DNA of 64,000 nucleotides from Eledone cirrhosa (taxonomy: Eukaryota). The notes beneath the pieces were generated by a model, which saw only the letters and a list, made by a program, of their open reading frames with translations, did not search any database and had not been told where the DNA came from. The stretch spans positions 205,964,001 through 206,028,000 of the forward strand of contig OZ024742.1 of assembly GCA_964016885.1 (NCBI GenBank), in the 5' to 3' direction. Made by a program: the position numbers and the translations under genes. Below, in pieces: positions 1 to 64,000 of this stretch (position 1 is its first letter; each line of letters opens with the position of its first letter).

Positions 1-1173
1 CCTGGAAACTTGCACGTTTACAAGACCCTTGACTCTATGGCTGATCCGGATGAAGTTGTTAATTACCCCACAGAATTTCTTAACTCCCTAGACCCTCCCG
101 GATTGCCACCACACTTACTGCGACTTAAGAAAGGTGCCTTGTCATACTCCTCAGGAATTTGGAACCCCGAAGGCTTTCCAACGGCATGCGTCTGGTCATC
201 CAAAAGGCGATGCCTCATGTTATTGAGGCAACAATACTTACAGGATGTAGTAAGAGAGATACTCTCTTCATACCAAGGATACCTCTCATTCCATCCAGTA
301 AAGACATTGCTTTCACATTCAGAAGGCTGCAATTCCCTCTTTGGCTCAGTTTCGCCATGTCAGACGCTGACGGTCATAGAAGAATCGTAGAAAAACCGTG
401 CTTCTCCCATGGTCAACTATATGTTGGCTGCTCTCGAGTGGGGAGCCGACATAACCTATTTGCTTTTGCAACTCGCGAGAAAACCCAAAAGTATTGTAGG
501 CACCCTCTCCGCCAACAAGTAATCGCTGTTTTTTTTGTATAAGTGCTTACATTTGCTGTATACGTGTGCTATTTTTGTCCCTTTGACAATACCATGTACA
601 CCTCTGAGGTTGCTGTGGCTATACGTTATAAATGTTAAATGTCTCCGTTTTCCACATTTATATGTTGCTATTACGCTTTCCTATCGATGTTCCATAGTTT
701 TAGCCTAATTAATCTACTTTTCCCTACATCTTATTTACACATTTTTTTGACATTCCAGCATGATCTTGCTAAGGCCGTTTTTGTGGCCACCGACTGTTAC
801 ATGCTTTTCTAGGTTACAATCTCAAATAACAAGCAAAGCAAATATGACACACCAAAGTGGTGTGAAGGACTTCTTAAGGGCCACCACCTCTAATCGGAGT
901 CGGCTTTGCTGGCAGCACCGCTGCTGAGACTTTTAAGAGTGAACAATCCAAGGCTCTCTTCAGGGCCACCAACTTTAAATTGTTACCATCGGATTCGTCT
1001 TTGCTGGCAGCACCGACGCAGAGACATTTCAAAATGAACGTTCAAAGACCCTCTTTAGGGCCAACACCTATAAATTGTTACTTCTATAGTCGTGTTTAAT
1101 GGAAGTCTTTTGGTTCATTTGAACGACTACTCCATTGAGAGTTATACCGGTCAACGCCGGGTACCTCTGCTAG
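1..1173 (+). mobile_element. Helitron 3' portion (frameshifted PIF1-type helicase C-terminus plus 3' terminus)
   Basis: ORFs 10..390 and 159..542 join to give [25 protein letters not shown]...NGMRL...FIPRIPL...FRRLQFPL...FSHGQLYVGCSRV, the Helitron helicase C-terminus. Subterminal hairpin CCGG-TCAACG-CCGG at 1147-1160, then CTAG at 1170-1173 followed by T. Confidence 0.93.
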
Positions 1174-3199
1174 TTTTATATAAATTGACTATACACTGAT
1201 TATTACAGTCAAGCTTTAACATTCTTTAAAAACAACAATTATCTGCAAAGCCTTGACTACACATACTCCTTCTTTCCTCTGTTTTCATTCAAAACACTAA
1301 CTATATATTGCCATTTAATTTTTAGTCAATTTAAACTTCAGAATTTACTCTTGTCCTTCATAAAAATTCATTAACACTAACGATTCTTTTTTTCATTAAG
1401 GGTGTAATTTCAATAGATAAACACAATTCTGTTTTAGCACACTACTTTAAGTATGTTAGCTTCCATTCAACTTAATATACAAGAGCTCAAACTGAACATA
1501 AGCCACATTAATCTTACACATTTATACAATCTTTCTGTTAAGTGAGGCTTGAAAAAGTTATTGATACCTTAGACTAATAAAACAAAACCTCTATAAATTA
1601 TTACTGGGGTTGAGATGGGATACTAACAAAACATTGAAAAACACAAATAAAAGGTAATAAAAGGATGATGATGATGATGGTGGTGGTGGCAAGGTAGTGA
1701 ATTAGGAGGAAGTAGATGCTATTTTTATACATTGTTAATTTTTCTCATCTATAAAGTAATTGACTCATCAATTGATTAACTCCTGAAATAAATTTGGTAA
1801 ATGGTTGTTTTAAATTGAAAATTAACTGCCAGATTTTAACATATTGCTATAAATAAATCTATTCAGAATTGCATGTTAAGTTAAATATCTCGATTTCAAT
1901 GTAGGTAAAAGGAAAAATTACATAAAGAATATCAAACAAACAAAATCACCACCTGTACAACCACCAACTAATCACCATGCCAGCACCACCACCACTACCA
2001 CCTATTAAACTTAAACATTTCCAGTTTAGGATTGAAAGGCTGCAATCCAAAGAAAACTAGTATTTGAAAAAATTCACAATTAAGTCTTGCTAATGAATAA
2101 AATATTTCTTAGTATTTTCATTCATATGTTACATTCAATTGAAATTAACCTTGATATACAATTTTAAATTACTGATATTTGAAAGAAATTAACTTCTTGA
2201 TAAGATGTTGCAGTAATAAGTCTTAGAAAATATTTCAACTTGTTCATGCTAAAGGAAAGGATTTTCAAAGAGACACTAAAAAAAAAATGGAAATTTTTAA
2301 GACTTGTGCACAAATACTTAATGTAAGTGTAGTGTAATTAATTTCAACTAAATATGTGAAACAATTATAATGAAATTAATTATTTCTCTTTTTCAGTCAT
2401 GGTACAGTGGCTAAGCTGGAGCATCACTTTCAAATGTTTTAGTTGATCAGCAACTCCAGCATTTATTTCAGTCTGGTACTTATTTGTTAAACTGCTAAGT
2501 TATAGGATATATATATATTGTTTTACTCTTTAGTTAGGGAGAGAGTGCCAGTCTCCATGACCGTTCTCAGGCTTTCTAACATTGGTTGAAAATAGGGAAG
2601 AAGAAATGCATCCTAAAATGCGAGATGTGGCTTCAATGCTTGCAACAGAGTGGACACACAAGGGCCAAGTGGTGGTGTTAGATAGTGTGAGAGATTAAGT
2701 CTATTACCTGAATAAGCCACATTGGGATTTGAACTTCAGAATATAAAAAACAGAAAAAAATATTGCAAAGTATCTTGTCTGATACTAGCAACTTTATAAA
2801 TCTGCTTGCTTTGGACTGGTGCTTTATTTTATCAACTCTCTCAAAAGAATAAAGGGCAAAGTTGAGTTTGGAAGGATTTGAACTCAGAGTACAGAGGATT
2901 GGAACAAATACTGCAAAGCATTTTGTTGTACACTCTAATGACTCTTTCAATTTGGCACAAATTTATCTCATAAAGGGACAAATCATAAACAACTTAATTA
3001 TTTTTTATAGTTGTTGTTTTCTTCTACATACAACTTTATTTCATAGATATATGACAAATCGTTTGCAATTCTTTCAGAATGAAAATATAAACAGAGCATA
3101 TAAATAAATTTACAGTAGAATAACAACAAATATGTTTTAAATATATACATAAATAACATTACAAATGCTTAGATAACATCATAAATAGCTCGCGATTCT

Positions 3200-4030
3200 T
3201 TCAGAAAGATATATTCCTTTAATGTTACAATATTAAAGAAAATGTAAAGGAAGGGGTGAACAACGGAGCCAACACCAGAACAAAAGACAGCAACGTTGCG
3301 AGTACTGGGTACCCTCTCTAATGAATTTTGAGGCAAGCCAGCACACTTGCAGCGTTGCCTTGGGTGAAACAGCCAAGCACCCTCGCGAGATTCGCCAGTC
3401 ACCTCTATAAGGCGAGTCGCCAGTGAAGAGAGGAACTTCACAGTCAGTGGCCTGATCCCCCAAACGTCTCGAAAGCCACAGGCTGAAAAATGTAGTTGGC
3501 CGACAGATCAGATTATTTGAGGGTCTTACTCTGTTCAGCTGCAGAAGCTGTGGCTCTCATCCTAACCGCAGCATCCAGGATGTGGGAAAGAGCAAAAGAG
3601 TCACTAACACTGACGTCCCAGACAAGGCACCTGCCTCTCGACCAGGGGTACAAGATAAGACCATCAGGTCTTTTGCCATCACTTCTGGACCACCCAGATG
3701 GTTCCAAGACTGAGGGGATATTCGCCTGGGCCAAAGCTCTCTTCAGAATGAGGTTTAGCCCCGTGTGATGCTCGAAGCGGCCGGCATTCAGGCGGCAAGA
3801 AAGACCGTGGAGGCCTGTGGAGTCAAGGAGTTTGCCACATCGGCACCTCAAACCCATGCAGGCTTCAGCTCCCACTCTGAGGGCGATGGAGACACAAAGT
3901 TTGTCCAGGCTGAGTAGGCCACCAACGTTGGCCACGGGTAGGGCATCGACTCAGTTGCCTGAGTATTTGGCGGTGGCAGATAGTAAGTGGCACCTTGAAA
4001 ACTGATCTGACTGATTTTTTAGACTGGCAG
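3200..4030 (-). mobile_element. CRE-clade non-LTR retrotransposon 3' fragment (zinc knuckle plus restriction-like endonuclease), degenerate
   Basis: ORF 3513..3935 has CRCG...HGLSC...H and LEPSGWSRSDGKRPDG...WDVSVSD; continues after a stop with YIFQPVAFETFG. Boundaries approximate. Confidence 0.8.
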
Positions 4031-4639
4031 AAACATAAACTTGGACACAGTCAAACATATATTTATATGTGATGGGCTTTCACAGGCTCTCTGCCTGCCA
4101 AATTCCACTCACAGAGTATTGGTAAACCTAACTTTATAGTACAAGACATTTGCCCAAGGTGCTATGCAGTGGGATTGATCTTGAAATCAAGTGGGTGTGA
4201 AGTGATTCTCTTAAACACACAACCATACTTGCATATTTCAAATGCATATTTAGATTGTGTAATATTCTTGGTTTTCTGATATATAAGAGTAATGTTGTTG
4301 TTTAATTCCAGGTCAGCTCTGATTGAGCAGTCCTATGGTTAGGAGTGTTCCAGCTGCGACAATCTCATATTTCTATGAGTATCAAAGATTACATTTAATG
4401 AGTCTATGAGTATCAAATAGTATGCTATCTAATGTATCCTTCCTTTTGCTATTTAGTGATACAATGATTTGAGTGAGGTTTGGTTGCAGGTTGCGTAGCC
4501 ATATAGAGGTTCACACATTGGTGATGTATATATTAGATGGCTACAAACGGAAATCAAACTAGAGAGTGCTGGCACAATTGTGTGGTTAAGAAGTTCACTT
4601 TGCAATTATATAGTTTAAGGCACTGCACCTTCTACCATA

Positions 4640-4885
4640 GACCTAAGTTGACCAAAGTCTTCTCTTCTTCTTTGTCCAATTATTTCTATGGAGGCCTGTG
4701 GGGCAAAGTCCTCCAACGGGTCCTGTCAGAAACAACCATCTCCAACTGATCTGGCTGAATCCCCAAGTGTGACCGACCAAGCTCATGGATATTATCCAAT
4801 CATTTGCTTGAGGTCTACCCCTGGGTCTCCTACCAGTTGATTTTGCCTGTAAAATCTGCCCAGCGATTCTTTCCTGAGACATTCT
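4640..4885 (-). mobile_element. RTE-clade LINE 3' fragment
   Basis: MSQERIAGQILQAKSTGRRPRGRP motif; similar to the copy at 23930-24220. Confidence 0.75.
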
Positions 4886-6769
4886 AACTCAAAGTCTTCA
4901 GTGTGATATTTAGGAGGTGGAAACTGTTCTTGGATAGTATACTTAATCTGTCACTACTATCTGTTGCAAACATTCACATCAGGTTTCCAGGTATAGGACA
5001 ATGTCTTTCCACTTGTCTTGGAAACTATTGATAAGTCATCCTCTTCTGACTAAACTGTTAAAATGAATAAATATGTGTTGCAGACTGAGTATGACAAGAG
5101 CCTAACTTAATTCTATAAAGTAAATATTAATAGCAGGCACTGAGAGAGGGATCTGTCAGTTAAACCAGTCACAGTACTTAAGAGGTACTTAGGTTATTGA
5201 TCCCAGAAGGTGAAGAGATGAAACTAAATAGTGAAAGGTTCTACTGATTCTCCTATCTTTCACCTTCAGTGAATATTAATAATATCATCCCATTGAATAA
5301 TATAAAGTTTTGACTGTTGACAGCGAATGACTTAAGATATATTTTTGAATAATCGAATGCAATCAAATAAGAATTTTGAAAATTAACATATGTATCTTTG
5401 CATTTTTAATTCTCCCTCTCTCTCTCTCTCCCTGGTTTTATTGATTCCAGCCATGATGGATCATCACCATTAGAATAATAATTCATATATCAGTTCCATA
5501 TATGCTGACCTGATTTCTCACTAAGGGACTGCCCATCTTACCTATGCTAGTGTGGAAAATGGACATTAAACGATGATGATAATGATATATATATTTTCCA
5601 TGTATTAACACGTGTCACTTTAAGTAACCAATATATCAGACTCAGTAATATTACCAAAAACTCTACACAGCTAATATATTTGTGTATAATTGAAACACTT
5701 TCCTTCGTAGACTCATGGCCTCCAAAGAAACCAACATTGATGTTAATCATACCTCATCATTAGCAGATAATGTTTATGGAAGTTTCTTATCTGGATTTTT
5801 TGTTTATTTTTGTATTTTTGTTTTAGTGATTTCTATTAATTTTATAACAGTAGTTATGGTCATGATATTGATCCTGGTTAGTTATTTTTGTTATAATCAT
5901 CTGCAAGAAATTGGACAATTTTAATAATTGGGGTGATTTTGGTGAATAGCAACTGTTGTAACAAGTCCAGATGTTAATTCATATGCAAATGAGCTAATTG
6001 GCATATATTAGTTTAATTTTAACTGGTTCTGCAATGTGTTGCTCCTTGCAAGTTTTTACAAAACTCTATGGCTTATAGCACCTCTGAGTGGTAGCTAGTT
6101 ATTTAATGTTATTTGAATATTTCTATTGTTTTTGACAATTACTCTGTAGCACACTTTATTATAGGTGTTAGAACCTCCGATAGAATGTTTTGCTCTCTAA
6201 GTTCAAATCTAACCAGGATCAACTTTGCCTTTCATCCATTTGAGGTCAACAAAAAAGTACCAATCAACCTCTGAAAGAAATCTTCTATATTCAAACTTCC
6301 TGGAGAGGATTGGTTTCCACCAGGTTTAAAAAATGATCTAGAAATACTCTATGTCAATATGGCACCCATATGACTCCCTCAGAAGTTATGGGGCCATGCA
6401 TACACTCTTTACTATCTAGTCAAAAAGGCCACAGTACTCAAAGAGTTAATAGTGATACACAAACATATAAGATTTCCATGATAACATATGAGAGTTGTTG
6501 ACATATAAACAAGCTGTGTTAACAAGATTTTATAAGTTGAAAGGTTCATAGGAAAAAATGTATAAATGCCAAAACTTATATACACACAATGCCAAAACAT
6601 ATATACGCACAAAGTTTACATGTTTTAAATTTTTGGCATCAATTGCAAATTTGTGTTTAATGATATCTTATTTCGATGCCTTCAAGGCCTATTTTTCAAA
6701 TATTAATCTACCTAATTCATCTCTGGCCAAATGAAGCCTTTGCTATCATTCTTTACTAACATGTTTTAA

Positions 6770-7106
6770 CCCTTTCATGACCATATTCCTAATGAAACAA
6801 ACTATATTTCAATCCATTAATGATGAATTTGAGGGATGGTGTTTTGTTTACTCTTTCTTTATCATATTTCAAATTAAAGTCAATGTCTATGATTTTAAAA
6901 TAATTAAAAAAATAATCAAGAATTTGGAAGGATTTAGTAATATAACTAACTTTCTCATTATTGAACTGGTGCTTGGAACATAATATGATAAAGGTTCTTA
7001 CATTAAATTATGATGGAAGGTTTTTAAATAAGTATAAACACTTTAAAATAAACAGCTTAGTATTGTAGAACCAGGGCAAGTTTTAAGTGATTTGGTATCA
7101 AAGGTG
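6770..7106. mobile_element. piggyBac-type MITE, degenerate
   Basis: TTAA-CCCTTTCATGACCA at the left and TGGTATCAAAGGTG-TTAA at the right; related ends near 8845-8865 and 49015-49250. Confidence 0.55.
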
Positions 7107-9439
7107 TTAAATTTGGCTGGCTTTCTGCTTATTTCACTTAATCTGATTTTCATCGACTTTTAGACAAACATGGTTTTCAGTATTCTCTTTAATATGCATT
7201 TTTATTTTGCAGATACTTTTGAGTGGAACTCTAATATCTATTTCAACTCAACTGCTACGCTCACCAAACTAATAAAGGATTCTATATATAAAAATGTTGT
7301 CAGGATTTTATATATATTTCATTTCATATACATCACACTGGTGGTGTGGTTTTGTTGGCAATAATCAGTTCCATCAAATTTAGATGGATAAAGTTAGTGT
7401 GTTGTGAGGAGAAGAGAATGTTAATTTTTCCAGAATGGCTTTTGCTTGGAGAACGTAATATGTTCAATGGCTGTTCTTGAAAACAAATAATGTGACCACA
7501 TTTATCCTCTAAAGTGTATGGATATACCTTGTAATAACATAAGAAAAGTTAGCCTAGTGTAGCCCACCTTTCTTTAGGCTATTGGTTACAGGGGGATACA
7601 TTTAAATGAAATGGTTCAACAAAACTGAACTTATACTAAAGACTCACTTGACAGGTTACTTATACCACCATCATATACTTATACATATACCATCATAAAC
7701 ACCATGTGTTTATGACACTCACCCACTCCACACAGTAATGCTTCTGAAAATAGTGTTGATAAATTCAGGTAGTTTTCATTTAAATAAGTATTTTTATAAG
7801 TAGATAGAAGTAGATAGGTATTTTTGAGCTAACAGTTATCATAATTAAGAAGATTGAAACATGTTTTGTGAGCGAAGGGAAAATTTTCAATTATAGTCTT
7901 TCAAATTGGAAATTATAGCTTTAATGTGTAAAGGAGAAGAAAGGAATTTTTAAATAAACGACCATTACAATTTCAACAGTGTAGTCTTAATAGGTTGACA
8001 ATATCAATAAATTTCAGATTATACTATAGAATCAATAATCAGGAAAAAATTTACAAAATAACAGTAAATGATAAATAGATTGAAAAAAAAAAGGGAATTG
8101 TATGAAATGACCAAGTAAACAATCTTTAAGTTCAATAAACTGATGTAATTAGAACAAATATCAAATATTCAAGTTTCCTTTCAAGACTATTTACTATCTC
8201 TCTAAGTTGACAAAATCTGAAATAACTAGAGTGCAATATGATATCTTGAGTATAATTATATTTAAAGAGGTATATTATGCTTTTATTTACTAAAAAAAAA
8301 AAAAAAGAATCAAAAACAGAAATATCTCTGAATCTGAAATTTCTTTCTTATTTTTCATTGAAAAATTATGTAACTGAAAATAAATCAAGCTAAACAGAAT
8401 ACATTAAAATAATGTTAGTGCCAAGTTGTGTAATGTAAATACTTGAGATACAAGATATGTTTTTATTTCACAATTACATAGATGTGTAGGCGTGGCTGAG
8501 TAGTTAAGAAGTTCTCTTCACAACTATATGGCTTTGGGTTTAATCCTACTGCATTCAATTTTGAGCATATGGCTTTTAAGATGAGCTTAGAACTCAAGAC
8601 AATTTTAATTATGTTTTATAATATTGATATTAATCTGCCATCATTGTAACTATTTTATGACTGTATTTCAATTAATTAAGAATTCAGAGTGATTTATTAA
8701 AATTATTAACTGTTCTGTTATTAAGATGGTATTTTTAACATACCACATAGTTCTTATATAAAATCATGCCGGAAGATTTTAATTTAAATGTGAACACTTT
8801 TAAATGAGTAGTTTGGTTTAATAGAACCAAAGTGGTTTGGGGAAGGTTGGTATCAAAATGGTTAAATGCTAACATCTCTTTGATATATACATTTATGAGA
8901 GATCCATGAAATGGATATAAACTATGGTTTCCTTGACAAGTCAATATGAAGTGCTTTGAACTACTCTTCATCTGTGGTTCAAGTGCCATATCCATATTCA
9001 CAATTGAATCTCTTCAAAGTTCTGGCACCTCACAAACCAAATACATAATACTTACAGAACCTTGTCTTTCTCTACATTTCACTTCCAATAAGAAATTATG
9101 TGAAAAAATTTTCTACATTCTTATTTTTTTTTAGCTATGACTACTTTCATGACAGTATGATTTAATCTAAACATTAGTAAGTAAATTCAGAGTTCTTGAT
9201 CAGGTAAGCATATATATATATTACATATGATACCAAAATAGAAGAAAGAATGAACAACATATATAACAAAAATGCCCAGTCTTCTCAGTTGTTATGTGCA
9301 CCAAGATGCTGAGAGACATGTCCACTTCATGCCAGCAAGGAAAAATGGATTCAAAATGATGTTGATGATGATGATAACATATTTTATATATATATATATA
9401 TATAATGTATGTTATCATCATCATATATATATATATGTG

Positions 9440-10250
9440 CTTTGCAGCCTTGCAGTACATCACTTCCTGCTTCGCAGAGGTTGCCCAGCTCTTTGGGTTG
9501 GAAGTCAGCCTGCACTTCAGGAAGAGTACCATCTCTCCCATATCCCCATTGGTGACCATCTCTCCCATATCCCCATTGGTGAGACTGAACTGAAAACAGT
9601 CCATCGGTTTACCTAGCAGAGTTTACAGAGCCATAGACCTTACCAGCCTTCTATATGGCTCAGAATTGTGGGTCACTTATTGCCATCACCTTTGACTCCT
9701 TAAGCACTTCCACTAGCACTGTCTCTGCATCATCCTCAACATCCACTGCTGTGACTTTATCACCAATGTTGAAGTCCTTGAATGGGCAAAGGTCACCAGC
9801 ATCGAGGCCATGCTGCTGAAGTCCCACCTACACTGGGCAAGTTTCATCTCCAGGATGAAGGACCATTGCCTGCCCAGGATCACACTGTATGGTGAACTTT
9901 CCAATGAGAATCATGGCAGGGGGTACCAAGGAAGCAATACAAGGACTGTTTAAAAGAATCCCTTGGTGCCTGTTACATCGACCATCCCTAGCTGAGAACC
10001 GTGACTCCTGGCATCTCACCATCAACCATGCTGTCTCCTCCTTAGAAAACACCTGAAGGGTTACTCTAAAGGACAAAGAGCACAGATGGAAGAATCAAAA
10101 CACCAAGTCATCATACCCTGACCAGACCTTCAGCTGCAGCCACTGCAGCTGTGCCTGCCTGTCCCACATTGGTCTGAACAGTCACGAGCGTGCTTGTTGT
10201 CGATGTGGACTGCCCCTTCTTAATCTATGGTCACAAGGCCAAGCCATGAT
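9440..10250 (+). mobile_element. RTE (BovB-like) LINE 3' fragment, degenerate
   Basis: Translates to ALQYITSCFAEVAQLFGLEVS, TNVEVLEWAKVTSIEAMLLKSHLHWA, and a C-terminal C2H2-like stretch; flanked by (TA)n; internal 27-bp tandem duplication near 9529-9582. Confidence 0.7.
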
Positions 10251-11444
10251 GGGATATATATATATATGTATATATTTCTTTCATTTGGCAAACATTTGCA
10301 AACAATTTGATGATGTAGATAATTAAATTGGCAATTCATAAATAAAAAGTATTAAGAAAATGTTAATATTTGATATTTCTCAATAAAAAGTGAGAATTGC
10401 TTTTCAATTTTTATCATTACTTTATGACTGGTTTCTAGAAGCTTGAAGAATTTGTAGGTTTCTGTCTGTTATAGTGATAACTGGACACAAATTTTCTTTT
10501 AAAATATTATTATATAACTCATAATTTTTCTTTCATAATAGTTACAATATTTCATTTGAACTACTAAACATCAAAATTATTTCGATACAATTATTTGCTG
10601 TGACTTTGCCTGTCTAAAAGTTTATATCTAACACTTCCCCTAACTTCATTCCTAGAAGACTTTAAAAAGAAAAGTGTTAAAAATACTAAATTATTTGGTT
10701 TACCAGCTCTTTCTTTTTATTTTTTCTACATCAGAACAATTTCTAATTAGTTTATGAATCATTTAAAAGTTACTATGCAGCCTGAACGAAATAAACTTGT
10801 CTAATGTGTAAATGTCAATCAAACCAGGTTATATATTGAATAATACAGCAAGTAACAAATCAGATGGAATGCTGGTACATTACTCTAAGTTGCTGTGAAG
10901 TGTAAGTGTCATCAATATCAATGTGCTAGACATTACTAAAATAGAATGCGAACCTACCAAAAGTCAATAGGTGTTTATAGAAATTATGAGTCATCAGAAA
11001 ATGTATCATATCAATGTTGTTGAACATGAGTAGGATTATATTTCACAGCAAAATATTAAGGTTTCATGTTTCAGTAAATAAAAGGCTTGCTCTAAAATTA
11101 TAGGAAATGTTTGAGAGATTTACTGCAAAAGGGAACCGCCTACAGTTTCCCGCCTCTGGTAATCATTCAGATGGAAGGAATATATTTTTTTAAACGTTTT
11201 TTACTAGAAATATTTATTTCCTGGTTATATTTGCAAATTCTATCAATTCTCTTTAGAATATATTTTCAACAACAGCATGCAGAAATTAACAGTCAGACAC
11301 AAGGTGCAGATAGAGATATAGACTTTATCAAAATGGTGTCATCAAAATTATTTTAAAAGCAGATTTTGCATCTCACAGACAAGTCACCCAATTACAACAG
11401 GTGACCTTTTATCATATATTTCTTCTTTAAATGTAAAGAATACC

Positions 11445-11995
11445 TACCTTCTTCTTTGCCCACTTGTTCCATAGAGGGTTGTTTGGGAAGAGTTCTCAAA
11501 CACTCCTTCCAGTGGCAACTGTCTCCATCTCCAAGTGAGACCAGCCAAGTTCATAGATGTTATCCAAGTATTGGTGCTGTGATCTCTCAATTTGGAGAAG
11601 TAGTGGCGCTACCTGGAGTGATTCTCTGATCTCTGAGTTACACCCTTTGGAGGAATCCCATTTTGGCGGCTTGTATTCACGATCGTATTCTTTCGATCAT
11701 TATCCAAGATTCATGACCCTAGGTAAGAGTTGGCACGAATACTGAATTAAAGATAGCAGGTTTGGCTTTTATACTTACCTCCCTTCTTCTAATTACAGAA
11801 TGCTGAAGCTGGTGCATTACTGAACTAGCTCCTGCAATTCTTGCAAATGTTGCACTTAATTCAACCTTCTGCCGTCCATCACTTGTGAACATGGTCCCAA
11901 GATACTTGAACTTCTCCACCTGCTTCAGTAGAACTCCATTCACATGTAGAGTGCACCACCCAGGCTTCCTTGACAGGATGAGCATCTTGGTTTTT
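11445..11995 (-). mobile_element. RTE-clade LINE fragment with internal deletion
   Basis: ORF 11719..11985 has LKQVEKFKYLGTMFTSDGRQ...IFNSVFVPTLT; 3' part resembles 23930-24220. Confidence 0.8.
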
Positions 11996-12469
11996 GTAGG
12001 AAAATTATTTATTTATTAAATAATAATTATTTCTTTATATAATTCATATAATTATCTTTTTATAGATGACAACACGACAAAATGCACCAAACCCACACTG
12101 TAAAGTGGTCATGCAGGTGTCATGACAAAAAGCACCCTGTACTCACTGTAAATGTGGTTGGTGTTATGAAGTACATCCAGCTGTAGAAGCCAAGCCAAAA
12201 TCAGTTCTGTATGAGCAAGACATGGTCACCTGACCTGGGATTTCTCATGCTAGCATGGGAAAATGGATGCTTGGAAACTAATATCTTCCAGATGATGGAT
12301 TTACTTGCATATTAACTGATGCCGGGGGATGAGAATTTTTGAAAGTTGATTACATTTGATGTGAACTGACTCAAAATCTAATCGAACTTATAACATTTTT
12401 TATTCTCAGCACTTCTGCTTTTGAATAAAGTTTCAAAATCCTCTTTCAATCAACAAGATCTCAGACTTC

Positions 12470-12690
12470 ATTCGTTTACTGAGTAGGATGGAACATGTCA
12501 AATTAGACCAAGGAAACAATGTTTCCATTAGTCTTTCCATTGCTGATACTATCTACTGGTCGCAACTCCTGACAGAAAGAGCAACGGGAAATAAAGTGTC
12601 TTGCATAACACACCACCCAGTCTAGGAATAAAACTTACAACCTTAAAATTGCATAATCTAATTCTTTAACCACTAAGCTATATGCCTTCA
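12470..12690 (-). mobile_element. tRNA-derived SINE
   Basis: Clearly similar to 47775-48002, including the GACCAAGGAAACAATGTTTCCATT(A/G)GTC hairpin and the reverse-complemented A-box TAACCACTAAGC. Confidence 0.65.
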
Positions 12691-15600
12691 TTGATAGTTA
12701 AAAAAAAAAAAAGTCAAAATTTGCAAGATATAAAAGTTTGTCAACAGAGCAAGTTATGCAAGAGATTATTATAAGCACTGATAGTGAGGATGATATACAA
12801 GATGGAGAAACTTTTTTCCACATTTCCTTCAGTTTTACAACACTGTATACCCTACAGTCTGCTCTGACTCAGTCACTATAGTAAGATTACATCTGTTGTG
12901 AAAAGTGGTCTGTGGATTACTCACTAATATTGAAGTAAATATTTATTATTAGTAACCCTATGACTTCTAAGCAAACTACCTTAGCTTCTTTCTTTGAAAG
13001 AGCTGAGGAATGTAACAAGAATAATGCACAAGAGACTGATAATAATAAAAGTAAGAATAGCTATTTCACCTGCTTTTAGTTTGAAGTTTCTAACCAGGTT
13101 CAACTTCAGTTCTAAAAGAAAATGTGATTTGATGACAGGCTTCGGATGTTAGGACTGAAGAAATGTGAATGAAAAGAACGGAAACTCATCTCTGGTTAGA
13201 CTTCAACAAGGATGACAAACATAGGTGTAATCTATGTGCAAATACAAACAATCTGAAACTTGTCACATCTAACAGTTTGAGGTTGTCAAATGAATATCTG
13301 ATGTACCAAGTATCCTATTATAGAAACTGATTATAGTATATCCTTGAAGTCTCTCAGAAAAAAAAAATAAATTGATCACAAACTATCAAAAGCAGACACT
13401 GCTCTTCTAAGTACTAAAAGTAAAGGTAATGAAAATGATCCAAACCTTTCACATATACCATTGATATCAATAAAACTTCAACTCCATCTCCCGCTAGCCA
13501 TTTAAACACAAAATATTCAATAGCTCCTTAAGAAACAAATCAACTGGCTAGCAAACTAGTCAGATTACTAAGTCTATTTAGTATACAACACTAAATCTAG
13601 AATCTAATTTCCTCAATGGAATATCATAAAGATCTCTTTTTTCATCCACTTTCTTTAATCTTTATATATACAGCCTCATACATACATGATATCAGACACA
13701 TATCTTCCTGTCTGTCATGCTTGAGCCCTCAATCTCTCTTCAAATCCTAAACTAGAGTGAATACAAAGCAGTGCCCTTTCCATCATCACAGGCTGCACAT
13801 ACATACACACATGCACACATACACATACACACACATGCTCACGCGCACACACACACACACACAACTTGTATAACAAAGCTAAATAATACAGGAGGAATAG
13901 TTTTTTAATCATAGTGAGCTCTAAATTTCATAGCTCCTTCCACTAAATACAAAATCATCCCTGAACATAATTTTTCTCCAAAATGGCTGACTAAAAAATG
14001 GCGCACACATGCTGTTCCCTCCTCTTCCCACACTCTATCCTTGTATTTTATCTTTCATTTCTTATTTTATCTTTTGATGAAGGACTAGTGTCTGAAATGT
14101 AAAAACTCTTTTCCTACTATATCAAGTGTTAAACTAATATATTTCTTCATTGTAGTGTGTTGTTTGCTTTGTTGTTTTTGTTTATTTCTTGCATATTTCT
14201 ATAACATTTCAGAACACTACCATTGAAATATCCTGAGAACAATCTCTTCTGCACAGTTCAGTAAAGGCAAAAAATAAATAATTAGTAATAATAAGTAAAT
14301 AAACACATTCACACAAAAATAGTTTTGGTAGCATCATCAAACAAAATTTTGTGATGCCACAGCACCAATGATAATGCGTTCGTTTGTTTGGGTTACCTCC
14401 AATATGATCGTCAGAATCTTGACATACAGGTGAGTTAAAATATGAGACTGCAATACTGTATACAATCAACTACTATATATTGAAATGTGTGCTGGATGGT
14501 CCTTGAACAGTCAGAAGCTGTGTATCAAATCTATTCAGCTAGCTGATGACTACCTATGAGCCATATACCTTATCTAGCAAAGCCAACCTTAGAGTAAATC
14601 TTCTTTTACACATCTGTTACCAGTGTCATGATGAGGCTTCTCCTCCAGCTCACACTGTCTAGCATTGCCTCCAATCGAGTGTCATCATCAAGAACATCCT
14701 TCAGTGTGATGGCTGATCTTCCAACTCATCTGCTTAGATCTGTTTCCAGCAAAGAACTCTGCCAGCAGGTTCATTGTGATGTTTCTCATATCCAGCTAAT
14801 GCAAGCCTTCTACACCTTACAATGCCAGAAAGGTGAGGGTGTGAACTGTAGAGCAATTTATTTGCTATGTCTGTTTTCCAGGATATGTTCTGGATCTTTC
14901 TCAGCATTCACATGAATGTGCCAGTAATCCTCTTTGTGAATGTTTTTGTTAGTGTCCATGACTTACATCTTTAGAGGAGAATGGACTCCACTGTTGCTTT
15001 GAATAGCCTCGTTTTCATTGTTGGCTTGATTGAAGATACCCACACTTTTGATAGGGAGTTGAGAGCTCCCTCCACCCATGCCTTGCCTATCCTGGGCTAC
15101 AAAACAACTTGCAAAAGTACTGAAATTATTTTGTTTCTTTTATAGACATTAAATTAACTTAGTGATCAAAACCAGAACATAGAAGAGTTACTTATGGTTA
15201 TAAACATTAATTATTCCTGGAATAAAATTATTGGAAATGGAAATTGAAATGATGCATAGAAAATAAAAATATAGAATAAAATAATAAATATGAACAGATT
15301 TTTTTACAACAATTATTCCTTTTTTCTTAATTTATTTAAGATTTTTTTCTCATATTTTTTCTTTTTATAAATTCTCTGCAGCAGTTCTATGTTTTTTTTT
15401 TTTTTTAAAGATGCATCAGTCACTTAATGTAAAAGAGACTTGTTTAATAGATGGCAGACAGATTCTCATAATCATAAGAAATTTCTCTGGATATATTGAT
15501 CTTTTGTTGCTAATGGCAGAAGGTTTTGTCATCACCTCTTTAAAAATCACTGCACCTTATCTTCTTTTCACTGCAGAAGAGCAATTCAATAACAGAAACT

Positions 15601-17641
15601 TTAAGTATATTGTGATGCACGCTAGCAGATTTAGTAATCTTTAAACAACATTTTCTAAATGAGCAATGCACAACTTATAATATGAGTTTTACTATATTCT
15701 AAGGAAATTGCAACTGCAGTTATTAAGAATAAAATCTATATGTTTAGAAGTATTGGCATCTTATAAAAAAAAATAGTGTTTGTTTGTTGGAAGGCAGCTT
15801 TCAGATAATTTTTCAAACTTGCAGTAAGAGACAAATATTTAATAAAAAAGATCAGAATGCATAAAAAAAAAAAAAAAAAAAAAAAAATCTATTGTTGCCA
15901 ACATAAAAATAGGGAATGTTTTGAAGAAATATATTTTTTAATTTATTTCTTCCAAGCAATCCCTATTTTTATTTTGGCAACTAGCAACCCATATTTGTTT
16001 TTAAATACGGTATTAATTCCATTAATCCTCTAGTCAAATCACTGAGCTGCAAGACAAATTGTTTATATGAGACATGTCACTAGCCCTCAAGCAGTGTCAA
16101 TGTGGAAACACGCATGAAGACCAAAAGACCTACTACGGCAGGCTTCTGTTTAGTTTCACTCACAAGGGATTGGTCAGTCAAGAGACTATAGTAGGAAACA
16201 CTTCCCAAAGGTACCATGCAATGAGATTGAACCTGAAACCATATGATTGTGAAGAGAACTTCTTAACCACACAGCAATGCTTCTAAAAGAAATACCCACC
16301 CCACATAAAAAATTAAAAAGATTTACTGTAAATGTTTACTTTTGAGTCAGTACAATTTCACATTGTCTCCCTTTTTTTTCTTTGACCGATGAATTCTATT
16401 CATATAGCTTAATTTAAGGACACTTTACTTCAGAAGGTTTGATTGGATCTAATAAACAAGGTATAGAAATAAAAGGAATCTGTTATCAGTTGATAATCAG
16501 ATGTGTATGAAAAAATAACTGGTTCCAAAATTATTTTCATGTTAAGGTAAATTTAAGAGATAAGAAAGCAATATTTCTTTCCTTTCTCAAATTTCTATAA
16601 TTATATTCACTTAAGTCTTTGATGTTTGATTAACTAAAAAACATTGCCCCCCCCCCCCCCCACTAAAAAAAAGAGGAAACGAAGAAAGTAACAGCAAAAC
16701 AGTTCGTTTAAAAAAAATAATTATATTTTATTCAACTTTTATCTAAAGAGTTAATCTCTATTTTGAATATGTTTGCTCTATTATAAAGTCAAAACTTCAC
16801 AAAAGATGGTTGGATTGATGATGGTGTAGATAAATTATATAATTGTATCTTCTATGCAAGTGAATATGATCAATTCCAAAAGTTAAGAGAAAAAGGAACA
16901 AATTTAAACTGCCTTACAAAAATTTTCCTTCTGGATAATTTATTTAAAAAAATTTATTGAGATATGTTGGTGAAATAGCACATCCTCTTGAAATAGCACA
17001 TTCTCTTGAAGCCCTGATTACAAGATATCTTATGAAGCTAAAAGTACAAAATAGTCAGTATGCTATTTAAAGATGAAACAATTTGCAAAAACTTTGCTGG
17101 ACACCCTTAAGACTTTTAGAAAACTAATTCAATAAAATGGCTAAAACATTGTTTTGGTAAAGGGGTTTTTACATTAGAATTATCTAGTGTTTAAATTCTT
17201 GTCTCAGTATATAAATTGCTGCTGTTTTATATCAGATTTAATTCAGAAGTGTGGTTATTTAGTCTCAAATAATCCCTGATTATCAAAGGCCTTCAAACCA
17301 TGAAATCATGATTTTTTGTTTTCAGGCAAAGTGTAGCCCAGACTACATTATCCAATATATCCATTTAAGAGTGTGGTTTGAGAAAGATTTGGTTGCTACT
17401 TCTCGCAAGATAAGGAACTATTTTGAGGCTCCCTTGTTTACTCATGTGGATTTCTTAATATTCTATATATTATATATTTCTAATTATAAAATATATTATA
17501 AAATATATAATCAAGGAATATGGGTATTTAAAAATGCTATCCATATATTAAAATATTGAAATTTATAATATTCACCACACAACTTGAATCATGAAGTTTT
17601 GACCAACATAAGCAGAAACATTATGAAGGTCATAGTGCAGC

Positions 17642-17810
17642 CAGTGCCGAATTTAGGACAAATGAGGCCCTGTGCTAGTTAAGTTATGAGGTCCCTTACT
17701 TGAGCCCTGAAAGAGGTAATTCATTGTAAAACATGTTTTGGCAGGAAGATGAATGGTCAGTGGGGCTTTCTGCTTAAGCACACCTAAGCACAATGGTGAA
17801 TCTGGCACTG
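17642..17810. mobile_element. hAT-type MITE (169 bp)
   Basis: TIRs CAGTGCCGAATT / AATCTGGCACTG; 8-bp TSD AGTGCAGC (17634-17641) and AGTGTAGC (17811-17818). Confidence 0.8.
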
Positions 17811-19138
17811 AGTGTAGCTGGAGGAGGCAGTCTGCTTTAGGTAGCACTTTGGTCTACTGCATGGTGTTTTTCAGGAGACTGCAGCAAACATAATGACTAT
17901 CCTGAGTGGCACAAAATCTTGCTTCACCATTATATGAAGGTATTCAAATGAAATAGTTTAATGTTCTGGTTGAGTGAAAAAATGTATTTTTAATGATTTA
18001 TGTGACATTAACATCTGTGATCACCCTACCCCTTTTTCTACACTGATTAGAGTCATGGGAGCATTTAGTATAGTGGATTTAATTTCAAGTGTCAGATTTC
18101 AGTTATGCTTACTGTTAATGAGATTGTATTTCTACTCTCATGCAATGTATACATATATTTTGTACAAGTATACATAATGTAATAGTTGACAGATGGGTCA
18201 TGTGATTGATAAAGTTTCTGATTCAAATCTGGAAAGTTTGATGAATAGTAGGTGTGTGACAGTGAATATATCTGGCAAGCTTAAAGTGAAATAATATACG
18301 CAGACAGATTTGATTGTTAAAATATGCATGAAAAGGAGCACATGCACACATACACAATAATATGCATGTTCATATGTATGTGTTACTACATATTATGTTT
18401 CTATACAAATAAAAATAAAATATACACACACATATATAACATATATTCATATACAGGAGTTAATAGATGTATATACTTTGAATATTTTGTGAAAGAACCA
18501 AACCTATTTAGCTTCATCTTTTATCAATGTATGTTGTTCTCCATTGAAGAGAAGCTAGGAATTAGTTCAAACTTAATAGGAAAGAAATTATATATGCAAC
18601 TGCTACATGTAAAATGTATTACAATCAACAGGCTTTTAGTGTTTCCAATTCTTTATTGATCTTCAAACATGTTCATAATAAATCAATAGCTTCTGCTGCT
18701 ACTGTAGCCACTAATGATATCACTAACACACTTACAGTTGCTTGCTGCTTAATTCAAAAAGCACTCGTGTGACTTCAGAGTCCAGCTTTTATATGTTAGC
18801 TTAAAATATTTTAGTTTGCCAAGGAAATAGTTCCTAGCTTTCTTTTTAACTAAAGTCATCAAAATTCAAGTTATAGATAATTTTTTCAGAAGTAGTGTAT
18901 ACTAAAATACAATATCTAATACATTTGTTTCATCTCACTGCGATTAAGTATTTATCATTATTGATATAATTTTCTTTCTGTCTCATTAACTATCTAAGAA
19001 CAATTATAATTATTGTAAGAGCTTTTGTTTCTGTTTGCTTTTTTTTCCACTTAGTAGGTCAGGAAAAAAGGATAGTACCCATAGCCTTCACAGCTCCTCT
19101 AAGACCAAATACATTGATGCTGTTGATGTTCTGTTTAA

Positions 19139-19347
19139 CCCTTTAGCATTTAAACAGGCCGTATTCAGTCAGAATGCTCTTACCTCTTTCTGTTCAAACT
19201 GGCTGTGACTGGCCACTCATACTGATGTTAAGTTATTGTTCCAAAATAAATAATATCAAAATCTCATAGATGTAATATTATTGAGGTAAAGTCTTTACCA
19301 TGAAAATATAATAGTGTATATAGAAAGCAAAGTAAATGCTAAAAGGG
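19139..19347. mobile_element. piggyBac-type MITE
   Basis: TTAA-CCCTTTAGCATTTA at the left and TAAATGCTAAAAGGG-TTAA at the right. Confidence 0.82.
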
Positions 19348-19789
19348 TTAAATTATTGCAGGTTCTTTCCTTTAGGAAAGACATAAACAGGGAGGAATAC
19401 CATTGGGCCAAGATTCTGGGCAGGAAGGACTGGGTATAATGATTAATGTGGAGATAGGGTGGGGATTGACAAATCCATTATTTATAATGTTTTCTTCATA
19501 TATAAACTCTTCTACAAAACTGCTATAACCTGCATAAAACCATCTTGAAAACTCCTAACATTTCTTATTGACTAGCTTGTCTTATTTTGGTACTTCTAAA
19601 ATAAAGCAATCTTATGCAATTATAATGAAATCACTGCTTTGTTGAAGTCTAATTAGATTAAAATATGTCCAGAATTATCCACTGGATAATTCTGGAATAA
19701 TCCACTGGATAATGCTGGAATAACTAAAATCATATTAATCATTGACTAATACTCTCTTTTCCTTCATTTCATTTCATTTTCATTTCTTT

Positions 19790-20725
19790 TCATTTTACGT
19801 CCACTTTTCCCTGCTTGCAAGGGTGGGACGGGAACTGATTCTGGCTTGATTTCTACAGCTGGATGCCCTTCCTAACACCAACTTCATTTACAGTGAGTGC
19901 TGGGTGCTTTTTTTGCGTGGCACCTCCACGACCACTTTGCAGTGGAATGATAGGGACCCCAGTCCCTATCATCTCATTTCTACAGCTGAGTAAACTGGAG
20001 CAATGTGAAATAAAGTGTCTTGCTCAAGGAAACAACACATCACCTGGTCTGAGAATTGAACTCACAACCTTTCGATTGCAAGGCCAATGCTCTAACCACT
20101 AAGCCATGTGCCTCCACTATATAATTCCTATATAATTATTTTTAATTAACTTTACTTTTTAATTATCATCATTAACTATCATCATCATCACCATTTTATG
20201 CTCATTCTTCCATGCTAGCATGGGTTAGACGGATTGTCCTTTTGTGGGTAGTGCCGGGTCGGCTGATCTTGTCTTGCTCATATGGGAACTGATTTTGGCT
20301 TGATTTCTACAGCTGGATGCCCTTCCTAACACCAACCTCATTTACAGTGAGTGCTGGGTGCTTTTTTTTCCATGGGGCCTGCCTGACCACTTTACAGTGT
20401 GGGCTGGATGCTTTTTTGCTGTGGCATCTCCACGACCACTTTGCAGTGGGAGGGGGTGGGGGCATATTGTCTAAATGCTTCAGCTTTGGCTTGTACCTGT
20501 GGGAAGTCGAGTCTTCTGTATTACTGTGTAATGCTAGAGGTCATGGTCCAGTGTCATCACCTTTGCGAGGTGCAATTGAGTAAGGTCGGCTTTTATCACC
20601 TCATCTCAGGTCTCCCCACTCCACAGCTTCTATCGACTTCTAGTGCTCTGCACCTTTTTATGCAGCTGTCATTCTTCATACACATCACATGTCCATACCA
20701 ACGCAACCTCCTGCACACAGCATTT
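19790..20725 (-). mobile_element. Cluster of RTE 3'-tail repeats and a tRNA-SINE
   Basis: Two copies of TTTCTACAGCTGGATGCCCTTCCTAACACCAAC (about 19851 and about 20304) and a SINE head at 19975-20115. Confidence 0.7.
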
Positions 20726-21419
20726 CATTAATACTAAAGTAACCATTTATATATAGTTTTATTCAGATGTTTGTACATGTAAGTTTATGTGATGATTTAT
20801 ATAATATAGTTTATATGTTTACATGTTTATCTTATAATGTTCAGGATACATTTTTGAAACAAAGAATCTTGAAGTTTTTCCCAACTAAAAATAAAATGGA
20901 TAGAAATAGTGTAGATATTTCAGTGGTACAGCCTCAGTATACACCTTTTTTTTCAAACTGATTATGGAAGCCAATAAGAGAGCCTCTACATGGTCACGCA
21001 ACCTGCTAGAAATAGCAGCCATGTTCTCCCTTAACTCACATCTTGCTGGTGTTAATAAAATATAGGACAGCACATTGAAAAACATAGATTTAGATACACT
21101 GTGTGAGTAAAAAATGGGATGCTCATGATTGGAATTGTTTTGATCATAAGCCTGACTAGTTGATCTGGAGCTAAATAACAGTAATATAACCTGTACCATT
21201 TTTATGAGCCAGCAAAGGTACCTCTAGGAGGTTGCTCAACCTGCAAGGAATGACAGCTAAAACAACTGACATCATTGTCATGTATGATAAACATGTATTT
21301 AGATGATGGCTATAAATAACAAATTAGACATAAAGATGAGTTTATGTTTCAAACCTTGTATGAAATATAAATCAAGTATGTGTGGTTATATTGAATAATG
21401 TACACTATAAATTTTTAAT

Positions 21420-21700
21420 GAATTTTTCCTTTATCTATCGATTCCAACTGTCAGGTTGCCTATTTATCTTTACATGTGCCCTACAAAGCTTTCTCTTCAT
21501 CAACATCATTCTGAGCTCTCCTGCATTGTCCTTTCTAGTATCTTTCAGCAGGATTTCAATGTAATTACTTTTCTTTCTACCCCTGTTTGCATATCCCTCT
21601 GAAGGTTCCCACAGAAAATTACTTTCTATTATTTTATGGTGATGAACACTGTGACCTGCAACTTTCATTCTCATCTGCCTTATCTTTTCCTTTTCCTTTT
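21420..21700 (-). mobile_element. RTE-clade LINE 3' fragment
   Basis: KIRQMRMKVAGHSVHH...LWEPSEGYANRGRKKSNYIEILLKDT, typical RTE C-terminus; similar to 60491-60985. Confidence 0.6.
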
Positions 21701-22989
21701 CCTTAGTTGAAAAAAAGAAACAAAACAAAAAAAAACTTACAGCATGTGTAAGAAATTCAGAAAAAAAGGGAGATAATTTCAGAAAAAATTAGAATTAATC
21801 AAAAACTTCTCATATGTAAAGGAAAATCTGATGTATCTGTTTATGAGAACAGTGACAGAAATGGATATATTCCAGTTTCATTAGATTTTATCTGGAAAGC
21901 ATAGACAACACAAACCTGCTTTATAAATTAACATAGGTTTTTACATATAGAAAAAAGGGCTACAAATAACATAACGGTTTCTAATTTTGGTACAAGGCTA
22001 ACGATTTTTTTTTTTAGTGGAAGGAAGTCGATTAAATCGACCCTAGTGCATTGCTGGTCCTTTATTTTATCGACCCTTGGCAGGATTTGTACTCTGAACA
22101 TAAAGGGCCAAAACTCTATGCCTTGAAACATGTCTGAAGCTTTACTAATACTGCCAATCCACCATCCTTGCATAACATCATAATAAAAAAATTAAAATTG
22201 GACAGTGGCAAAATACATCTAAGCCAATGGCAAGGATTGAGATGAATTAAGTATGCATTGAATGATGTTGGCAAAATATTCTTAATGAATTGAAATTTCC
22301 TCTGAGTTGGAGAAAGAAAATAAAAATTTAGTGGCTCACATGAGTAACTCACAAAGAAAAGAGTAGATCATTGCAATAGATTAAGAATTGCTGTCATTTT
22401 TGCTAACATAGATCAGATTTTCCCTTAAGCAAGAGAATGAAATATTTTAAAATCAATTCTTAGATTACTGACATTATCTCCCCTTTTCTGATTACTACTA
22501 GGTTTGTGTTTTCTTTTTCCAACTCAGAAGCTAATTTCAATTTATTTAGGAAGTTTTCATGTATAATATTCCATTTGATACATTTACACATGCTTCAATT
22601 ATCTCAGATCATACCATTGGCTTGCTTGAGTTACTTCCTTTAGTTCAAATTTTTAATAATAAAATATTCTTTACTTTTAAAGTTGTGAACTATGACTGAC
22701 TATATGATGATAAATCTTATAATAAAGATCAATATATGTACACATTTTTATGATTGAGTTTAGTGTTTATATATGTTAATTGTGACATTTATATTTGAAA
22801 TAAGCCAAAGGTTCAATAGTGTGGCAAGTTTTAAACAGGATTAACTTCTATCATTTGAACATTTCTTTTATAAAGAGAAAATTAAATTTTATTGAATTTT
22901 AAAAAAATGACTTTCTCCTTAATTTAGTTCTACAACTTTAGGCAACGCAGAATGTTCTGTAATGATTTTCATGAATACTTTGGAATTCT

Positions 22990-23345
22990 TGTAGAGACGT
23001 GAGTGATATGACAAAAGGCACCCAGTTACGCCTGTGAAGAGGTTCTGTTAGTGAAACGACAAAAAGCACCTGGTCAACCCTGGAAGGTGGTTGTGGTTGT
23101 GCTAGTGACATGATAAAAAAGTATCCACTCTTACCTGCCAGTTGGTTATTTTGGTGTCACAATAAAAAGCACCCAGTTCACATGGTTAGCATTAGGAAGG
23201 GCACCCAGCTATAGAGACCAAGCTAGAAACAGTTCTGTATGAGCAAAATATGGTCACTTTATCTGATTGTCTCACAATGGAACAAGTCATCTAACTTATG
23301 CTAGTATGAAAAAAATGGACGTTAAACAGTGATGATGATGATAAT
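22990..23345 (+). mobile_element. RTE 3'-tail repeat ending in (GAT)n
   Basis: Repeated AAAAGCACC units, AGGAAGGGCACCCAGCT, GGACGTTAAAC and (GAT)n tail, shared with other copies in the window. Confidence 0.6.
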
Positions 23346-23544
23346 GACATCACTACTTTATGCTATCACATAGTAGATGAGTAGTTGTGTATATGTCCGA
23401 CCCATGCTAGCATGGAAGATGGATGTTAAACGATGATGATGATGTTGTTACTATCTAACAATAGTGTCTTCAATCAGGTTTTTCTTGGAATTCTTTCCAT
23501 ATTTCCAACAGAGCCCTGTATAAACGAAAATGTGAAGACTAATA

Positions 23545-23725
23545 ATTGTTTCTACTTTAGGCACAAGGCCAGCAATTACCGAGTGCATTACTGGTACTTT
23601 ATTTTATCGACCCCGTAAGGATGAAAGGCAAAGTTAACCTCGGCGGGATTTGAACTCAGATCGTAAAGGGACATAACTATGCTGGAAAGCATGGCGTCCG
23701 ACCCTCTACCAATACTGCCAATCCA
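23545..23725 (-). mobile_element. tRNA-derived SINE
   Basis: Reverse-complemented B-box GGATTTGAACTCAG; CTGGTACTT...ATCGACCCC...GGATGAAAGGCAAAG body shared with 21975-22165 and 2810-2950. Confidence 0.65.
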
Positions 23726-23929
23726 GTCTTCACTGTTAAGATATTCAATCTAAAAATTATACAGGATCTAATTTGTATTCTTCAATTATTTTGTATTTTG
23801 TTGTATGGTCACCTGATATTACATGTGATCATTCATCATGCCTTTCCATTATGTAATACTGGGAGACTGATGCACAGGCAGTAATCTCCAATTTTTAATA
23901 GAAGTAGATTTAACTCAGAGATCAGAGCG

Positions 23930-24220
23930 TTGCTCCAGGTAGAGCCACTTCTCCAAATTGAGAGATCACAGCTCTGATATTATATATGTGTGATTAGAAT
24001 ATCTCAAGAAAGAATCACTGGACAGATTTTATGGGCAAAGCCAACTGGCAAGAGACCCAGGGGAAGACCCCAAGCAAGGTGGTTGGATAACATCCATGAG
24101 CTTGGCTGGTATCACTTGGGGATCCAACCAGATCAATTGGAGATGGTTGCTTCTGACATGACTCACTGGAAGGCCTGCTTGAGGACTCTGCCCCCATGAC
24201 CCTTCCAAGAAGAAGAAGAT
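23930..24220 (+). mobile_element. RTE-clade LINE 3' fragment
   Basis: ORF 23990..24199 RISQERITGQILWAKPTGKRPRGRPQARWLDNI...; (GAA)n tail. Confidence 0.78.
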
Positions 24221-24812
24221 TTAAGTTCAATGGTAGAGTTTTCATAGAAAATATTCACAGCTGTATTTATACAATTCATAAACAGTTGTTGTTTTTCCCT
24301 AAGCCATCTCTGAATAAGGAGATGTATGATCAAATTATTCAAACTGTGACTATGACATCATTTAGCCTTTATTGGAGACATAGGTGTGATTCAGCTGCTG
24401 TTTCTAGCAGTTTTAGGAGCTGCATAGGTGCCACTTCATTGGCTTGATAAAATTGTAGTATGCATGTAAGGCCAAACTAACAAAGTCCTGTTAATTAATA
24501 AACAATTTGCTATGCAGTGCAATATATGTTATAGTTTTGAGGCAGTAGTTGTTTGATACGTAACTTTAGCTATCCAGATTGAGGTTGAAAAAATTCTGTG
24601 AGTGGTCCAATGGTATACTGTAATATCAATTAGGGAACATAAACTCAAAGCCTATTCCAGAAGTTCAAACCAATAATTACACTCAGATTCATGTTTCATA
24701 ATTAGATATTTAACATTCAGAAAGTGTATATGGATATATTATATAATTCTATTCCCAAACAAGTTTTATATTTGAAACAATTCTATAATTATTTATAGGT
24801 GCAAGCATGAAT

Positions 24813-25445
24813 GGAGGCACATGGCCAGTGGTAAGTGTGTTGGACTTAGAATTACACTGTGGGTTCAATTCTTTTGGTGTGTGTTGAGAAAAACATTTTA
24901 TTTCATGTTGCTCCAGTATACTGGGGGTTTAACCCTGCAATGGACTGGCATCCTTATACTCTCAGTCACTTAATGCCATGGAAACCAGGATAAGCACCAG
25001 ACTGATGATCTTCCAGGCTTGAGAGAGAGTTTAAACTTCAGAAAAGCATAGAAGTGTGATTGTTCTGGTTTCAGTCCCACTACATGACAACTTGGGCAAG
25101 TGCCTTCTACCATAACTGCAAGTTGACCAATGCCTTCATCATCATCATTGCATGTGGAATTTGGTAGATGGAAAGTGTAGAAACCTGTTGGATAAATGTA
25201 TTTATATATGTGTGTGTCTATGTTTATATTATTTCTGTGTTTATATCCTGTGTTTATAACTTCGCGGTTTGACAAAAATGAGAAAGATAAAATAGGTACC
25301 AGTCTTGAAACAATCAGTAAAAGACTTGAAAAAATAAGTAAAATATTTGAAAAAATAGGTACTGAGGCTGATATGATTGATTAAATCAAGGTTGTGCCCC
25401 AGCATGGCTGGAGTTTAATAACTGACACAAGTAAAAGAATAAAAG
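24813..25445 (+). mobile_element. Adjacent tRNA-derived SINE fragments
   Basis: GGCACATGGCCAGTGGTAAG A-box and GGTTCAATTC B-box; second family with TTGGGCAAGTGCCTTCTAC and GTGCCCCAGCATGGC also seen at 4060-4230, 16120-16280 and 32170-32400. Confidence 0.6.
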
Positions 25446-26750
25446 AATATTTTCAGTGAATTTTACACATTTTCAAGTGTTTCAATGGTTCTTTATTATT
25501 TATTTATGATAATGAAAATTTGGTTATTTTTTCTGTCCTATATGCAGACTGACTAGCAGGAATATATTAGTTTATCATTCAGTATTAGAGAAAATGAATT
25601 AACTAACAACACTGCGAGCATTAGTTGAATATCTGAGCTGATATGTAATTATTCTTGGACAAAAGTAGTCTACTTTAAAACAAATGACCACATTTTAATT
25701 AACCTTCGTTTCATTGTCAGCAATAGTGCCCTCTAAAAACAATAGAAATTGCTTTCTTTATAACAGTCTGTAAATAACTATCTTCAGAACAGACATGTTT
25801 CTAAGTAAATGAAGAGTAGAAATTGCTTATGTTTCTTTTACTGAGGCAAACAGGAATCTTGTTGGAAATAACAATATTGGCAGTTATTTATATTCATATT
25901 CCAGCATTGAGAGGCCTCAATTTATTTTTTTAGAAAGAGAAATTTAATGATTGATGCTTTTGAGAACATTGGATATTTCACAATATCCAAACAAGAAAAT
26001 ATTTCTATTTAGACACGTTTATATTTAGTACTGTATCATTCTTACATGTCCTTATGTTAATTTCTGCCTCTAGCATTTGGACACAGCAATAATAGTTTCT
26101 GCAGCAAACTCTCCAGCTTTTATAACACTGGATAACCAATGCTATGAGATCAACAGAGCTATAAAGTTGTTTTAATTAAAGTTATCATTCAATTTAATGA
26201 GTATTTCTACAAAACTTACCATTTTAATATAAACTTTCCACAAAATGTATGTATGTTTATTAAAATATCTTTAAATAAAGTTTTTTCCTGCAATACTAAA
26301 CTATCATGGCACCTTTCAATATTTAATGCTTTAGAAAGATTCAAGAACCATGTTTTTCAGGAAACAACAAGTTTTCCTATAATTAATCATGTTTTACATT
26401 AAAATATTTCTATGACATAAAGCGTATTGTCAAGTATAAAGATGCTATAGTTACTATACTGGGACTTGAGGTGTAATAATAATAGATATTTCATTGAATA
26501 CTTTAAATATTTTGCGATATAAAGTTTTCTTTGTGTGGTTTAGTTTATTCCCAAAATATGTTTTTGTGACAAAGCCAGGTAAGTTAGTTGTAATTTCCAC
26601 TGCTAATCAATAGTAATTTAATGTAAGTGGTACCAACCTTTATTTTTTCACTTAGTTTGACTGTCATGGACGTGTTTGAACTCTTGTCTCTTGGATTAAC
26701 AGCCTTCAGTTTTCACCACTGAGCATTCCTCAATCACTTATCATGATGTA

Positions 26751-26768
26751 ATAGTAGTAGTAGTAGTA

Positions 26769-26801
<33 letters not shown>

Positions 26802-26973
26802 CTACTACTACTACTACTACTACTACTAAATACTAGTTGAGAAAATTGGGTAACGTGTCTCTGGGGATGGAAGAATGTTAATGCAGGCACCTGTGTCCAA
26901 TTTTTTAGTCTCCAGGAGTATTTTACCCAATTTCCTCAACAATCATTTATAGTGAAACAACTAGTAGTAGTAG

Positions 26974-27035
<62 letters not shown>

Positions 27036-27156
27036 GTTTCACTCTAAATCAAAGGTTCTCAACGGGGGGGGGGGGGGGGGCATATGCACCCCCGGGGGGC
27101 ATTTCGGAACTCCAGGGGTGTTTGGGAGCAAGGGGGGCGTTTGGAACTTTGGGGGG

Positions 27157-27203
<47 letters not shown>

Positions 27204-27503
27204 AATACTAGTTGAGAAAATTGGGTAACGTGTCTCTGGGGATGGAAAAATGTTAATGCAGGCACCTGTGTCCAATTTTTTAGTCTCCAGGAGTATTTTA
27301 CCCAATTTCCTCAACAATCATTTATAGTGAAACAACTACTAGTAGTAGTAGTAGTACTACTACTACTACTACTACTACTTGTTTCACTCTAAATCAAAGG
27401 TTCTCAACGGGGGGGGGGGCATATGCAACCCCGGGGGGCATTTCGGAACTCCAGGGGTGTTTGGGAGTTAGGGGGGGGGGCGTTTGGAACTTTGGGGGGC
27501 ACT
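26751..27503. repeat. (TAG)n/(CTA)n microsatellite complex with a ~345-bp tandem duplication
   Basis: About 26800-27160 is repeated at about 27160-27503; each unit holds an inverted copy of 30145-30270 and the left end of the hAT element. Confidence 0.85.
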
Positions 27504-27861
27504 GGAAGGCTCTTTACTTTGGTAAGTTTTATAAGCCATATTTGTATGTCTTTTAGACAGCCAGTGTGAATGCATTTGAATGAGCATGCAGATAGCATAA
27601 CTATGGTCTGACCGCAGCTGTGAAGGTGTGTCTAGATATTAACCGGCAATTGAGATCCTAACAATGGAAAAACCCACAGTCAACTGGGTCAAGGACACTT
27701 CGAGCGCAGCCAGTTAGAATCTTGTCTTTCTTTCATCGATAACAATGTATTTCATGTCTGAAATTATTGACTCAACCATAACGAGTTAAAACTATGTAGA
27801 TCTATTTTATTCCCAATTGGATAAATAATATTACAAATAAAAAAAAACAAAAAAAAACACA

Positions 27862-28425
27862 GAAGCGAGTAGCACACACACATCTAGGACCACATGCAAC
27901 ACATAAGGAGGTAGCACACACATCTAGGACCACATACAACACACAAGCAGGTAATACACACATTTAGGACCACATACAACACATAAGCAGGTAATACATA
28001 CATCTAGGACTACATGCAACATATAAGGAGGTAGCACACACATCTAGGACCACATACAACACACAAGCAGGTAATACACACATCTAGGACCACATAAAAC
28101 ACATAAGCAGGTAATACATACATCTAGGACCATATGCAACACATAAGGAGGTAGCACACACATCTAGGACCACATACAACACATAAGCAGGTAATACACA
28201 CATTTAGGACCACATACAACACATAAGCAGGTAGTACATACATCTAGGACCACATACAATACATAAGGAGGTAATACAAACATCTAGGACCACATACAAC
28301 ACACAAGCAGGTAATATATATAGCTGGGACCACATGCATACATAAGCAGGTAATACAAACATCTAGGACTACATACAACACACAGGCAAGTAATACATAC
28401 AACTAGGACCAAATACAACACACAA
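27862..28425. repeat. 40-bp minisatellite, about 14 copies
   Basis: Consensus GCAGGTAATACACACATCTAGGACCACATACAACACATAA; CAT(C/T)TAGGAC recurs every 40 bp from 27881. Confidence 0.95.
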
Positions 28426-29479
28426 TGTATCATGTGCTACGGACGCCGCAAGAGCAATGGTCGGCCAGCATAAGGGTTTCGTCACTCTTCTGAAGAGAGA
28501 AAATCTATCTGTATTTGTTGTTCATTGTGTCATTCATCGACAACACTTGGCTGCGAAGAAACTCAGCGAGCCGCTGAGCAAATCCTAGCAGGTGGCCATT
28601 GATGTCATCAATTTTATCAAACGGCATTCCCTGAATGAACGAATTTTCCGGTAACTGTGCCAAGATAATGACGAAGAATTCGTCAAGTTGCTCCTTCATA
28701 ATGAAGTGAGGTGGCTTTCAAAGGGCAAGTGCCTTACTCGCTTCTTTGAACTGTTCGACTCTATCATTAAGTTTCTGCGAGGATGCAACACAGAACTGTA
28801 CAAGAAAACCCTAGATGTGAGGCAAAACTGCGCCTACCTCACCGACATCTTCGACAAATGCAATAGCGTCATTTTGGCTTTGCAGGGGAAGAAGATCACC
28901 TTGTTTAAAGCAAGGAATGCTGTGAAAACATTCCTGGCCAAATTGAATGTCATCGAAAGGAATCTTTGTTGACGGGAATTCTATAATTTTCCTAGTGTCG
29001 CCAATGTTCAAAACATTGTAAGCGATGACCAACTCCAAATTTATACCGCTCATCTCCGTGCGCTACATGAGAAAACGGTTTGTCGACCTTTTGCCGATGG
29101 ACATCCCAATGTGGATAGCAGATCCCTTCATAGCTAGCGTCGATGATTTGGACGTTATATTTCAGGAAGAATTCATTGAACTTTAAGCAGATGACATGAT
29201 CCAAATTAGATTTCCCAAAATAGGTGAACGCCTTTTTTGGATGCAAGAGGAAATTCAGCGTCGATTTCCACACCTACATGCATAGGCTAGAGATTTGCTC
29301 TGCCTTTTCCAAGCTCATACTTAGTCAAAAGGAGGTTTGGTGCTGTTTCCAGACTGCACAGTAAGGCTCGCAACCGCTACAATGTAATTACATGTGGAGA
29401 TCTCTGGCTACATCTTACGAAAATCCAGCCTGACGTCAAAGAGTTAGCTAGACTCCATAAAGTTCAAGGGTCCCATTGA
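28425..29479 (+). pseudogene. Buster/Charlie (ZBED8/SCAND3-like) transposase, C-terminal part, with stops and frameshifts
   Basis: AMVGQHKGF, HCVIHRQHL, LLLHNEVRWLSKGKCL, AYLTDIF, FPSSYLV and the terminal HKVQGSH* motif. Confidence 0.9.
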
Positions 29480-30632
29480 AATGAGGTCAAAGTTAAAGTA
29501 AGTTGATTTATCCGAAAACTTGGATAGGCTATTGTTACAAAGCAAACTAGCAATTTTTTTTATTTGTAATTGCAGTCTGACTGGACTGGAAACCATCTAC
29601 TACAATTCACTTACTCATTTGTTGTATATATTTTACCATTTACTAATAAATATACCCTCCCGCGTGGTCATGAAAACCCTCTTCCGGGGTCTCTAAGCTC
29701 ACAAAGCAGAGGGGACATCAAGTTAGATATCAACATTTATTCTGTCCGTTTCATTAAACGGAAAATTGGAAAGCTTTGAAATGATATAATTGCCACTTTC
29801 TTCCAGATAAGAGCATTCTTTGGATAGACAGAATTGCTCTTGTTAAATGTTCAAAAGAGTTGGTATCACCTGGTGGGAATATAACAAATTCAACTGGTCC
29901 TTATTCATAAAAAAGAACATTTATGTTCCTTTTATTGAAATTTATATATTTCCTTTCAAGGAATGTATTTATACTCTCAACTGCCTGCAATGGTATCTTT
30001 GGAATATTGTTAATCAATTTTTTAGTAATCTACTGATATCAAAATCAGTAGTATATAAAAAAATGGAAAAATAGGGTAGGGGGCGTTTCGTGATTTCAAG
30101 GGACAAAAAGGAGGCGTTTGGCCTAAATGGGTTGAGAACCTGTGCTCTAAATGGTTGTTGAGGAAATTGGGTAAAATACTCCTGGAGACTAAAAAATTGG
30201 ACACAGGTGCCTGCATTAACTTTTTTCCATCCCCAGAGGCATGTTACCCAATTTTCTCAACTAGTATTTAATAGTGATTGACTATTATTATGGTCATTTG
30301 TGTTGGCATACTCACATTTCAAATTTCAATGGGTATTGTAAACATGGTTGGTGTTAGCAAAGGCATCCAGCTGTAAAAAACATGTATGTATACATGTATA
30401 CATGAATATATGTATACTCCATTATGTGGGATCACTCTTGAGTGCTACTGGTAACATGTAACTCAGTACAACCTGTTGCATGGTCGAGTCATTGGCGACT
30501 AAACTAGCAACCCCACCAAGTTTACTTGGTGAGGAGGGTGATTTTGGACACCCTGCAGGACAAAAAACCAAACCTGACAAAGGGCGGAAGAACTCATAAG
30601 AGTCAACAGCCATCCAGAAATGTGTAAATATG

Positions 30633-30639
<7 letters not shown>

Positions 30640-30686
<47 letters not shown>

Positions 30687-30722
30687 TATATATATATAAT
30701 TATATATATATATATATATATA

Positions 30723-30815
<93 letters not shown>
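30640..30815. repeat. (TA)n microsatellite
   Basis: Direct observation. Confidence 0.98.
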
Positions 30816-30817
<2 letters not shown>

Positions 30818-31347
30818 GGTTTAGCAAATAATGAAAAAGTTTCAAAATAAATTTTAAAAAATTAACTTTACTTACTATAGTTTCTAATCTCAAAAATAAA
30901 CGGAGACCATACGGCCTTCGTTGCAAAGAAAGATTCTCGTCAGAAGGTTCTTTTCATTCGAAGAATATAAAATTCTTGAATTTAAATTACGAACTAGCGC
31001 TATCCAAAACTGTTCCCGAGATGAGAGTAAATGAAGTGGAATCAATTTTTTCAAGGGCCGAAGTAAAGATAGAGGCAGAGGGAGGTAGGTCAATCGGCCA
31101 CCACTATCGCTAGCAGCAGTCGGAACGACCAAATTTTTTCTCAACATAGAGGAGAGTAGTAATAATAGGATATGTGTTCCTACACGCACAAGGCGCTAAG
31201 GGACACATGTATTTTCCAACCATATGCCAATGTAGTTCAATGGCAGGTTCATAAATTAACGAGCCAGAACATATATAATCAAGGTTTAGCAAATAATGAA
31301 AAAGTTTCAAAATAAATTTTAAAAAATTAACTTTACTTACTATAGTT

Positions 31348-31431
31348 ACCTTTACCGAATCGGTTTCGAATCTCAAAAATAAACGGAGACCATACGGCCT
31401 TCGTTGCAAAGAAAGATTCTCGTCAGAAGGT
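31348..31431 (-). ncRNA. Type I hammerhead ribozyme, canonical
   Basis: ACCTT-CTGACGA-GAATCT...AGATTC-GAAA-CCG ATT CGG-TA-AAGGT: all three stems pair, core intact, GUA cleavage triplet. Confidence 0.9.
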
Positions 31432-31554
31432 TCTTTTCATTCGAAGAATATAAAATTCTTGAATTTAAATTACGAACTAGCGCTATCCAAAACTGTTCCC
31501 GAGATGAGAGTAAATGAAGTGGAATCAATTTTTTATATTCTTCGAATGAAAAGA

Positions 31555-31638
31555 ACCTTCTGACGAGAATCTTTCTTTGCAACGAAGGCCGTATGGTCTC
31601 CGTTTATTTTTGAGATTCGAAACCGATTCGGTAAAGTT
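31555..31638 (+). ncRNA. Type I hammerhead ribozyme (inverted copy)
   Basis: CTGACGA 31560-31566, GAAA 31619-31622; same stems as 31348-31431 with one stem I mismatch (AAGTT). Confidence 0.85.
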
Positions 31639-32439
31639 AACTATAGTAAGTAAAGTTAATTTTTTAAAATTTATTTTGAAACTTTTTCATTATTTGCTAA
31701 ACCTTGATTATATATGTTCTGGCTCGTTAATTTATTAACCTGCCATTGAACCACATTGGCATATGGTTGGACAATACATGTGTCCCTTAGCGCTTTGTGC
31801 GTGTAGGAACACATATCCTATTATATATATATATATATATATAAATATGTTAATAATTGCTTGCATGTGTATGTATATGTATTAATTAATAATAGCAATA
31901 ATTGTATAATAGCATTAATTAATAATTATTAATAATGTTATATCGTGCAATGGCCATACTCGATAATGAGGGGGCAGCCATCATGTATACTCCATATAGT
32001 TATGTATACATATAAAAATAGATCATTACCCTTAACAATTTTACACCTGCTTTTCTAAGCAGGCATGCAACTTATTTTGAGACAGAATACTACTGTCTTT
32101 TCTGACACCAACCCTCAGTTTTTAAGTCACAGATCTTAGCATGTCAAATCACTGAGCAGAAGCCTCTCTTTTTATGCATAACATAAACAAACATTACCAC
32201 ATGTAATGTTGAAAGCAAAGAGAAAAGACAAACACATAAACACATAAATGTGTATGTGCATGTATAATGGGTTTCCTTACAGTTTCTGCCTTTAATTTGT
32301 TTGAGGTAATAGAAGATACTTGCCCAAGGCACCACACAATGGAATAGAACTGAAAGTCATGTGGTTGCAAAGAGAACCTCTTAACCACCAAGCCATGTCC
32401 TCATCTCTTTACCTCTCTCTTTCATACATATATATATAT

Positions 32440-33590
32440 ATATCATCATCATCGTTTAATGTACATCTTCCACGCTAGCATGGGTTACACGAGTTTTGTC
32501 CAACAGCTGGATCCCCTTCCTAGCACCAACAGCATTTACAGTGTGTGCTGGATGCTTTTTGCCATGTCTTTTACGTGACCACTTTACAGTGTGGGCCGGG
32601 CACTTTTTGTCAGGTCACCATCACGATCACTTTACAGCATGGGCTGGGAGGCATCACTAGATGCATTTACTTTGGCCTGTCCTAATGGGAGTGTATGAGA
32701 GGGTGAGTTAGGGCATACTGTATATATGCTTTGGCTTGTTCTCATGGGAAGTTGGGTCTTCTGTATTACTGCTTATCGCCAGAGATCTCGGTCATGTGTC
32801 ATTGCCTTTGAGAGGGGCCAGGTCGGCTTTTATCACCTCATCCCATGTCCTCCTGGGTCTCCCCACTCCAAGGCTTCCATCGACTTTGAGTGCTCTGCAC
32901 CTTTTTCTACAGCTGTCATCCTTCATACGCAACACATGTCCATACCAATGCAATCTCCTCTCCTGCACACATCATTTGATTCCTCTTATGCCTATTTTCT
33001 CTCTCAGTTCATTTATGTTTTACCGTTCTTGTATTATAAATCCATCGGAGCATGTAAGATTCATTTCTTTCCAATCTACTCAAGTCTTCTGCACATAGCG
33101 CCCAGGTCTCACGACCATGCAACATAGCTGTTTGTATGCCTTTCATTCTGAGGGAGAAGCCTTTTGTAGCCAGCAGTGGTAGTAGCTTCCTGAACTTCTT
33201 CCATCTCGTTCTTACTCTGGCTACAGTACTTTCAGAACTCCCACCACTGCTGGTAATTCGATCACTTAAGTAGCAAAAGCTGTCTACTGTTTCTACAGAG
33301 TTCTCCCAGAATTTGGTATCGCTTGTCTCCTGTGGCCGTTTGCTGCTTACTGTTCCAGTGCAACATGTAAAGCCTACATTCTTAGCTAAACTGCCTGAGA
33401 TCCCACTACATCTCTTGTGTACCCATAGTTTGCATATGGGGTAGAGGATGGATTTTCTACCTACGCCTTTCCTACATACCGAAGAAGGCCATTTCCTCGA
33501 GGGGATCTGGGTTCTGTTTTCTCTTCTACTTACTTTGTCAGGTTGACTTTAAGACCCCTTCTTTCTAGGCCCTGCTTTCAATTGTAATAG
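32440..33590 (-). mobile_element. RTE-clade LINE, 5'-truncated
   Basis: Reverse complement of the family at 45930-47050 (WVHKRCSG, VDSFCYL, WKKFRKL, LRWYGHV motifs) with the same 3' tail and (GAT)n end. Confidence 0.85.
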
Positions 33591-33630
33591 CCTTTGTTTT
33601 TAATTTCTTATCTTACATCCATATTAAATT

Positions 33631-33703
33631 TTTCATTCTGATGAGCGATTTCAGACGTCTCTATTGAGCTCGCGTGTCTTCATGAAACCTTTGGTAAATG
33701 GAA
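33631..33703 (+). ncRNA. Hammerhead-like motif with a 10-nt insertion
   Basis: TTTCATT-CTGATGA-GCGA...TCGC-[GTGTCTTCAT]-GAAA-CC TTT GG-TA-AATGGAA; lies about 30 nt before (TA)n. Confidence 0.5.
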
Positions 33704-33732
33704 TAATTGTTTTGTGTTGTTTATTACCTAAT

Positions 33733-33734
<2 letters not shown>

Positions 33735-33828
<94 letters not shown>

Positions 33829-33855
33829 ATTATACACATATATAAATATACACAC

Positions 33856-33908
<53 letters not shown>

Positions 33909-33917
33909 CACACACAT

Positions 33918-33969
<52 letters not shown>

Positions 33970-33972
33970 ATA
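33735..33972. repeat. (TA)n/(CA)n microsatellite
   Basis: Direct observation. Confidence 0.97.
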
Positions 33973-34390
33973 TGAAATAAAATAAAATAAAAAATAAAAA
34001 TATACAAAATAAAATAACGGGAAATATATACACACTGATGCAGAACGTAAGGTTAGGGGTAAAAATAAATACACACACATATATATATATAGATACACAT
34101 ACACACACATCTAGGAAGAATGAGGAGTTAAATATTACTTATATCTTTTTACAAGTTGAAATCTGCCAAGGATCTTGTTTTTACAAACGATTATAAGAAA
34201 AATACCTTAGTCGATCAGTTTGTTGCTTAGTACTTGCAGCGACGTGCTTCTGACTTCCATGATATAAATAAATGTCTCTTTAACGCTCAATTCTCTATAA
34301 ATATAAATTTAGTGTCTAAAGTTGATTTTTTTTTACAGACAATAGAATATCTCAAATTGCAGATAAGCCGTAGAAGAACAATTGACGAAA

Positions 34391-34632
34391 TGTAGAACAT
34401 GATTTGTTGATAACTGTTCTATTCCTTCTAACAGGATTATGGAAGGAATATAGCAGGAGTTAACCTGTAATTAGTCTTTTCATCTTCCCTGTCTGATTCA
34501 TCTTCGTGTTCTCGTGTACAGTGGTTTTCACGAGAAGGTAACAATGTATTCATACGCGACTTACCATTGGTCTGTTTAACAGAATTGCATATGAAATGTT
34601 GCTATTGCGAGGAATGACGTAGCTCCACTACA
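34391..34632 (-). repeat. Candidate 3' LTR of the gypsy element
   Basis: Minus strand reads purine tract GAGCAGAGAGTGA then TGTAG...CTACA. No matching 5' LTR found, so unconfirmed. Confidence 0.4.
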
Positions 34633-37600
34633 TCACTCTCTGCTCAGACTGGAAAGCAGTCGATAAAAATGAGGAGAAAATATCTGCAAGCAAAGCAAAT
34701 ACAAAAATGAAGAAAAAGAGAAAAAACGAATAGTTCATATGTAAATTGATTTACAAAGTTTCTTGAGCCAATGAACATGGCGACCACTACGAGTTGTCGT
34801 GACGTATGTTGAAGGTAAAGGAGTGTGTGCATGAAATTGTGGTGCTTGCGGTGGTGTTTGTATTGACACATTGTAGGAGGGGTAGTATGAGCTCTGGTGT
34901 GAGAGCATCTGTGTAAGCCCGCTTTAGTCTCTCAATAGAGACTGTCTCTATGTCTATTAAAGTCAATTGTGAAATACTTGTTTGTACATGCTAGTACGCA
35001 ATAGGGTTCAGAATAAGATGGAGTGAGAGGACTTCTCACTGCATCATTTCTGACAAAAACACGGGTCCACGAGGCAATGTCCCTCGGAACTAAATATTTG
35101 ATGGCTTGGTGCCTAGTGTTCATAGGAGGCAGGACTTGAAAATATGAACGCAAACGGTTCACATAGAGTGTAGGGTCCTGAGTAGAAAGATCGAGTGGGG
35201 AAAGCATCTGCCCTGGCAAATATAAAGTAGTGCCGTACAAAAGCTAGGCTGGAGAGAATCCAAGGTCCTCCTTAACTGAAGTGCGGATACCGAGTAGAAC
35301 TATGGGGAGGTAGTCGCTCCAATGTAGAGTATCCGGATAGGCACGCAATGCGGTCTTTAATTGGCGATGAAAATGCTCTACCGTTCCATTAGATGCAGGA
35401 TGGTAACTGGTAGTCCTGATGCGTTGAGCACCCATGATATTTGATAGATCCGTGAAAAGTTGAGATTCGAACTGCCTACCACGGTCTGTAGTAATCGTGG
35501 TAGGAACTCCGTAGCGCGATATCCATCCTGAAACTAGGGCTTGTGCTACTGATTCAGCAGTTATGTCACTAAGAGGGATGGCTTCAGGCCATCGGATGAA
35601 ACGATCAATGCAGGTCAGGATGTATGAATATCCACGACTGACAGGCCAAGGTCCCACGATATCGATATGTATGTGGCAAAAACGTGCGTCAGGAGTGCTA
35701 AATGTGCCGAGAGGTGCGCGAATATGTTTACGCACCTTCGACCTCTGACAAGCCAAACAGGAACGTGACCAAGCAGTAATATCACGTCTCATATTCGGCC
35801 AGAAGAATCTAGCTGAAATGAGTTTCACTGTGGTGGAAATTCCGGGGTGTGCCAGACTGTGTAGAGAATCGAAAACTATTCGACGATATGTCTCTGGGAC
35901 CAGAGGGCGAGGTGAATCTGTTGCAGTATCACAGAGAATCTGAGAGTCCTAAGTGAGTACAGGCAGGTATTTGAATTTGCAGCCTGCTAATTCAAGTGAA
36001 GAGAGATCCAACGACTCTAGGGTAGGCTGTTCTTCAGCCATAAGATGCAAGTCAATATTCGTCAGGTGCTGACAAGGAATTGATGGGTAGGCGAGATAAG
36101 GCGCATCCGCCGCTGTATTATGTTCACCAGAGATACGACGAATGTCATTCGTAAACTGGGATATGAAGTCCAAATGACGAGTTTCTCGAGTTGAGTATTT
36201 GTCCGGATTGGAACCAAGTGCGAACGTAATCGGACGATAGTCAGTAAAGATCGTAAATTGTCGGCCTTCCAGTGAATGCTGAAAGTGTTTGACAGACAGG
36301 AAAATGGCTAACAGTTCGCGACCGAAGGTGCTATAGCGGGATTCGGCGGGCTTTAGCTGCTTTTAAAAGAAAGCAAGAGGTTGAAGCTGTTGTTGGTGAT
36401 GTTGTTGCAATACTGCACCTACCGCTGTGCTTGATGCATCTACAACCAGTGAAAACTGGGCACCAGACACAGGGTGTGCAAGCAGAAATGTGTTTGCTAA
36501 ATTATGTTTAGCTTTGGAGAATGCTTCGAGTTGCATAGGTCCCAAAGCGATTGGTTCGTTCTTCTTCTTTCTGTTACGCAGGAGATCAGATAGTGGAGCT
36601 AAGAGTTCTGCGCAATGCGGGATAAACTGACGATAATAATTTAGAAGACCCAGGAACTGCCGCAGCTGTCGCAAGGAAGCAGGCGGAGGGAGTTGCTGAA
36701 GAGCCTTCACTTTCTCAGGAAGTGGGAATATTCCTTCAGAGTTAATCACGTGGCCCAAAAAGACGAGTGAAGCAGCGCCGAAAATACACTTCGCAGGGTT
36801 AATACGAACTTGGTACTGCCTAAATTGTTCAAACAGTTGGCGGAGATGCGAGATATGATCCTCCGGTGAAGCACTCGCGATGAGAATATCGTCGATTGAC
36901 AATATGAAAAATCGTGCCTTCGTCCATAAATCGCTGGAAGGTACTAGCAGCATTGCGTAATCCAAAAGGCATTGTTAAAAACTCGAATGCACCAACAGCA
37001 GTTTTAGGAATGTCCGCAGGATTCACAGGGTTTTGATGATAGGCTCTGATCAAGTCCAATTTAGGAAAAATAGTACATCCATGAAGCGAAGAAGCGAAAT
37101 CCTGGATATGAGGAATCGGGTAACGGTCAGGCAAAGTGATCGAATTTAATCTCAGAAAATCTGCAGTGGGACGCCAGTCTCCCGAACGTTTCGGAACCAT
37201 ATGCAAAGGCGTGGCCCACGGACTGGAAGAAGGGCGAACGATACCCAACTGCAGCATATGATTAAACTCTGCCTTAGCCGCTTTCACTTTTTCCGGAGAA
37301 AGGTGACGCGGGCATGATAAAACTGGAGCACCTTTAGTCTCAATAAAATACTTGGTAGAGTGAGTAGGGGTATCTACCGCAAAGTTCAGATTAGTTAATT
37401 CTGGAAAGGAATGTAAAAGCGCATGATACGGGTCATCCGAAGCAGCAATGAAGAAGACTGGAGTGGTGGACTGGATTACTGAAGTACGTCCAGGCGCAGA
37501 AATATTCGTAGTTGCGTCTAATAAACGACGTGTCCGCATATCAACCATTAGATTATAATGATGCAAAAAATCAGTATCCAGTATAGGATATGGCAAATCC

Positions 37601-38700
37601 GCTATGGTGAAAATCTATGAGAAATCTCTACGTAAATCCAGGTCCAAAGAGCGAGAGATTTGTCCATACTTAGGGATAGCAGAATGGTTGATAGCTTGTA
37701 GTGATATCTGTGAGAGAAGAGGTTTCTCTTTTAAAAGCTTCAAGGCCAAATGCTGCACGACGCACCGGTGTCAATGAGACAGCGTACGTGCGAGAAGGAA
37801 TCCGTGATAAAAAATGCACGACTGTCAGTACAAGATTGTGGAGAAGACTTCGTGCTTAATTCTCCGGTGATCCGTTTCCCTGGTTTGGAAAAGAACAATG
37901 CTGGATACATTTATGAGCCGAGGCTCTGAAACGCCTACGGTACCAGCACGATCGCAATGTTGAAGGCTGGAAACGACGATGTGAAGATTGCGAGCGATTT
38001 CGCAACCGTTGTTGGGGAGATTGTGATCTGGAGAATCGAAGTTGTTCCTCTTTTGTTAGGTCACGGATGGCCTTGAGCGTTGCCTCAGTGGGCGAAGTGG
38101 CGCTAGCAGAAACCGATGCGACAGGCGAAGATGAAGAAGAATTTGCTGCAAGTCGCGTCGGGGTAGAAGTGGTAGAGTTGTCGGTGTAGTCAACGATCTT
38201 ATCGGCGGACGAAGCCAACTGATCCGCCGAACTGGTTTCCGTCTTGGTGCCAAAATGGCTTGCATATTAGGAGGCAGCCTTGAGAAAAATAGCTGTTTAA
38301 TCATGACACTGTCGGCTGGTGAGTCTTCCGTGGGCTCTCTCATCCTACGTAAGAGCTGAGTAGGCCTACAATCGCCGAGATATTCGTCGTTCACCAAAGT
38401 ACGGAACTTCTCAGCAGAGACAGAAGTATGTTGGCGAATTTCCTTTTTGACGCTGTTATAAGTAGCTTCAGGAGACGGGTTAGTAATTAAGTCTTTAACC
38501 GTTGACGTTAAAGAAGCAGAAATGGACCTGAGCAAAAGATGGAGTTGTCTAGAATCTGAAGATATATTATTTGCTAGGAAATACGATTCCATCTGTGCGA
38601 GCCAGATCCGCACATCACCGATATACACTGGTAGTGAATTACTTGCCATTGCTAATGGTAATATAAGGACTGCTTCCCTCGACCGAAAGAAAAAGAAGAC
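34391..38700 (-). mobile_element. Ty3/gypsy LTR retrotransposon, degenerate (gag-PR-RT-RH-IN)
   Basis: gag (38056..38649, 37856..38218); protease LIDTGA near 37770-37790; [47 protein letters not shown]; RNase H VDASSTAVGAVLQQ; integrase [22 protein letters not shown]; C-terminal TRSGRHV near 34790. Confidence 0.92.
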
Positions 38701-38984
38701 AGACGTTCGTTAATTTCGGCTCAAAACAATAACTGGATTATTCCTCGTGTATAGAAAATAACACACATTTATTTATATTTTTATCAACGTGGCCTGTCGG
38801 ATTCCTTAGACCTGGCACAACGCCACATTCACTTCTTAACTCTTAATTTGTTTGTTCCTTAGTTTGACATGTCAACTCAACCCAATTAGTTGTGAACAAA
38901 ACATGCAAAAAGGTTTTAAAGACCTGTAGTGCCATTACCACAATAGAGAGTGCGCATGTTCAGGCCAAAATGAAAGCGATGGTA

Positions 38985-41835
38985 ACCCAACCTCCGAGTA
39001 ACCCAACATTGCTACCCTTCAAAACGATGTTTTGGAACTCATACGGAGTATCAGATTTCGGAATAGGAGCAATTCCCTCCACAGGACCTGAAGAATAGAA
39101 TTTGTTCTATTAAGGATTCTGATGCTGTGCACGTCCATTCCGACAAAACTGGCAATCTATATCAAGTGGAGCGCAGTACTTACCATCTACTGCTACATAA
39201 TGCTGTAACTGAGGATTACCGGAAAACTAATCGGAGTGTCATTAATGACATCAACGATGCATGCCGTATTTAAAATCACCTCTGAACTCAACATCCCAGA
39301 CCGGACTGAACCTCTGGACCCTATTTCTCCCCCTTTACCCTGAAGGATCAGAAACCCAACAACCCCTCTCTTCGGTTTATTAACCCTACGAAATCCGATT
39401 TCGGTAGTCTTAGTAAAAGGATTTTAGATAGAATTATACCTGAAATTAGAAGCTTGGCCCCTCTTGCACTGTGGAACAATTCTTTCGCGGTGATTGATTG
39501 GTTCAATGGCATATGCAACAAGGAACATTGCCATTTTATCCAATTCGACATCAATAACTACTACTCCTCTATCACTTTACCACTTCTTCTTAGAGCTATC
39601 AATTTCGCTAAAACGCTCACAGTGGTTAAGGGTTCCGAAGTTGATGTCATCCTCAATGCCCGTAAGTCGGTGATTAATTTCGACGACTCTATTTGGATTA
39701 AAAAACCTAATAGTACCCCATTCGACGTGAGTATGGGCGCCAGCTATTGAGCCGAGGTTGCTGATGTTATCGGCATTTTCCTTCTTTTCTCTATCAAGGA
39801 AGAATTCCCCAATGTGGGCGGTGGTTTGTACCGTGATGACGGTCTTTTTGCCATGACAAAGTGTGGTCCACGCGCTTGCGACAGATTCAGAAAAGAACTC
39901 ACAGCCTTCTTTAAAGGCTTCAACCTATACAGGTTGAGGCCAACCTCTCGGTCGTTAATTACCTCGACGTTACCCTCAATTTGTCGAATGGCTTGCACTA
40001 CCCGTAGAGAAAGCCGAATGATACGCTTAATTACATAAGTAAGCATTCTAACCATCCTGCCAGCATAAGCAAGAACCTGGTAAGAAAGGTTTCTTTGAGG
40101 CTTTCCCGTCTATCTACAAACAAGCATATTTTCACCGACCATTCCACATATTACAATAAAGCTCTTGCTCGGAGTGGATTTGTCGATAAGGTAGCATATA
40201 CTAAGTATGAGCATAGACCAAGGAAAAATAGATCCTGACGCATTATATGTTGTAACAGACCATATAATATGGAGGTGGCCACACAATTAGCTAAGATCTT
40301 TCTCTCCCTTATTAAGAAGTATTTCCCCCAGCACATAAATATAATAACATTTTTAATAGAAATACCATTAAAATATCTTACTCTACGGCTCCTAACCTTG
40401 CATATAACATCACTGCTTCAATTACCTAGCCGTAGGAACATGTGCAACCCTGTAGCTAGTACTAACTGTAATTGTAAGAATCGGGTTGACTGCCCTCTAT
40501 CCGGGAAATGCCTCTCTAGTAACATTGTCTACAAATGTAAGATCGAAACACCCACGTCCCGTAGGGCCTACATAGGGTTAACCGCAAATATATTCAAGTA
40601 GCATCTTTACATGCACACCCATTCTTTTCTTAACCCTTTAAGAAGGAATATGACGTCACTTTCAGCTTACATCTGGAGTCTAAAAGACAACCACACCCAA
40701 TATAGGTTACACTGGGAGATCCTAGCTAAATTTAGATCGTATAACGGAAATAAAAGACCATGCGATCTTTGCGCCGCTGAAGCCCTGACCACACCTTAAA
40801 CAAAATATCTGAGGCAATTTCGGCTTGTAAACATAAATTGCATAAAACTTTCCTGTATTACAGCCCCACATTATACCCTAACGGACAGTCCAAATAATAC
40901 GCGGATAATTTACGTCTTGATGCGGTAGCTAAGTATATTTTATGTTTATACCATTACTTATTTGTATACCTTACCCGTATGTTTTGTGAAGGTACGTATA
41001 CTTTCTCGTACGTATATTTGCTTGTATTTGTTATAGGTGTATATATTATATTATATATACTGGTACATGTGTATATGGTTATGTGTATATGTGTATTTTG
41101 TGTTTGTGTGTGTATGCCTGTTTGCACGTATGTAAGGTGTGTATATGTGTACTTGTGATTAGGTTGACGTACGTTTAGTGAACATTTGTGTATTTACCTG
41201 TAGGTATGTGAGTGCGTGCGTTAGATACGTATTTATGTGTGTATATTTATATACGTTTATATAATTATATGTATACACACACACATATATATTTTTAATG
41301 TGTATTTGGTGTATAGGTTCGTATGTGTGCAGGTAGATATGTCGCGTGGGCTTATGTATGTGTGCGCGTGTTTATGTGTACGTGCTTATATACGCATGCT
41401 TGGCGAGTGTTTTCGCGTATGCTTGTGTATGTACGTATATGGATGCGTGTATGTATATATTTAATTATTGTCTATAACCTCTGTCATTTTCGTTCTACTA
41501 ATTTATTTACATTATTCCTAACTCTGAAGCCAAGAATCATTCAGTTTCCTAAAAAAGAAAATTAGTCTACGACTTCATTTATACCATAAACGTGGGTTTG
41601 TCTTTGCGTGTAATTGTTCTCATCGATCCACATAATGACATATCATCTTCGCTTTTTTCCGTTCATTGCCAGGGAACGTCTTCACGAACCAAAGTATCGT
41701 CTTCCTGTTTTCCTTCGGTTGCAACGATTTTCGACATATTTACTTCTGCGTTCACAGATTGATTTTTTTAGTTTCAGAAGATCCCGTTAAGGGTGAAAGC
41801 AGCGATTTTTTGCTTAAACTTTAATCTGTTATTTT
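38985..41835 (+). mobile_element. Penelope-like element (RT plus C-terminal GIY-YIG), frameshifted, with long 3' UTR
   Basis: FIQFDINNYYSSI, FDVSMGASY*AEV, GGLYRDDGL, CNCKNRVDCPLSGKC, IVYKC...AYIGLT, CDLC; ends in an HHR motif and (TA)n. Confidence 0.9.
41755..41828 (+). ncRNA. Type I hammerhead motif in PLE 3' end (core U4A substitution)
   Basis: GTTT-CAGAAGA-T-CCC GTTAA GGG-T-GAAA-GCA...TGC-TT-AAAC, with a distal stem I helix CAGATTGA/TTAATCTG. Confidence 0.75.
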
Positions 41836-41836
41836 A

Positions 41837-41867
<31 letters not shown>

Positions 41868-42100
41868 GTAATATATATATATATATATATATAATATATA
41901 TAAAATATATATATATATATAAAATATATATATATATATATAAAATATATATATATATATAAAATATATATATATATATATAAAATATATATATATATAA
42001 AATATATATATATATAAAATATATATATATATATAAAATATAATATATATAAAATATATATATATATAAAATATATATATATATATAAAATATATATATA
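41836..42100. repeat. (TA)n-derived microsatellite
   Basis: Direct observation. Confidence 0.97.
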
Positions 42101-42226
42101 TGAAGAGAAACATAGAATATTCGAAAATATTCTGTATGTTTATAATAAACATTTTGAAGACCCAATCGCTATAGAATAGAATACGTCACGTATTACAATT
42201 TGAGATTCTCGATAAAAGCAAGGGAA

Positions 42227-42269
42227 GTAACCTACGCGTTTCATTCTTATTAGAAATCATCAGGATTAC
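42227..42269 (-). ncRNA. Type I hammerhead ribozyme
   Basis: Reverse complement of 42768-42810. Confidence 0.88.
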
Positions 42270-42538
42270 ATATCCAATGCTTTTATCGAGAACGACACAG
42301 CTAGAGACTTATAGAATACTTAGCTGTGTACAGGAACTGGTTTGAAAGAGCGGTAGCCGGTCCGGCAGAAATTAGAATTTGGATATAATGCTCTGAAATA
42401 GCGATATATATGTGAAGAGAAACATAGAATATTCGAAAATATTCTGTATGTTTATAATAAACATTTTGAAGACCCAATCGCTATAGAATAGAATACGTCA
42501 CGTATTACAATTTGAGATTCTCGATAAAAGCAAGGGAA

Positions 42539-42581
42539 GTAACCTACGCGTTTCATTCTTATTAGAAATCATCAGGATTAC
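42539..42581 (-). ncRNA. Type I hammerhead ribozyme
   Basis: Same motif, 312 nt from the previous copy. Confidence 0.88.
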
Positions 42582-42767
42582 ATATCCAATGCTTTTATCG
42601 AGAACGACACAGCTAGAGACTTATAGAATACTTAGCTGTGTACAGGAACTGGTTTGAAATTCTAATTTCTGCCGGACCGGCTACCGCTCTTTCAAACCAG
42701 TTCCTGTACACAGCTAAGTATTCTATAAGTCTCTAGCTGTGTCGTTCTCGATAAAAGCATTGGATAT

Positions 42768-42810
42768 GTAATCCTGATGATTTCTAATAAGAATGAAACG
42801 CGTAGGTTAC
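42768..42810 (+). ncRNA. Type I hammerhead ribozyme, minimal, palindromic stem III
   Basis: GTAATC-CTGATGA-T-TTCT AATA AGAA-T-GAAA-CGCG-TA-GGTTAC, enclosed by a 15-bp helix TTCTCGATAAAAGCA (42745-42759) / TGCTTTTATCGAGAA (42817-42831). Confidence 0.88.
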
Positions 42811-42970
42811 TTCCCTTGCTTTTATCGAGAATCTCAAATTGTAATACGTGACGTATTCTATTCTATAGCGATTGGGTCTTCAAAATGTTTATTATAAACA
42901 TACAGAATATTTTCGAATATTCTATGTTTCTCTTCACATATATATCGCTATTTCAGAGCATTATATCCAA

Positions 42971-42987
42971 ATATATATATATATAAA

Positions 42988-43019
<32 letters not shown>

Positions 43020-43354
43020 TATATAATATATATATAATATATATATATAAAATATATATATATATAATATATATATATAATATATATATATATATAATAT
43101 ATATATATGATATATATATATATATAATATATATATATAATATATATATATATATAATATATATATATGATATATATATATATATAATATATATATATAA
43201 TATATATATATATATATAATATATATATAATATATATATAATATATATATATAATATATATATATATATATAATATATATATAATATATATATAATATAT
43301 ATATATATAACATATATATAATATATATATATAATATAAATATAATATATATAT

Positions 43355-43397
<43 letters not shown>

Positions 43398-43468
43398 TAT
43401 ATATATAATATATATATATATATATAATATATATATATATATATAATATATATATATATATATAATAT

Positions 43469-43531
<63 letters not shown>

Positions 43532-43573
43532 ATATATATATATATAATATATATATATATATATAATATATAT

Positions 43574-43622
<49 letters not shown>

Positions 43623-43745
43623 TATATATAGTATATAATATATATATATAATATATATATATAATATATATATATAATATATATATATAATATATATATA
43701 TATATATAATATATATATATAATATATATATATATAATATATAAT

Positions 43746-43813
<68 letters not shown>

Positions 43814-43830
43814 AAATATATATATATATA
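42971..43830. repeat. Long (TA)n/(TATAA)n microsatellite, about 860 bp
   Basis: Direct observation. Confidence 0.98.
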
Positions 43831-44381
43831 TGTATGAATATATGTATTGTATATTTACCAATATACCATATTTTTAATTAAAAACATTTTGAAGATCATA
43901 CGCTCTCAGTTTTAAAGTAGTGACTATGTCACTTGCTTCTTTTCGGCAAAGGAAGGGAGAGAAGCTGAGAGTCTGTTTCAGACTGTTTGGCGATCATCAG
44001 AGCCACGCACTCCCTGTTTCCGCCAAAAATTATAGAAGCTGGATTCTTATAGAATTCCAGTAATAATCAGGAGCTGAATATACAGACCGATTGCCGGTCC
44101 AGCAAAAATTAGGTATTGCTGGAATTCTATAAGAATCCAGCTTCTAGAATTTTCGGCGGATGCAGGGAGTGCGTCTCTCTGATGATCTCCAAACAGCATG
44201 AAACAGACTGTTAGCTTCTCTCCCTTCTTTTGCTAAAAAGAAGTAAGTGACATAGTCACTACTTTAAAACCAATAGCGTATGGTCTTCAAAATGTTTTTA
44301 TTAAACATACGGTATATTGCCAAACATACTATACATACATTCATGTATACATCGCTATTTCAGAACACCAATCCTAATACC
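43830..44381. mobile_element. Older fold-back element related to the 312-nt family, one HHR motif per arm
   Basis: About 43830-44063 is an imperfect reverse complement of about 44115-44347; shares AAACATTTTGAAGA, GCCGGTCC(A/G)GCA(A/G)AAATTAG and CGCTATTTCAGA with the 312-nt unit; HHR cores at 43964-44003 (-) and 44176-44215 (+). Confidence 0.8.
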
Positions 44382-44414
44382 ATATATATATATATATATA
44401 TATATATAAAGCAT

Positions 44415-45085
44415 AAACGAACTAAGGAAAAAATTAGAAATAAGAGGGATCAGATGTTGTTTACTAGAGAGAAGGCTACGTTGGTATGGTCACGTGATGC
44501 GCATGAAGGACGATAGCTGTATAACAAAGTGCAGGGCAATAAAGATAGACGGTAGCCACGGAATAGGCAGACCCAGAAAAACCTGGGACGAGCTGATAAA
44601 CTCCGACCTCACACAGTTACACCTCACCAAGACAATGTCACTGGACCGAGACCTTTGGCGGTACTCAGTAATAGAGAAGACCCGCCTTACCTAAATACAA
44701 AGTAAAACCTACTACAGTCAGTAGGCATCTCTAACAAAATACACCCCCGTCCCACCACCCCCACCCCATCCACACCGCCCCCTCTATGTAAAGTTATGTT
44801 GGTGCCACACCATCCAGGCCGAAACAAATGAGATCGTGTAGGTGTCACGACAAAAAAACACACAGTCCACGCTGTAATGTGGCCGTGTAGGCAACACGGT
44901 AAAAACCTCCCAGACCCACACTGTAAATGTGGTTGGTGTTAGGAAGGGCATCCAACTGTAGAAAACCTGCCAGACAGTCCTATGCGAGCAAGACAATCAC
45001 TCTTGCCTCAAGTGGGAAAACCCCCGTCCAAACCCATGCAAGCGTGGAACACGGACGTTAAACGATGATGATGATGATGATGATA
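44415..45085 (+). mobile_element. RTE-clade LINE, 5'-truncated
   Basis: MMRMKDDSCITKCRAIKIDGSHGIGRPRKTW plus 3' tail and (GAT)n; close copy of 46390-47050 and, inverted, of 63617-64000. Confidence 0.88.
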
Positions 45086-45248
45086 TAATATATATAATAT
45101 ATATATCGGCTACACGCACACACATATATATCCTAAAACACGGTTCCTCTATGAGCAGGGTATGGTATGGCCAACGCCACACCATATATATATAAAGAAT
45201 TTCGTTTTTAAAATATAAAAACTGGAAAGAAGTAGGTGGAGAAGTTAA

Positions 45249-45452
45249 AACAGCTCAAAATACGTACTTGATACTGCTCTCGTTAAAGAAAATAATATGC
45301 TGAGAGAACTAAAGCTTTGTAAAATCTGTTTCGATGAAGAATTGAGTGTGGTGTTTTTACCATGTGGCCATTTGATCACATGTGCGTCTGCTCTCAAAAA
45401 CTGTCCTTTGAGTAAAAAAAAAATTCAAGGACTGGTTAAGGTGTATTTCTGA
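45249..45452 (+). pseudogene. IAP-type C-terminal RING finger fragment
   Basis: Manual translation: LVKENNMLRELKLCKICFDEELSVVFLPCGHLITCASALKNCPLSKKKIQGLVKVYF*; two zinc ligands missing. Confidence 0.75.
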
Positions 45453-45544
45453 GGAAATGAATTTTTGTAACCTCTGACACAGAAATAACAGTTATCTTGT
45501 AGTTGAAAAAATAATTGAATAATTTAAAATTTAATTAATAATAG

Positions 45545-45925
45545 CTCACACACGACCGCGACCTCTTGCGTCATACAGCAATACAGAAGACCCGACTTCC
45601 CACGGGTACAATCTGAAGCTGAAACATATAGACAATATGTCCCCCACCCCCCACTGCAAAGTGGTCGTGGAGGTGCCATGGCAAAAAAGCACCCAGCCCA
45701 CACTGTAAAGTGGATGTGTAGGCGCCATGGGAAAAAGCACCCACCACTCACTCTAAATGAGGTTGGTGTTAGGAAGTGCATCCAGCTGTAGAAATCTAGC
45801 CAGAATCAGTTCCCGTATGAGCAAGGCAAGGTCAGCCAACCGGACACTGCCCACAACAGGACAACCCGTCTAATCGATGCTAGCCTGGAAGAACGGATGT
45901 AAAAACGGTGATGATGATGATGATA
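45545..45925 (+). mobile_element. RTE 3'-tail repeat
   Basis: Reverse complement of the 20180-20560 family; ends in (GAT)n. Confidence 0.75.
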
Positions 45926-45929
45926 TATA

Positions 45930-47050
45930 TATGTCCCAAATGCAAAGTATGGGTACATAAAAGATGTAGTGGGATCACAGGTAAGCTAACTAAGAATATA
46001 GATTTTATATGTGGCCGGTGCTCTGGTGCAATAAGTAGCAGCAAGAGCCCACAGAATACTAACTCATTCCATTGCACAGATGGTTCTATAGAAATAGTGG
46101 ACAGCTTCCGTTACCTGGGTGATAAAATCAGCAGTGGGGGAGGGTGCTCTGAAAGTACAGTAGCTAGAGTCAGAATGGGAGGGAAAAAGTTCAGAGAGCT
46201 TATACCACTATTGGCCGCTAAAGGGTTCTCTCTAAAAAGGAAAGGCAGGCTGTATGATGCCTGCATACGAACAGCAATGTTACATGGCAGTGAGACCTGG
46301 GCATTGTGTGCAGAGGATATACGCAGACTGGAGAGAAACGAAGCTTGCATGCTCCGCTGGATGTGTAATAGTAATATACATGAACGGCAAAGCATAAACG
46401 AACTAACGGAGAAATTAGAAATAAGAGGGATCAGATGTTGTTTACTCGAGAAGACTACGTTGGTATGGTCACGTGATGCGCATGAAAGACGACAACTGTA
46501 TAAAAAAGTGCAGGGCAATAAAAATAGACGGTAGTCACGGAGTAGGCAGACCCAGAAAAACCTGGGATGACTTGATAAATTCCGACCTCACACACTTACA
46601 CCTCTCCAAGACAATGTCACTGGACCGAGAGCTTTGGCGCTACACAGTAATAGAGAAGACCCGCCTTACCTAAGTACAAAGTGAAACCTACTACAGCCAG
46701 TAGACACCTCTAACAAAATACACCCCCGTCCCACTACCCACACCACCCCTTTCAATGTAAAGTTATGTTGGTGTCACAACATCCAGCCCGAAACAAATGA
46801 GGTCGTGTAGGTGTCACGACAAAAAAACACACAGTCTATGCTGTAATGTGGCCGTGTAGGTAACACGGTAAAAACCTCCCAGTTCCACACTGTAAATGTG
46901 GTTGGTGTTAGGAAGGGCATCCAGCCGTAGAAAACCAGCCAGACAGTCCTATGCAAGCAAGACAACCACTCTTGCCTCAAGTGGGAAAACTCCCATCCAA
47001 ACCCATGCAAGCGTGGAATATGGACGTTAAACGATGATGATCATGATGAT
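45930..47050 (+). mobile_element. RTE-clade LINE, 5'-truncated
   Basis: ORF 45908..46534: CPKCKVWVHKRCSG...CGRC, VDSFRYLG, MLHGSETW; frameshift into 46473..46673; 3' tail and (GAT)n. Confidence 0.9.
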
Positions 47051-47774
47051 ATATATATATATATATATATATGATGATGATCATCATCATCGTTTAACAT
47101 CTATCTTTCATGCTAGCATGGATTGATGATATATATATATGATATATATATATGATATATATATATAATACTTATATAAATAATATATATATAATACATA
47201 TATAATATATATATATAATATATAGATAGATATGTGGTTGAATTAGAACGGATCTCATAAATATTGAGAGTTTAATTTCTAAATACTCTGCATCTACCAG
47301 TGTCATGTATGTTATTAATCCTAAGATATAAAAGTAAATTATTATGACAGGTTTCCTTTGATATACTACTCTAAATTTTTAATTTACCTTGATTCCTAAA
47401 TTATCAATTATCTAGCTATATTTTCATAAATATTTGCATCATTCAAATATTTGTACAGAAATTCATTCATCAAACATATTAAATTAATAGATATGGTACA
47501 CTCACAACGAGATATGAATGTTCTTGTATGTTATATTTTCAATTTTCCATTTCTTTTTATTTATTTTATTTTATTATTAATAATGAAAAATATTTATCCT
47601 TTCTACACCTTATATGTAATTATTTCTTTTTCATAGTACATTATAGCAGAAGTGGTATTTTACTGGTTATAGTTTTAATCACAAACACTTTTCATTGTGC
47701 TTGAATGTTTAGCATTAACCAGCTACTCTATCTAATTGCTCTCACTCTGATTAATTGGCAAGATTCCAAACCTC

Positions 47775-48002
47775 ATTTGCTTGCCGAGTGGGGTGGACCT
47801 CATGAAATCGGACCAAGGAAACAATGTTTCCATTGGTCTTTCCATTGCTGATACTATCTACTTGTCGCAACTCCTGGCAGAAAGAGCAACATGAAATAAA
47901 GTGTCTTGTTCAAAGACACAATGCATCACCTGGTCTGAGAATTGACCTCACAATCTCACTATTGCGAATCCAACTCTCTAACCACTAAGCCACGTGCCTT
48001 CA
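47775..48002 (-). mobile_element. tRNA-derived SINE
   Basis: Minus strand begins AGGCACGTGGCTTAGTGGTTAGAG (A-box) and GGTCAATTCTC (B-box-like); same head at 19975-20115 and 61630-61750. Confidence 0.75.
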
Positions 48003-48805
48003 CAAATGTAATACATTACATTATTTATTGTTTCCTTTATAAAAACTCATTGACACCCATAATGCAGAAGAGAAGAAGATAGTTATATACTGGGAATTAA
48101 CTGACCACTTCCTTTTCATGCTGGTTGCTGCTAAGACCTCTGTTGTCTTCAGTTCCTGAACTGCCACTTTCTTCTGAAAAATTGAGATGTGTAGATCCTG
48201 CCTGAGAAGGAGCCCTATCAGTTAGCATGTTGCTAGCTTTTATATGCAGCAATGCCTTTGCCATTTTGTCCAAGGGGCACATCTAAGATATATCACCTAA
48301 TCTGCCATTCCCTTTCCCTTCATTTTCTTCTATCTTTCTTTGCCGTTTTTTTTAAAAATATGCAGGCATTGATAAGTTGTTTATTTCTTTCTTTTATTTT
48401 GAAATAAATTTTATTAGAATTTAAAATACATTGTAGACTATGGAAGAGTTAACTTCAGCAGCTGATCCTTTTCTAGCAGTTTTATAAAACTTTGTATCTT
48501 ATTAGATATTGGTATCAACATTTCATTTCCTTTTTTTTTTAGTGGGTGGGGTTAAAGGAAATCAACTTCAGCCAGTTAATAAATGATATTGTAAATGACT
48601 ATCTTTGAAAAATTAACTTGAATTAACTAATTATTTTACATTTACATATGCTATAAGTTGATCTATACATGCATAATCAATTTAGCATTACTTCATAATC
48701 AGATATTTTGTGTGTGCATGTTTTCTGGTGGTGAACATAAGTGACTGACGTGAACACAAGATTAAAGCAATAACTAATTAGTTATGTGGGTCAGAACATT
48801 TAGTT

Positions 48806-48950
48806 CAGTCATGGGCAAACTGCAGTCCGCAAGCCACATGTGGCCCATTTGGCTTTCTGAATGACATGCTTAATTTTGAGATTGACTTAAATTTTTTAGT
48901 AGAGCTACAATCTATGTGGCTCACTGCTCAAGAAGTGTTGCCTGTGCCTG
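48806..48950. mobile_element. hAT-Charlie MITE (145 bp)
   Basis: Ends CAGTCATGGGCAA / TTGCCTGTGCCTG; perfect 8-bp TSD ATTTAGTT at 48798-48805 and 48951-48958. Confidence 0.82.
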
Positions 48951-49589
48951 ATTTAGTTCATTCCATCCAGATGAAAACTGATAATATTATTTCTTGAATG
49001 CTAGGTAGCTTCTATTAACCTTTTTCATATCAACCCACCAAAAACTGCCTGCCTCTGATTCTATGAAACAAAATTACCCTATTTAAATATTTCAACTTGA
49101 CTTGCTATAAGGACCTTTTGTTAAATTATGTTGCAAATATTACCTTTATAATGAAATAATCAATTTTTTAGTAAATCCCTCCAAACTCTTCATTAACTAA
49201 TTCAAATACAGTGTATTTAATTAGAAATATGGTAATGAAAGAGTTTTAAAACCTAAGTATGTATGTAGCAGGTACCGTGGTGCTCTGTTAAGATCTATAG
49301 AAATTGGATGACTTAGTTACATTTCTAGTGTGATTGTCAATTATCTAATACTTATGGAATATGCACATAAGAAATTAAGAAATTATTCATTTATTAGATT
49401 GTAATATTTAAAAGTTGGAAATTGTTTTACCAATTTGACATTAATAGAATCAAGGTTTGATTTTCATGTAATGTATGATTCTATATATTTATATATAAAA
49501 TGTCCTCATATATCAACATCATATATATATATGTATATATGTATATATATATAAATATACATACATACAAACATACGTACACACATACA

Positions 49590-50370
49590 AACATGTCACC
49601 CATGTCATAAGCAGCTGTCCAAAGATGTCATTACAGTACTATCTACCGATGAGGCATGATGTAGTGGCCAAAAGACTGTACAATGCAATCTGTAAAAAAG
49701 ATAGCCCCGACAATAAACACATTAAAAGCTACAGCAATGTGGTAGACATACACATATAGGATATGAAAGAGTAGTAGTGGAATGTTCCAGTCAAAACCCC
49801 AATAAATGCAGGCATAACAGACCAGATATGATATGGTACAGAGAAAAGAAGGCATGCAAAGTAGTAGAAGTTAGCTGCCCAGCAGATGCCAATATAATAT
49901 TAAAGATTAGCATAAAGGAGAATATCTATGCAGAACTAATGGGAAATCTACAGATACTCCACCCTGACTATACCTTCAGATTTATTGGGGCACTGGGATA
50001 TGTTAGTAACTGCCTCAATGCAAATCTTGAGAAGCTAGGCTTCACAGAAACACAAAGAACACGACTAGTTAAAAAATTACAAGTACAATTCATTAATGGA
50101 GCAGTAAAAATATGTAAAACATTCCAAAAATTCTGCATCTAATAACTGCATATACACATGTACAGATACAAAGCATATACACATGCACACATAACTCAAA
50201 ACATACACCTTCACACACACATACAATAACATCCATACCTGCACACGCATGCATGCATACAGACATATCAACCTAGTTGATGTGAAAATTCCAATGAGGG
50301 AGTCTTGTAACTATGTTAGAAACCGACTCTTTCTATTGGTAAAAATGTGAAATTATAAAACCTGAAGAAC
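49590..50370 (+). mobile_element. R4/Dong-like non-LTR retrotransposon 3' fragment (restriction-like endonuclease)
   Basis: HVISSCPKMS...YLPMRHDVVAK, then HNRPDMIW...VVEVSCP...K...Y and IGALG (ORF 49777..50142). 3' boundary approximate. Confidence 0.8.
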
Positions 50371-50399
50371 ATGCATACATACATACATACATATATATA

Positions 50400-52900
50400 T
50401 TTAATTTTTGTGGTTAACCACCGTATAGCCAACCATGATGTAATATTAGGAAAAGCACTTGACGTTATGCAACTCATTCATATTTGATGTTGAATCTTGC
50501 TGGTGGTGCGAGAATGGAGTTACTTATTATTGAGTAAAATGACAGGAGGCCGCACTGGTAAAATTCCTTCAAAGATTTATTTCAGCAAACACTATGTACA
50601 TTTCAGTGGCCAGGATAGGTAAGATCCTGGTGACATCATCAGGTGTTTATTGCATAATAGTTATATAATAAAGGAATAATGGTAAACACAATGCAAGAGG
50701 CTATAAGAGGAGAAAGCAGATAAAAAAAAACAGGGAAAAAAGTTTTTGACTTGAAGGTGATCAAGAGGGCCAGTTGTTGTTGTCAGTTTGGCTGACCGCC
50801 TTCGAGTGGGAATTCTCATCTATTTTGTCTTACCTGTTTGGTCAGGGGGTTGTATGCTTAGTATGTTTATTACTACTACCCTGCCATTCACTGTTATTTA
50901 GACACATACTAGTGGTAAAGGAGATCAGGTTACAGAGAGATATGTTCTGTTTGGGTCAGCCTAAAGTTCTATAAAAATATAATGGACGGAGGGACGGGGA
51001 ATTCAGAACTTAGAACTTAAAAAGTTTTAAGGTTAAAATTAAAGTTAAGATTAAAGATTAAAAATGTAAAAATTAAAGTTTAAAATTTAAAGATTTAGTT
51101 AAAGAATTAGGAGAAGGATGCATTTATGTAAAATTTAAAAATATCTTTGATAGTCATAATGAATGTCGCGTTCCATCACTGTGTTTGTGATGTAGAGAAA
51201 GGATTGTGGCTTGTCTTGTTAGCTTCTGAGATAATGGCTTCACAGTCACCATAGGTTCATAAGCCCATGGACCCTTCTGAGTAAAATTTCATATCAGGAA
51301 TAGGGAAATTTCTATTATTTCGAAGCACTCCAGGAAATGTCCACAGGCTCATGCTCAGCATGACCAGGAGAGTCAGTATAGTTGGCTGGAGAGTCAGTAT
51401 AGTTGACTATATGCCAGACAATTATTAATTACAAGCACTAGTTATGTTAATGATCCTAAAGATAGAGTTGTGTAAAGCTGAAATGTAATAAACAAAATAA
51501 AACTAAATTAAACTAGATTAGATCACTATTTAGCTTTGGGTTCTTTGCGCTGCTCGATAATATATTCCTAGGGGGTGTGAAATAGTTCTGAATTATATTA
51601 TATAAAGGAGTATCGTTTGGCATTCAATAACCAGTGAAATGAAATGACGACTCCCTAATCTACTCAAGGGCCTACCAGCCTTTCCGATTTTTTTTTTTGT
51701 CTACTGATAAAAGGGCAAATTTATTTTTTCCAAGCACTCAAGGAAAGTGGACAGACCCAGGTGTTGTGAGTGCAAGTAGGAAAGCCAGCACATCCCGTCA
51801 TTTATCCAACGTATACCAAATGATTATTAGTTATTCATATTAGTGATGTTAATAATAGAGCTGTAGTAAAGCTTAAATGTAGTAATATTAAATCAAAGTA
51901 GGATTTAATGAAATAAGCAAAGAAACTGTACTCAATCTCAAGCTAACCTGGGTTCCATGTGTTCAGTTTTGTATTCATAAGGAATTTAATCCCATCCCAC
52001 ACTATAATAAGTATAAGTGAGATATAGATATATACCCTAATACTACAACGCACTTATGTCTCTATGTAATTATTATAATATGGAAACTACATCGTATGGT
52101 ACATGTTGAGTGAATCCTAAGGGAATGGGAGTAGTAATTAAATAAATAAATAGATATATATAACCATATATATAAAAAAAAAAATAACTGACATGGCTTG
52201 TTTGCCTAATTGCAAATGAATTGAATATTATTACTAATATTCGAAAAACTAAGATTACATAACCATATATAGATAAGTTGTAAATGGTTGATAAATATGT
52301 GAAAGAGATAGTGAAACATAGTTAATAAAAAGAAACGTTTCTTGTAGCAGGGACATGTGGTATCTTGTAAGGGTTACTAGATAACGTGAAATAAGTTTAG
52401 GTAACAGTTGAGGAAAAACCAAGGATAAGTATATAAAGAATATAAAATGTAATCATACACAGAGTGGTAATCATGGGTGTAAGAATGGAAGTAAATAAGA
52501 AAATAAATAAAAAATAAATACCAATTAAAGTGTAACAAATAAATAGGTTAAAAAATGTAAAAATAAATATAAAAGATAGAAGTATAGAGGTGGTAGTGAT
52601 ATGTAGTGTAGGTTTCGAGTAGTAACCATTTACATAAATACCTTAAAAAATATAAATTATAAATGTAAAATTCAGTCAATACAGGGTATAGGAGGTCATG
52701 CAGATGGTTCAAAGAATTTTTAAGTCCAACGGAGGTTTGAATGTTCCAGATAGGATGTGTGGTCTGAATAGTGAGGTAAACTCATTTTCTGCAGTTAATA
52801 TCAGACTGGGGTGTAATTAGTCCCATGGTGGCAATAACTCCATGTTGGTGTCAAGGCCTCTGTTCTCTATTTAGCATAAAGAAACAAAGAATTATATATA
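50400..52900 (-). mobile_element. Probable degenerate PLE 3' region / pseudo-LTR
   Basis: Intact HHR followed by AATAAA at 50575-50650, ending at a (TA)/(CATA) tract; weak GIY-YIG C-terminus resemblance (ENEFTSLFRP) near 52740-52800. Extent uncertain. Confidence 0.45.
50587..50648 (-). ncRNA. Type I hammerhead ribozyme
   Basis: AAACAC-CTGATGA-T-GT CA CCAGGAT CTTACCT ATCCTGG CC AC-T-GAAA-TGTACA-TA-GTGTTT; AUA triplet. Confidence 0.85.
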
Positions 52901-53018
52901 TATTTATTTATTTATTAGTTATGTAATAAACAACATAAGATAATTATTTCATTTGCCAGTAGTATCTTGAAGGCAGATATTTATATCTATCTTCAGACAT
53001 CAGAATGAATAAATAAAT

Positions 53019-53064
<46 letters not shown>

Positions 53065-53251
53065 GGTTATGCACGAGTGCATTAAGGTTTTCCAGGACAC
53101 AGTGTTATGTACAGTGTAGGAGAAGGTCAGCTTACAACAGAGTGGTGCTCAACGAAATGCAGAAAATAGGTGTATATTCCAGTTTAGCTATACTCCGGGG
53201 CGTGTATAAAGAATCAAAAAGAACAGAAAGATGCAGTAAAAGAGATTTATT

Positions 53252-53382
53252 CGGTTCTAACGGGCGTTTCAATAGACATCAATTTGCCTAGATCTCGCTG
53301 CATCTATAATATTATATAGTTAGTAGAGCATTCGACATCCAATGCACAATCGATTCCATATCATCAGAGATTATGTTTACCG
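53252..53382 (-). ncRNA. Type I hammerhead motif with long stem II (PLE pseudo-LTR)
   Basis: Reverse complement of 57701-57831; stem III reads ACGCCCGT here. Confidence 0.72.
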
Positions 53383-53753
53383 TACCAGAATGTTCAGGTT
53401 TTTATAGGAATTCATGTGAAGTTGAAGTAGAGAAGAAGGAGGATGTGACAAAGACGAGAGAGATAGGGGGGTTTTTCATGGTTGTTGAGGTAAAACAGAG
53501 GGGAGGATAAAATACGATAATGAAGTCTAGATATGGACTAGTCCAACTGTGTGTGTGCTAGGGAGATGGTAGACGTTGATAGGTTTATGATCTATGATAG
53601 ATGGAGGCAGGGGAGATTAGGCCGGGTGACTTGTAAAGTATGTAGGAGGAGATGTTGAATAGGGGAGATGTGGTCAATAGAAGGCATAGCAATAATCCAT
53701 GGGGACAGATAGAGGAGGTAGAAGGAAGATAGAGAAAAGCAGAAGTCGCAGGA

Positions 53754-55969
53754 TCAAATCAAGCCAGGTTTGTATTTCGAGAACGTAGCCTTGAGTCTGT
53801 GATTGCAATATAGAGTCCTTTCCGTTCTGTTGTTGAGAAGAGTATAATTCGATTTTAGTATGTAAAATAGCTCCATATTGCATAATCGGCAGTAAGGCTG
53901 GCCTGCACGATATGCGGAAGCACTAGAGAGTTTTGTCCATTTCAAAGTGTATTGCAGGTTACTTTCGCGCAACTGCCAAATTGTATTGGCTAAGGTAGTT
54001 ACGGAATGGTATTTGATGTTCTTCATCGAACTACGGTGTTGGTACCAACGAGATTTAAAAGTGGTAGAGGTACAGCCGATATAGTGCCATCTGCGGTTAT
54101 CCGATTTAACGGTGCATTGATCCACCATATTGGATTCCATGCATTTGTTATTCAGAGGGCAACGATCAGGTAGGTTGCAGTTGCACTTATCAGCTCTTGT
54201 AGTATTATTATCTTGTACAGGTTGCGTTAGGTTTATATGTGTGTCTGCTGCAGGAGGGTTTACATTCAGTGGTTGAGAGTTTGAGGAAGTGTTAATGTAA
54301 TTTGAGGTGCTTCGTGTGGATGTGCTGACTAATCGTTTGGAGTTAAGTTTTTTAATAATTAGATCGAGATTGGGTGCTGTAGAATATGAAAGCTTAATGG
54401 ACCTTAGATTTAGTATTTTAGCGTATCGATGTGCAGGAGGAAAATGTGTTTTGATTAAATTGAAGAAAAGTGAAGAAATTTTAGGAGATGTTGAGGCATT
54501 GTATATTGGGTTGTACCAAAGGTAGCTACGATTCCGCTTTCTAGCTAGGTTGGGTTGTGTGCTTCTATTTCGACTATGCCTGTGCGGAAAGTGTATGTTG
54601 TGTATCGTACCTATATTATTGTTTATGCTAGTGCGTTGTGAGCCCTTATTTCTATATTGGTGTGCTGGATCTATGTACTCTATTTTGTCTTGGTATCCAG
54701 CCGCCTTAAGCGCGTTGTTATAGTAGTAAGCGTGCTCACTAAAGACCTGGGGGGTAGATGACAGGCGTGATATTCTAAGGGAGATGGCCCGAGGGATAGA
54801 CCGTATAACCGAGGGTGGATGATTAGATTTATGGTCAACATACATAATATTTTCATTAGATTTATGGAATGGGCGGATTTCCCCCGTCTCTAGATTAAAT
54901 GTTACATCCAAGAAATTTGTTTCAGTCAGGTTGTACTCAAAAGTAATGCTAAAACCAAGACTGTTTAAAAATTCGCTAACTTGCTTACGTAATCTTTCTA
55001 TTTTCTGGTTGTTTAGGTGTTTAGCTAAAAGGAGCGCATCGTCGCGGTAGATTCCCCCTTGTAGATTGCGGAATATTTTCTCTAGTGCTTGAGCGATGAA
55101 GATGCCCACTACGTCTGTAACTTCGGCCCATCGTGATATCAAAGAAAGATGGTCGATCTTTGCGCACCCAGTAGCTATCATCGAACTTAATTATGGTTTT
55201 TCTGGCCTCAAGGATGATGCCTATTTCCGCGTCGGTTAGGTCAGAATTCTCTCCGGCAAACATTAGGGTCTTATGCAGGGTATCGGGTGATATGGAAGAG
55301 TAGTAGTCGTTTATGTCGAATTGGATCAATTTTGATTCATCCCTATCCTTGATATTACTAAACCAACATACCGCCTCCTCAGTATTTGCCCAGAGTTTTA
55401 TGCCAGTTATCCGTTTTAACTGGGGGATTACTCTATCTAATATATATTTACTTACTCTACCTATATCCGATTTCGATGGGCATATTAGTCTAATCTGGGG
55501 GTTTGCATGGAAATTGACTTTGTGGTCCTTTAAATTAAAGGACGGGGTCGCTGGAATTATTGGTTCTGTCCTGTCATCTATACCCAGGTTCTTAACTATT
55601 TTGTGTGCCTCATTGTTAATATGTATAAGAGTAGATTTACCTGTTTTTTTGTACTTCTTGTGTAGTTCAGTACGGATGAAGTTATTATAGGTGTTTACAT
55701 CTAGGGTGTACGCGTTGGATGTTTTATCGGCCTTAATGATAATCCCACTGGTATTATTAAGTTTGTGGACCAGAGCTTTGATGTTCTTTTGTAGTGTATT
55801 TTCCTTTCGGCGGTAAAATTTAACTCTCGTAATAGTGTTTAGAAGGTCTTGTTCAAAGGCGTCAAGAAGAGGGTTAGACGGAGGGTTTTTGCAGGATCTA
55901 AATCCATAAGATTGCGTATCTGAGTTGGACTTTTGGTTATTACGGCCCATGTCGAAATGAAAAGCACAG
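53754..55969 (-). pseudogene. PLE reverse transcriptase plus GIY-YIG endonuclease ORF, one frameshift, 5'-truncated
   Basis: IIKADKTSN, LKDHK, RLICP, QFDINDYYSSI, DITMG|AEV (frameshift near 55127), GIYRDDAL, NFLDV, WYNP, CNCNLPDRCPLNNKC, HYIGCT, CRLCNME, CNH. Confidence 0.93.
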
Positions 55970-57700
55970 AAGTCCAACTCAGATAAGCAATATTATGGAT
56001 TTAGATCCTGCAAAACCCTCCGTCAAACCTTCTTCTTGACGCCTTTGAAGACCTTCTAAACACTATTACGAGAGTTAAATTTTACCGCCGAAAGGAAAAT
56101 ACACTACAAAAGAACATCAAAGCTCTGGTCCACAAACTTAATAATACCAGTGGGATTATCATTAAGGCCGATAAAACATCCAACGCGTACACCCTGGGTG
56201 CGCAAAGATCGACCATCTTTCTTTGATATCACGATGGGCCAAAGTTACAGACGTAGTGGGCATCTTCATCGCTCAAGCACTAGAGAAAATATTCCGCAAT
56301 CTACAAGAAGGGGGAATCTACCGCGACGATGCGCTCCTTTTAGCTAAACACCTAAACAACCAGAAAATAGAAAGATTACGTAAGAAAGTTAGCGAATTTT
56401 TAAACAGTCTTGGTTTTAGCATTACTTTTGAGTACAACCTGACTGAAACAAATTTCTTGGATGTAACATTTAATCTAGAGACGGGGGAAATCCGCCCATT
56501 CCGTAAATCTAATGAAAATATTATGTATGTTGACCATAAATCTAATCATCCACCCTAGGTTATACGGTCTATCCCTCGGGCCATCTCCCTTAGAATATCA
56601 CGCCCGTCATCTACCCCCCAGGTCTTTAGTGAGCACGCTTACTACTATAACAACGCGCTTAAGGCGGCTGGATACCAAGACAAAATAGAGTACATAGATC
56701 CAGCACACCAATATAGAAATAAGGGCTCACAACGCACTAGCATAAACAATAATATAGGTACGATACACAACATACACTTTCCGCACAGGCATAGTCGAAA
56801 TAGAAGCACACAACTCAACCTAGCTAGAAAGCGGAATCGTAGCTACCTTTGGTACAACCCAATATACAATGCCTCAACATCTCCTAAAATTTCTTCACTT
56901 TTCTTCAATTTAATCAAAACACATTTTCCTCCTGCACATCGATACGCTAAAATACTAAATCTAAGGTCCATTAAGCTTTCATATTCTACAGCACCCAATC
57001 TCGATCTAATTATTAAAAAACTTAACTCCAAACGATTAGTCAGCACATCCACACGAAGCACCCCAAATTACATTAATACTTCCTCAAACTCTCAACCACT
57101 GAATGTAAACCCTCCTGCAGCAGACACACATATAAACCTAACGCAACCTGTACAAGATAATAATACTACAAGAGCTGATAAGTGCAACTGCAACCTACCT
57201 GATCGTTGCCCTCTGAATAACAAATGCATGGAATCCAATATGGTGTATCAATGCACCGTTGAATCGGATAACCGCAGATGGCACTATATCGGCTGTACCT
57301 CTACCACTTTTAAATCTCGTTGGTACCAACACCGTAGTTCGATGAAGAACATCAAATACCGTTCGTAACTACCTTAGCCAATGCAATTTGGCAGTTGCGC
57401 GAAAGTAACCTGCAATACACTTTGAAATGGACAAAACTCTCTAGTGCTTCCGCATATCGTGCAGGCCAGCCTTACTGCCGATTATGCAATATGGAGCTAT
57501 TTTACATACTAAAATCGAATTATACTCTTCTCAACAACAGAACGGAAAGGACTCTATATTGCAATCACAGACTCAAGGCTACGTTCTCGAAATACAAACC
57601 TGGCTTGATTTGATCCTGATCTCTCTCGTCTTTGTCACATCCTCCTTCTTCTCTACTTCAACTTCACATGAATTCCTATAAAAACCTGAACATTCTGGTA

Positions 57701-57831
57701 CGGTAAACATAATCTCTGATGATATGGAATCGATTGTGCATTGGATGTCGAATGCTCTACTAACTATATAATATTATAGATGCAGCGAGATCTAGGCAAA
57801 TTGATGTCTATTGAAACGTACGTTAGAACCG
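57701..57831 (+). ncRNA. Type I hammerhead motif with long stem II (PLE pseudo-LTR)
   Basis: CGGT...TCT-CTGATGA(57716-57722)-T-ATGGAATCGATT...AATTGATGTCTAT-T-GAAA(57813-57816)-CGTACG-TT-AGA-ACCG, then AATAAA. Confidence 0.75.
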
Positions 57832-57871
57832 AATAAATCTCTTTTACTGCATCTTTCTGTTCTTTTTGATT

Positions 57872-57932
<61 letters not shown>

Positions 57933-57933
<1 letters not shown>

Positions 57934-59916
57934 TAGCAGACTTACCCGGCGTTGCTCGGGGTTTGAAATTATGCTAAGAATATACAGCTAGGAAGTAAAA
58001 GAAGAATATTATTTGTCCCCAACCTGTCAAAATAAGCAGAAGTCTTCAATAATTAATGCAAACGAATATTTAGTGCAATCTTTGTACACATAAAACTATG
58101 CTGATAATGAAGGAAAACACTGAACAGGATGTAGTTATACAAATGATTAAAGACAATACACGTTGCAAATCTGTAAAAAAACATTCAGTTTTGCTAAAGT
58201 ACAAAAAGTTGTAATGACAGCAGAGTTGTATACAAACAAAAAAACAATGAGAGTAGAATAAGAGAAAATCTATTCTTTGAGAGCATCCTTTGCTGTGTAT
58301 GGTTAAATTTTTAACTTATAATCCAAAATATCCTGCATGACATATTCATTGGTATGTTTTATAATGAGTAAGGTGAAGTCAAGGCAGAGCTATAATAAGT
58401 TTTTTTGTTAACACTAAAGCACTTCAGGATAGACGATATTCTTTGTTTTTCGTTTCGGAACAAACGCAAAGAGATTATCTCGACTGCCAACTCGTGAGCA
58501 GACGTTTTTCACCGAAAGAGGTCATTTGAAACGCAATGTTGTACTGTCGGATATGCTTCAGAAAATCACGTGATTGTGAATGCTTACCTGTTAGAAGCAT
58601 CTGGAGAGGTTGCGGTGGTTCCCTAAGGGTGGGAAAATTAACCTTACCGTTGGAGTAGCACATTCCAGCTGCTCGCCCCCCCCCCCACATTTTAGCTTTA
58701 CAACGTTGGCAAGTATTTGACATGGAATATATTTGAATATCAGGATGGATTTGATAGTTTACATTAGGGTCATAATTAACTGCCGTAAGGTACCATCGTG
58801 AGCCTTTGAAATACCCCGCGATAAAGCTCTACTTTGAGCGTTACCCTCCAGCCGAATAGCTCGACTTGTTACAGTCTCTACAGCTCGTGCCGTAGCAGTA
58901 GCTGAAGCATTTCTCAAATGCCGACTTTGACGTTCTTGCTCAGTCTCAATTGCTCTTGATGCAACATTAGCTGAAGCATTACGCGCACGGCGTCTTTCAT
59001 ATTTTTGTACTGTCTCTGCAGATCTTGCTGCAGCAGTATCTGTAGCATCGATAGCAAGGCGTGTTTCACGTTGTTCTGTAGTCTCTGCAGCTCGTGCTGC
59101 AGCAGTTGCTTTAGCATTATTGGTTCGCCGCACTAACCGACGCTCAGCGGCGGACAAAGATGTTGCAATAACTGTACTCACCGCATTTAGTGATTGTCTA
59201 TTTTCGGTTATCGGCGGAGCGTCATTTACACGCATTGTGTTCTTCGACCGATAGCCAATATGTGCATACTTTCTTTTAGATATTTGGTGAAAAGTTGTAA
59301 AGTAAAATGTATGAAGTGAAGCGTTACAGTTAACTTTGAAAGTGCAACACATTTTTTTTTTGTATCAATATGGCTAATGAAAGTTTTAAAAATGTAAAAG
59401 TTGTAGGTCCCAATGGTTTGAACGGAAAGTCTCATAAGGATTGTTCTAAAAATAAACAAACCATCATCAAAATCTCGTCAATTCGAGACTGCTGCGAGAT
59501 TAGGCCCTTAACGCGAAAATTAACACTTAATATAGTGAAACAAGTTAAAACAAGTGTTTTTTTAACTTTGAAAGTGCAACAAAGAATAAACAAGAAACAA
59601 ACGATAATATTAGTGATTTATCTTCAAATGAATGTGATGTTTATATTTCTGAAAAGTTGGTTATCTCCTTTTTTTATAAGGATTGTCAATAAAGTTTGTT
59701 ATCTCCCTTACATCAATTTTTCTACCGATAATTTTGATATCGATTTTTTATTGTTCAACGTGGGTCGATTTGAAAAATGCTTGTGATGTGACAATCTTAG
59801 CGACCTGTGCAACGTGCACAGACAATTTGGTCAAATTCAGTTGGTAATTGTAAAAGTCTTAAGTATGCAAAGTTTTACACAGACACACACACATCCTCGC
59901 TTTTATATATATAAAG
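57933..59916 (-). mobile_element. Internally deleted non-autonomous Helitron (about 2 kb)
   Basis: Minus-strand 3' end CCCGAGCAACGCCGGG-TAAGTCTG-CTAG (CTAG at 57933-57936); N-terminal 23-aa repeats and CQRC...MCYSNGKV...YNIAFQMTSFG fused to CSRVGSRDNL...TKNIVYPEVL*; 5' end reads CTTTATATATATAAAAG but lacks the canonical T of TC. Confidence 0.9.
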
Positions 59917-60212
59917 TTATTTGTTTTTTTAACATTCTCGGTATTTTTCTATATATTTACCCCATATTGTTTTACTTATTGTTTCGACTTCCTCTCCCTC
60001 CCCCTCCCTAGTATACTTCCTTGACCTCCTGCCCAGCTGTAGTTGGCACTATCAACGCACGACTGGGTTTCCTCCACCCCCTCTCCCTCTTTCTTCTACT
60101 GGCAGGTTCAGCTACGCCTTCCCTCCACAAATTGCTATGATAGAATTATGTGTCTCAACAACAAACTTTTGACCAATCCTTATGACAATCACTTTTACCA
60201 TATATGGAATTA

Positions 60213-60306
60213 CCCCCTGAGAAGCTCGGCTATTCATATACCAGGATGAAAATGTTCATTTAGTCCAGAATTAGCCGTCGAAACGGCTTGAGCTCAGCCA
60301 TTGGGG
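60213..60306 (+). ncRNA. Degenerate hammerhead motif
   Basis: CCCC-CTGAGAA-GCTCGGCTA...TAGCCGTC-GAAA-CGGC...GCCA-TT-GGGG; about 100 nt before (TA)n. Confidence 0.5.
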
Positions 60307-60406
60307 TCCTATTCGTTCCTATTACCCACTCTACTACCCTAAGTATTGAGTACTTTGGTGCGTTATGGTCCACCTGGTTCCTTACCACATTTCCTTCGTT
60401 ATATAA

Positions 60407-60490
<84 letters not shown>

Positions 60491-60495
<5 letters not shown>

Positions 60496-60985
60496 GCAAA
60501 GTCTGGGAAGTGTGCCTCAGTTTGAGATCAGTGTGGAAGTCAGACCTTTGTAAAGACCTGAAGATCCATCTCTTCGTTGATGTAGTGGAGTCTGTGCTGC
60601 TGTACGAGTCTGAGACTTGGACACTGACCAAGAAACTCACTCAGATGATGGATGGGTGCTACACGACAATACTGAGGATGGCTCTGAACATTAATCAGTA
60701 TACACTGAGGATGAAGAATTCAAAAGTCAGCTCGAAGGTAACACAGAGGAGACTGAGGTTAGCTGGACATGCTCACTGACATTCAGAGTTGACACTGCAC
60801 TCAGTCTCCAGTGGGAGCCCCTGTATGGACACACTAAAAGAGGGAGACCGAGATTAACATATGTTGATGTCCTAAGGACAGACACTGGTCTCTTGGAGAC
60901 ACAGGACATAGCAGCGATAATGAAGGACAGAGACCAATGGAAAGAACTCGTCCATGGATCTTGGGAATTTTACACTCCCTAGATA
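60491..60985 (+). mobile_element. RTE-clade LINE 3' fragment
   Basis: LKIHLFVDVVESVLLYESETWTLTKK...DGCYTTILRMALN...QRRLRLAGH; flanked by (TA)n. Confidence 0.85.
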
Positions 60986-61788
60986 TATATACATATATGA
61001 TTCTTTAATTCTTTATGCTAAATAGAATGTTAGAAATTATTTTGACAATTTGTAAGAAATAATCTATAAATATGACTGGGAGATTTCAATAGTATTTCTA
61101 GAGAAGTAAAAAGATATAGCTTTTATTTGACATGATCTGTAAAAGTTAGAAGAGTTGCAGTTAGCAAAGTCAATAATATGCTGATCTACTATTCAGAGGA
61201 CTTCTAATATGTATCTTGTCACTACTTCTCTTGTTTTTCTAGTAAAAACACTTAACTCATAATGATCTAATCCACTAGTTGTAAATAGTTATCCTGAAGA
61301 AATACAGTTTACTGTATAAACAACTGTGAAATAAAATTGTCCTGTTAATTTGAAACCATTCCACAGTGTTTCCAATCACTGTATAAAGAATATCATAAAC
61401 AGGGCCATACTGGTTCATATGAATTTTGGATGTCAGATTTTGTACAGTTATTGTTGTTGGATCTCTGTCATTTCTGATGATGAAAGGTGCAGTTGACTTA
61501 CTGAATTGCCTGCTTATGAAATTAATGCATAAGTGGCTGAGTATTTCACAGACATGTGCACCCTTAATGTAATTCTCAGGGTAGATGCATCATAACAATA
61601 CAGGTCCCTTCATTCATTTATGCCAGCAGAGTGAACTTGAACAATATAAAATAAGTGTCATGCTCAAGGACACATTCTGTAACCCGATCCAGGAATCAAA
61701 CACATGACTTTATGATTACGAGCCAAACACACTAACCGCATGACTTCACATAGTAATTGTCAGTTAATTTTCTAAGATAGTTGTTATA

Positions 61789-61996
61789 CAGAGTGTCCCT
61801 AAAGTCTGGGGTTCTTCTGGGCTGACATGCATTAAAAACATCTGCTATCTTCTGACCATCCTTAATATCCAGTGAGAAGTACCAGTTCAATCCTTTCTTC
61901 TTTCGACAAACTCATATTTAATCTGTGGGGTAAAAAAATTATAGTTAGTTATAACTAGTGATATTTCCTATATATCCAGACTTTTGTGACACCCTG
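61789..61996. mobile_element. Tc1/mariner-type MITE
   Basis: TA-CAGAGTGTCCCTAAAGTCTGG at the left and CCAGACTTTTGTGACACCCTG-TA at the right. Confidence 0.8.
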
Positions 61997-63583
61997 TACT
62001 TTTAATTTTATCAAATACAGTCATAATAATTGAGTGGGCACCATGGTTGACTATTGAATATTAGCAAGAAACATTAGTCTGTTCACTTCAGTTAGCTTTA
62101 ACTGAAAACAGAAGCCCTTTTCACTTTCTGGTGAAGAAATAAATAGCCAAAATCCTACACTGCTGATACACTACAATCTGTTGCCTTTTTTTTTATTTCT
62201 CTTTCCAGCTTCACAACCAAAGCAAAATATCCAGAGATATAAATAAACTACATCAAATCATTTTCCAATATGTTTTTCATTCCAATTATGGTTGTGGTTA
62301 TTAGATTGGCCAGTTCTGATTGGATTTTTTTATTTATATATTACTGCAATAACTACATCATGTAACTGTTTCATTTCTACATCTCATGTAGGTGGGTGTG
62401 TGCATCAACAGGGTTTGAAACAACCACTTCATTGTTGGGAGGACACAATGACACTGAGTCAACTTCCTAAATATCTGTTATTAATAAAATGTTGTTTGTT
62501 GTTTGTACTGACAGCAAGAGTGTTATCATGATCTTCACCACCCCAAGTGGAATACCCACACCCACACATACATATGTATGAAGGTAGGGGAGAATTACTC
62601 TATCTAGTATTGTTCAACAATCAGATTGTCAATAATAGGTAATAATGAGAATTCCTAGTAATTAAATTGAAGCCGTGCTATTGATTTAGTCTAAAATAGA
62701 TTTATATAATTCAATATCTACTCAAATATTTGAAAATAGTGCTATTTATTATATGATGTTGATTTTATTAACACTGAATTTCTAATTCACACAGTTTGGC
62801 TATCATTAGTAATATTTCGCTATTAAACATGATGAATGCCATGGTGATACAATAAATGTTCAGTTAATTTTGTGAAACCACTAATTTTAATTTATTGCTT
62901 AGAACATTAAAACACTTACATTGTTAACACCATTGTAAAAAGCATGAATATCAAAAGATCCCATTCCACTTTGTAAAATACTGAGGATTCTATACCTCTC
63001 ATACCTATGTGGGCAAATACTGTTAATATATAGAAGAGGCAAGTAAGATATTGTAAAACTAAAGAAATTTTAGAAGTTTAGAAAAAGTGTGAAGAGGACA
63101 ACTTCTTTAAATATTACACTATCAGTATTGTTGAAGAAATTATATTTAGATTTTACTGAGCTATGATTAACATGGTGTTTCTGGTAGTAATTGTGAGAAT
63201 AGTGCCATAAACAGATTTCACTGAATGAAAGATTAAAATTAAAGTAAATCCAAGAGTTTAATGATAGGGGTTCACATATATAAAATTTCCCAATAAAATT
63301 TAAGAAACTATTTATATTATATTATAATAATTCCAATTTAAACTCTTTATATTTAATTTTTAGCATTTCTTAATGAAATGACCCTTTCATTCTCTGAAGG
63401 TATATTCAAAATATTATACCTAACCAGCTTATTATTAGGAAAAGGCAATGAATTGGCAGACTCATTAGAATGTCAGATAGAATGCTTTGTGGTATTCATT
63501 CCGGCTCTCAAAGTTCAAATCCAACCAATTGACAGTCAATTACTGGAGTCAATTCTTCCTCTATGTCTCTTTTTCACTTCCTT

Positions 63584-63616
<33 letters not shown>

Positions 63617-64000
63617 CATCATCATCATCATCATCATCGTTTAACATCTATCTTCCACGCTAGCATGGGTTTAGACGGGAATTGTCCCACTTGAGGTAAG
63701 ATTGGTCGTCTCACTCGTATAGGACTGTCTGGCAGGTTTTCTACGGCTGGATGCCCTTCCTAACACCAACCACGTTTACAGTGTGGACTGGAAGGTTTTT
63801 ACTGTGTTACCTACATGTCCACATTACAGCGTGGACTGTGTGTTTTTTTGGTCGTGACACCTACACGACCTCATTTATTTAGGACTGGATGTTGTGGTAT
63901 CAACATAACTTTACAGAGAAAGGGGTGGTGTTGATGGGGGTGGGGTGGGGGGAGTTGGGGGTAGTGGGAGGGGTGTGTATATTTGATTAAGAGGTGCCTA
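63617..64000 (-). mobile_element. RTE LINE 3' tail (runs off the window)
   Basis: Reverse complement of about 46700-47050; (CAT)n next to (TA)n. Confidence 0.85.

What the first reader, a model, noticed from the sequence alone, without database searches (positions are those of the whole stretch)
30816..57878. Shared double-3'-end insertion geometry suggesting priming from both strands of a cut (TA)n target, possibly on a circular template
Seen in four insertions (30816-31823, 42101-42970, 43830-44381, 53062-57878): arms are head-to-head with both ribozyme-sense 3' ends facing the outer (TA)n. Arms overlap in content, unlike classic L1 twin priming. Centres join by short microhomology (TTTT near 31530; AAA at 42657-42659). 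Left arms begin at TA-rich spots internal to the unit (ATATATAAT before 31281; GATATATATG before 42413). The 483- and 312-nt left arms are longer than one unit and circularly permuted. Inference: RNA anneals to the self-complementary (TA)n primer on each strand and RT runs round a circle or multimer before the two cDNAs join. Tandem/inverted PLE insertions are established; the circular-template reading is my inference.
Basis: partly seen in the sequence, partly recalled or inferred. Interest (0 to 1): 0.78.

Follow-up and report, generated by a model that had tools for sequence, protein, structure and literature searches.

The report
Two-primer Penelope insertions from one RNA
Four back-to-back insertions of Penelope-type jumping elements sit in TA repeats, and more than a hundred relatives show that their two halves end at two fixed places and share private mutations, which suggests that both ends of the cut DNA were likely copied from one RNA, for the small ribozyme repeats probably a circle.

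Summary
The geometry is real. The four insertions are three hammerhead retrozymes (units 483, 312, 315 nt) and one decayed Hydra-clade Penelope-like element (PLE). In the 312-nt family, 95 of 121 genomic insertions are head-to-head. All 42 head-to-head pairs from an end-pattern scan join a short with a long 3' end, about 35 nt apart (the PLE 'tail'). Arms share haplotypes (10 of 896 sites differ, 25% when shuffled) and centres carry microhomology (47 of 70 with ≥2 nt, 18% expected). Simple fold-back is excluded in 27 of 86. A circle is supported indirectly: 17 rare alleles are fixed in every unit of both arms, against 3 shared sporadically, and about 400 passages of the ribozyme site show no excess stops and no indels. 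Corrections: 483 and 312 are unit lengths; the long ends have 2-3 nt of homology, so annealing to (TA)n is not the main determinant; the PLE needs no circle. The layout, two start sites and circle model are each published, and the scan already reported this on other DNA of this genome. The genomic evidence tying them together was not found in print.

The parts
30633..30815 (.). (TA)n target tract left of insertion A
30816..31534 (-). A left arm, 1.5 units of a 483-nt retrozyme, short 3' end; the outer unit has a net 18-nt deletion that removes hammerhead stem III and the cut site
31345..31433 (-). A type I hammerhead with long stem II (core CUGACGA at 31426, predicted cut between 31353 and 31352)
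   Evidence: motif; stems I-III appear in the unconstrained fold; cleavage not tested
31531..31824 (+). A right arm, 0.61 unit, long 3' end about 110-119 nt beyond the short one; TTTT shared at 31531-31534
42101..42659 (-). B left arm, 1.8 units of a 312-nt retrozyme, short 3' end; minimal hammerheads at 42263 and 42575
42657..42972 (+). B right arm, 1.01 unit, long 3' end with the tail; hammerhead core at 42774, predicted cut after 42804; AAA shared at 42657-42659
42973..43830 (.). long (TA)n tract between B and C
43834..44117 (-). C left arm, 0.90 unit of a 315-nt retrozyme, short 3' end; hammerhead core at 44000
44114..44381 (+). C right arm, 0.85 unit, long 3' end; degenerate hammerhead core at 44179; TATT shared at 44114-44117; 76% like B over the tail region
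53062..55967 (-). D left arm: 5'-truncated, frameshifted Hydra-type PLE (RT 55992-55021 and 55190-53754, C-terminal GIY-YIG), pLTR with half-canonical hammerhead at 53367, long 3' end
55967..57878 (+). D right arm: inverted copy with internal deletions of about 530 nt (at 56194) and 284 nt (at 57618), short 3' end 146 nt inside the long one

Best explanation
These are insertions likely made by Penelope-type (PLE) protein, which is inferred to cut both strands of a (TA)n tract and to extend each free end from one of two fixed start sites on the same RNA, probably a circle for the retrozymes. Shown here: head-to-head layout, two fixed 3' ends per family that pair short with long, shared alleles between arms, microhomology at the centre, and repetition of one unit's alleles through whole arrays. 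Inferred: a protein dimer holds both DNA ends; the protein, not pairing, picks the two sites, while 2-8 nt of homology sets the register; the trailing reverse transcriptase displaces the leading cDNA, so the arms overlap; both run round a ligated monomer circle (A, B, C) or along a linear read-through mRNA (D); the two cDNA 3' ends then anneal and can serve as each other's template, which completes the insertion without separate second-strand priming. If only one end is extended, a single-arm copy results.
For: End-pattern scan of contigs C1, C2 and C3 to 160.6 Mb: 84 long and 75 short ends form 115 clusters; 42 of the 44 two-end clusters are short/long head-to-head, none short/short or long/long head-to-head. 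Of 121 B insertions 95 are head-to-head, 86 of them short/long. Short/long also in 17 of 21 C, 10 of 11 D (plus the window) and 7 of 12 A two-arm insertions. Arms differ at 10 of 896 polymorphic site comparisons in 91 insertions, against 25% when shuffled. In D, 7 of 11 two-arm insertions share alleles seen nowhere else in the sample, 3 in the window copy. Microhomology of 2 nt or more in 47 of 70 junctions without inserted bases, null 18%, p 2e-19. Rare alleles at sites covered by both arms: 17 fixed in all copies, 3 shared sporadically, 199 single; 9 fixed alleles are private to one of 114 insertions, one in 15 of 15 units. 5' ends at the ribozyme cut: 2 seen, 2.05 expected, over 417 passages; 0 indels in 3190 base calls there. 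In vitro a PLE protein cuts and extends both strands, starts at two internal sites that bound the tail, and is predicted to be a dimer (PMC11167929, parts 1-2 of 4).
Against: No RNA, circle or cleavage was observed. Pairing is not absolute: 3 of 12 A insertions are short/short and 2 of 21 C long/long. Some arrays are mosaic: 3 alleles are shared by single units of both arms, 15 recur in part of one arm, 1 is fixed in one arm only, and L044 repeats two alleles four units apart, so multimer templates or later recombination also occur. One dominant source locus per germ cell could mimic a single template molecule. In the in vitro study neither strand preferred a start site, and unprocessed RNA was the main substrate. 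The enzyme that moves A, B and C was not identified; D shows no DNA similarity to them. The samples favour young, full-length or intact-ended copies.
Confidence: 0.68

Rival explanations
1. Both strands are primed at the two sites, but the retrozyme template is an uncleaved linear multimer read through a genomic array, and uniform arrays come from later homogenisation.
For: Explains the lack of stops and scars at the ribozyme site equally well. Unprocessed RNA was the main substrate in vitro. D fits a linear template. 3 sporadic alleles are shared by both arms, and L064 and L066 are mosaic. A 2026 preprint favours local tandem amplification (10.64898/2026.07.22.740005, passage).
Against: Fixed rare alleles outnumber shared sporadic ones 17 to 3 while 199 single alleles stay unhomogenised. 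35 haplotypes, several nested, imply repeated passage through one unit. Linear copying alone cannot lengthen arrays, yet arms reach 22 units.
Confidence: 0.17
2. One cDNA folds back on itself (or self-primes on an antisense template, Arkhipova 2013) and the second arm is a copy of the first.
For: Published reading of head-to-head PLE junctions (PMC3846280, Discussion). Explains shared alleles. The window's D junction (5' ends 32 nt apart) and several B junctions at internal inverted repeats fit it.
Against: 27 of 86 B insertions, including the window's, have arm lengths that fit fold-back in neither direction; the two 5' ends lie within 20 nt in 10 of 86, 11.3 expected by chance. D locus L161 also fits neither. 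Single-unit changes are rarely mirrored in the other arm (3 against 199).
Confidence: 0.07
3. Two separate RNA molecules, each with its own enzyme, prime the two ends independently, and one dominant source locus explains the shared alleles.
For: 10 of 91 insertions show one discordant site, and one allele is fixed in a single arm. Overlapping arms need no strand displacement under this model.
Against: Independent events should give short/short and long/long pairs about half the time; 0 of 42 seen. Alleles private to one insertion occur in both arms. Arm lengths correlate (rho 0.36, n 56, p 0.006).
Confidence: 0.07
4. Assembly artefact from fold-back chimeric reads.
For: Inverted repeats next to (TA)n are hard to assemble.
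Against: Arms are unequal, end at different fixed sites and differ by 1-15%. Contigs of public runs X1-X3 show the same two TA-joined ends (42377, 42404, 53205) and varied centre joints; these may be the window's own sample.
Confidence: 0.01

Closest known systems
EN+ Penelope-like elements, Hydra clade (Craig et al. 2021, PMC8557442, passages)
   Same: D has RT then C-terminal GIY-YIG, DKT, CxCx5C linker, CxxC and CxH near the end, no CCHH, and inserts in (TA)n. An inverted 5'-truncated copy and a tail at one end only are described for PLEs.
   Different: The offset between the two ends is 146 nt in D and 110-119 nt in A, longer than the 30-40 nt tail described. D's hammerhead is only half canonical. 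The passages read ascribe the tail to endonuclease resolution, not to two primers.
Metazoan non-LTR retrozymes (Cervera and de la Pena 2020, PMC7229834, passages; Li et al. 2026 preprint, part 1 of 5 and passages)
   Same: A, B and C are non-coding tandem units of 312-483 nt with a type I hammerhead; a primed circle copied into tandem cDNA is the published model.
   Different: Word searches in these two texts found no description of inverted two-arm insertions or fixed ends ('inverted' 0 times in one, once in a reference in the other). The 483-nt unit is slightly above the quoted size range. No RNA data here.
Anolis Poseidon PLE in vitro (Frangieh et al. 2024, PMC11167929, parts 1-2 of 4)
   Same: Both strands cut and extended, two internal start sites bounding the tail, AT-rich target, no homology needed.
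   Different: That study saw no difference in start site between strands and did not, in the parts read, link one site to each arm or test a circle.
LINE-1 twin priming (recalled, not read)
   Same: Both target strands prime on one RNA, giving an inversion joined by microhomology.
   Different: In L1 the second primer anneals at a variable internal site and the arms do not overlap; here both sites are fixed, 35-146 nt apart, and the arms overlap.

Membership tests
EN+ PLE (element D) | RT domain with C-terminal GIY-YIG endonuclease in one ORF | tested here: met
   FDINDYYSSI, YRDD and VY..YIG motifs in the frames, broken by a frameshift; atlas look-alikes carry RVT_1 and GIY-YIG in part of their members; Pfam itself gave no hit
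EN+ PLE (element D) | pLTR, partial tandems, inverted 5'-truncated copy, tail at one end | tested here: met
   tandem period 3058 nt in L160; 10 of 11 two-arm loci short/long
Hydra clade | DKT, CxCx5C linker, CxxC and CxH by the E and N residues, CCHH absent, (TA)n target | tested here: met
   ADKTSN, CNCNLPDRC, CRLC and CNH, compared with the description; RWK appears as RWS in copy L160
Hydra clade | placement in the clade by RT phylogeny | not tested
   no reference set fetched
Hydra clade | hammerhead in the pLTR | tested here: inconclusive
   CUGAUGA conserved in all copies listed, second half reads GAAU
Non-LTR retrozyme (A, B, C) | type I hammerhead in each unit | tested here: met
   cores and stems found; Rfam gave no hit at gathering score and only E 0.81 to HH9 for B; C copies are partly degenerate
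Non-LTR retrozyme (A, B, C) | short non-coding tandem units dispersed in the genome, no LTR | tested here: met
   arrays up to 22 units (B), 3 (A), 2 (C) at dozens of loci
Non-LTR retrozyme (A, B, C) | self-cleavage and circular RNA in vivo | not testable with these tools
   no RNA run listed
Non-LTR retrozyme (A, B, C) | mobilised by a named autonomous PLE | tested here: inconclusive
   same insertion signature as D, but no DNA similarity to D; partner not searched for
L1 twin priming | non-overlapping arms, poly(A) priming, variable second site (recalled) | tested here: not met
   arms overlap and both sites are fixed

The most novel reading that the evidence does not exclude
PLE integration is an obligate two-site reaction: one asymmetric complex primes both DNA ends at two fixed sites on a single RNA, the tail is simply the distance between them, the two cDNAs complete each other without second-strand priming, and on a ligated retrozyme circle this becomes double rolling-circle reverse transcription.
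Probability: 0.55. Interest if true: 0.75.

Novelty: new variant of a known kind. Interest (0 to 1): 0.52.

Why it matters
How PLEs make their inverted repeats and tail, and whether retrozyme circles are the true templates, are stated as open in the papers read. The genomic record here gives sharp predictions (one site per strand, one template per insertion, multi-unit cDNA from a monomer circle) for an in vitro PLE system that already exists, and argues against the published fold-back model for this family. The elements themselves are ordinary members of known kinds, and the scan has reported the same pattern at other loci of this genome.

Tried and rejected
Rfam at gathering score: 0 hits. 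Pfam on the two D frames: no RT or GIY-YIG hit. A search for an A-to-G strand bias as a mark of RNA editing of the template found none, 11 A>G against 18 T>C in 39 regions. An apparent pile-up of 5' ends at the ribozyme cut in the first 39 regions vanished on exact counting of 215 ends, so a partly cleaved linear template is not supported. End-to-end jumping between linear monomers was considered; no indels at the junction, though faithful jumping is not excluded. No RNA holder listed. Laying public contigs gave no empty allele, since the repeats collapse. The first C unit was wrong (722 nt) and was replaced by the 315-nt unit. Target-site duplications cannot be read inside (TA)n. Literature searches for twin priming with Penelope (3 unrelated papers), both-strand mechanism since 2022 (2 papers), self-priming terms (0), and searches found no paper stating short/long pairing on one template. 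[quoted passage not shown]
Full report
Observation. The window lies in a 3-Gb animal genome. All four insertions are present and are built as two inverted arms between (TA)n tracts. Hammerhead cores fix the sense of A, B and C, and the ORF that of D; in each case the 3' ends face outward. Centres share TTTT (A), AAA (B), TATT (C) and one base (D).

Identity. A, B and C are non-coding tandem units of 483, 312 and 315 nt with type I hammerhead motifs, that is retrozymes by anatomy; Rfam gives only a weak match for B. B and C are 76% alike over about 95 nt around the tail. [quoted passage not shown] Its DKT, CxCx5C, CxxC and CxH motifs and lack of CCHH match the Hydra clade as described by Craig et al.; no tree was built.

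Orientation across the genome. For B I examined the window and 118 regions: 38 from the best BLAST candidates, 34 end pairs, and 46 of the 62 unfetched single-end sites. They hold 121 insertions of 100 nt or more: 95 head-to-head, 25 single-arm (2 cut by the region's edge), and 1 case of two neighbouring insertions. A, C and D samples were the best-scoring loci only: A 27 after dropping 3 redundant loci, C 30, D 20. Two-arm insertions numbered 12, 21 and 11, all head-to-head. About 70% of B insertions are two-armed by a rough correction for detection, so the geometry is common but not universal.

Two fixed ends. Counting from the predicted cut, B arms end at about 131-133 or 164-169, C at about 132-137 or 165-168, A at about 72-82 or 186-191; D ends at 163 or 309 from its core. 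An end-pattern scan that does not depend on arm length gave 84 long and 75 short ends on C1, C2 and C3 to 160.6 Mb (28 overlapping duplicate rows and 13 rows beyond that point dropped). All 42 head-to-head pairs were short/long; the other two pairs were neighbouring insertions. Exceptions exist in A (3 short/short of 12) and C (2 long/long of 21). The C and D queries forced one long end, so only the partner arm is informative there. Sure single-arm B copies are mostly short-ended, 18 of 23 (p 0.011), as expected if the short site leads. This offset is the PLE tail (PMC8557442, passages), which Frangieh et al. map between two reverse-transcription start sites of a protein that cuts and extends both strands.

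Role of annealing. The short end of B lies beside AUAUAUAU, but only 18 of 93 junctions keep the adjacent C that perfect pairing would copy; 62 replace it while keeping the TA phase. The long end has no tract, and 68 of 98 junctions sit at a 2-nt match. Ends of C and D show 3-5 nt. I infer that the protein chooses the sites and short pairing tunes the register.

One template, two cDNAs. Arms of one insertion differ at 10 of 896 comparisons at 14 polymorphic sites, against 25% for shuffled pairs. In D, 7 of 11 two-arm insertions share alleles absent from the rest of the sample. Of 95 centres, 25 carry inserted bases; of the other 70, 47 share 2 nt or more (null 18%) and 9 share 6 or more, often at the unit's own inverted repeats. 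Fold-back copying, the published reading (PMC3846280, Discussion), requires one arm to lie within the other; 27 of 86 B insertions break this in both directions, and the 5' ends are no closer than chance.

Circle or multimer. 177 of 215 B arms run through the ribozyme site, 417 passages in all, with 2 stops against 2.05 expected and no indel. The template is thus either ligated or uncut. Rare alleles separate these: a monomer circle fixes its source unit's mutations in every unit, whereas a linear multimer passes them on at one unit per arm. At sites covered by both arms and three or more copies, 17 are fixed, 3 are shared sporadically, 199 are single, and 16 recur within one arm. The window's B copy carries a private allele in 3 of 3 units. 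This favours copying of one unit round and round for most events, with a minority from multimers or later recombination. The test was done for B only; A and C are extended by analogy. No RNA was available, and D needs no circle.

Mechanism and status. Shown: layout, fixed and paired ends, shared alleles, microhomology, one-unit bottleneck. From the literature: both-strand cleavage and extension, two start sites, predicted dimer, retrozyme circles in other animals. Inferred: one site per strand on one molecule, strand displacement, rolling on a circle, mutual templating of the two cDNAs. Confidence in the whole model is about 0.68; in two-ended priming on one template alone about 0.85.

Novelty. 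The elements belong to known kinds and each ingredient is published. Six paper searches did not find the strict pairing, the shared-template evidence or the test against fold-back, but subscription papers and supplements were not seen. Eight earlier notes of this scan describe the same pattern in other retrozyme families of this genome; I read them after my own tests and count them as no support. What this window adds is four families side by side, including an autonomous PLE with the same signature.

Noticed in passing
window 38870-40870, + strand: An older, heavily decayed PLE of another family (29-37% amino-acid identity to D; DKT and CxCx5C motifs), single-arm, with no inverted partner in the window.
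   Followed up: partly
L181 (G000:C1:83054095-83056477), 937-1196: A 260-nt foreign segment sits at the centre junction of a B insertion; by eye it resembles the start of a LINE apurinic-type endonuclease (recalled, not searched). It may have been captured during joining or inserted later.
   Followed up: no
window 30878-30890: The outer unit of A's left arm lacks a net 18 nt covering hammerhead stem III and the cut site, while the inner unit and the right arm keep it.
   Followed up: partly
window 53300-53380 and all D copies listed: The hammerhead-like motif of family D reads GAAU where GAAA is canonical, in every copy, followed by a long hairpin; it may be an atypical or dead ribozyme.
   Followed up: partly
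L059 (G000:C2:381020000-381029999): A 22-unit arm with several alleles recurring in scattered units, a sign of exchange within the array after insertion or of a mixed template.
   Followed up: partly
L078 and L087 (G000:C3, about 29.91 and 29.83 Mb): Two identical A insertions with the same junctions 75 kb apart, probably a segmental duplication or a duplicated haplotype.
   Followed up: no
window 44469-45077 and 46448-47046: A duplicated segment of about 600 nt at 92-93% identity, with inverted relatives at 63599-63787; probably a dispersed repeat.
   Followed up: no
window 26730-27500 and 27876-28422: A duplicated block with (TAG)n/(TAC)n tracts, an inverted relative at 30145-30275, and a 40-nt minisatellite of about 14 copies.
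   Followed up: no
runs X4 and X5: Contigs assigned to two other organisms hold B-like sequence at 94-98% identity; relatives or contamination, not resolved.
   Followed up: no

Follow-up and report, generated by a model that had tools for sequence, protein, structure and literature searches.

Divergent two-armed insertions of a 312-nt hammerhead repeat in Eledone cirrhosa: a probable retrozyme family with a Penelope-type insertion footprint

How does a non-coding unit of 312 nt that carries its own ribozyme motif come to lie in genomic DNA in copies that point away from each other into a simple repeat? This question is raised by a locus in a 64,000-nt stretch of the Eledone cirrhosa assembly (GCA_964016885.1, contig OZ024742.1, positions 205,964,001 to 206,028,000 of the forward strand), which as a whole is called the window below. 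A preliminary description made from the letters of this DNA had placed a young, retrozyme-like repeat with three intact hammerheads at 42101..42970 and predicted that it releases a 312-nt RNA.

The core CTGATGA...GAAACGCGTA is present three times in the window, at 42233-42263 and 42545-42575 on the minus strand and at 42774-42804 on the plus strand, against 0 matches to this 31-nt pattern in 100 shuffles of the window. The three type I hammerheads to which these cores belong (42227..42269 and 42539..42581, minus; 42768..42810, plus) are identical to one another and were called from the core pattern together with a below-threshold Rfam match. Cleavage is predicted after GUA, at 42233|42232 and 42545|42544 on the minus strand and at 42804|42805 on the plus strand. 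The minus-strand copies are spaced exactly 312 nt apart, and folding gives a predicted monomer from cut to cut at 42233..42544 (minus). Spacing, cuts and monomer were thereby recovered at the coordinates first given for them, and the third hammerhead on the plus strand was confirmed with its core at 42774-42804. The claim that the copies are identical also holds, with 0 mismatches over 246 compared positions between the tandem minus copies and 100% complementarity between the inverted arms.

The unit has a G+C content of 35% (108/312) and contains no ORF, the longest stop-free stretch round the circle being 59 codons, in line with the earlier statement that no credible ORF exists; an ORF with reverse transcriptase and GIY-YIG endonuclease, the feature of autonomous Penelope-type elements (PLEs), is absent from it. 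Simple patterns for the Pol III A and B boxes matched neither strand. The monomer folds better than shuffled sequences in linear mode (z = -4.08), and circular-mode folding, which had been suggested as a check, gave z = -4.7 against 60 shuffles. Matches of the repeat to miRNAs were rejected, as they reflect the palindrome only.

In each hammerhead, stem I has 6 bp, two of them G.U, stem II has 4 bp on top of a U.U mismatch, and stem III is the palindrome ACGCGU. All conserved core positions (C3-A9, G12-A14, A15.1-U16.1 and H17) carry the required letters, stem I contains an internal loop, and loop 2 has 4 nt. The perfect 15-bp helix reported around the hammerhead was found again (42745..42831, plus; 42745-42759 with 42817-42831) and has compensatory changes in a 315-nt relative; the extra hairpins are likewise present in the sequence, although the second had been quoted from the strand opposite to the ribozyme. 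The architecture is shared with dimer-dependent type I hammerheads, in which helix I has 6 bp and helix II 4 bp, while helix III is 1-2 bp long and carries a palindromic loop; a double hammerhead is expected from them (PMC4209133). The reading of ACGCGU as a dimer-type stem III is therefore supported, by pattern and by these publications (PMC7229834, PMC4209133). Unlike those hammerheads, the unit has U.U in place of the usual G-C at 10.1-11.1 and stays below the Rfam gathering scores: no model reached its gathering score in the window, and Hammerhead_HH9 matched all three copies at 20.6 bits against a gathering score of 52 (E 0.081).

The word “intact” applies to the core letters, while activity stays a prediction. 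The predicted ensemble gives stem II and the inner pairs of stem I a probability of 0.07-0.09, and a forced double hammerhead lies 9.9 kcal/mol above the lowest fold of the model; the active hammerhead fold is not the predicted lowest-energy fold. The U.U at the base of stem II is common to this unit and the axolotl HHR_Amex2, for which 22% cleavage as a monomer and much better cleavage as a dimer are given (PMC7229834). For Xenopus retrozymes, the main text of a preprint reports 8/9 dimers without in vitro cleavage (10.64898/2026.07.22.740005). A modelled transcript through both arms of the window locus forms one long duplex that abolishes the hammerhead fold at 42233, so the predicted release of the monomer would need transcription that starts at or inside the minus arm.

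Both the core pattern and the family features support the initial view of a retrozyme-like repeat with a type I hammerhead, and the repeat almost certainly represents a non-LTR retrozyme family, a kind of element that is already known. According to PMC7229834, metazoan non-LTR retrozymes likewise have one type I hammerhead per non-coding tandem unit of 150-450 nt, a GC content below 50%, a self-paired fold and a dispersed distribution from monomers to multimers. PLE mobilisation with rolling reverse transcription has been proposed for them, as it is here (PMC7229834, PMC7761336, 10.64898/2026.07.22.740005). Two differences stand out against the published retrozymes as those texts portray them: they are head-to-tail tandems, whereas the insertions described here mostly consist of two divergent arms with fixed ends in (TA)n, and their cleavage and circles have been shown, whereas both are predictions for the 312-nt family.

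The window element is not a simple tandem. Between a left (TA)n tract at 41837..42100 and a right one at 42973..43834, two arms are joined at their 5' ends and both point outwards into the TA repeats. With unit positions numbered from the first base past the predicted cut, arm alignment gives a minus arm of 1.8 units at 42101..42659 (unit positions 198 to 132), the outer end of which, at unit 132, is called site A (42101), and a plus arm of 1.0 unit at 42657..42972 (unit positions 165 to 168), the outer end of which, at unit 167, is called site B (42971). The 5' ends of the arms overlap by 3 nt (AAA, 42657..42659), and a spacer of 30 nt (42660-42689) separates the halves of the palindrome. Comparison of the ends shows a 35-nt tail between sites A and B at the outer end of the plus arm only (42937..42971). 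As each arm holds sequence that is absent from the other, neither is a fold-back copy of its partner. The original span of 42101..42970 is accordingly corrected to two arms, a layout with one end at A and one at B that had been missed.

In the 3.0-Gb genome the 31-nt core has 612 exact copies, which supplies the genome-wide copy count proposed at the outset, and the reversed control has 0; a similarity search returned 479 family candidates, of which 39 were scored. The sample analysed comprises 64 loci including the window locus: 37 come from 150 listed of 211 matches and are biased toward copies most like that of the window, and 27 come from the first 100 listed exact-core matches on contig C1 only. 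Divergent two-arm insertions make up 53 of the 64 loci and single arms the other 11, with arm lengths from 0.1 to 22 units; an LTR-internal-LTR layout was found at none of the 64. When outer ends at unit 125-141 are classed as A and those at 159-174 as B (at L047 a 1-nt indel made it necessary to assign one end to A manually), the 53 two-arm loci divide into 47 with A+B, 0 with A+A, 0 with B+B and 6 with one other end. If ends were independent at 50:50, the 47:0:0 split would have a chance of about 7e-15. Site A is carried by either arm (26 versus 21 loci), the distance from A to B is 35 nt, and TA-rich DNA lies beyond 103/112 A or B ends of the sample. A target-site duplication is unreadable because the flanks are TA repeats. 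The inner junctions vary from locus to locus: among 52 (L038, which has an N gap, is omitted), an overlap of 1-4 nt is seen in 24 and a longer one in 5, while 8 are blunt and 15 contain 1-32 inserted letters. As the layout recurs with different junctions at 53/64 loci, it is in all likelihood no assembly artefact, a concern raised in the preliminary description.

This pattern is familiar from PLEs. Their insertions often comprise an inverted 5'-truncated copy with a 30-40-nt tail at one end only and are biased toward microsatellites (PMC8557442), and a purified PLE protein cuts and extends both DNA strands, with two internal RNA start sites bounding the tail (PMC11167929). The 312-nt family shares with PLEs the inverted 5'-truncated copy, the one-end tail, the microsatellite target and a hammerhead upstream of two internal start sites. 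Unlike PLEs it has no ORF, and the whole element is the 312-nt unit repeated up to 22 times. A further difference is the strict use of one site of each kind, as the PLE protein in vitro did not differ between the strands in its choice of start site and also accepted uncut RNA (PMC11167929); the same text models this protein as a dimer. Mobilisation by a PLE is inferred from the footprint, and it is very probable that the retrozyme was written into DNA by Penelope-type insertion from both ends of a break.

If both break ends were extended, did they copy the same RNA? Locus markers present in most copies of one arm were found in the other in 104/108 checks, compared with a permutation mean of 0.16 and a maximum of 0.42 (n=1000), the checks not being independent in that markers were counted from both arms. 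The same sharing is also expected with two RNAs of one source locus. As regards the state of the RNA, 105/117 arms cross the predicted cut site, with 260 gap-free crossings in which no letters are added or lost, and 0/12 internal breaks are located there. Inner arm ends lie near the cut in 10/104 cases versus 7.3 expected and are spread roughly evenly round the unit. Templates that end at the ribozyme cut were rejected for want of an excess of inner ends at this position; together, the gap-free crossings and the missing pile-up argue that cut linear monomers were not the template. On balance, the two arms were probably copied from one RNA, with a probably circular template. As a separate observation, 9/104 inner ends fall at unit 119-127, just upstream of site A, against 3.0 expected, in a range picked after looking.

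The lengths of the arms can be followed in two sister families with units of 310 and 311 nt, which are about 95% identical to the 312-nt family. Their arms reach 9.9 units, and the nine longest of 15 loci, with about 89 units between them, contain 2 private changes; at each locus the two arms share one haplotype. Since such long arrays are nearly invariant, it is at insertion that long arms are formed. With 162 singletons in 72,633 scored bases, the 312-nt family is older than these sisters. This also qualifies the recent insertion proposed for the window copy, which is only loosely supported: its 0 differences in 708 scored bases are compatible with a mean of 0.22% for the family, and homogeneity is about 20-30 times higher in the 310/311-nt sisters.

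In older arrays, later events may have added to the pattern. At 1615-8577 of locus L039, a mosaic arm of 22 units contains variants that recur, are partly linked and are in part multi-allelic, and the short arm is without its T190C marker; part of this array may therefore be growth after insertion. The idea that one RNA with a damaged base was read many times with errors came from 7 within-locus multi-allelic sites versus 1.8-3.1 expected. It was rejected because young sister arrays are nearly invariant and because the linked variants of L039 recur together, which would fit later mutation and conversion. An RNA-editing scar was rejected as well, the singletons having no strand bias (A>G 15, T>C 18); among private fixed changes 4/12 are A>G, too few to read. 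Selection on the core was considered from 0/21 locus-fixed changes in 12 core positions and set aside, since only about 0.8 changes are expected and the count is uninformative.

A more distant family with a 315-nt hammerhead unit (2,928 candidates, about 91% identity among copies) has the same A and B ends and a homologous module, and its sequence is about 65% identical to a 310-nt copy. One decayed two-arm insertion of this older relative adjoins the window element at 43835..44382, with a minus arm that runs to site A and a plus arm (44114-44382) that runs to site B. Against the 315-nt relative, 13/78 predicted pairs are kept by double changes, compared with 1-6 in slid controls, where a single 315-nt sequence supplies all the double changes and the same four-row alignment served to derive the structure. 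Of these 13 pairs, 6 belong to the helix that closes off the hammerhead and 2 to stem II. Two helices are invariant, one of them enclosing site A and the other spanning site B; immediately past site B lies a 20-nt motif with 17,542 occurrences in the genome. By inspection, the locus-fixed stem I changes G2A, A279G and U280C all preserve pairing in the hammerhead register, and the 10.1-11.1 pair, U.U in the 312-nt unit, is A-U in the 311-nt sister. Among the sequencing runs listed as containing the repeat, none is of RNA. In DNA sequencing runs examined over 42095-42975, no listed piece spans the stretch, and the runs contain the family or its sisters. The majority letters at the window repeat in the runs of organism A match the 310/311-nt sisters and are for this reason no cross-species covariation. 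A related family that has variants of its own is present in run X4 of organism B, where its summed depth is very high.

Taken as a whole, the best explanation is a hammerhead retrozyme whose single, probably circular RNA is copied into (TA)n by a Penelope-type protein, an account that is favoured with some reserve. Acting as double hammerheads, multimeric transcripts would cleave themselves after GUA, and closure of the 312-nt monomer into a circle would fall to a host ligase, on the analogy of axolotl Rtz353. Next, a protein of the Penelope type, which is likely to be a dimer, would cut both strands of (TA)n, and one break end would prime at site A and the other at site B. Each enzyme would run a variable number of turns round the template before short microhomology or small insertions connect the two cDNAs head to head. 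A more specific version can be put forward tentatively, in which a single 312-nt circle is gripped by a PLE dimer whose subunits prime 35 nt apart at one (TA)n break, each of them rolling, while the helper reads the shape of the RNA and not its sequence; the 1,239-aa element found at locus L096 would be the first candidate for this helper.

The template of an insertion from both ends could instead be linear, if an existing array were transcribed into a long multimer that stays uncut, with a hammerhead that rarely cuts and circles that are not an intermediate. This would agree with the insertion of uncut RNA by the PLE protein in vitro without hammerhead cleavage (PMC11167929), with the disfavoured active fold of the model and with locus L105, where 5/6 copies, found in both arms, have a G at the cut-site base and are predicted to be non-cleavable. 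Homogeneous young source arrays exist, so that identical units do not require a circle. Against a linear template, 0/74 unit-specific variants are common to both arms in register, and inner ends form no cluster at either the cut or a start site. It can also be argued that repeated 5' truncation would shorten the arrays, yet arms of 6-10 units exist in several young haplotypes. A linear template is considered unlikely. The hybrid locus L096, in which the A arm of a retrozyme is joined to a PLE arm at the far site of that element, and the 4/108 discordant marker checks could mean that each break end uses an RNA molecule of its own, either a circle or a monomer with template jumping, drawn from one dominant source, with A and B set by the protein subunits. 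This hybrid is the only one in 64 loci and is also explicable by a deletion between neighbours in one TA tract, the arms almost always match despite at least a dozen haplotypes, and the 260 crossings of the cut site neither add nor lose letters, all of which makes two RNAs rather improbable.

The fixed A+B ends at 47 loci with differing inner junctions speak against a satellite origin, in which unequal crossing-over would have expanded decayed PLE ends into arrays, and either a fold-back of the DNA or the assembler would have produced the inversion. Exchange at the DNA level is indeed visible in the mosaic variants of older arrays, a route of satellite birth is discussed in the main text of the preprint 10.64898/2026.07.22.740005, and no independent record spans the junction in the window. 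Against this, each window arm holds sequence that the other lacks, and the long arms of the young sisters are near-invariant, so that a satellite origin is very improbable.

Which protein could act on the single RNA favoured here? A review of animal retrozymes states that they show no conserved motif that points to a helper (PMC7761336). Six PLE families of the genome, sampled by protein searches with the best 150 of 12,000-61,000 candidates scored in each, gave no alignment to the retrozyme module above shuffles. The similarity of the repeat to the pseudo-LTRs of these six families stayed within the shuffle range, which counts against a non-autonomous derivative of any of the six. A 35-nt tail was found in none of the families in which it could be measured (about 145 nt in two Hydra-type families and about 60 nt in the 1,239-aa family). 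Pfam gave no family for the two intact PLE ORFs, and the clade names used here rest on motifs described in PMC8557442.

The 1,239-aa family is nevertheless weakly indicated as helper by the hybrid locus. At 1391-2698 of L096 (contig C1 near 188.84 Mb), a retrozyme arm with an A end lies head to head with a 5'-truncated arm of this PLE, which ends at its own far site, and the junction has a short templated insertion. Such a hybrid would need two different RNAs in one event, unless a later deletion between neighbours intervened, which would give the same structure. The family is young, with intact frames of 1,226-1,240 codons (2015-5731 of L238, minus; L231, L232 and L240), and 28/29 of its ends among the matches listed, with one place counted twice, fall at one of two sites about 60 nt apart. 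These sites overlap the start of the ORF. It has a type I hammerhead and carries a C-x4-C-x2-C linker as described for Neptune and Nematis, a likeness at the level of the motif. One-of-each ends like those of the retrozyme thus recur in coding PLEs of this genome: at each of three two-arm loci of a 784-aa Hydra-type family, too, a short end is paired with a long one, the two lying about 145 nt apart. Many near-identical intact copies of a very young 784-aa Hydra-type PLE with one-of-each arm ends are seen at L185-L192.

Retrozymes, their circles and a proposed PLE helper are already known, and the window copy adds a subfamily and extra tests, not a new system. In the retrozyme literature examined, mobilisation by PLEs and rolling reverse transcription on a circular template have the standing of proposals and are not shown. 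No published description of two-arm retrozyme insertions with a one-of-each tail rule was found in main texts, to which supplements may add, and in the main texts of PMC7229834, PMC7761336 and the preprint the terms “inverted”, “tail” and “orientation” are not applied to the elements. The 312-nt family itself bears the insertion footprint of PLEs; its two start sites are surrounded by a structured module that is conserved, and its ends strictly follow the one-of-each pattern. A non-coding RNA of 312 nt whose start sites are mapped, in a genome that also contains intact ORFs of candidate helpers, is a small and ready substrate for the existing in vitro PLE assay. If true, the reading of a single circle held by a dimer would give both a mechanism for the spread of animal retrozymes and an origin for the one-sided tail of PLEs.

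Other elements surround the locus in the window. A decayed PLE of another Hydra-like family at 39310-41836 ends at the left edge of the TA tract, and broken gag-pol fragments at 35244-38709 (minus), with frames that we take to be reverse transcriptase, RNase H and integrase, are presumably of the Ty3/Gypsy kind. At 53062-57874 lies a two-arm Hydra-type PLE in TA with a DKT motif, a C-terminal GIY-YIG and arm ends about 145 nt apart, the pseudo-LTR of which contains, by eye, a motif that resembles a hammerhead and has a very long stem II. At 44400-47000, pieces of a LINE-like element recur, and a short frame at about 45300-45450 presumably resembles the end of an IAP-type RING finger.
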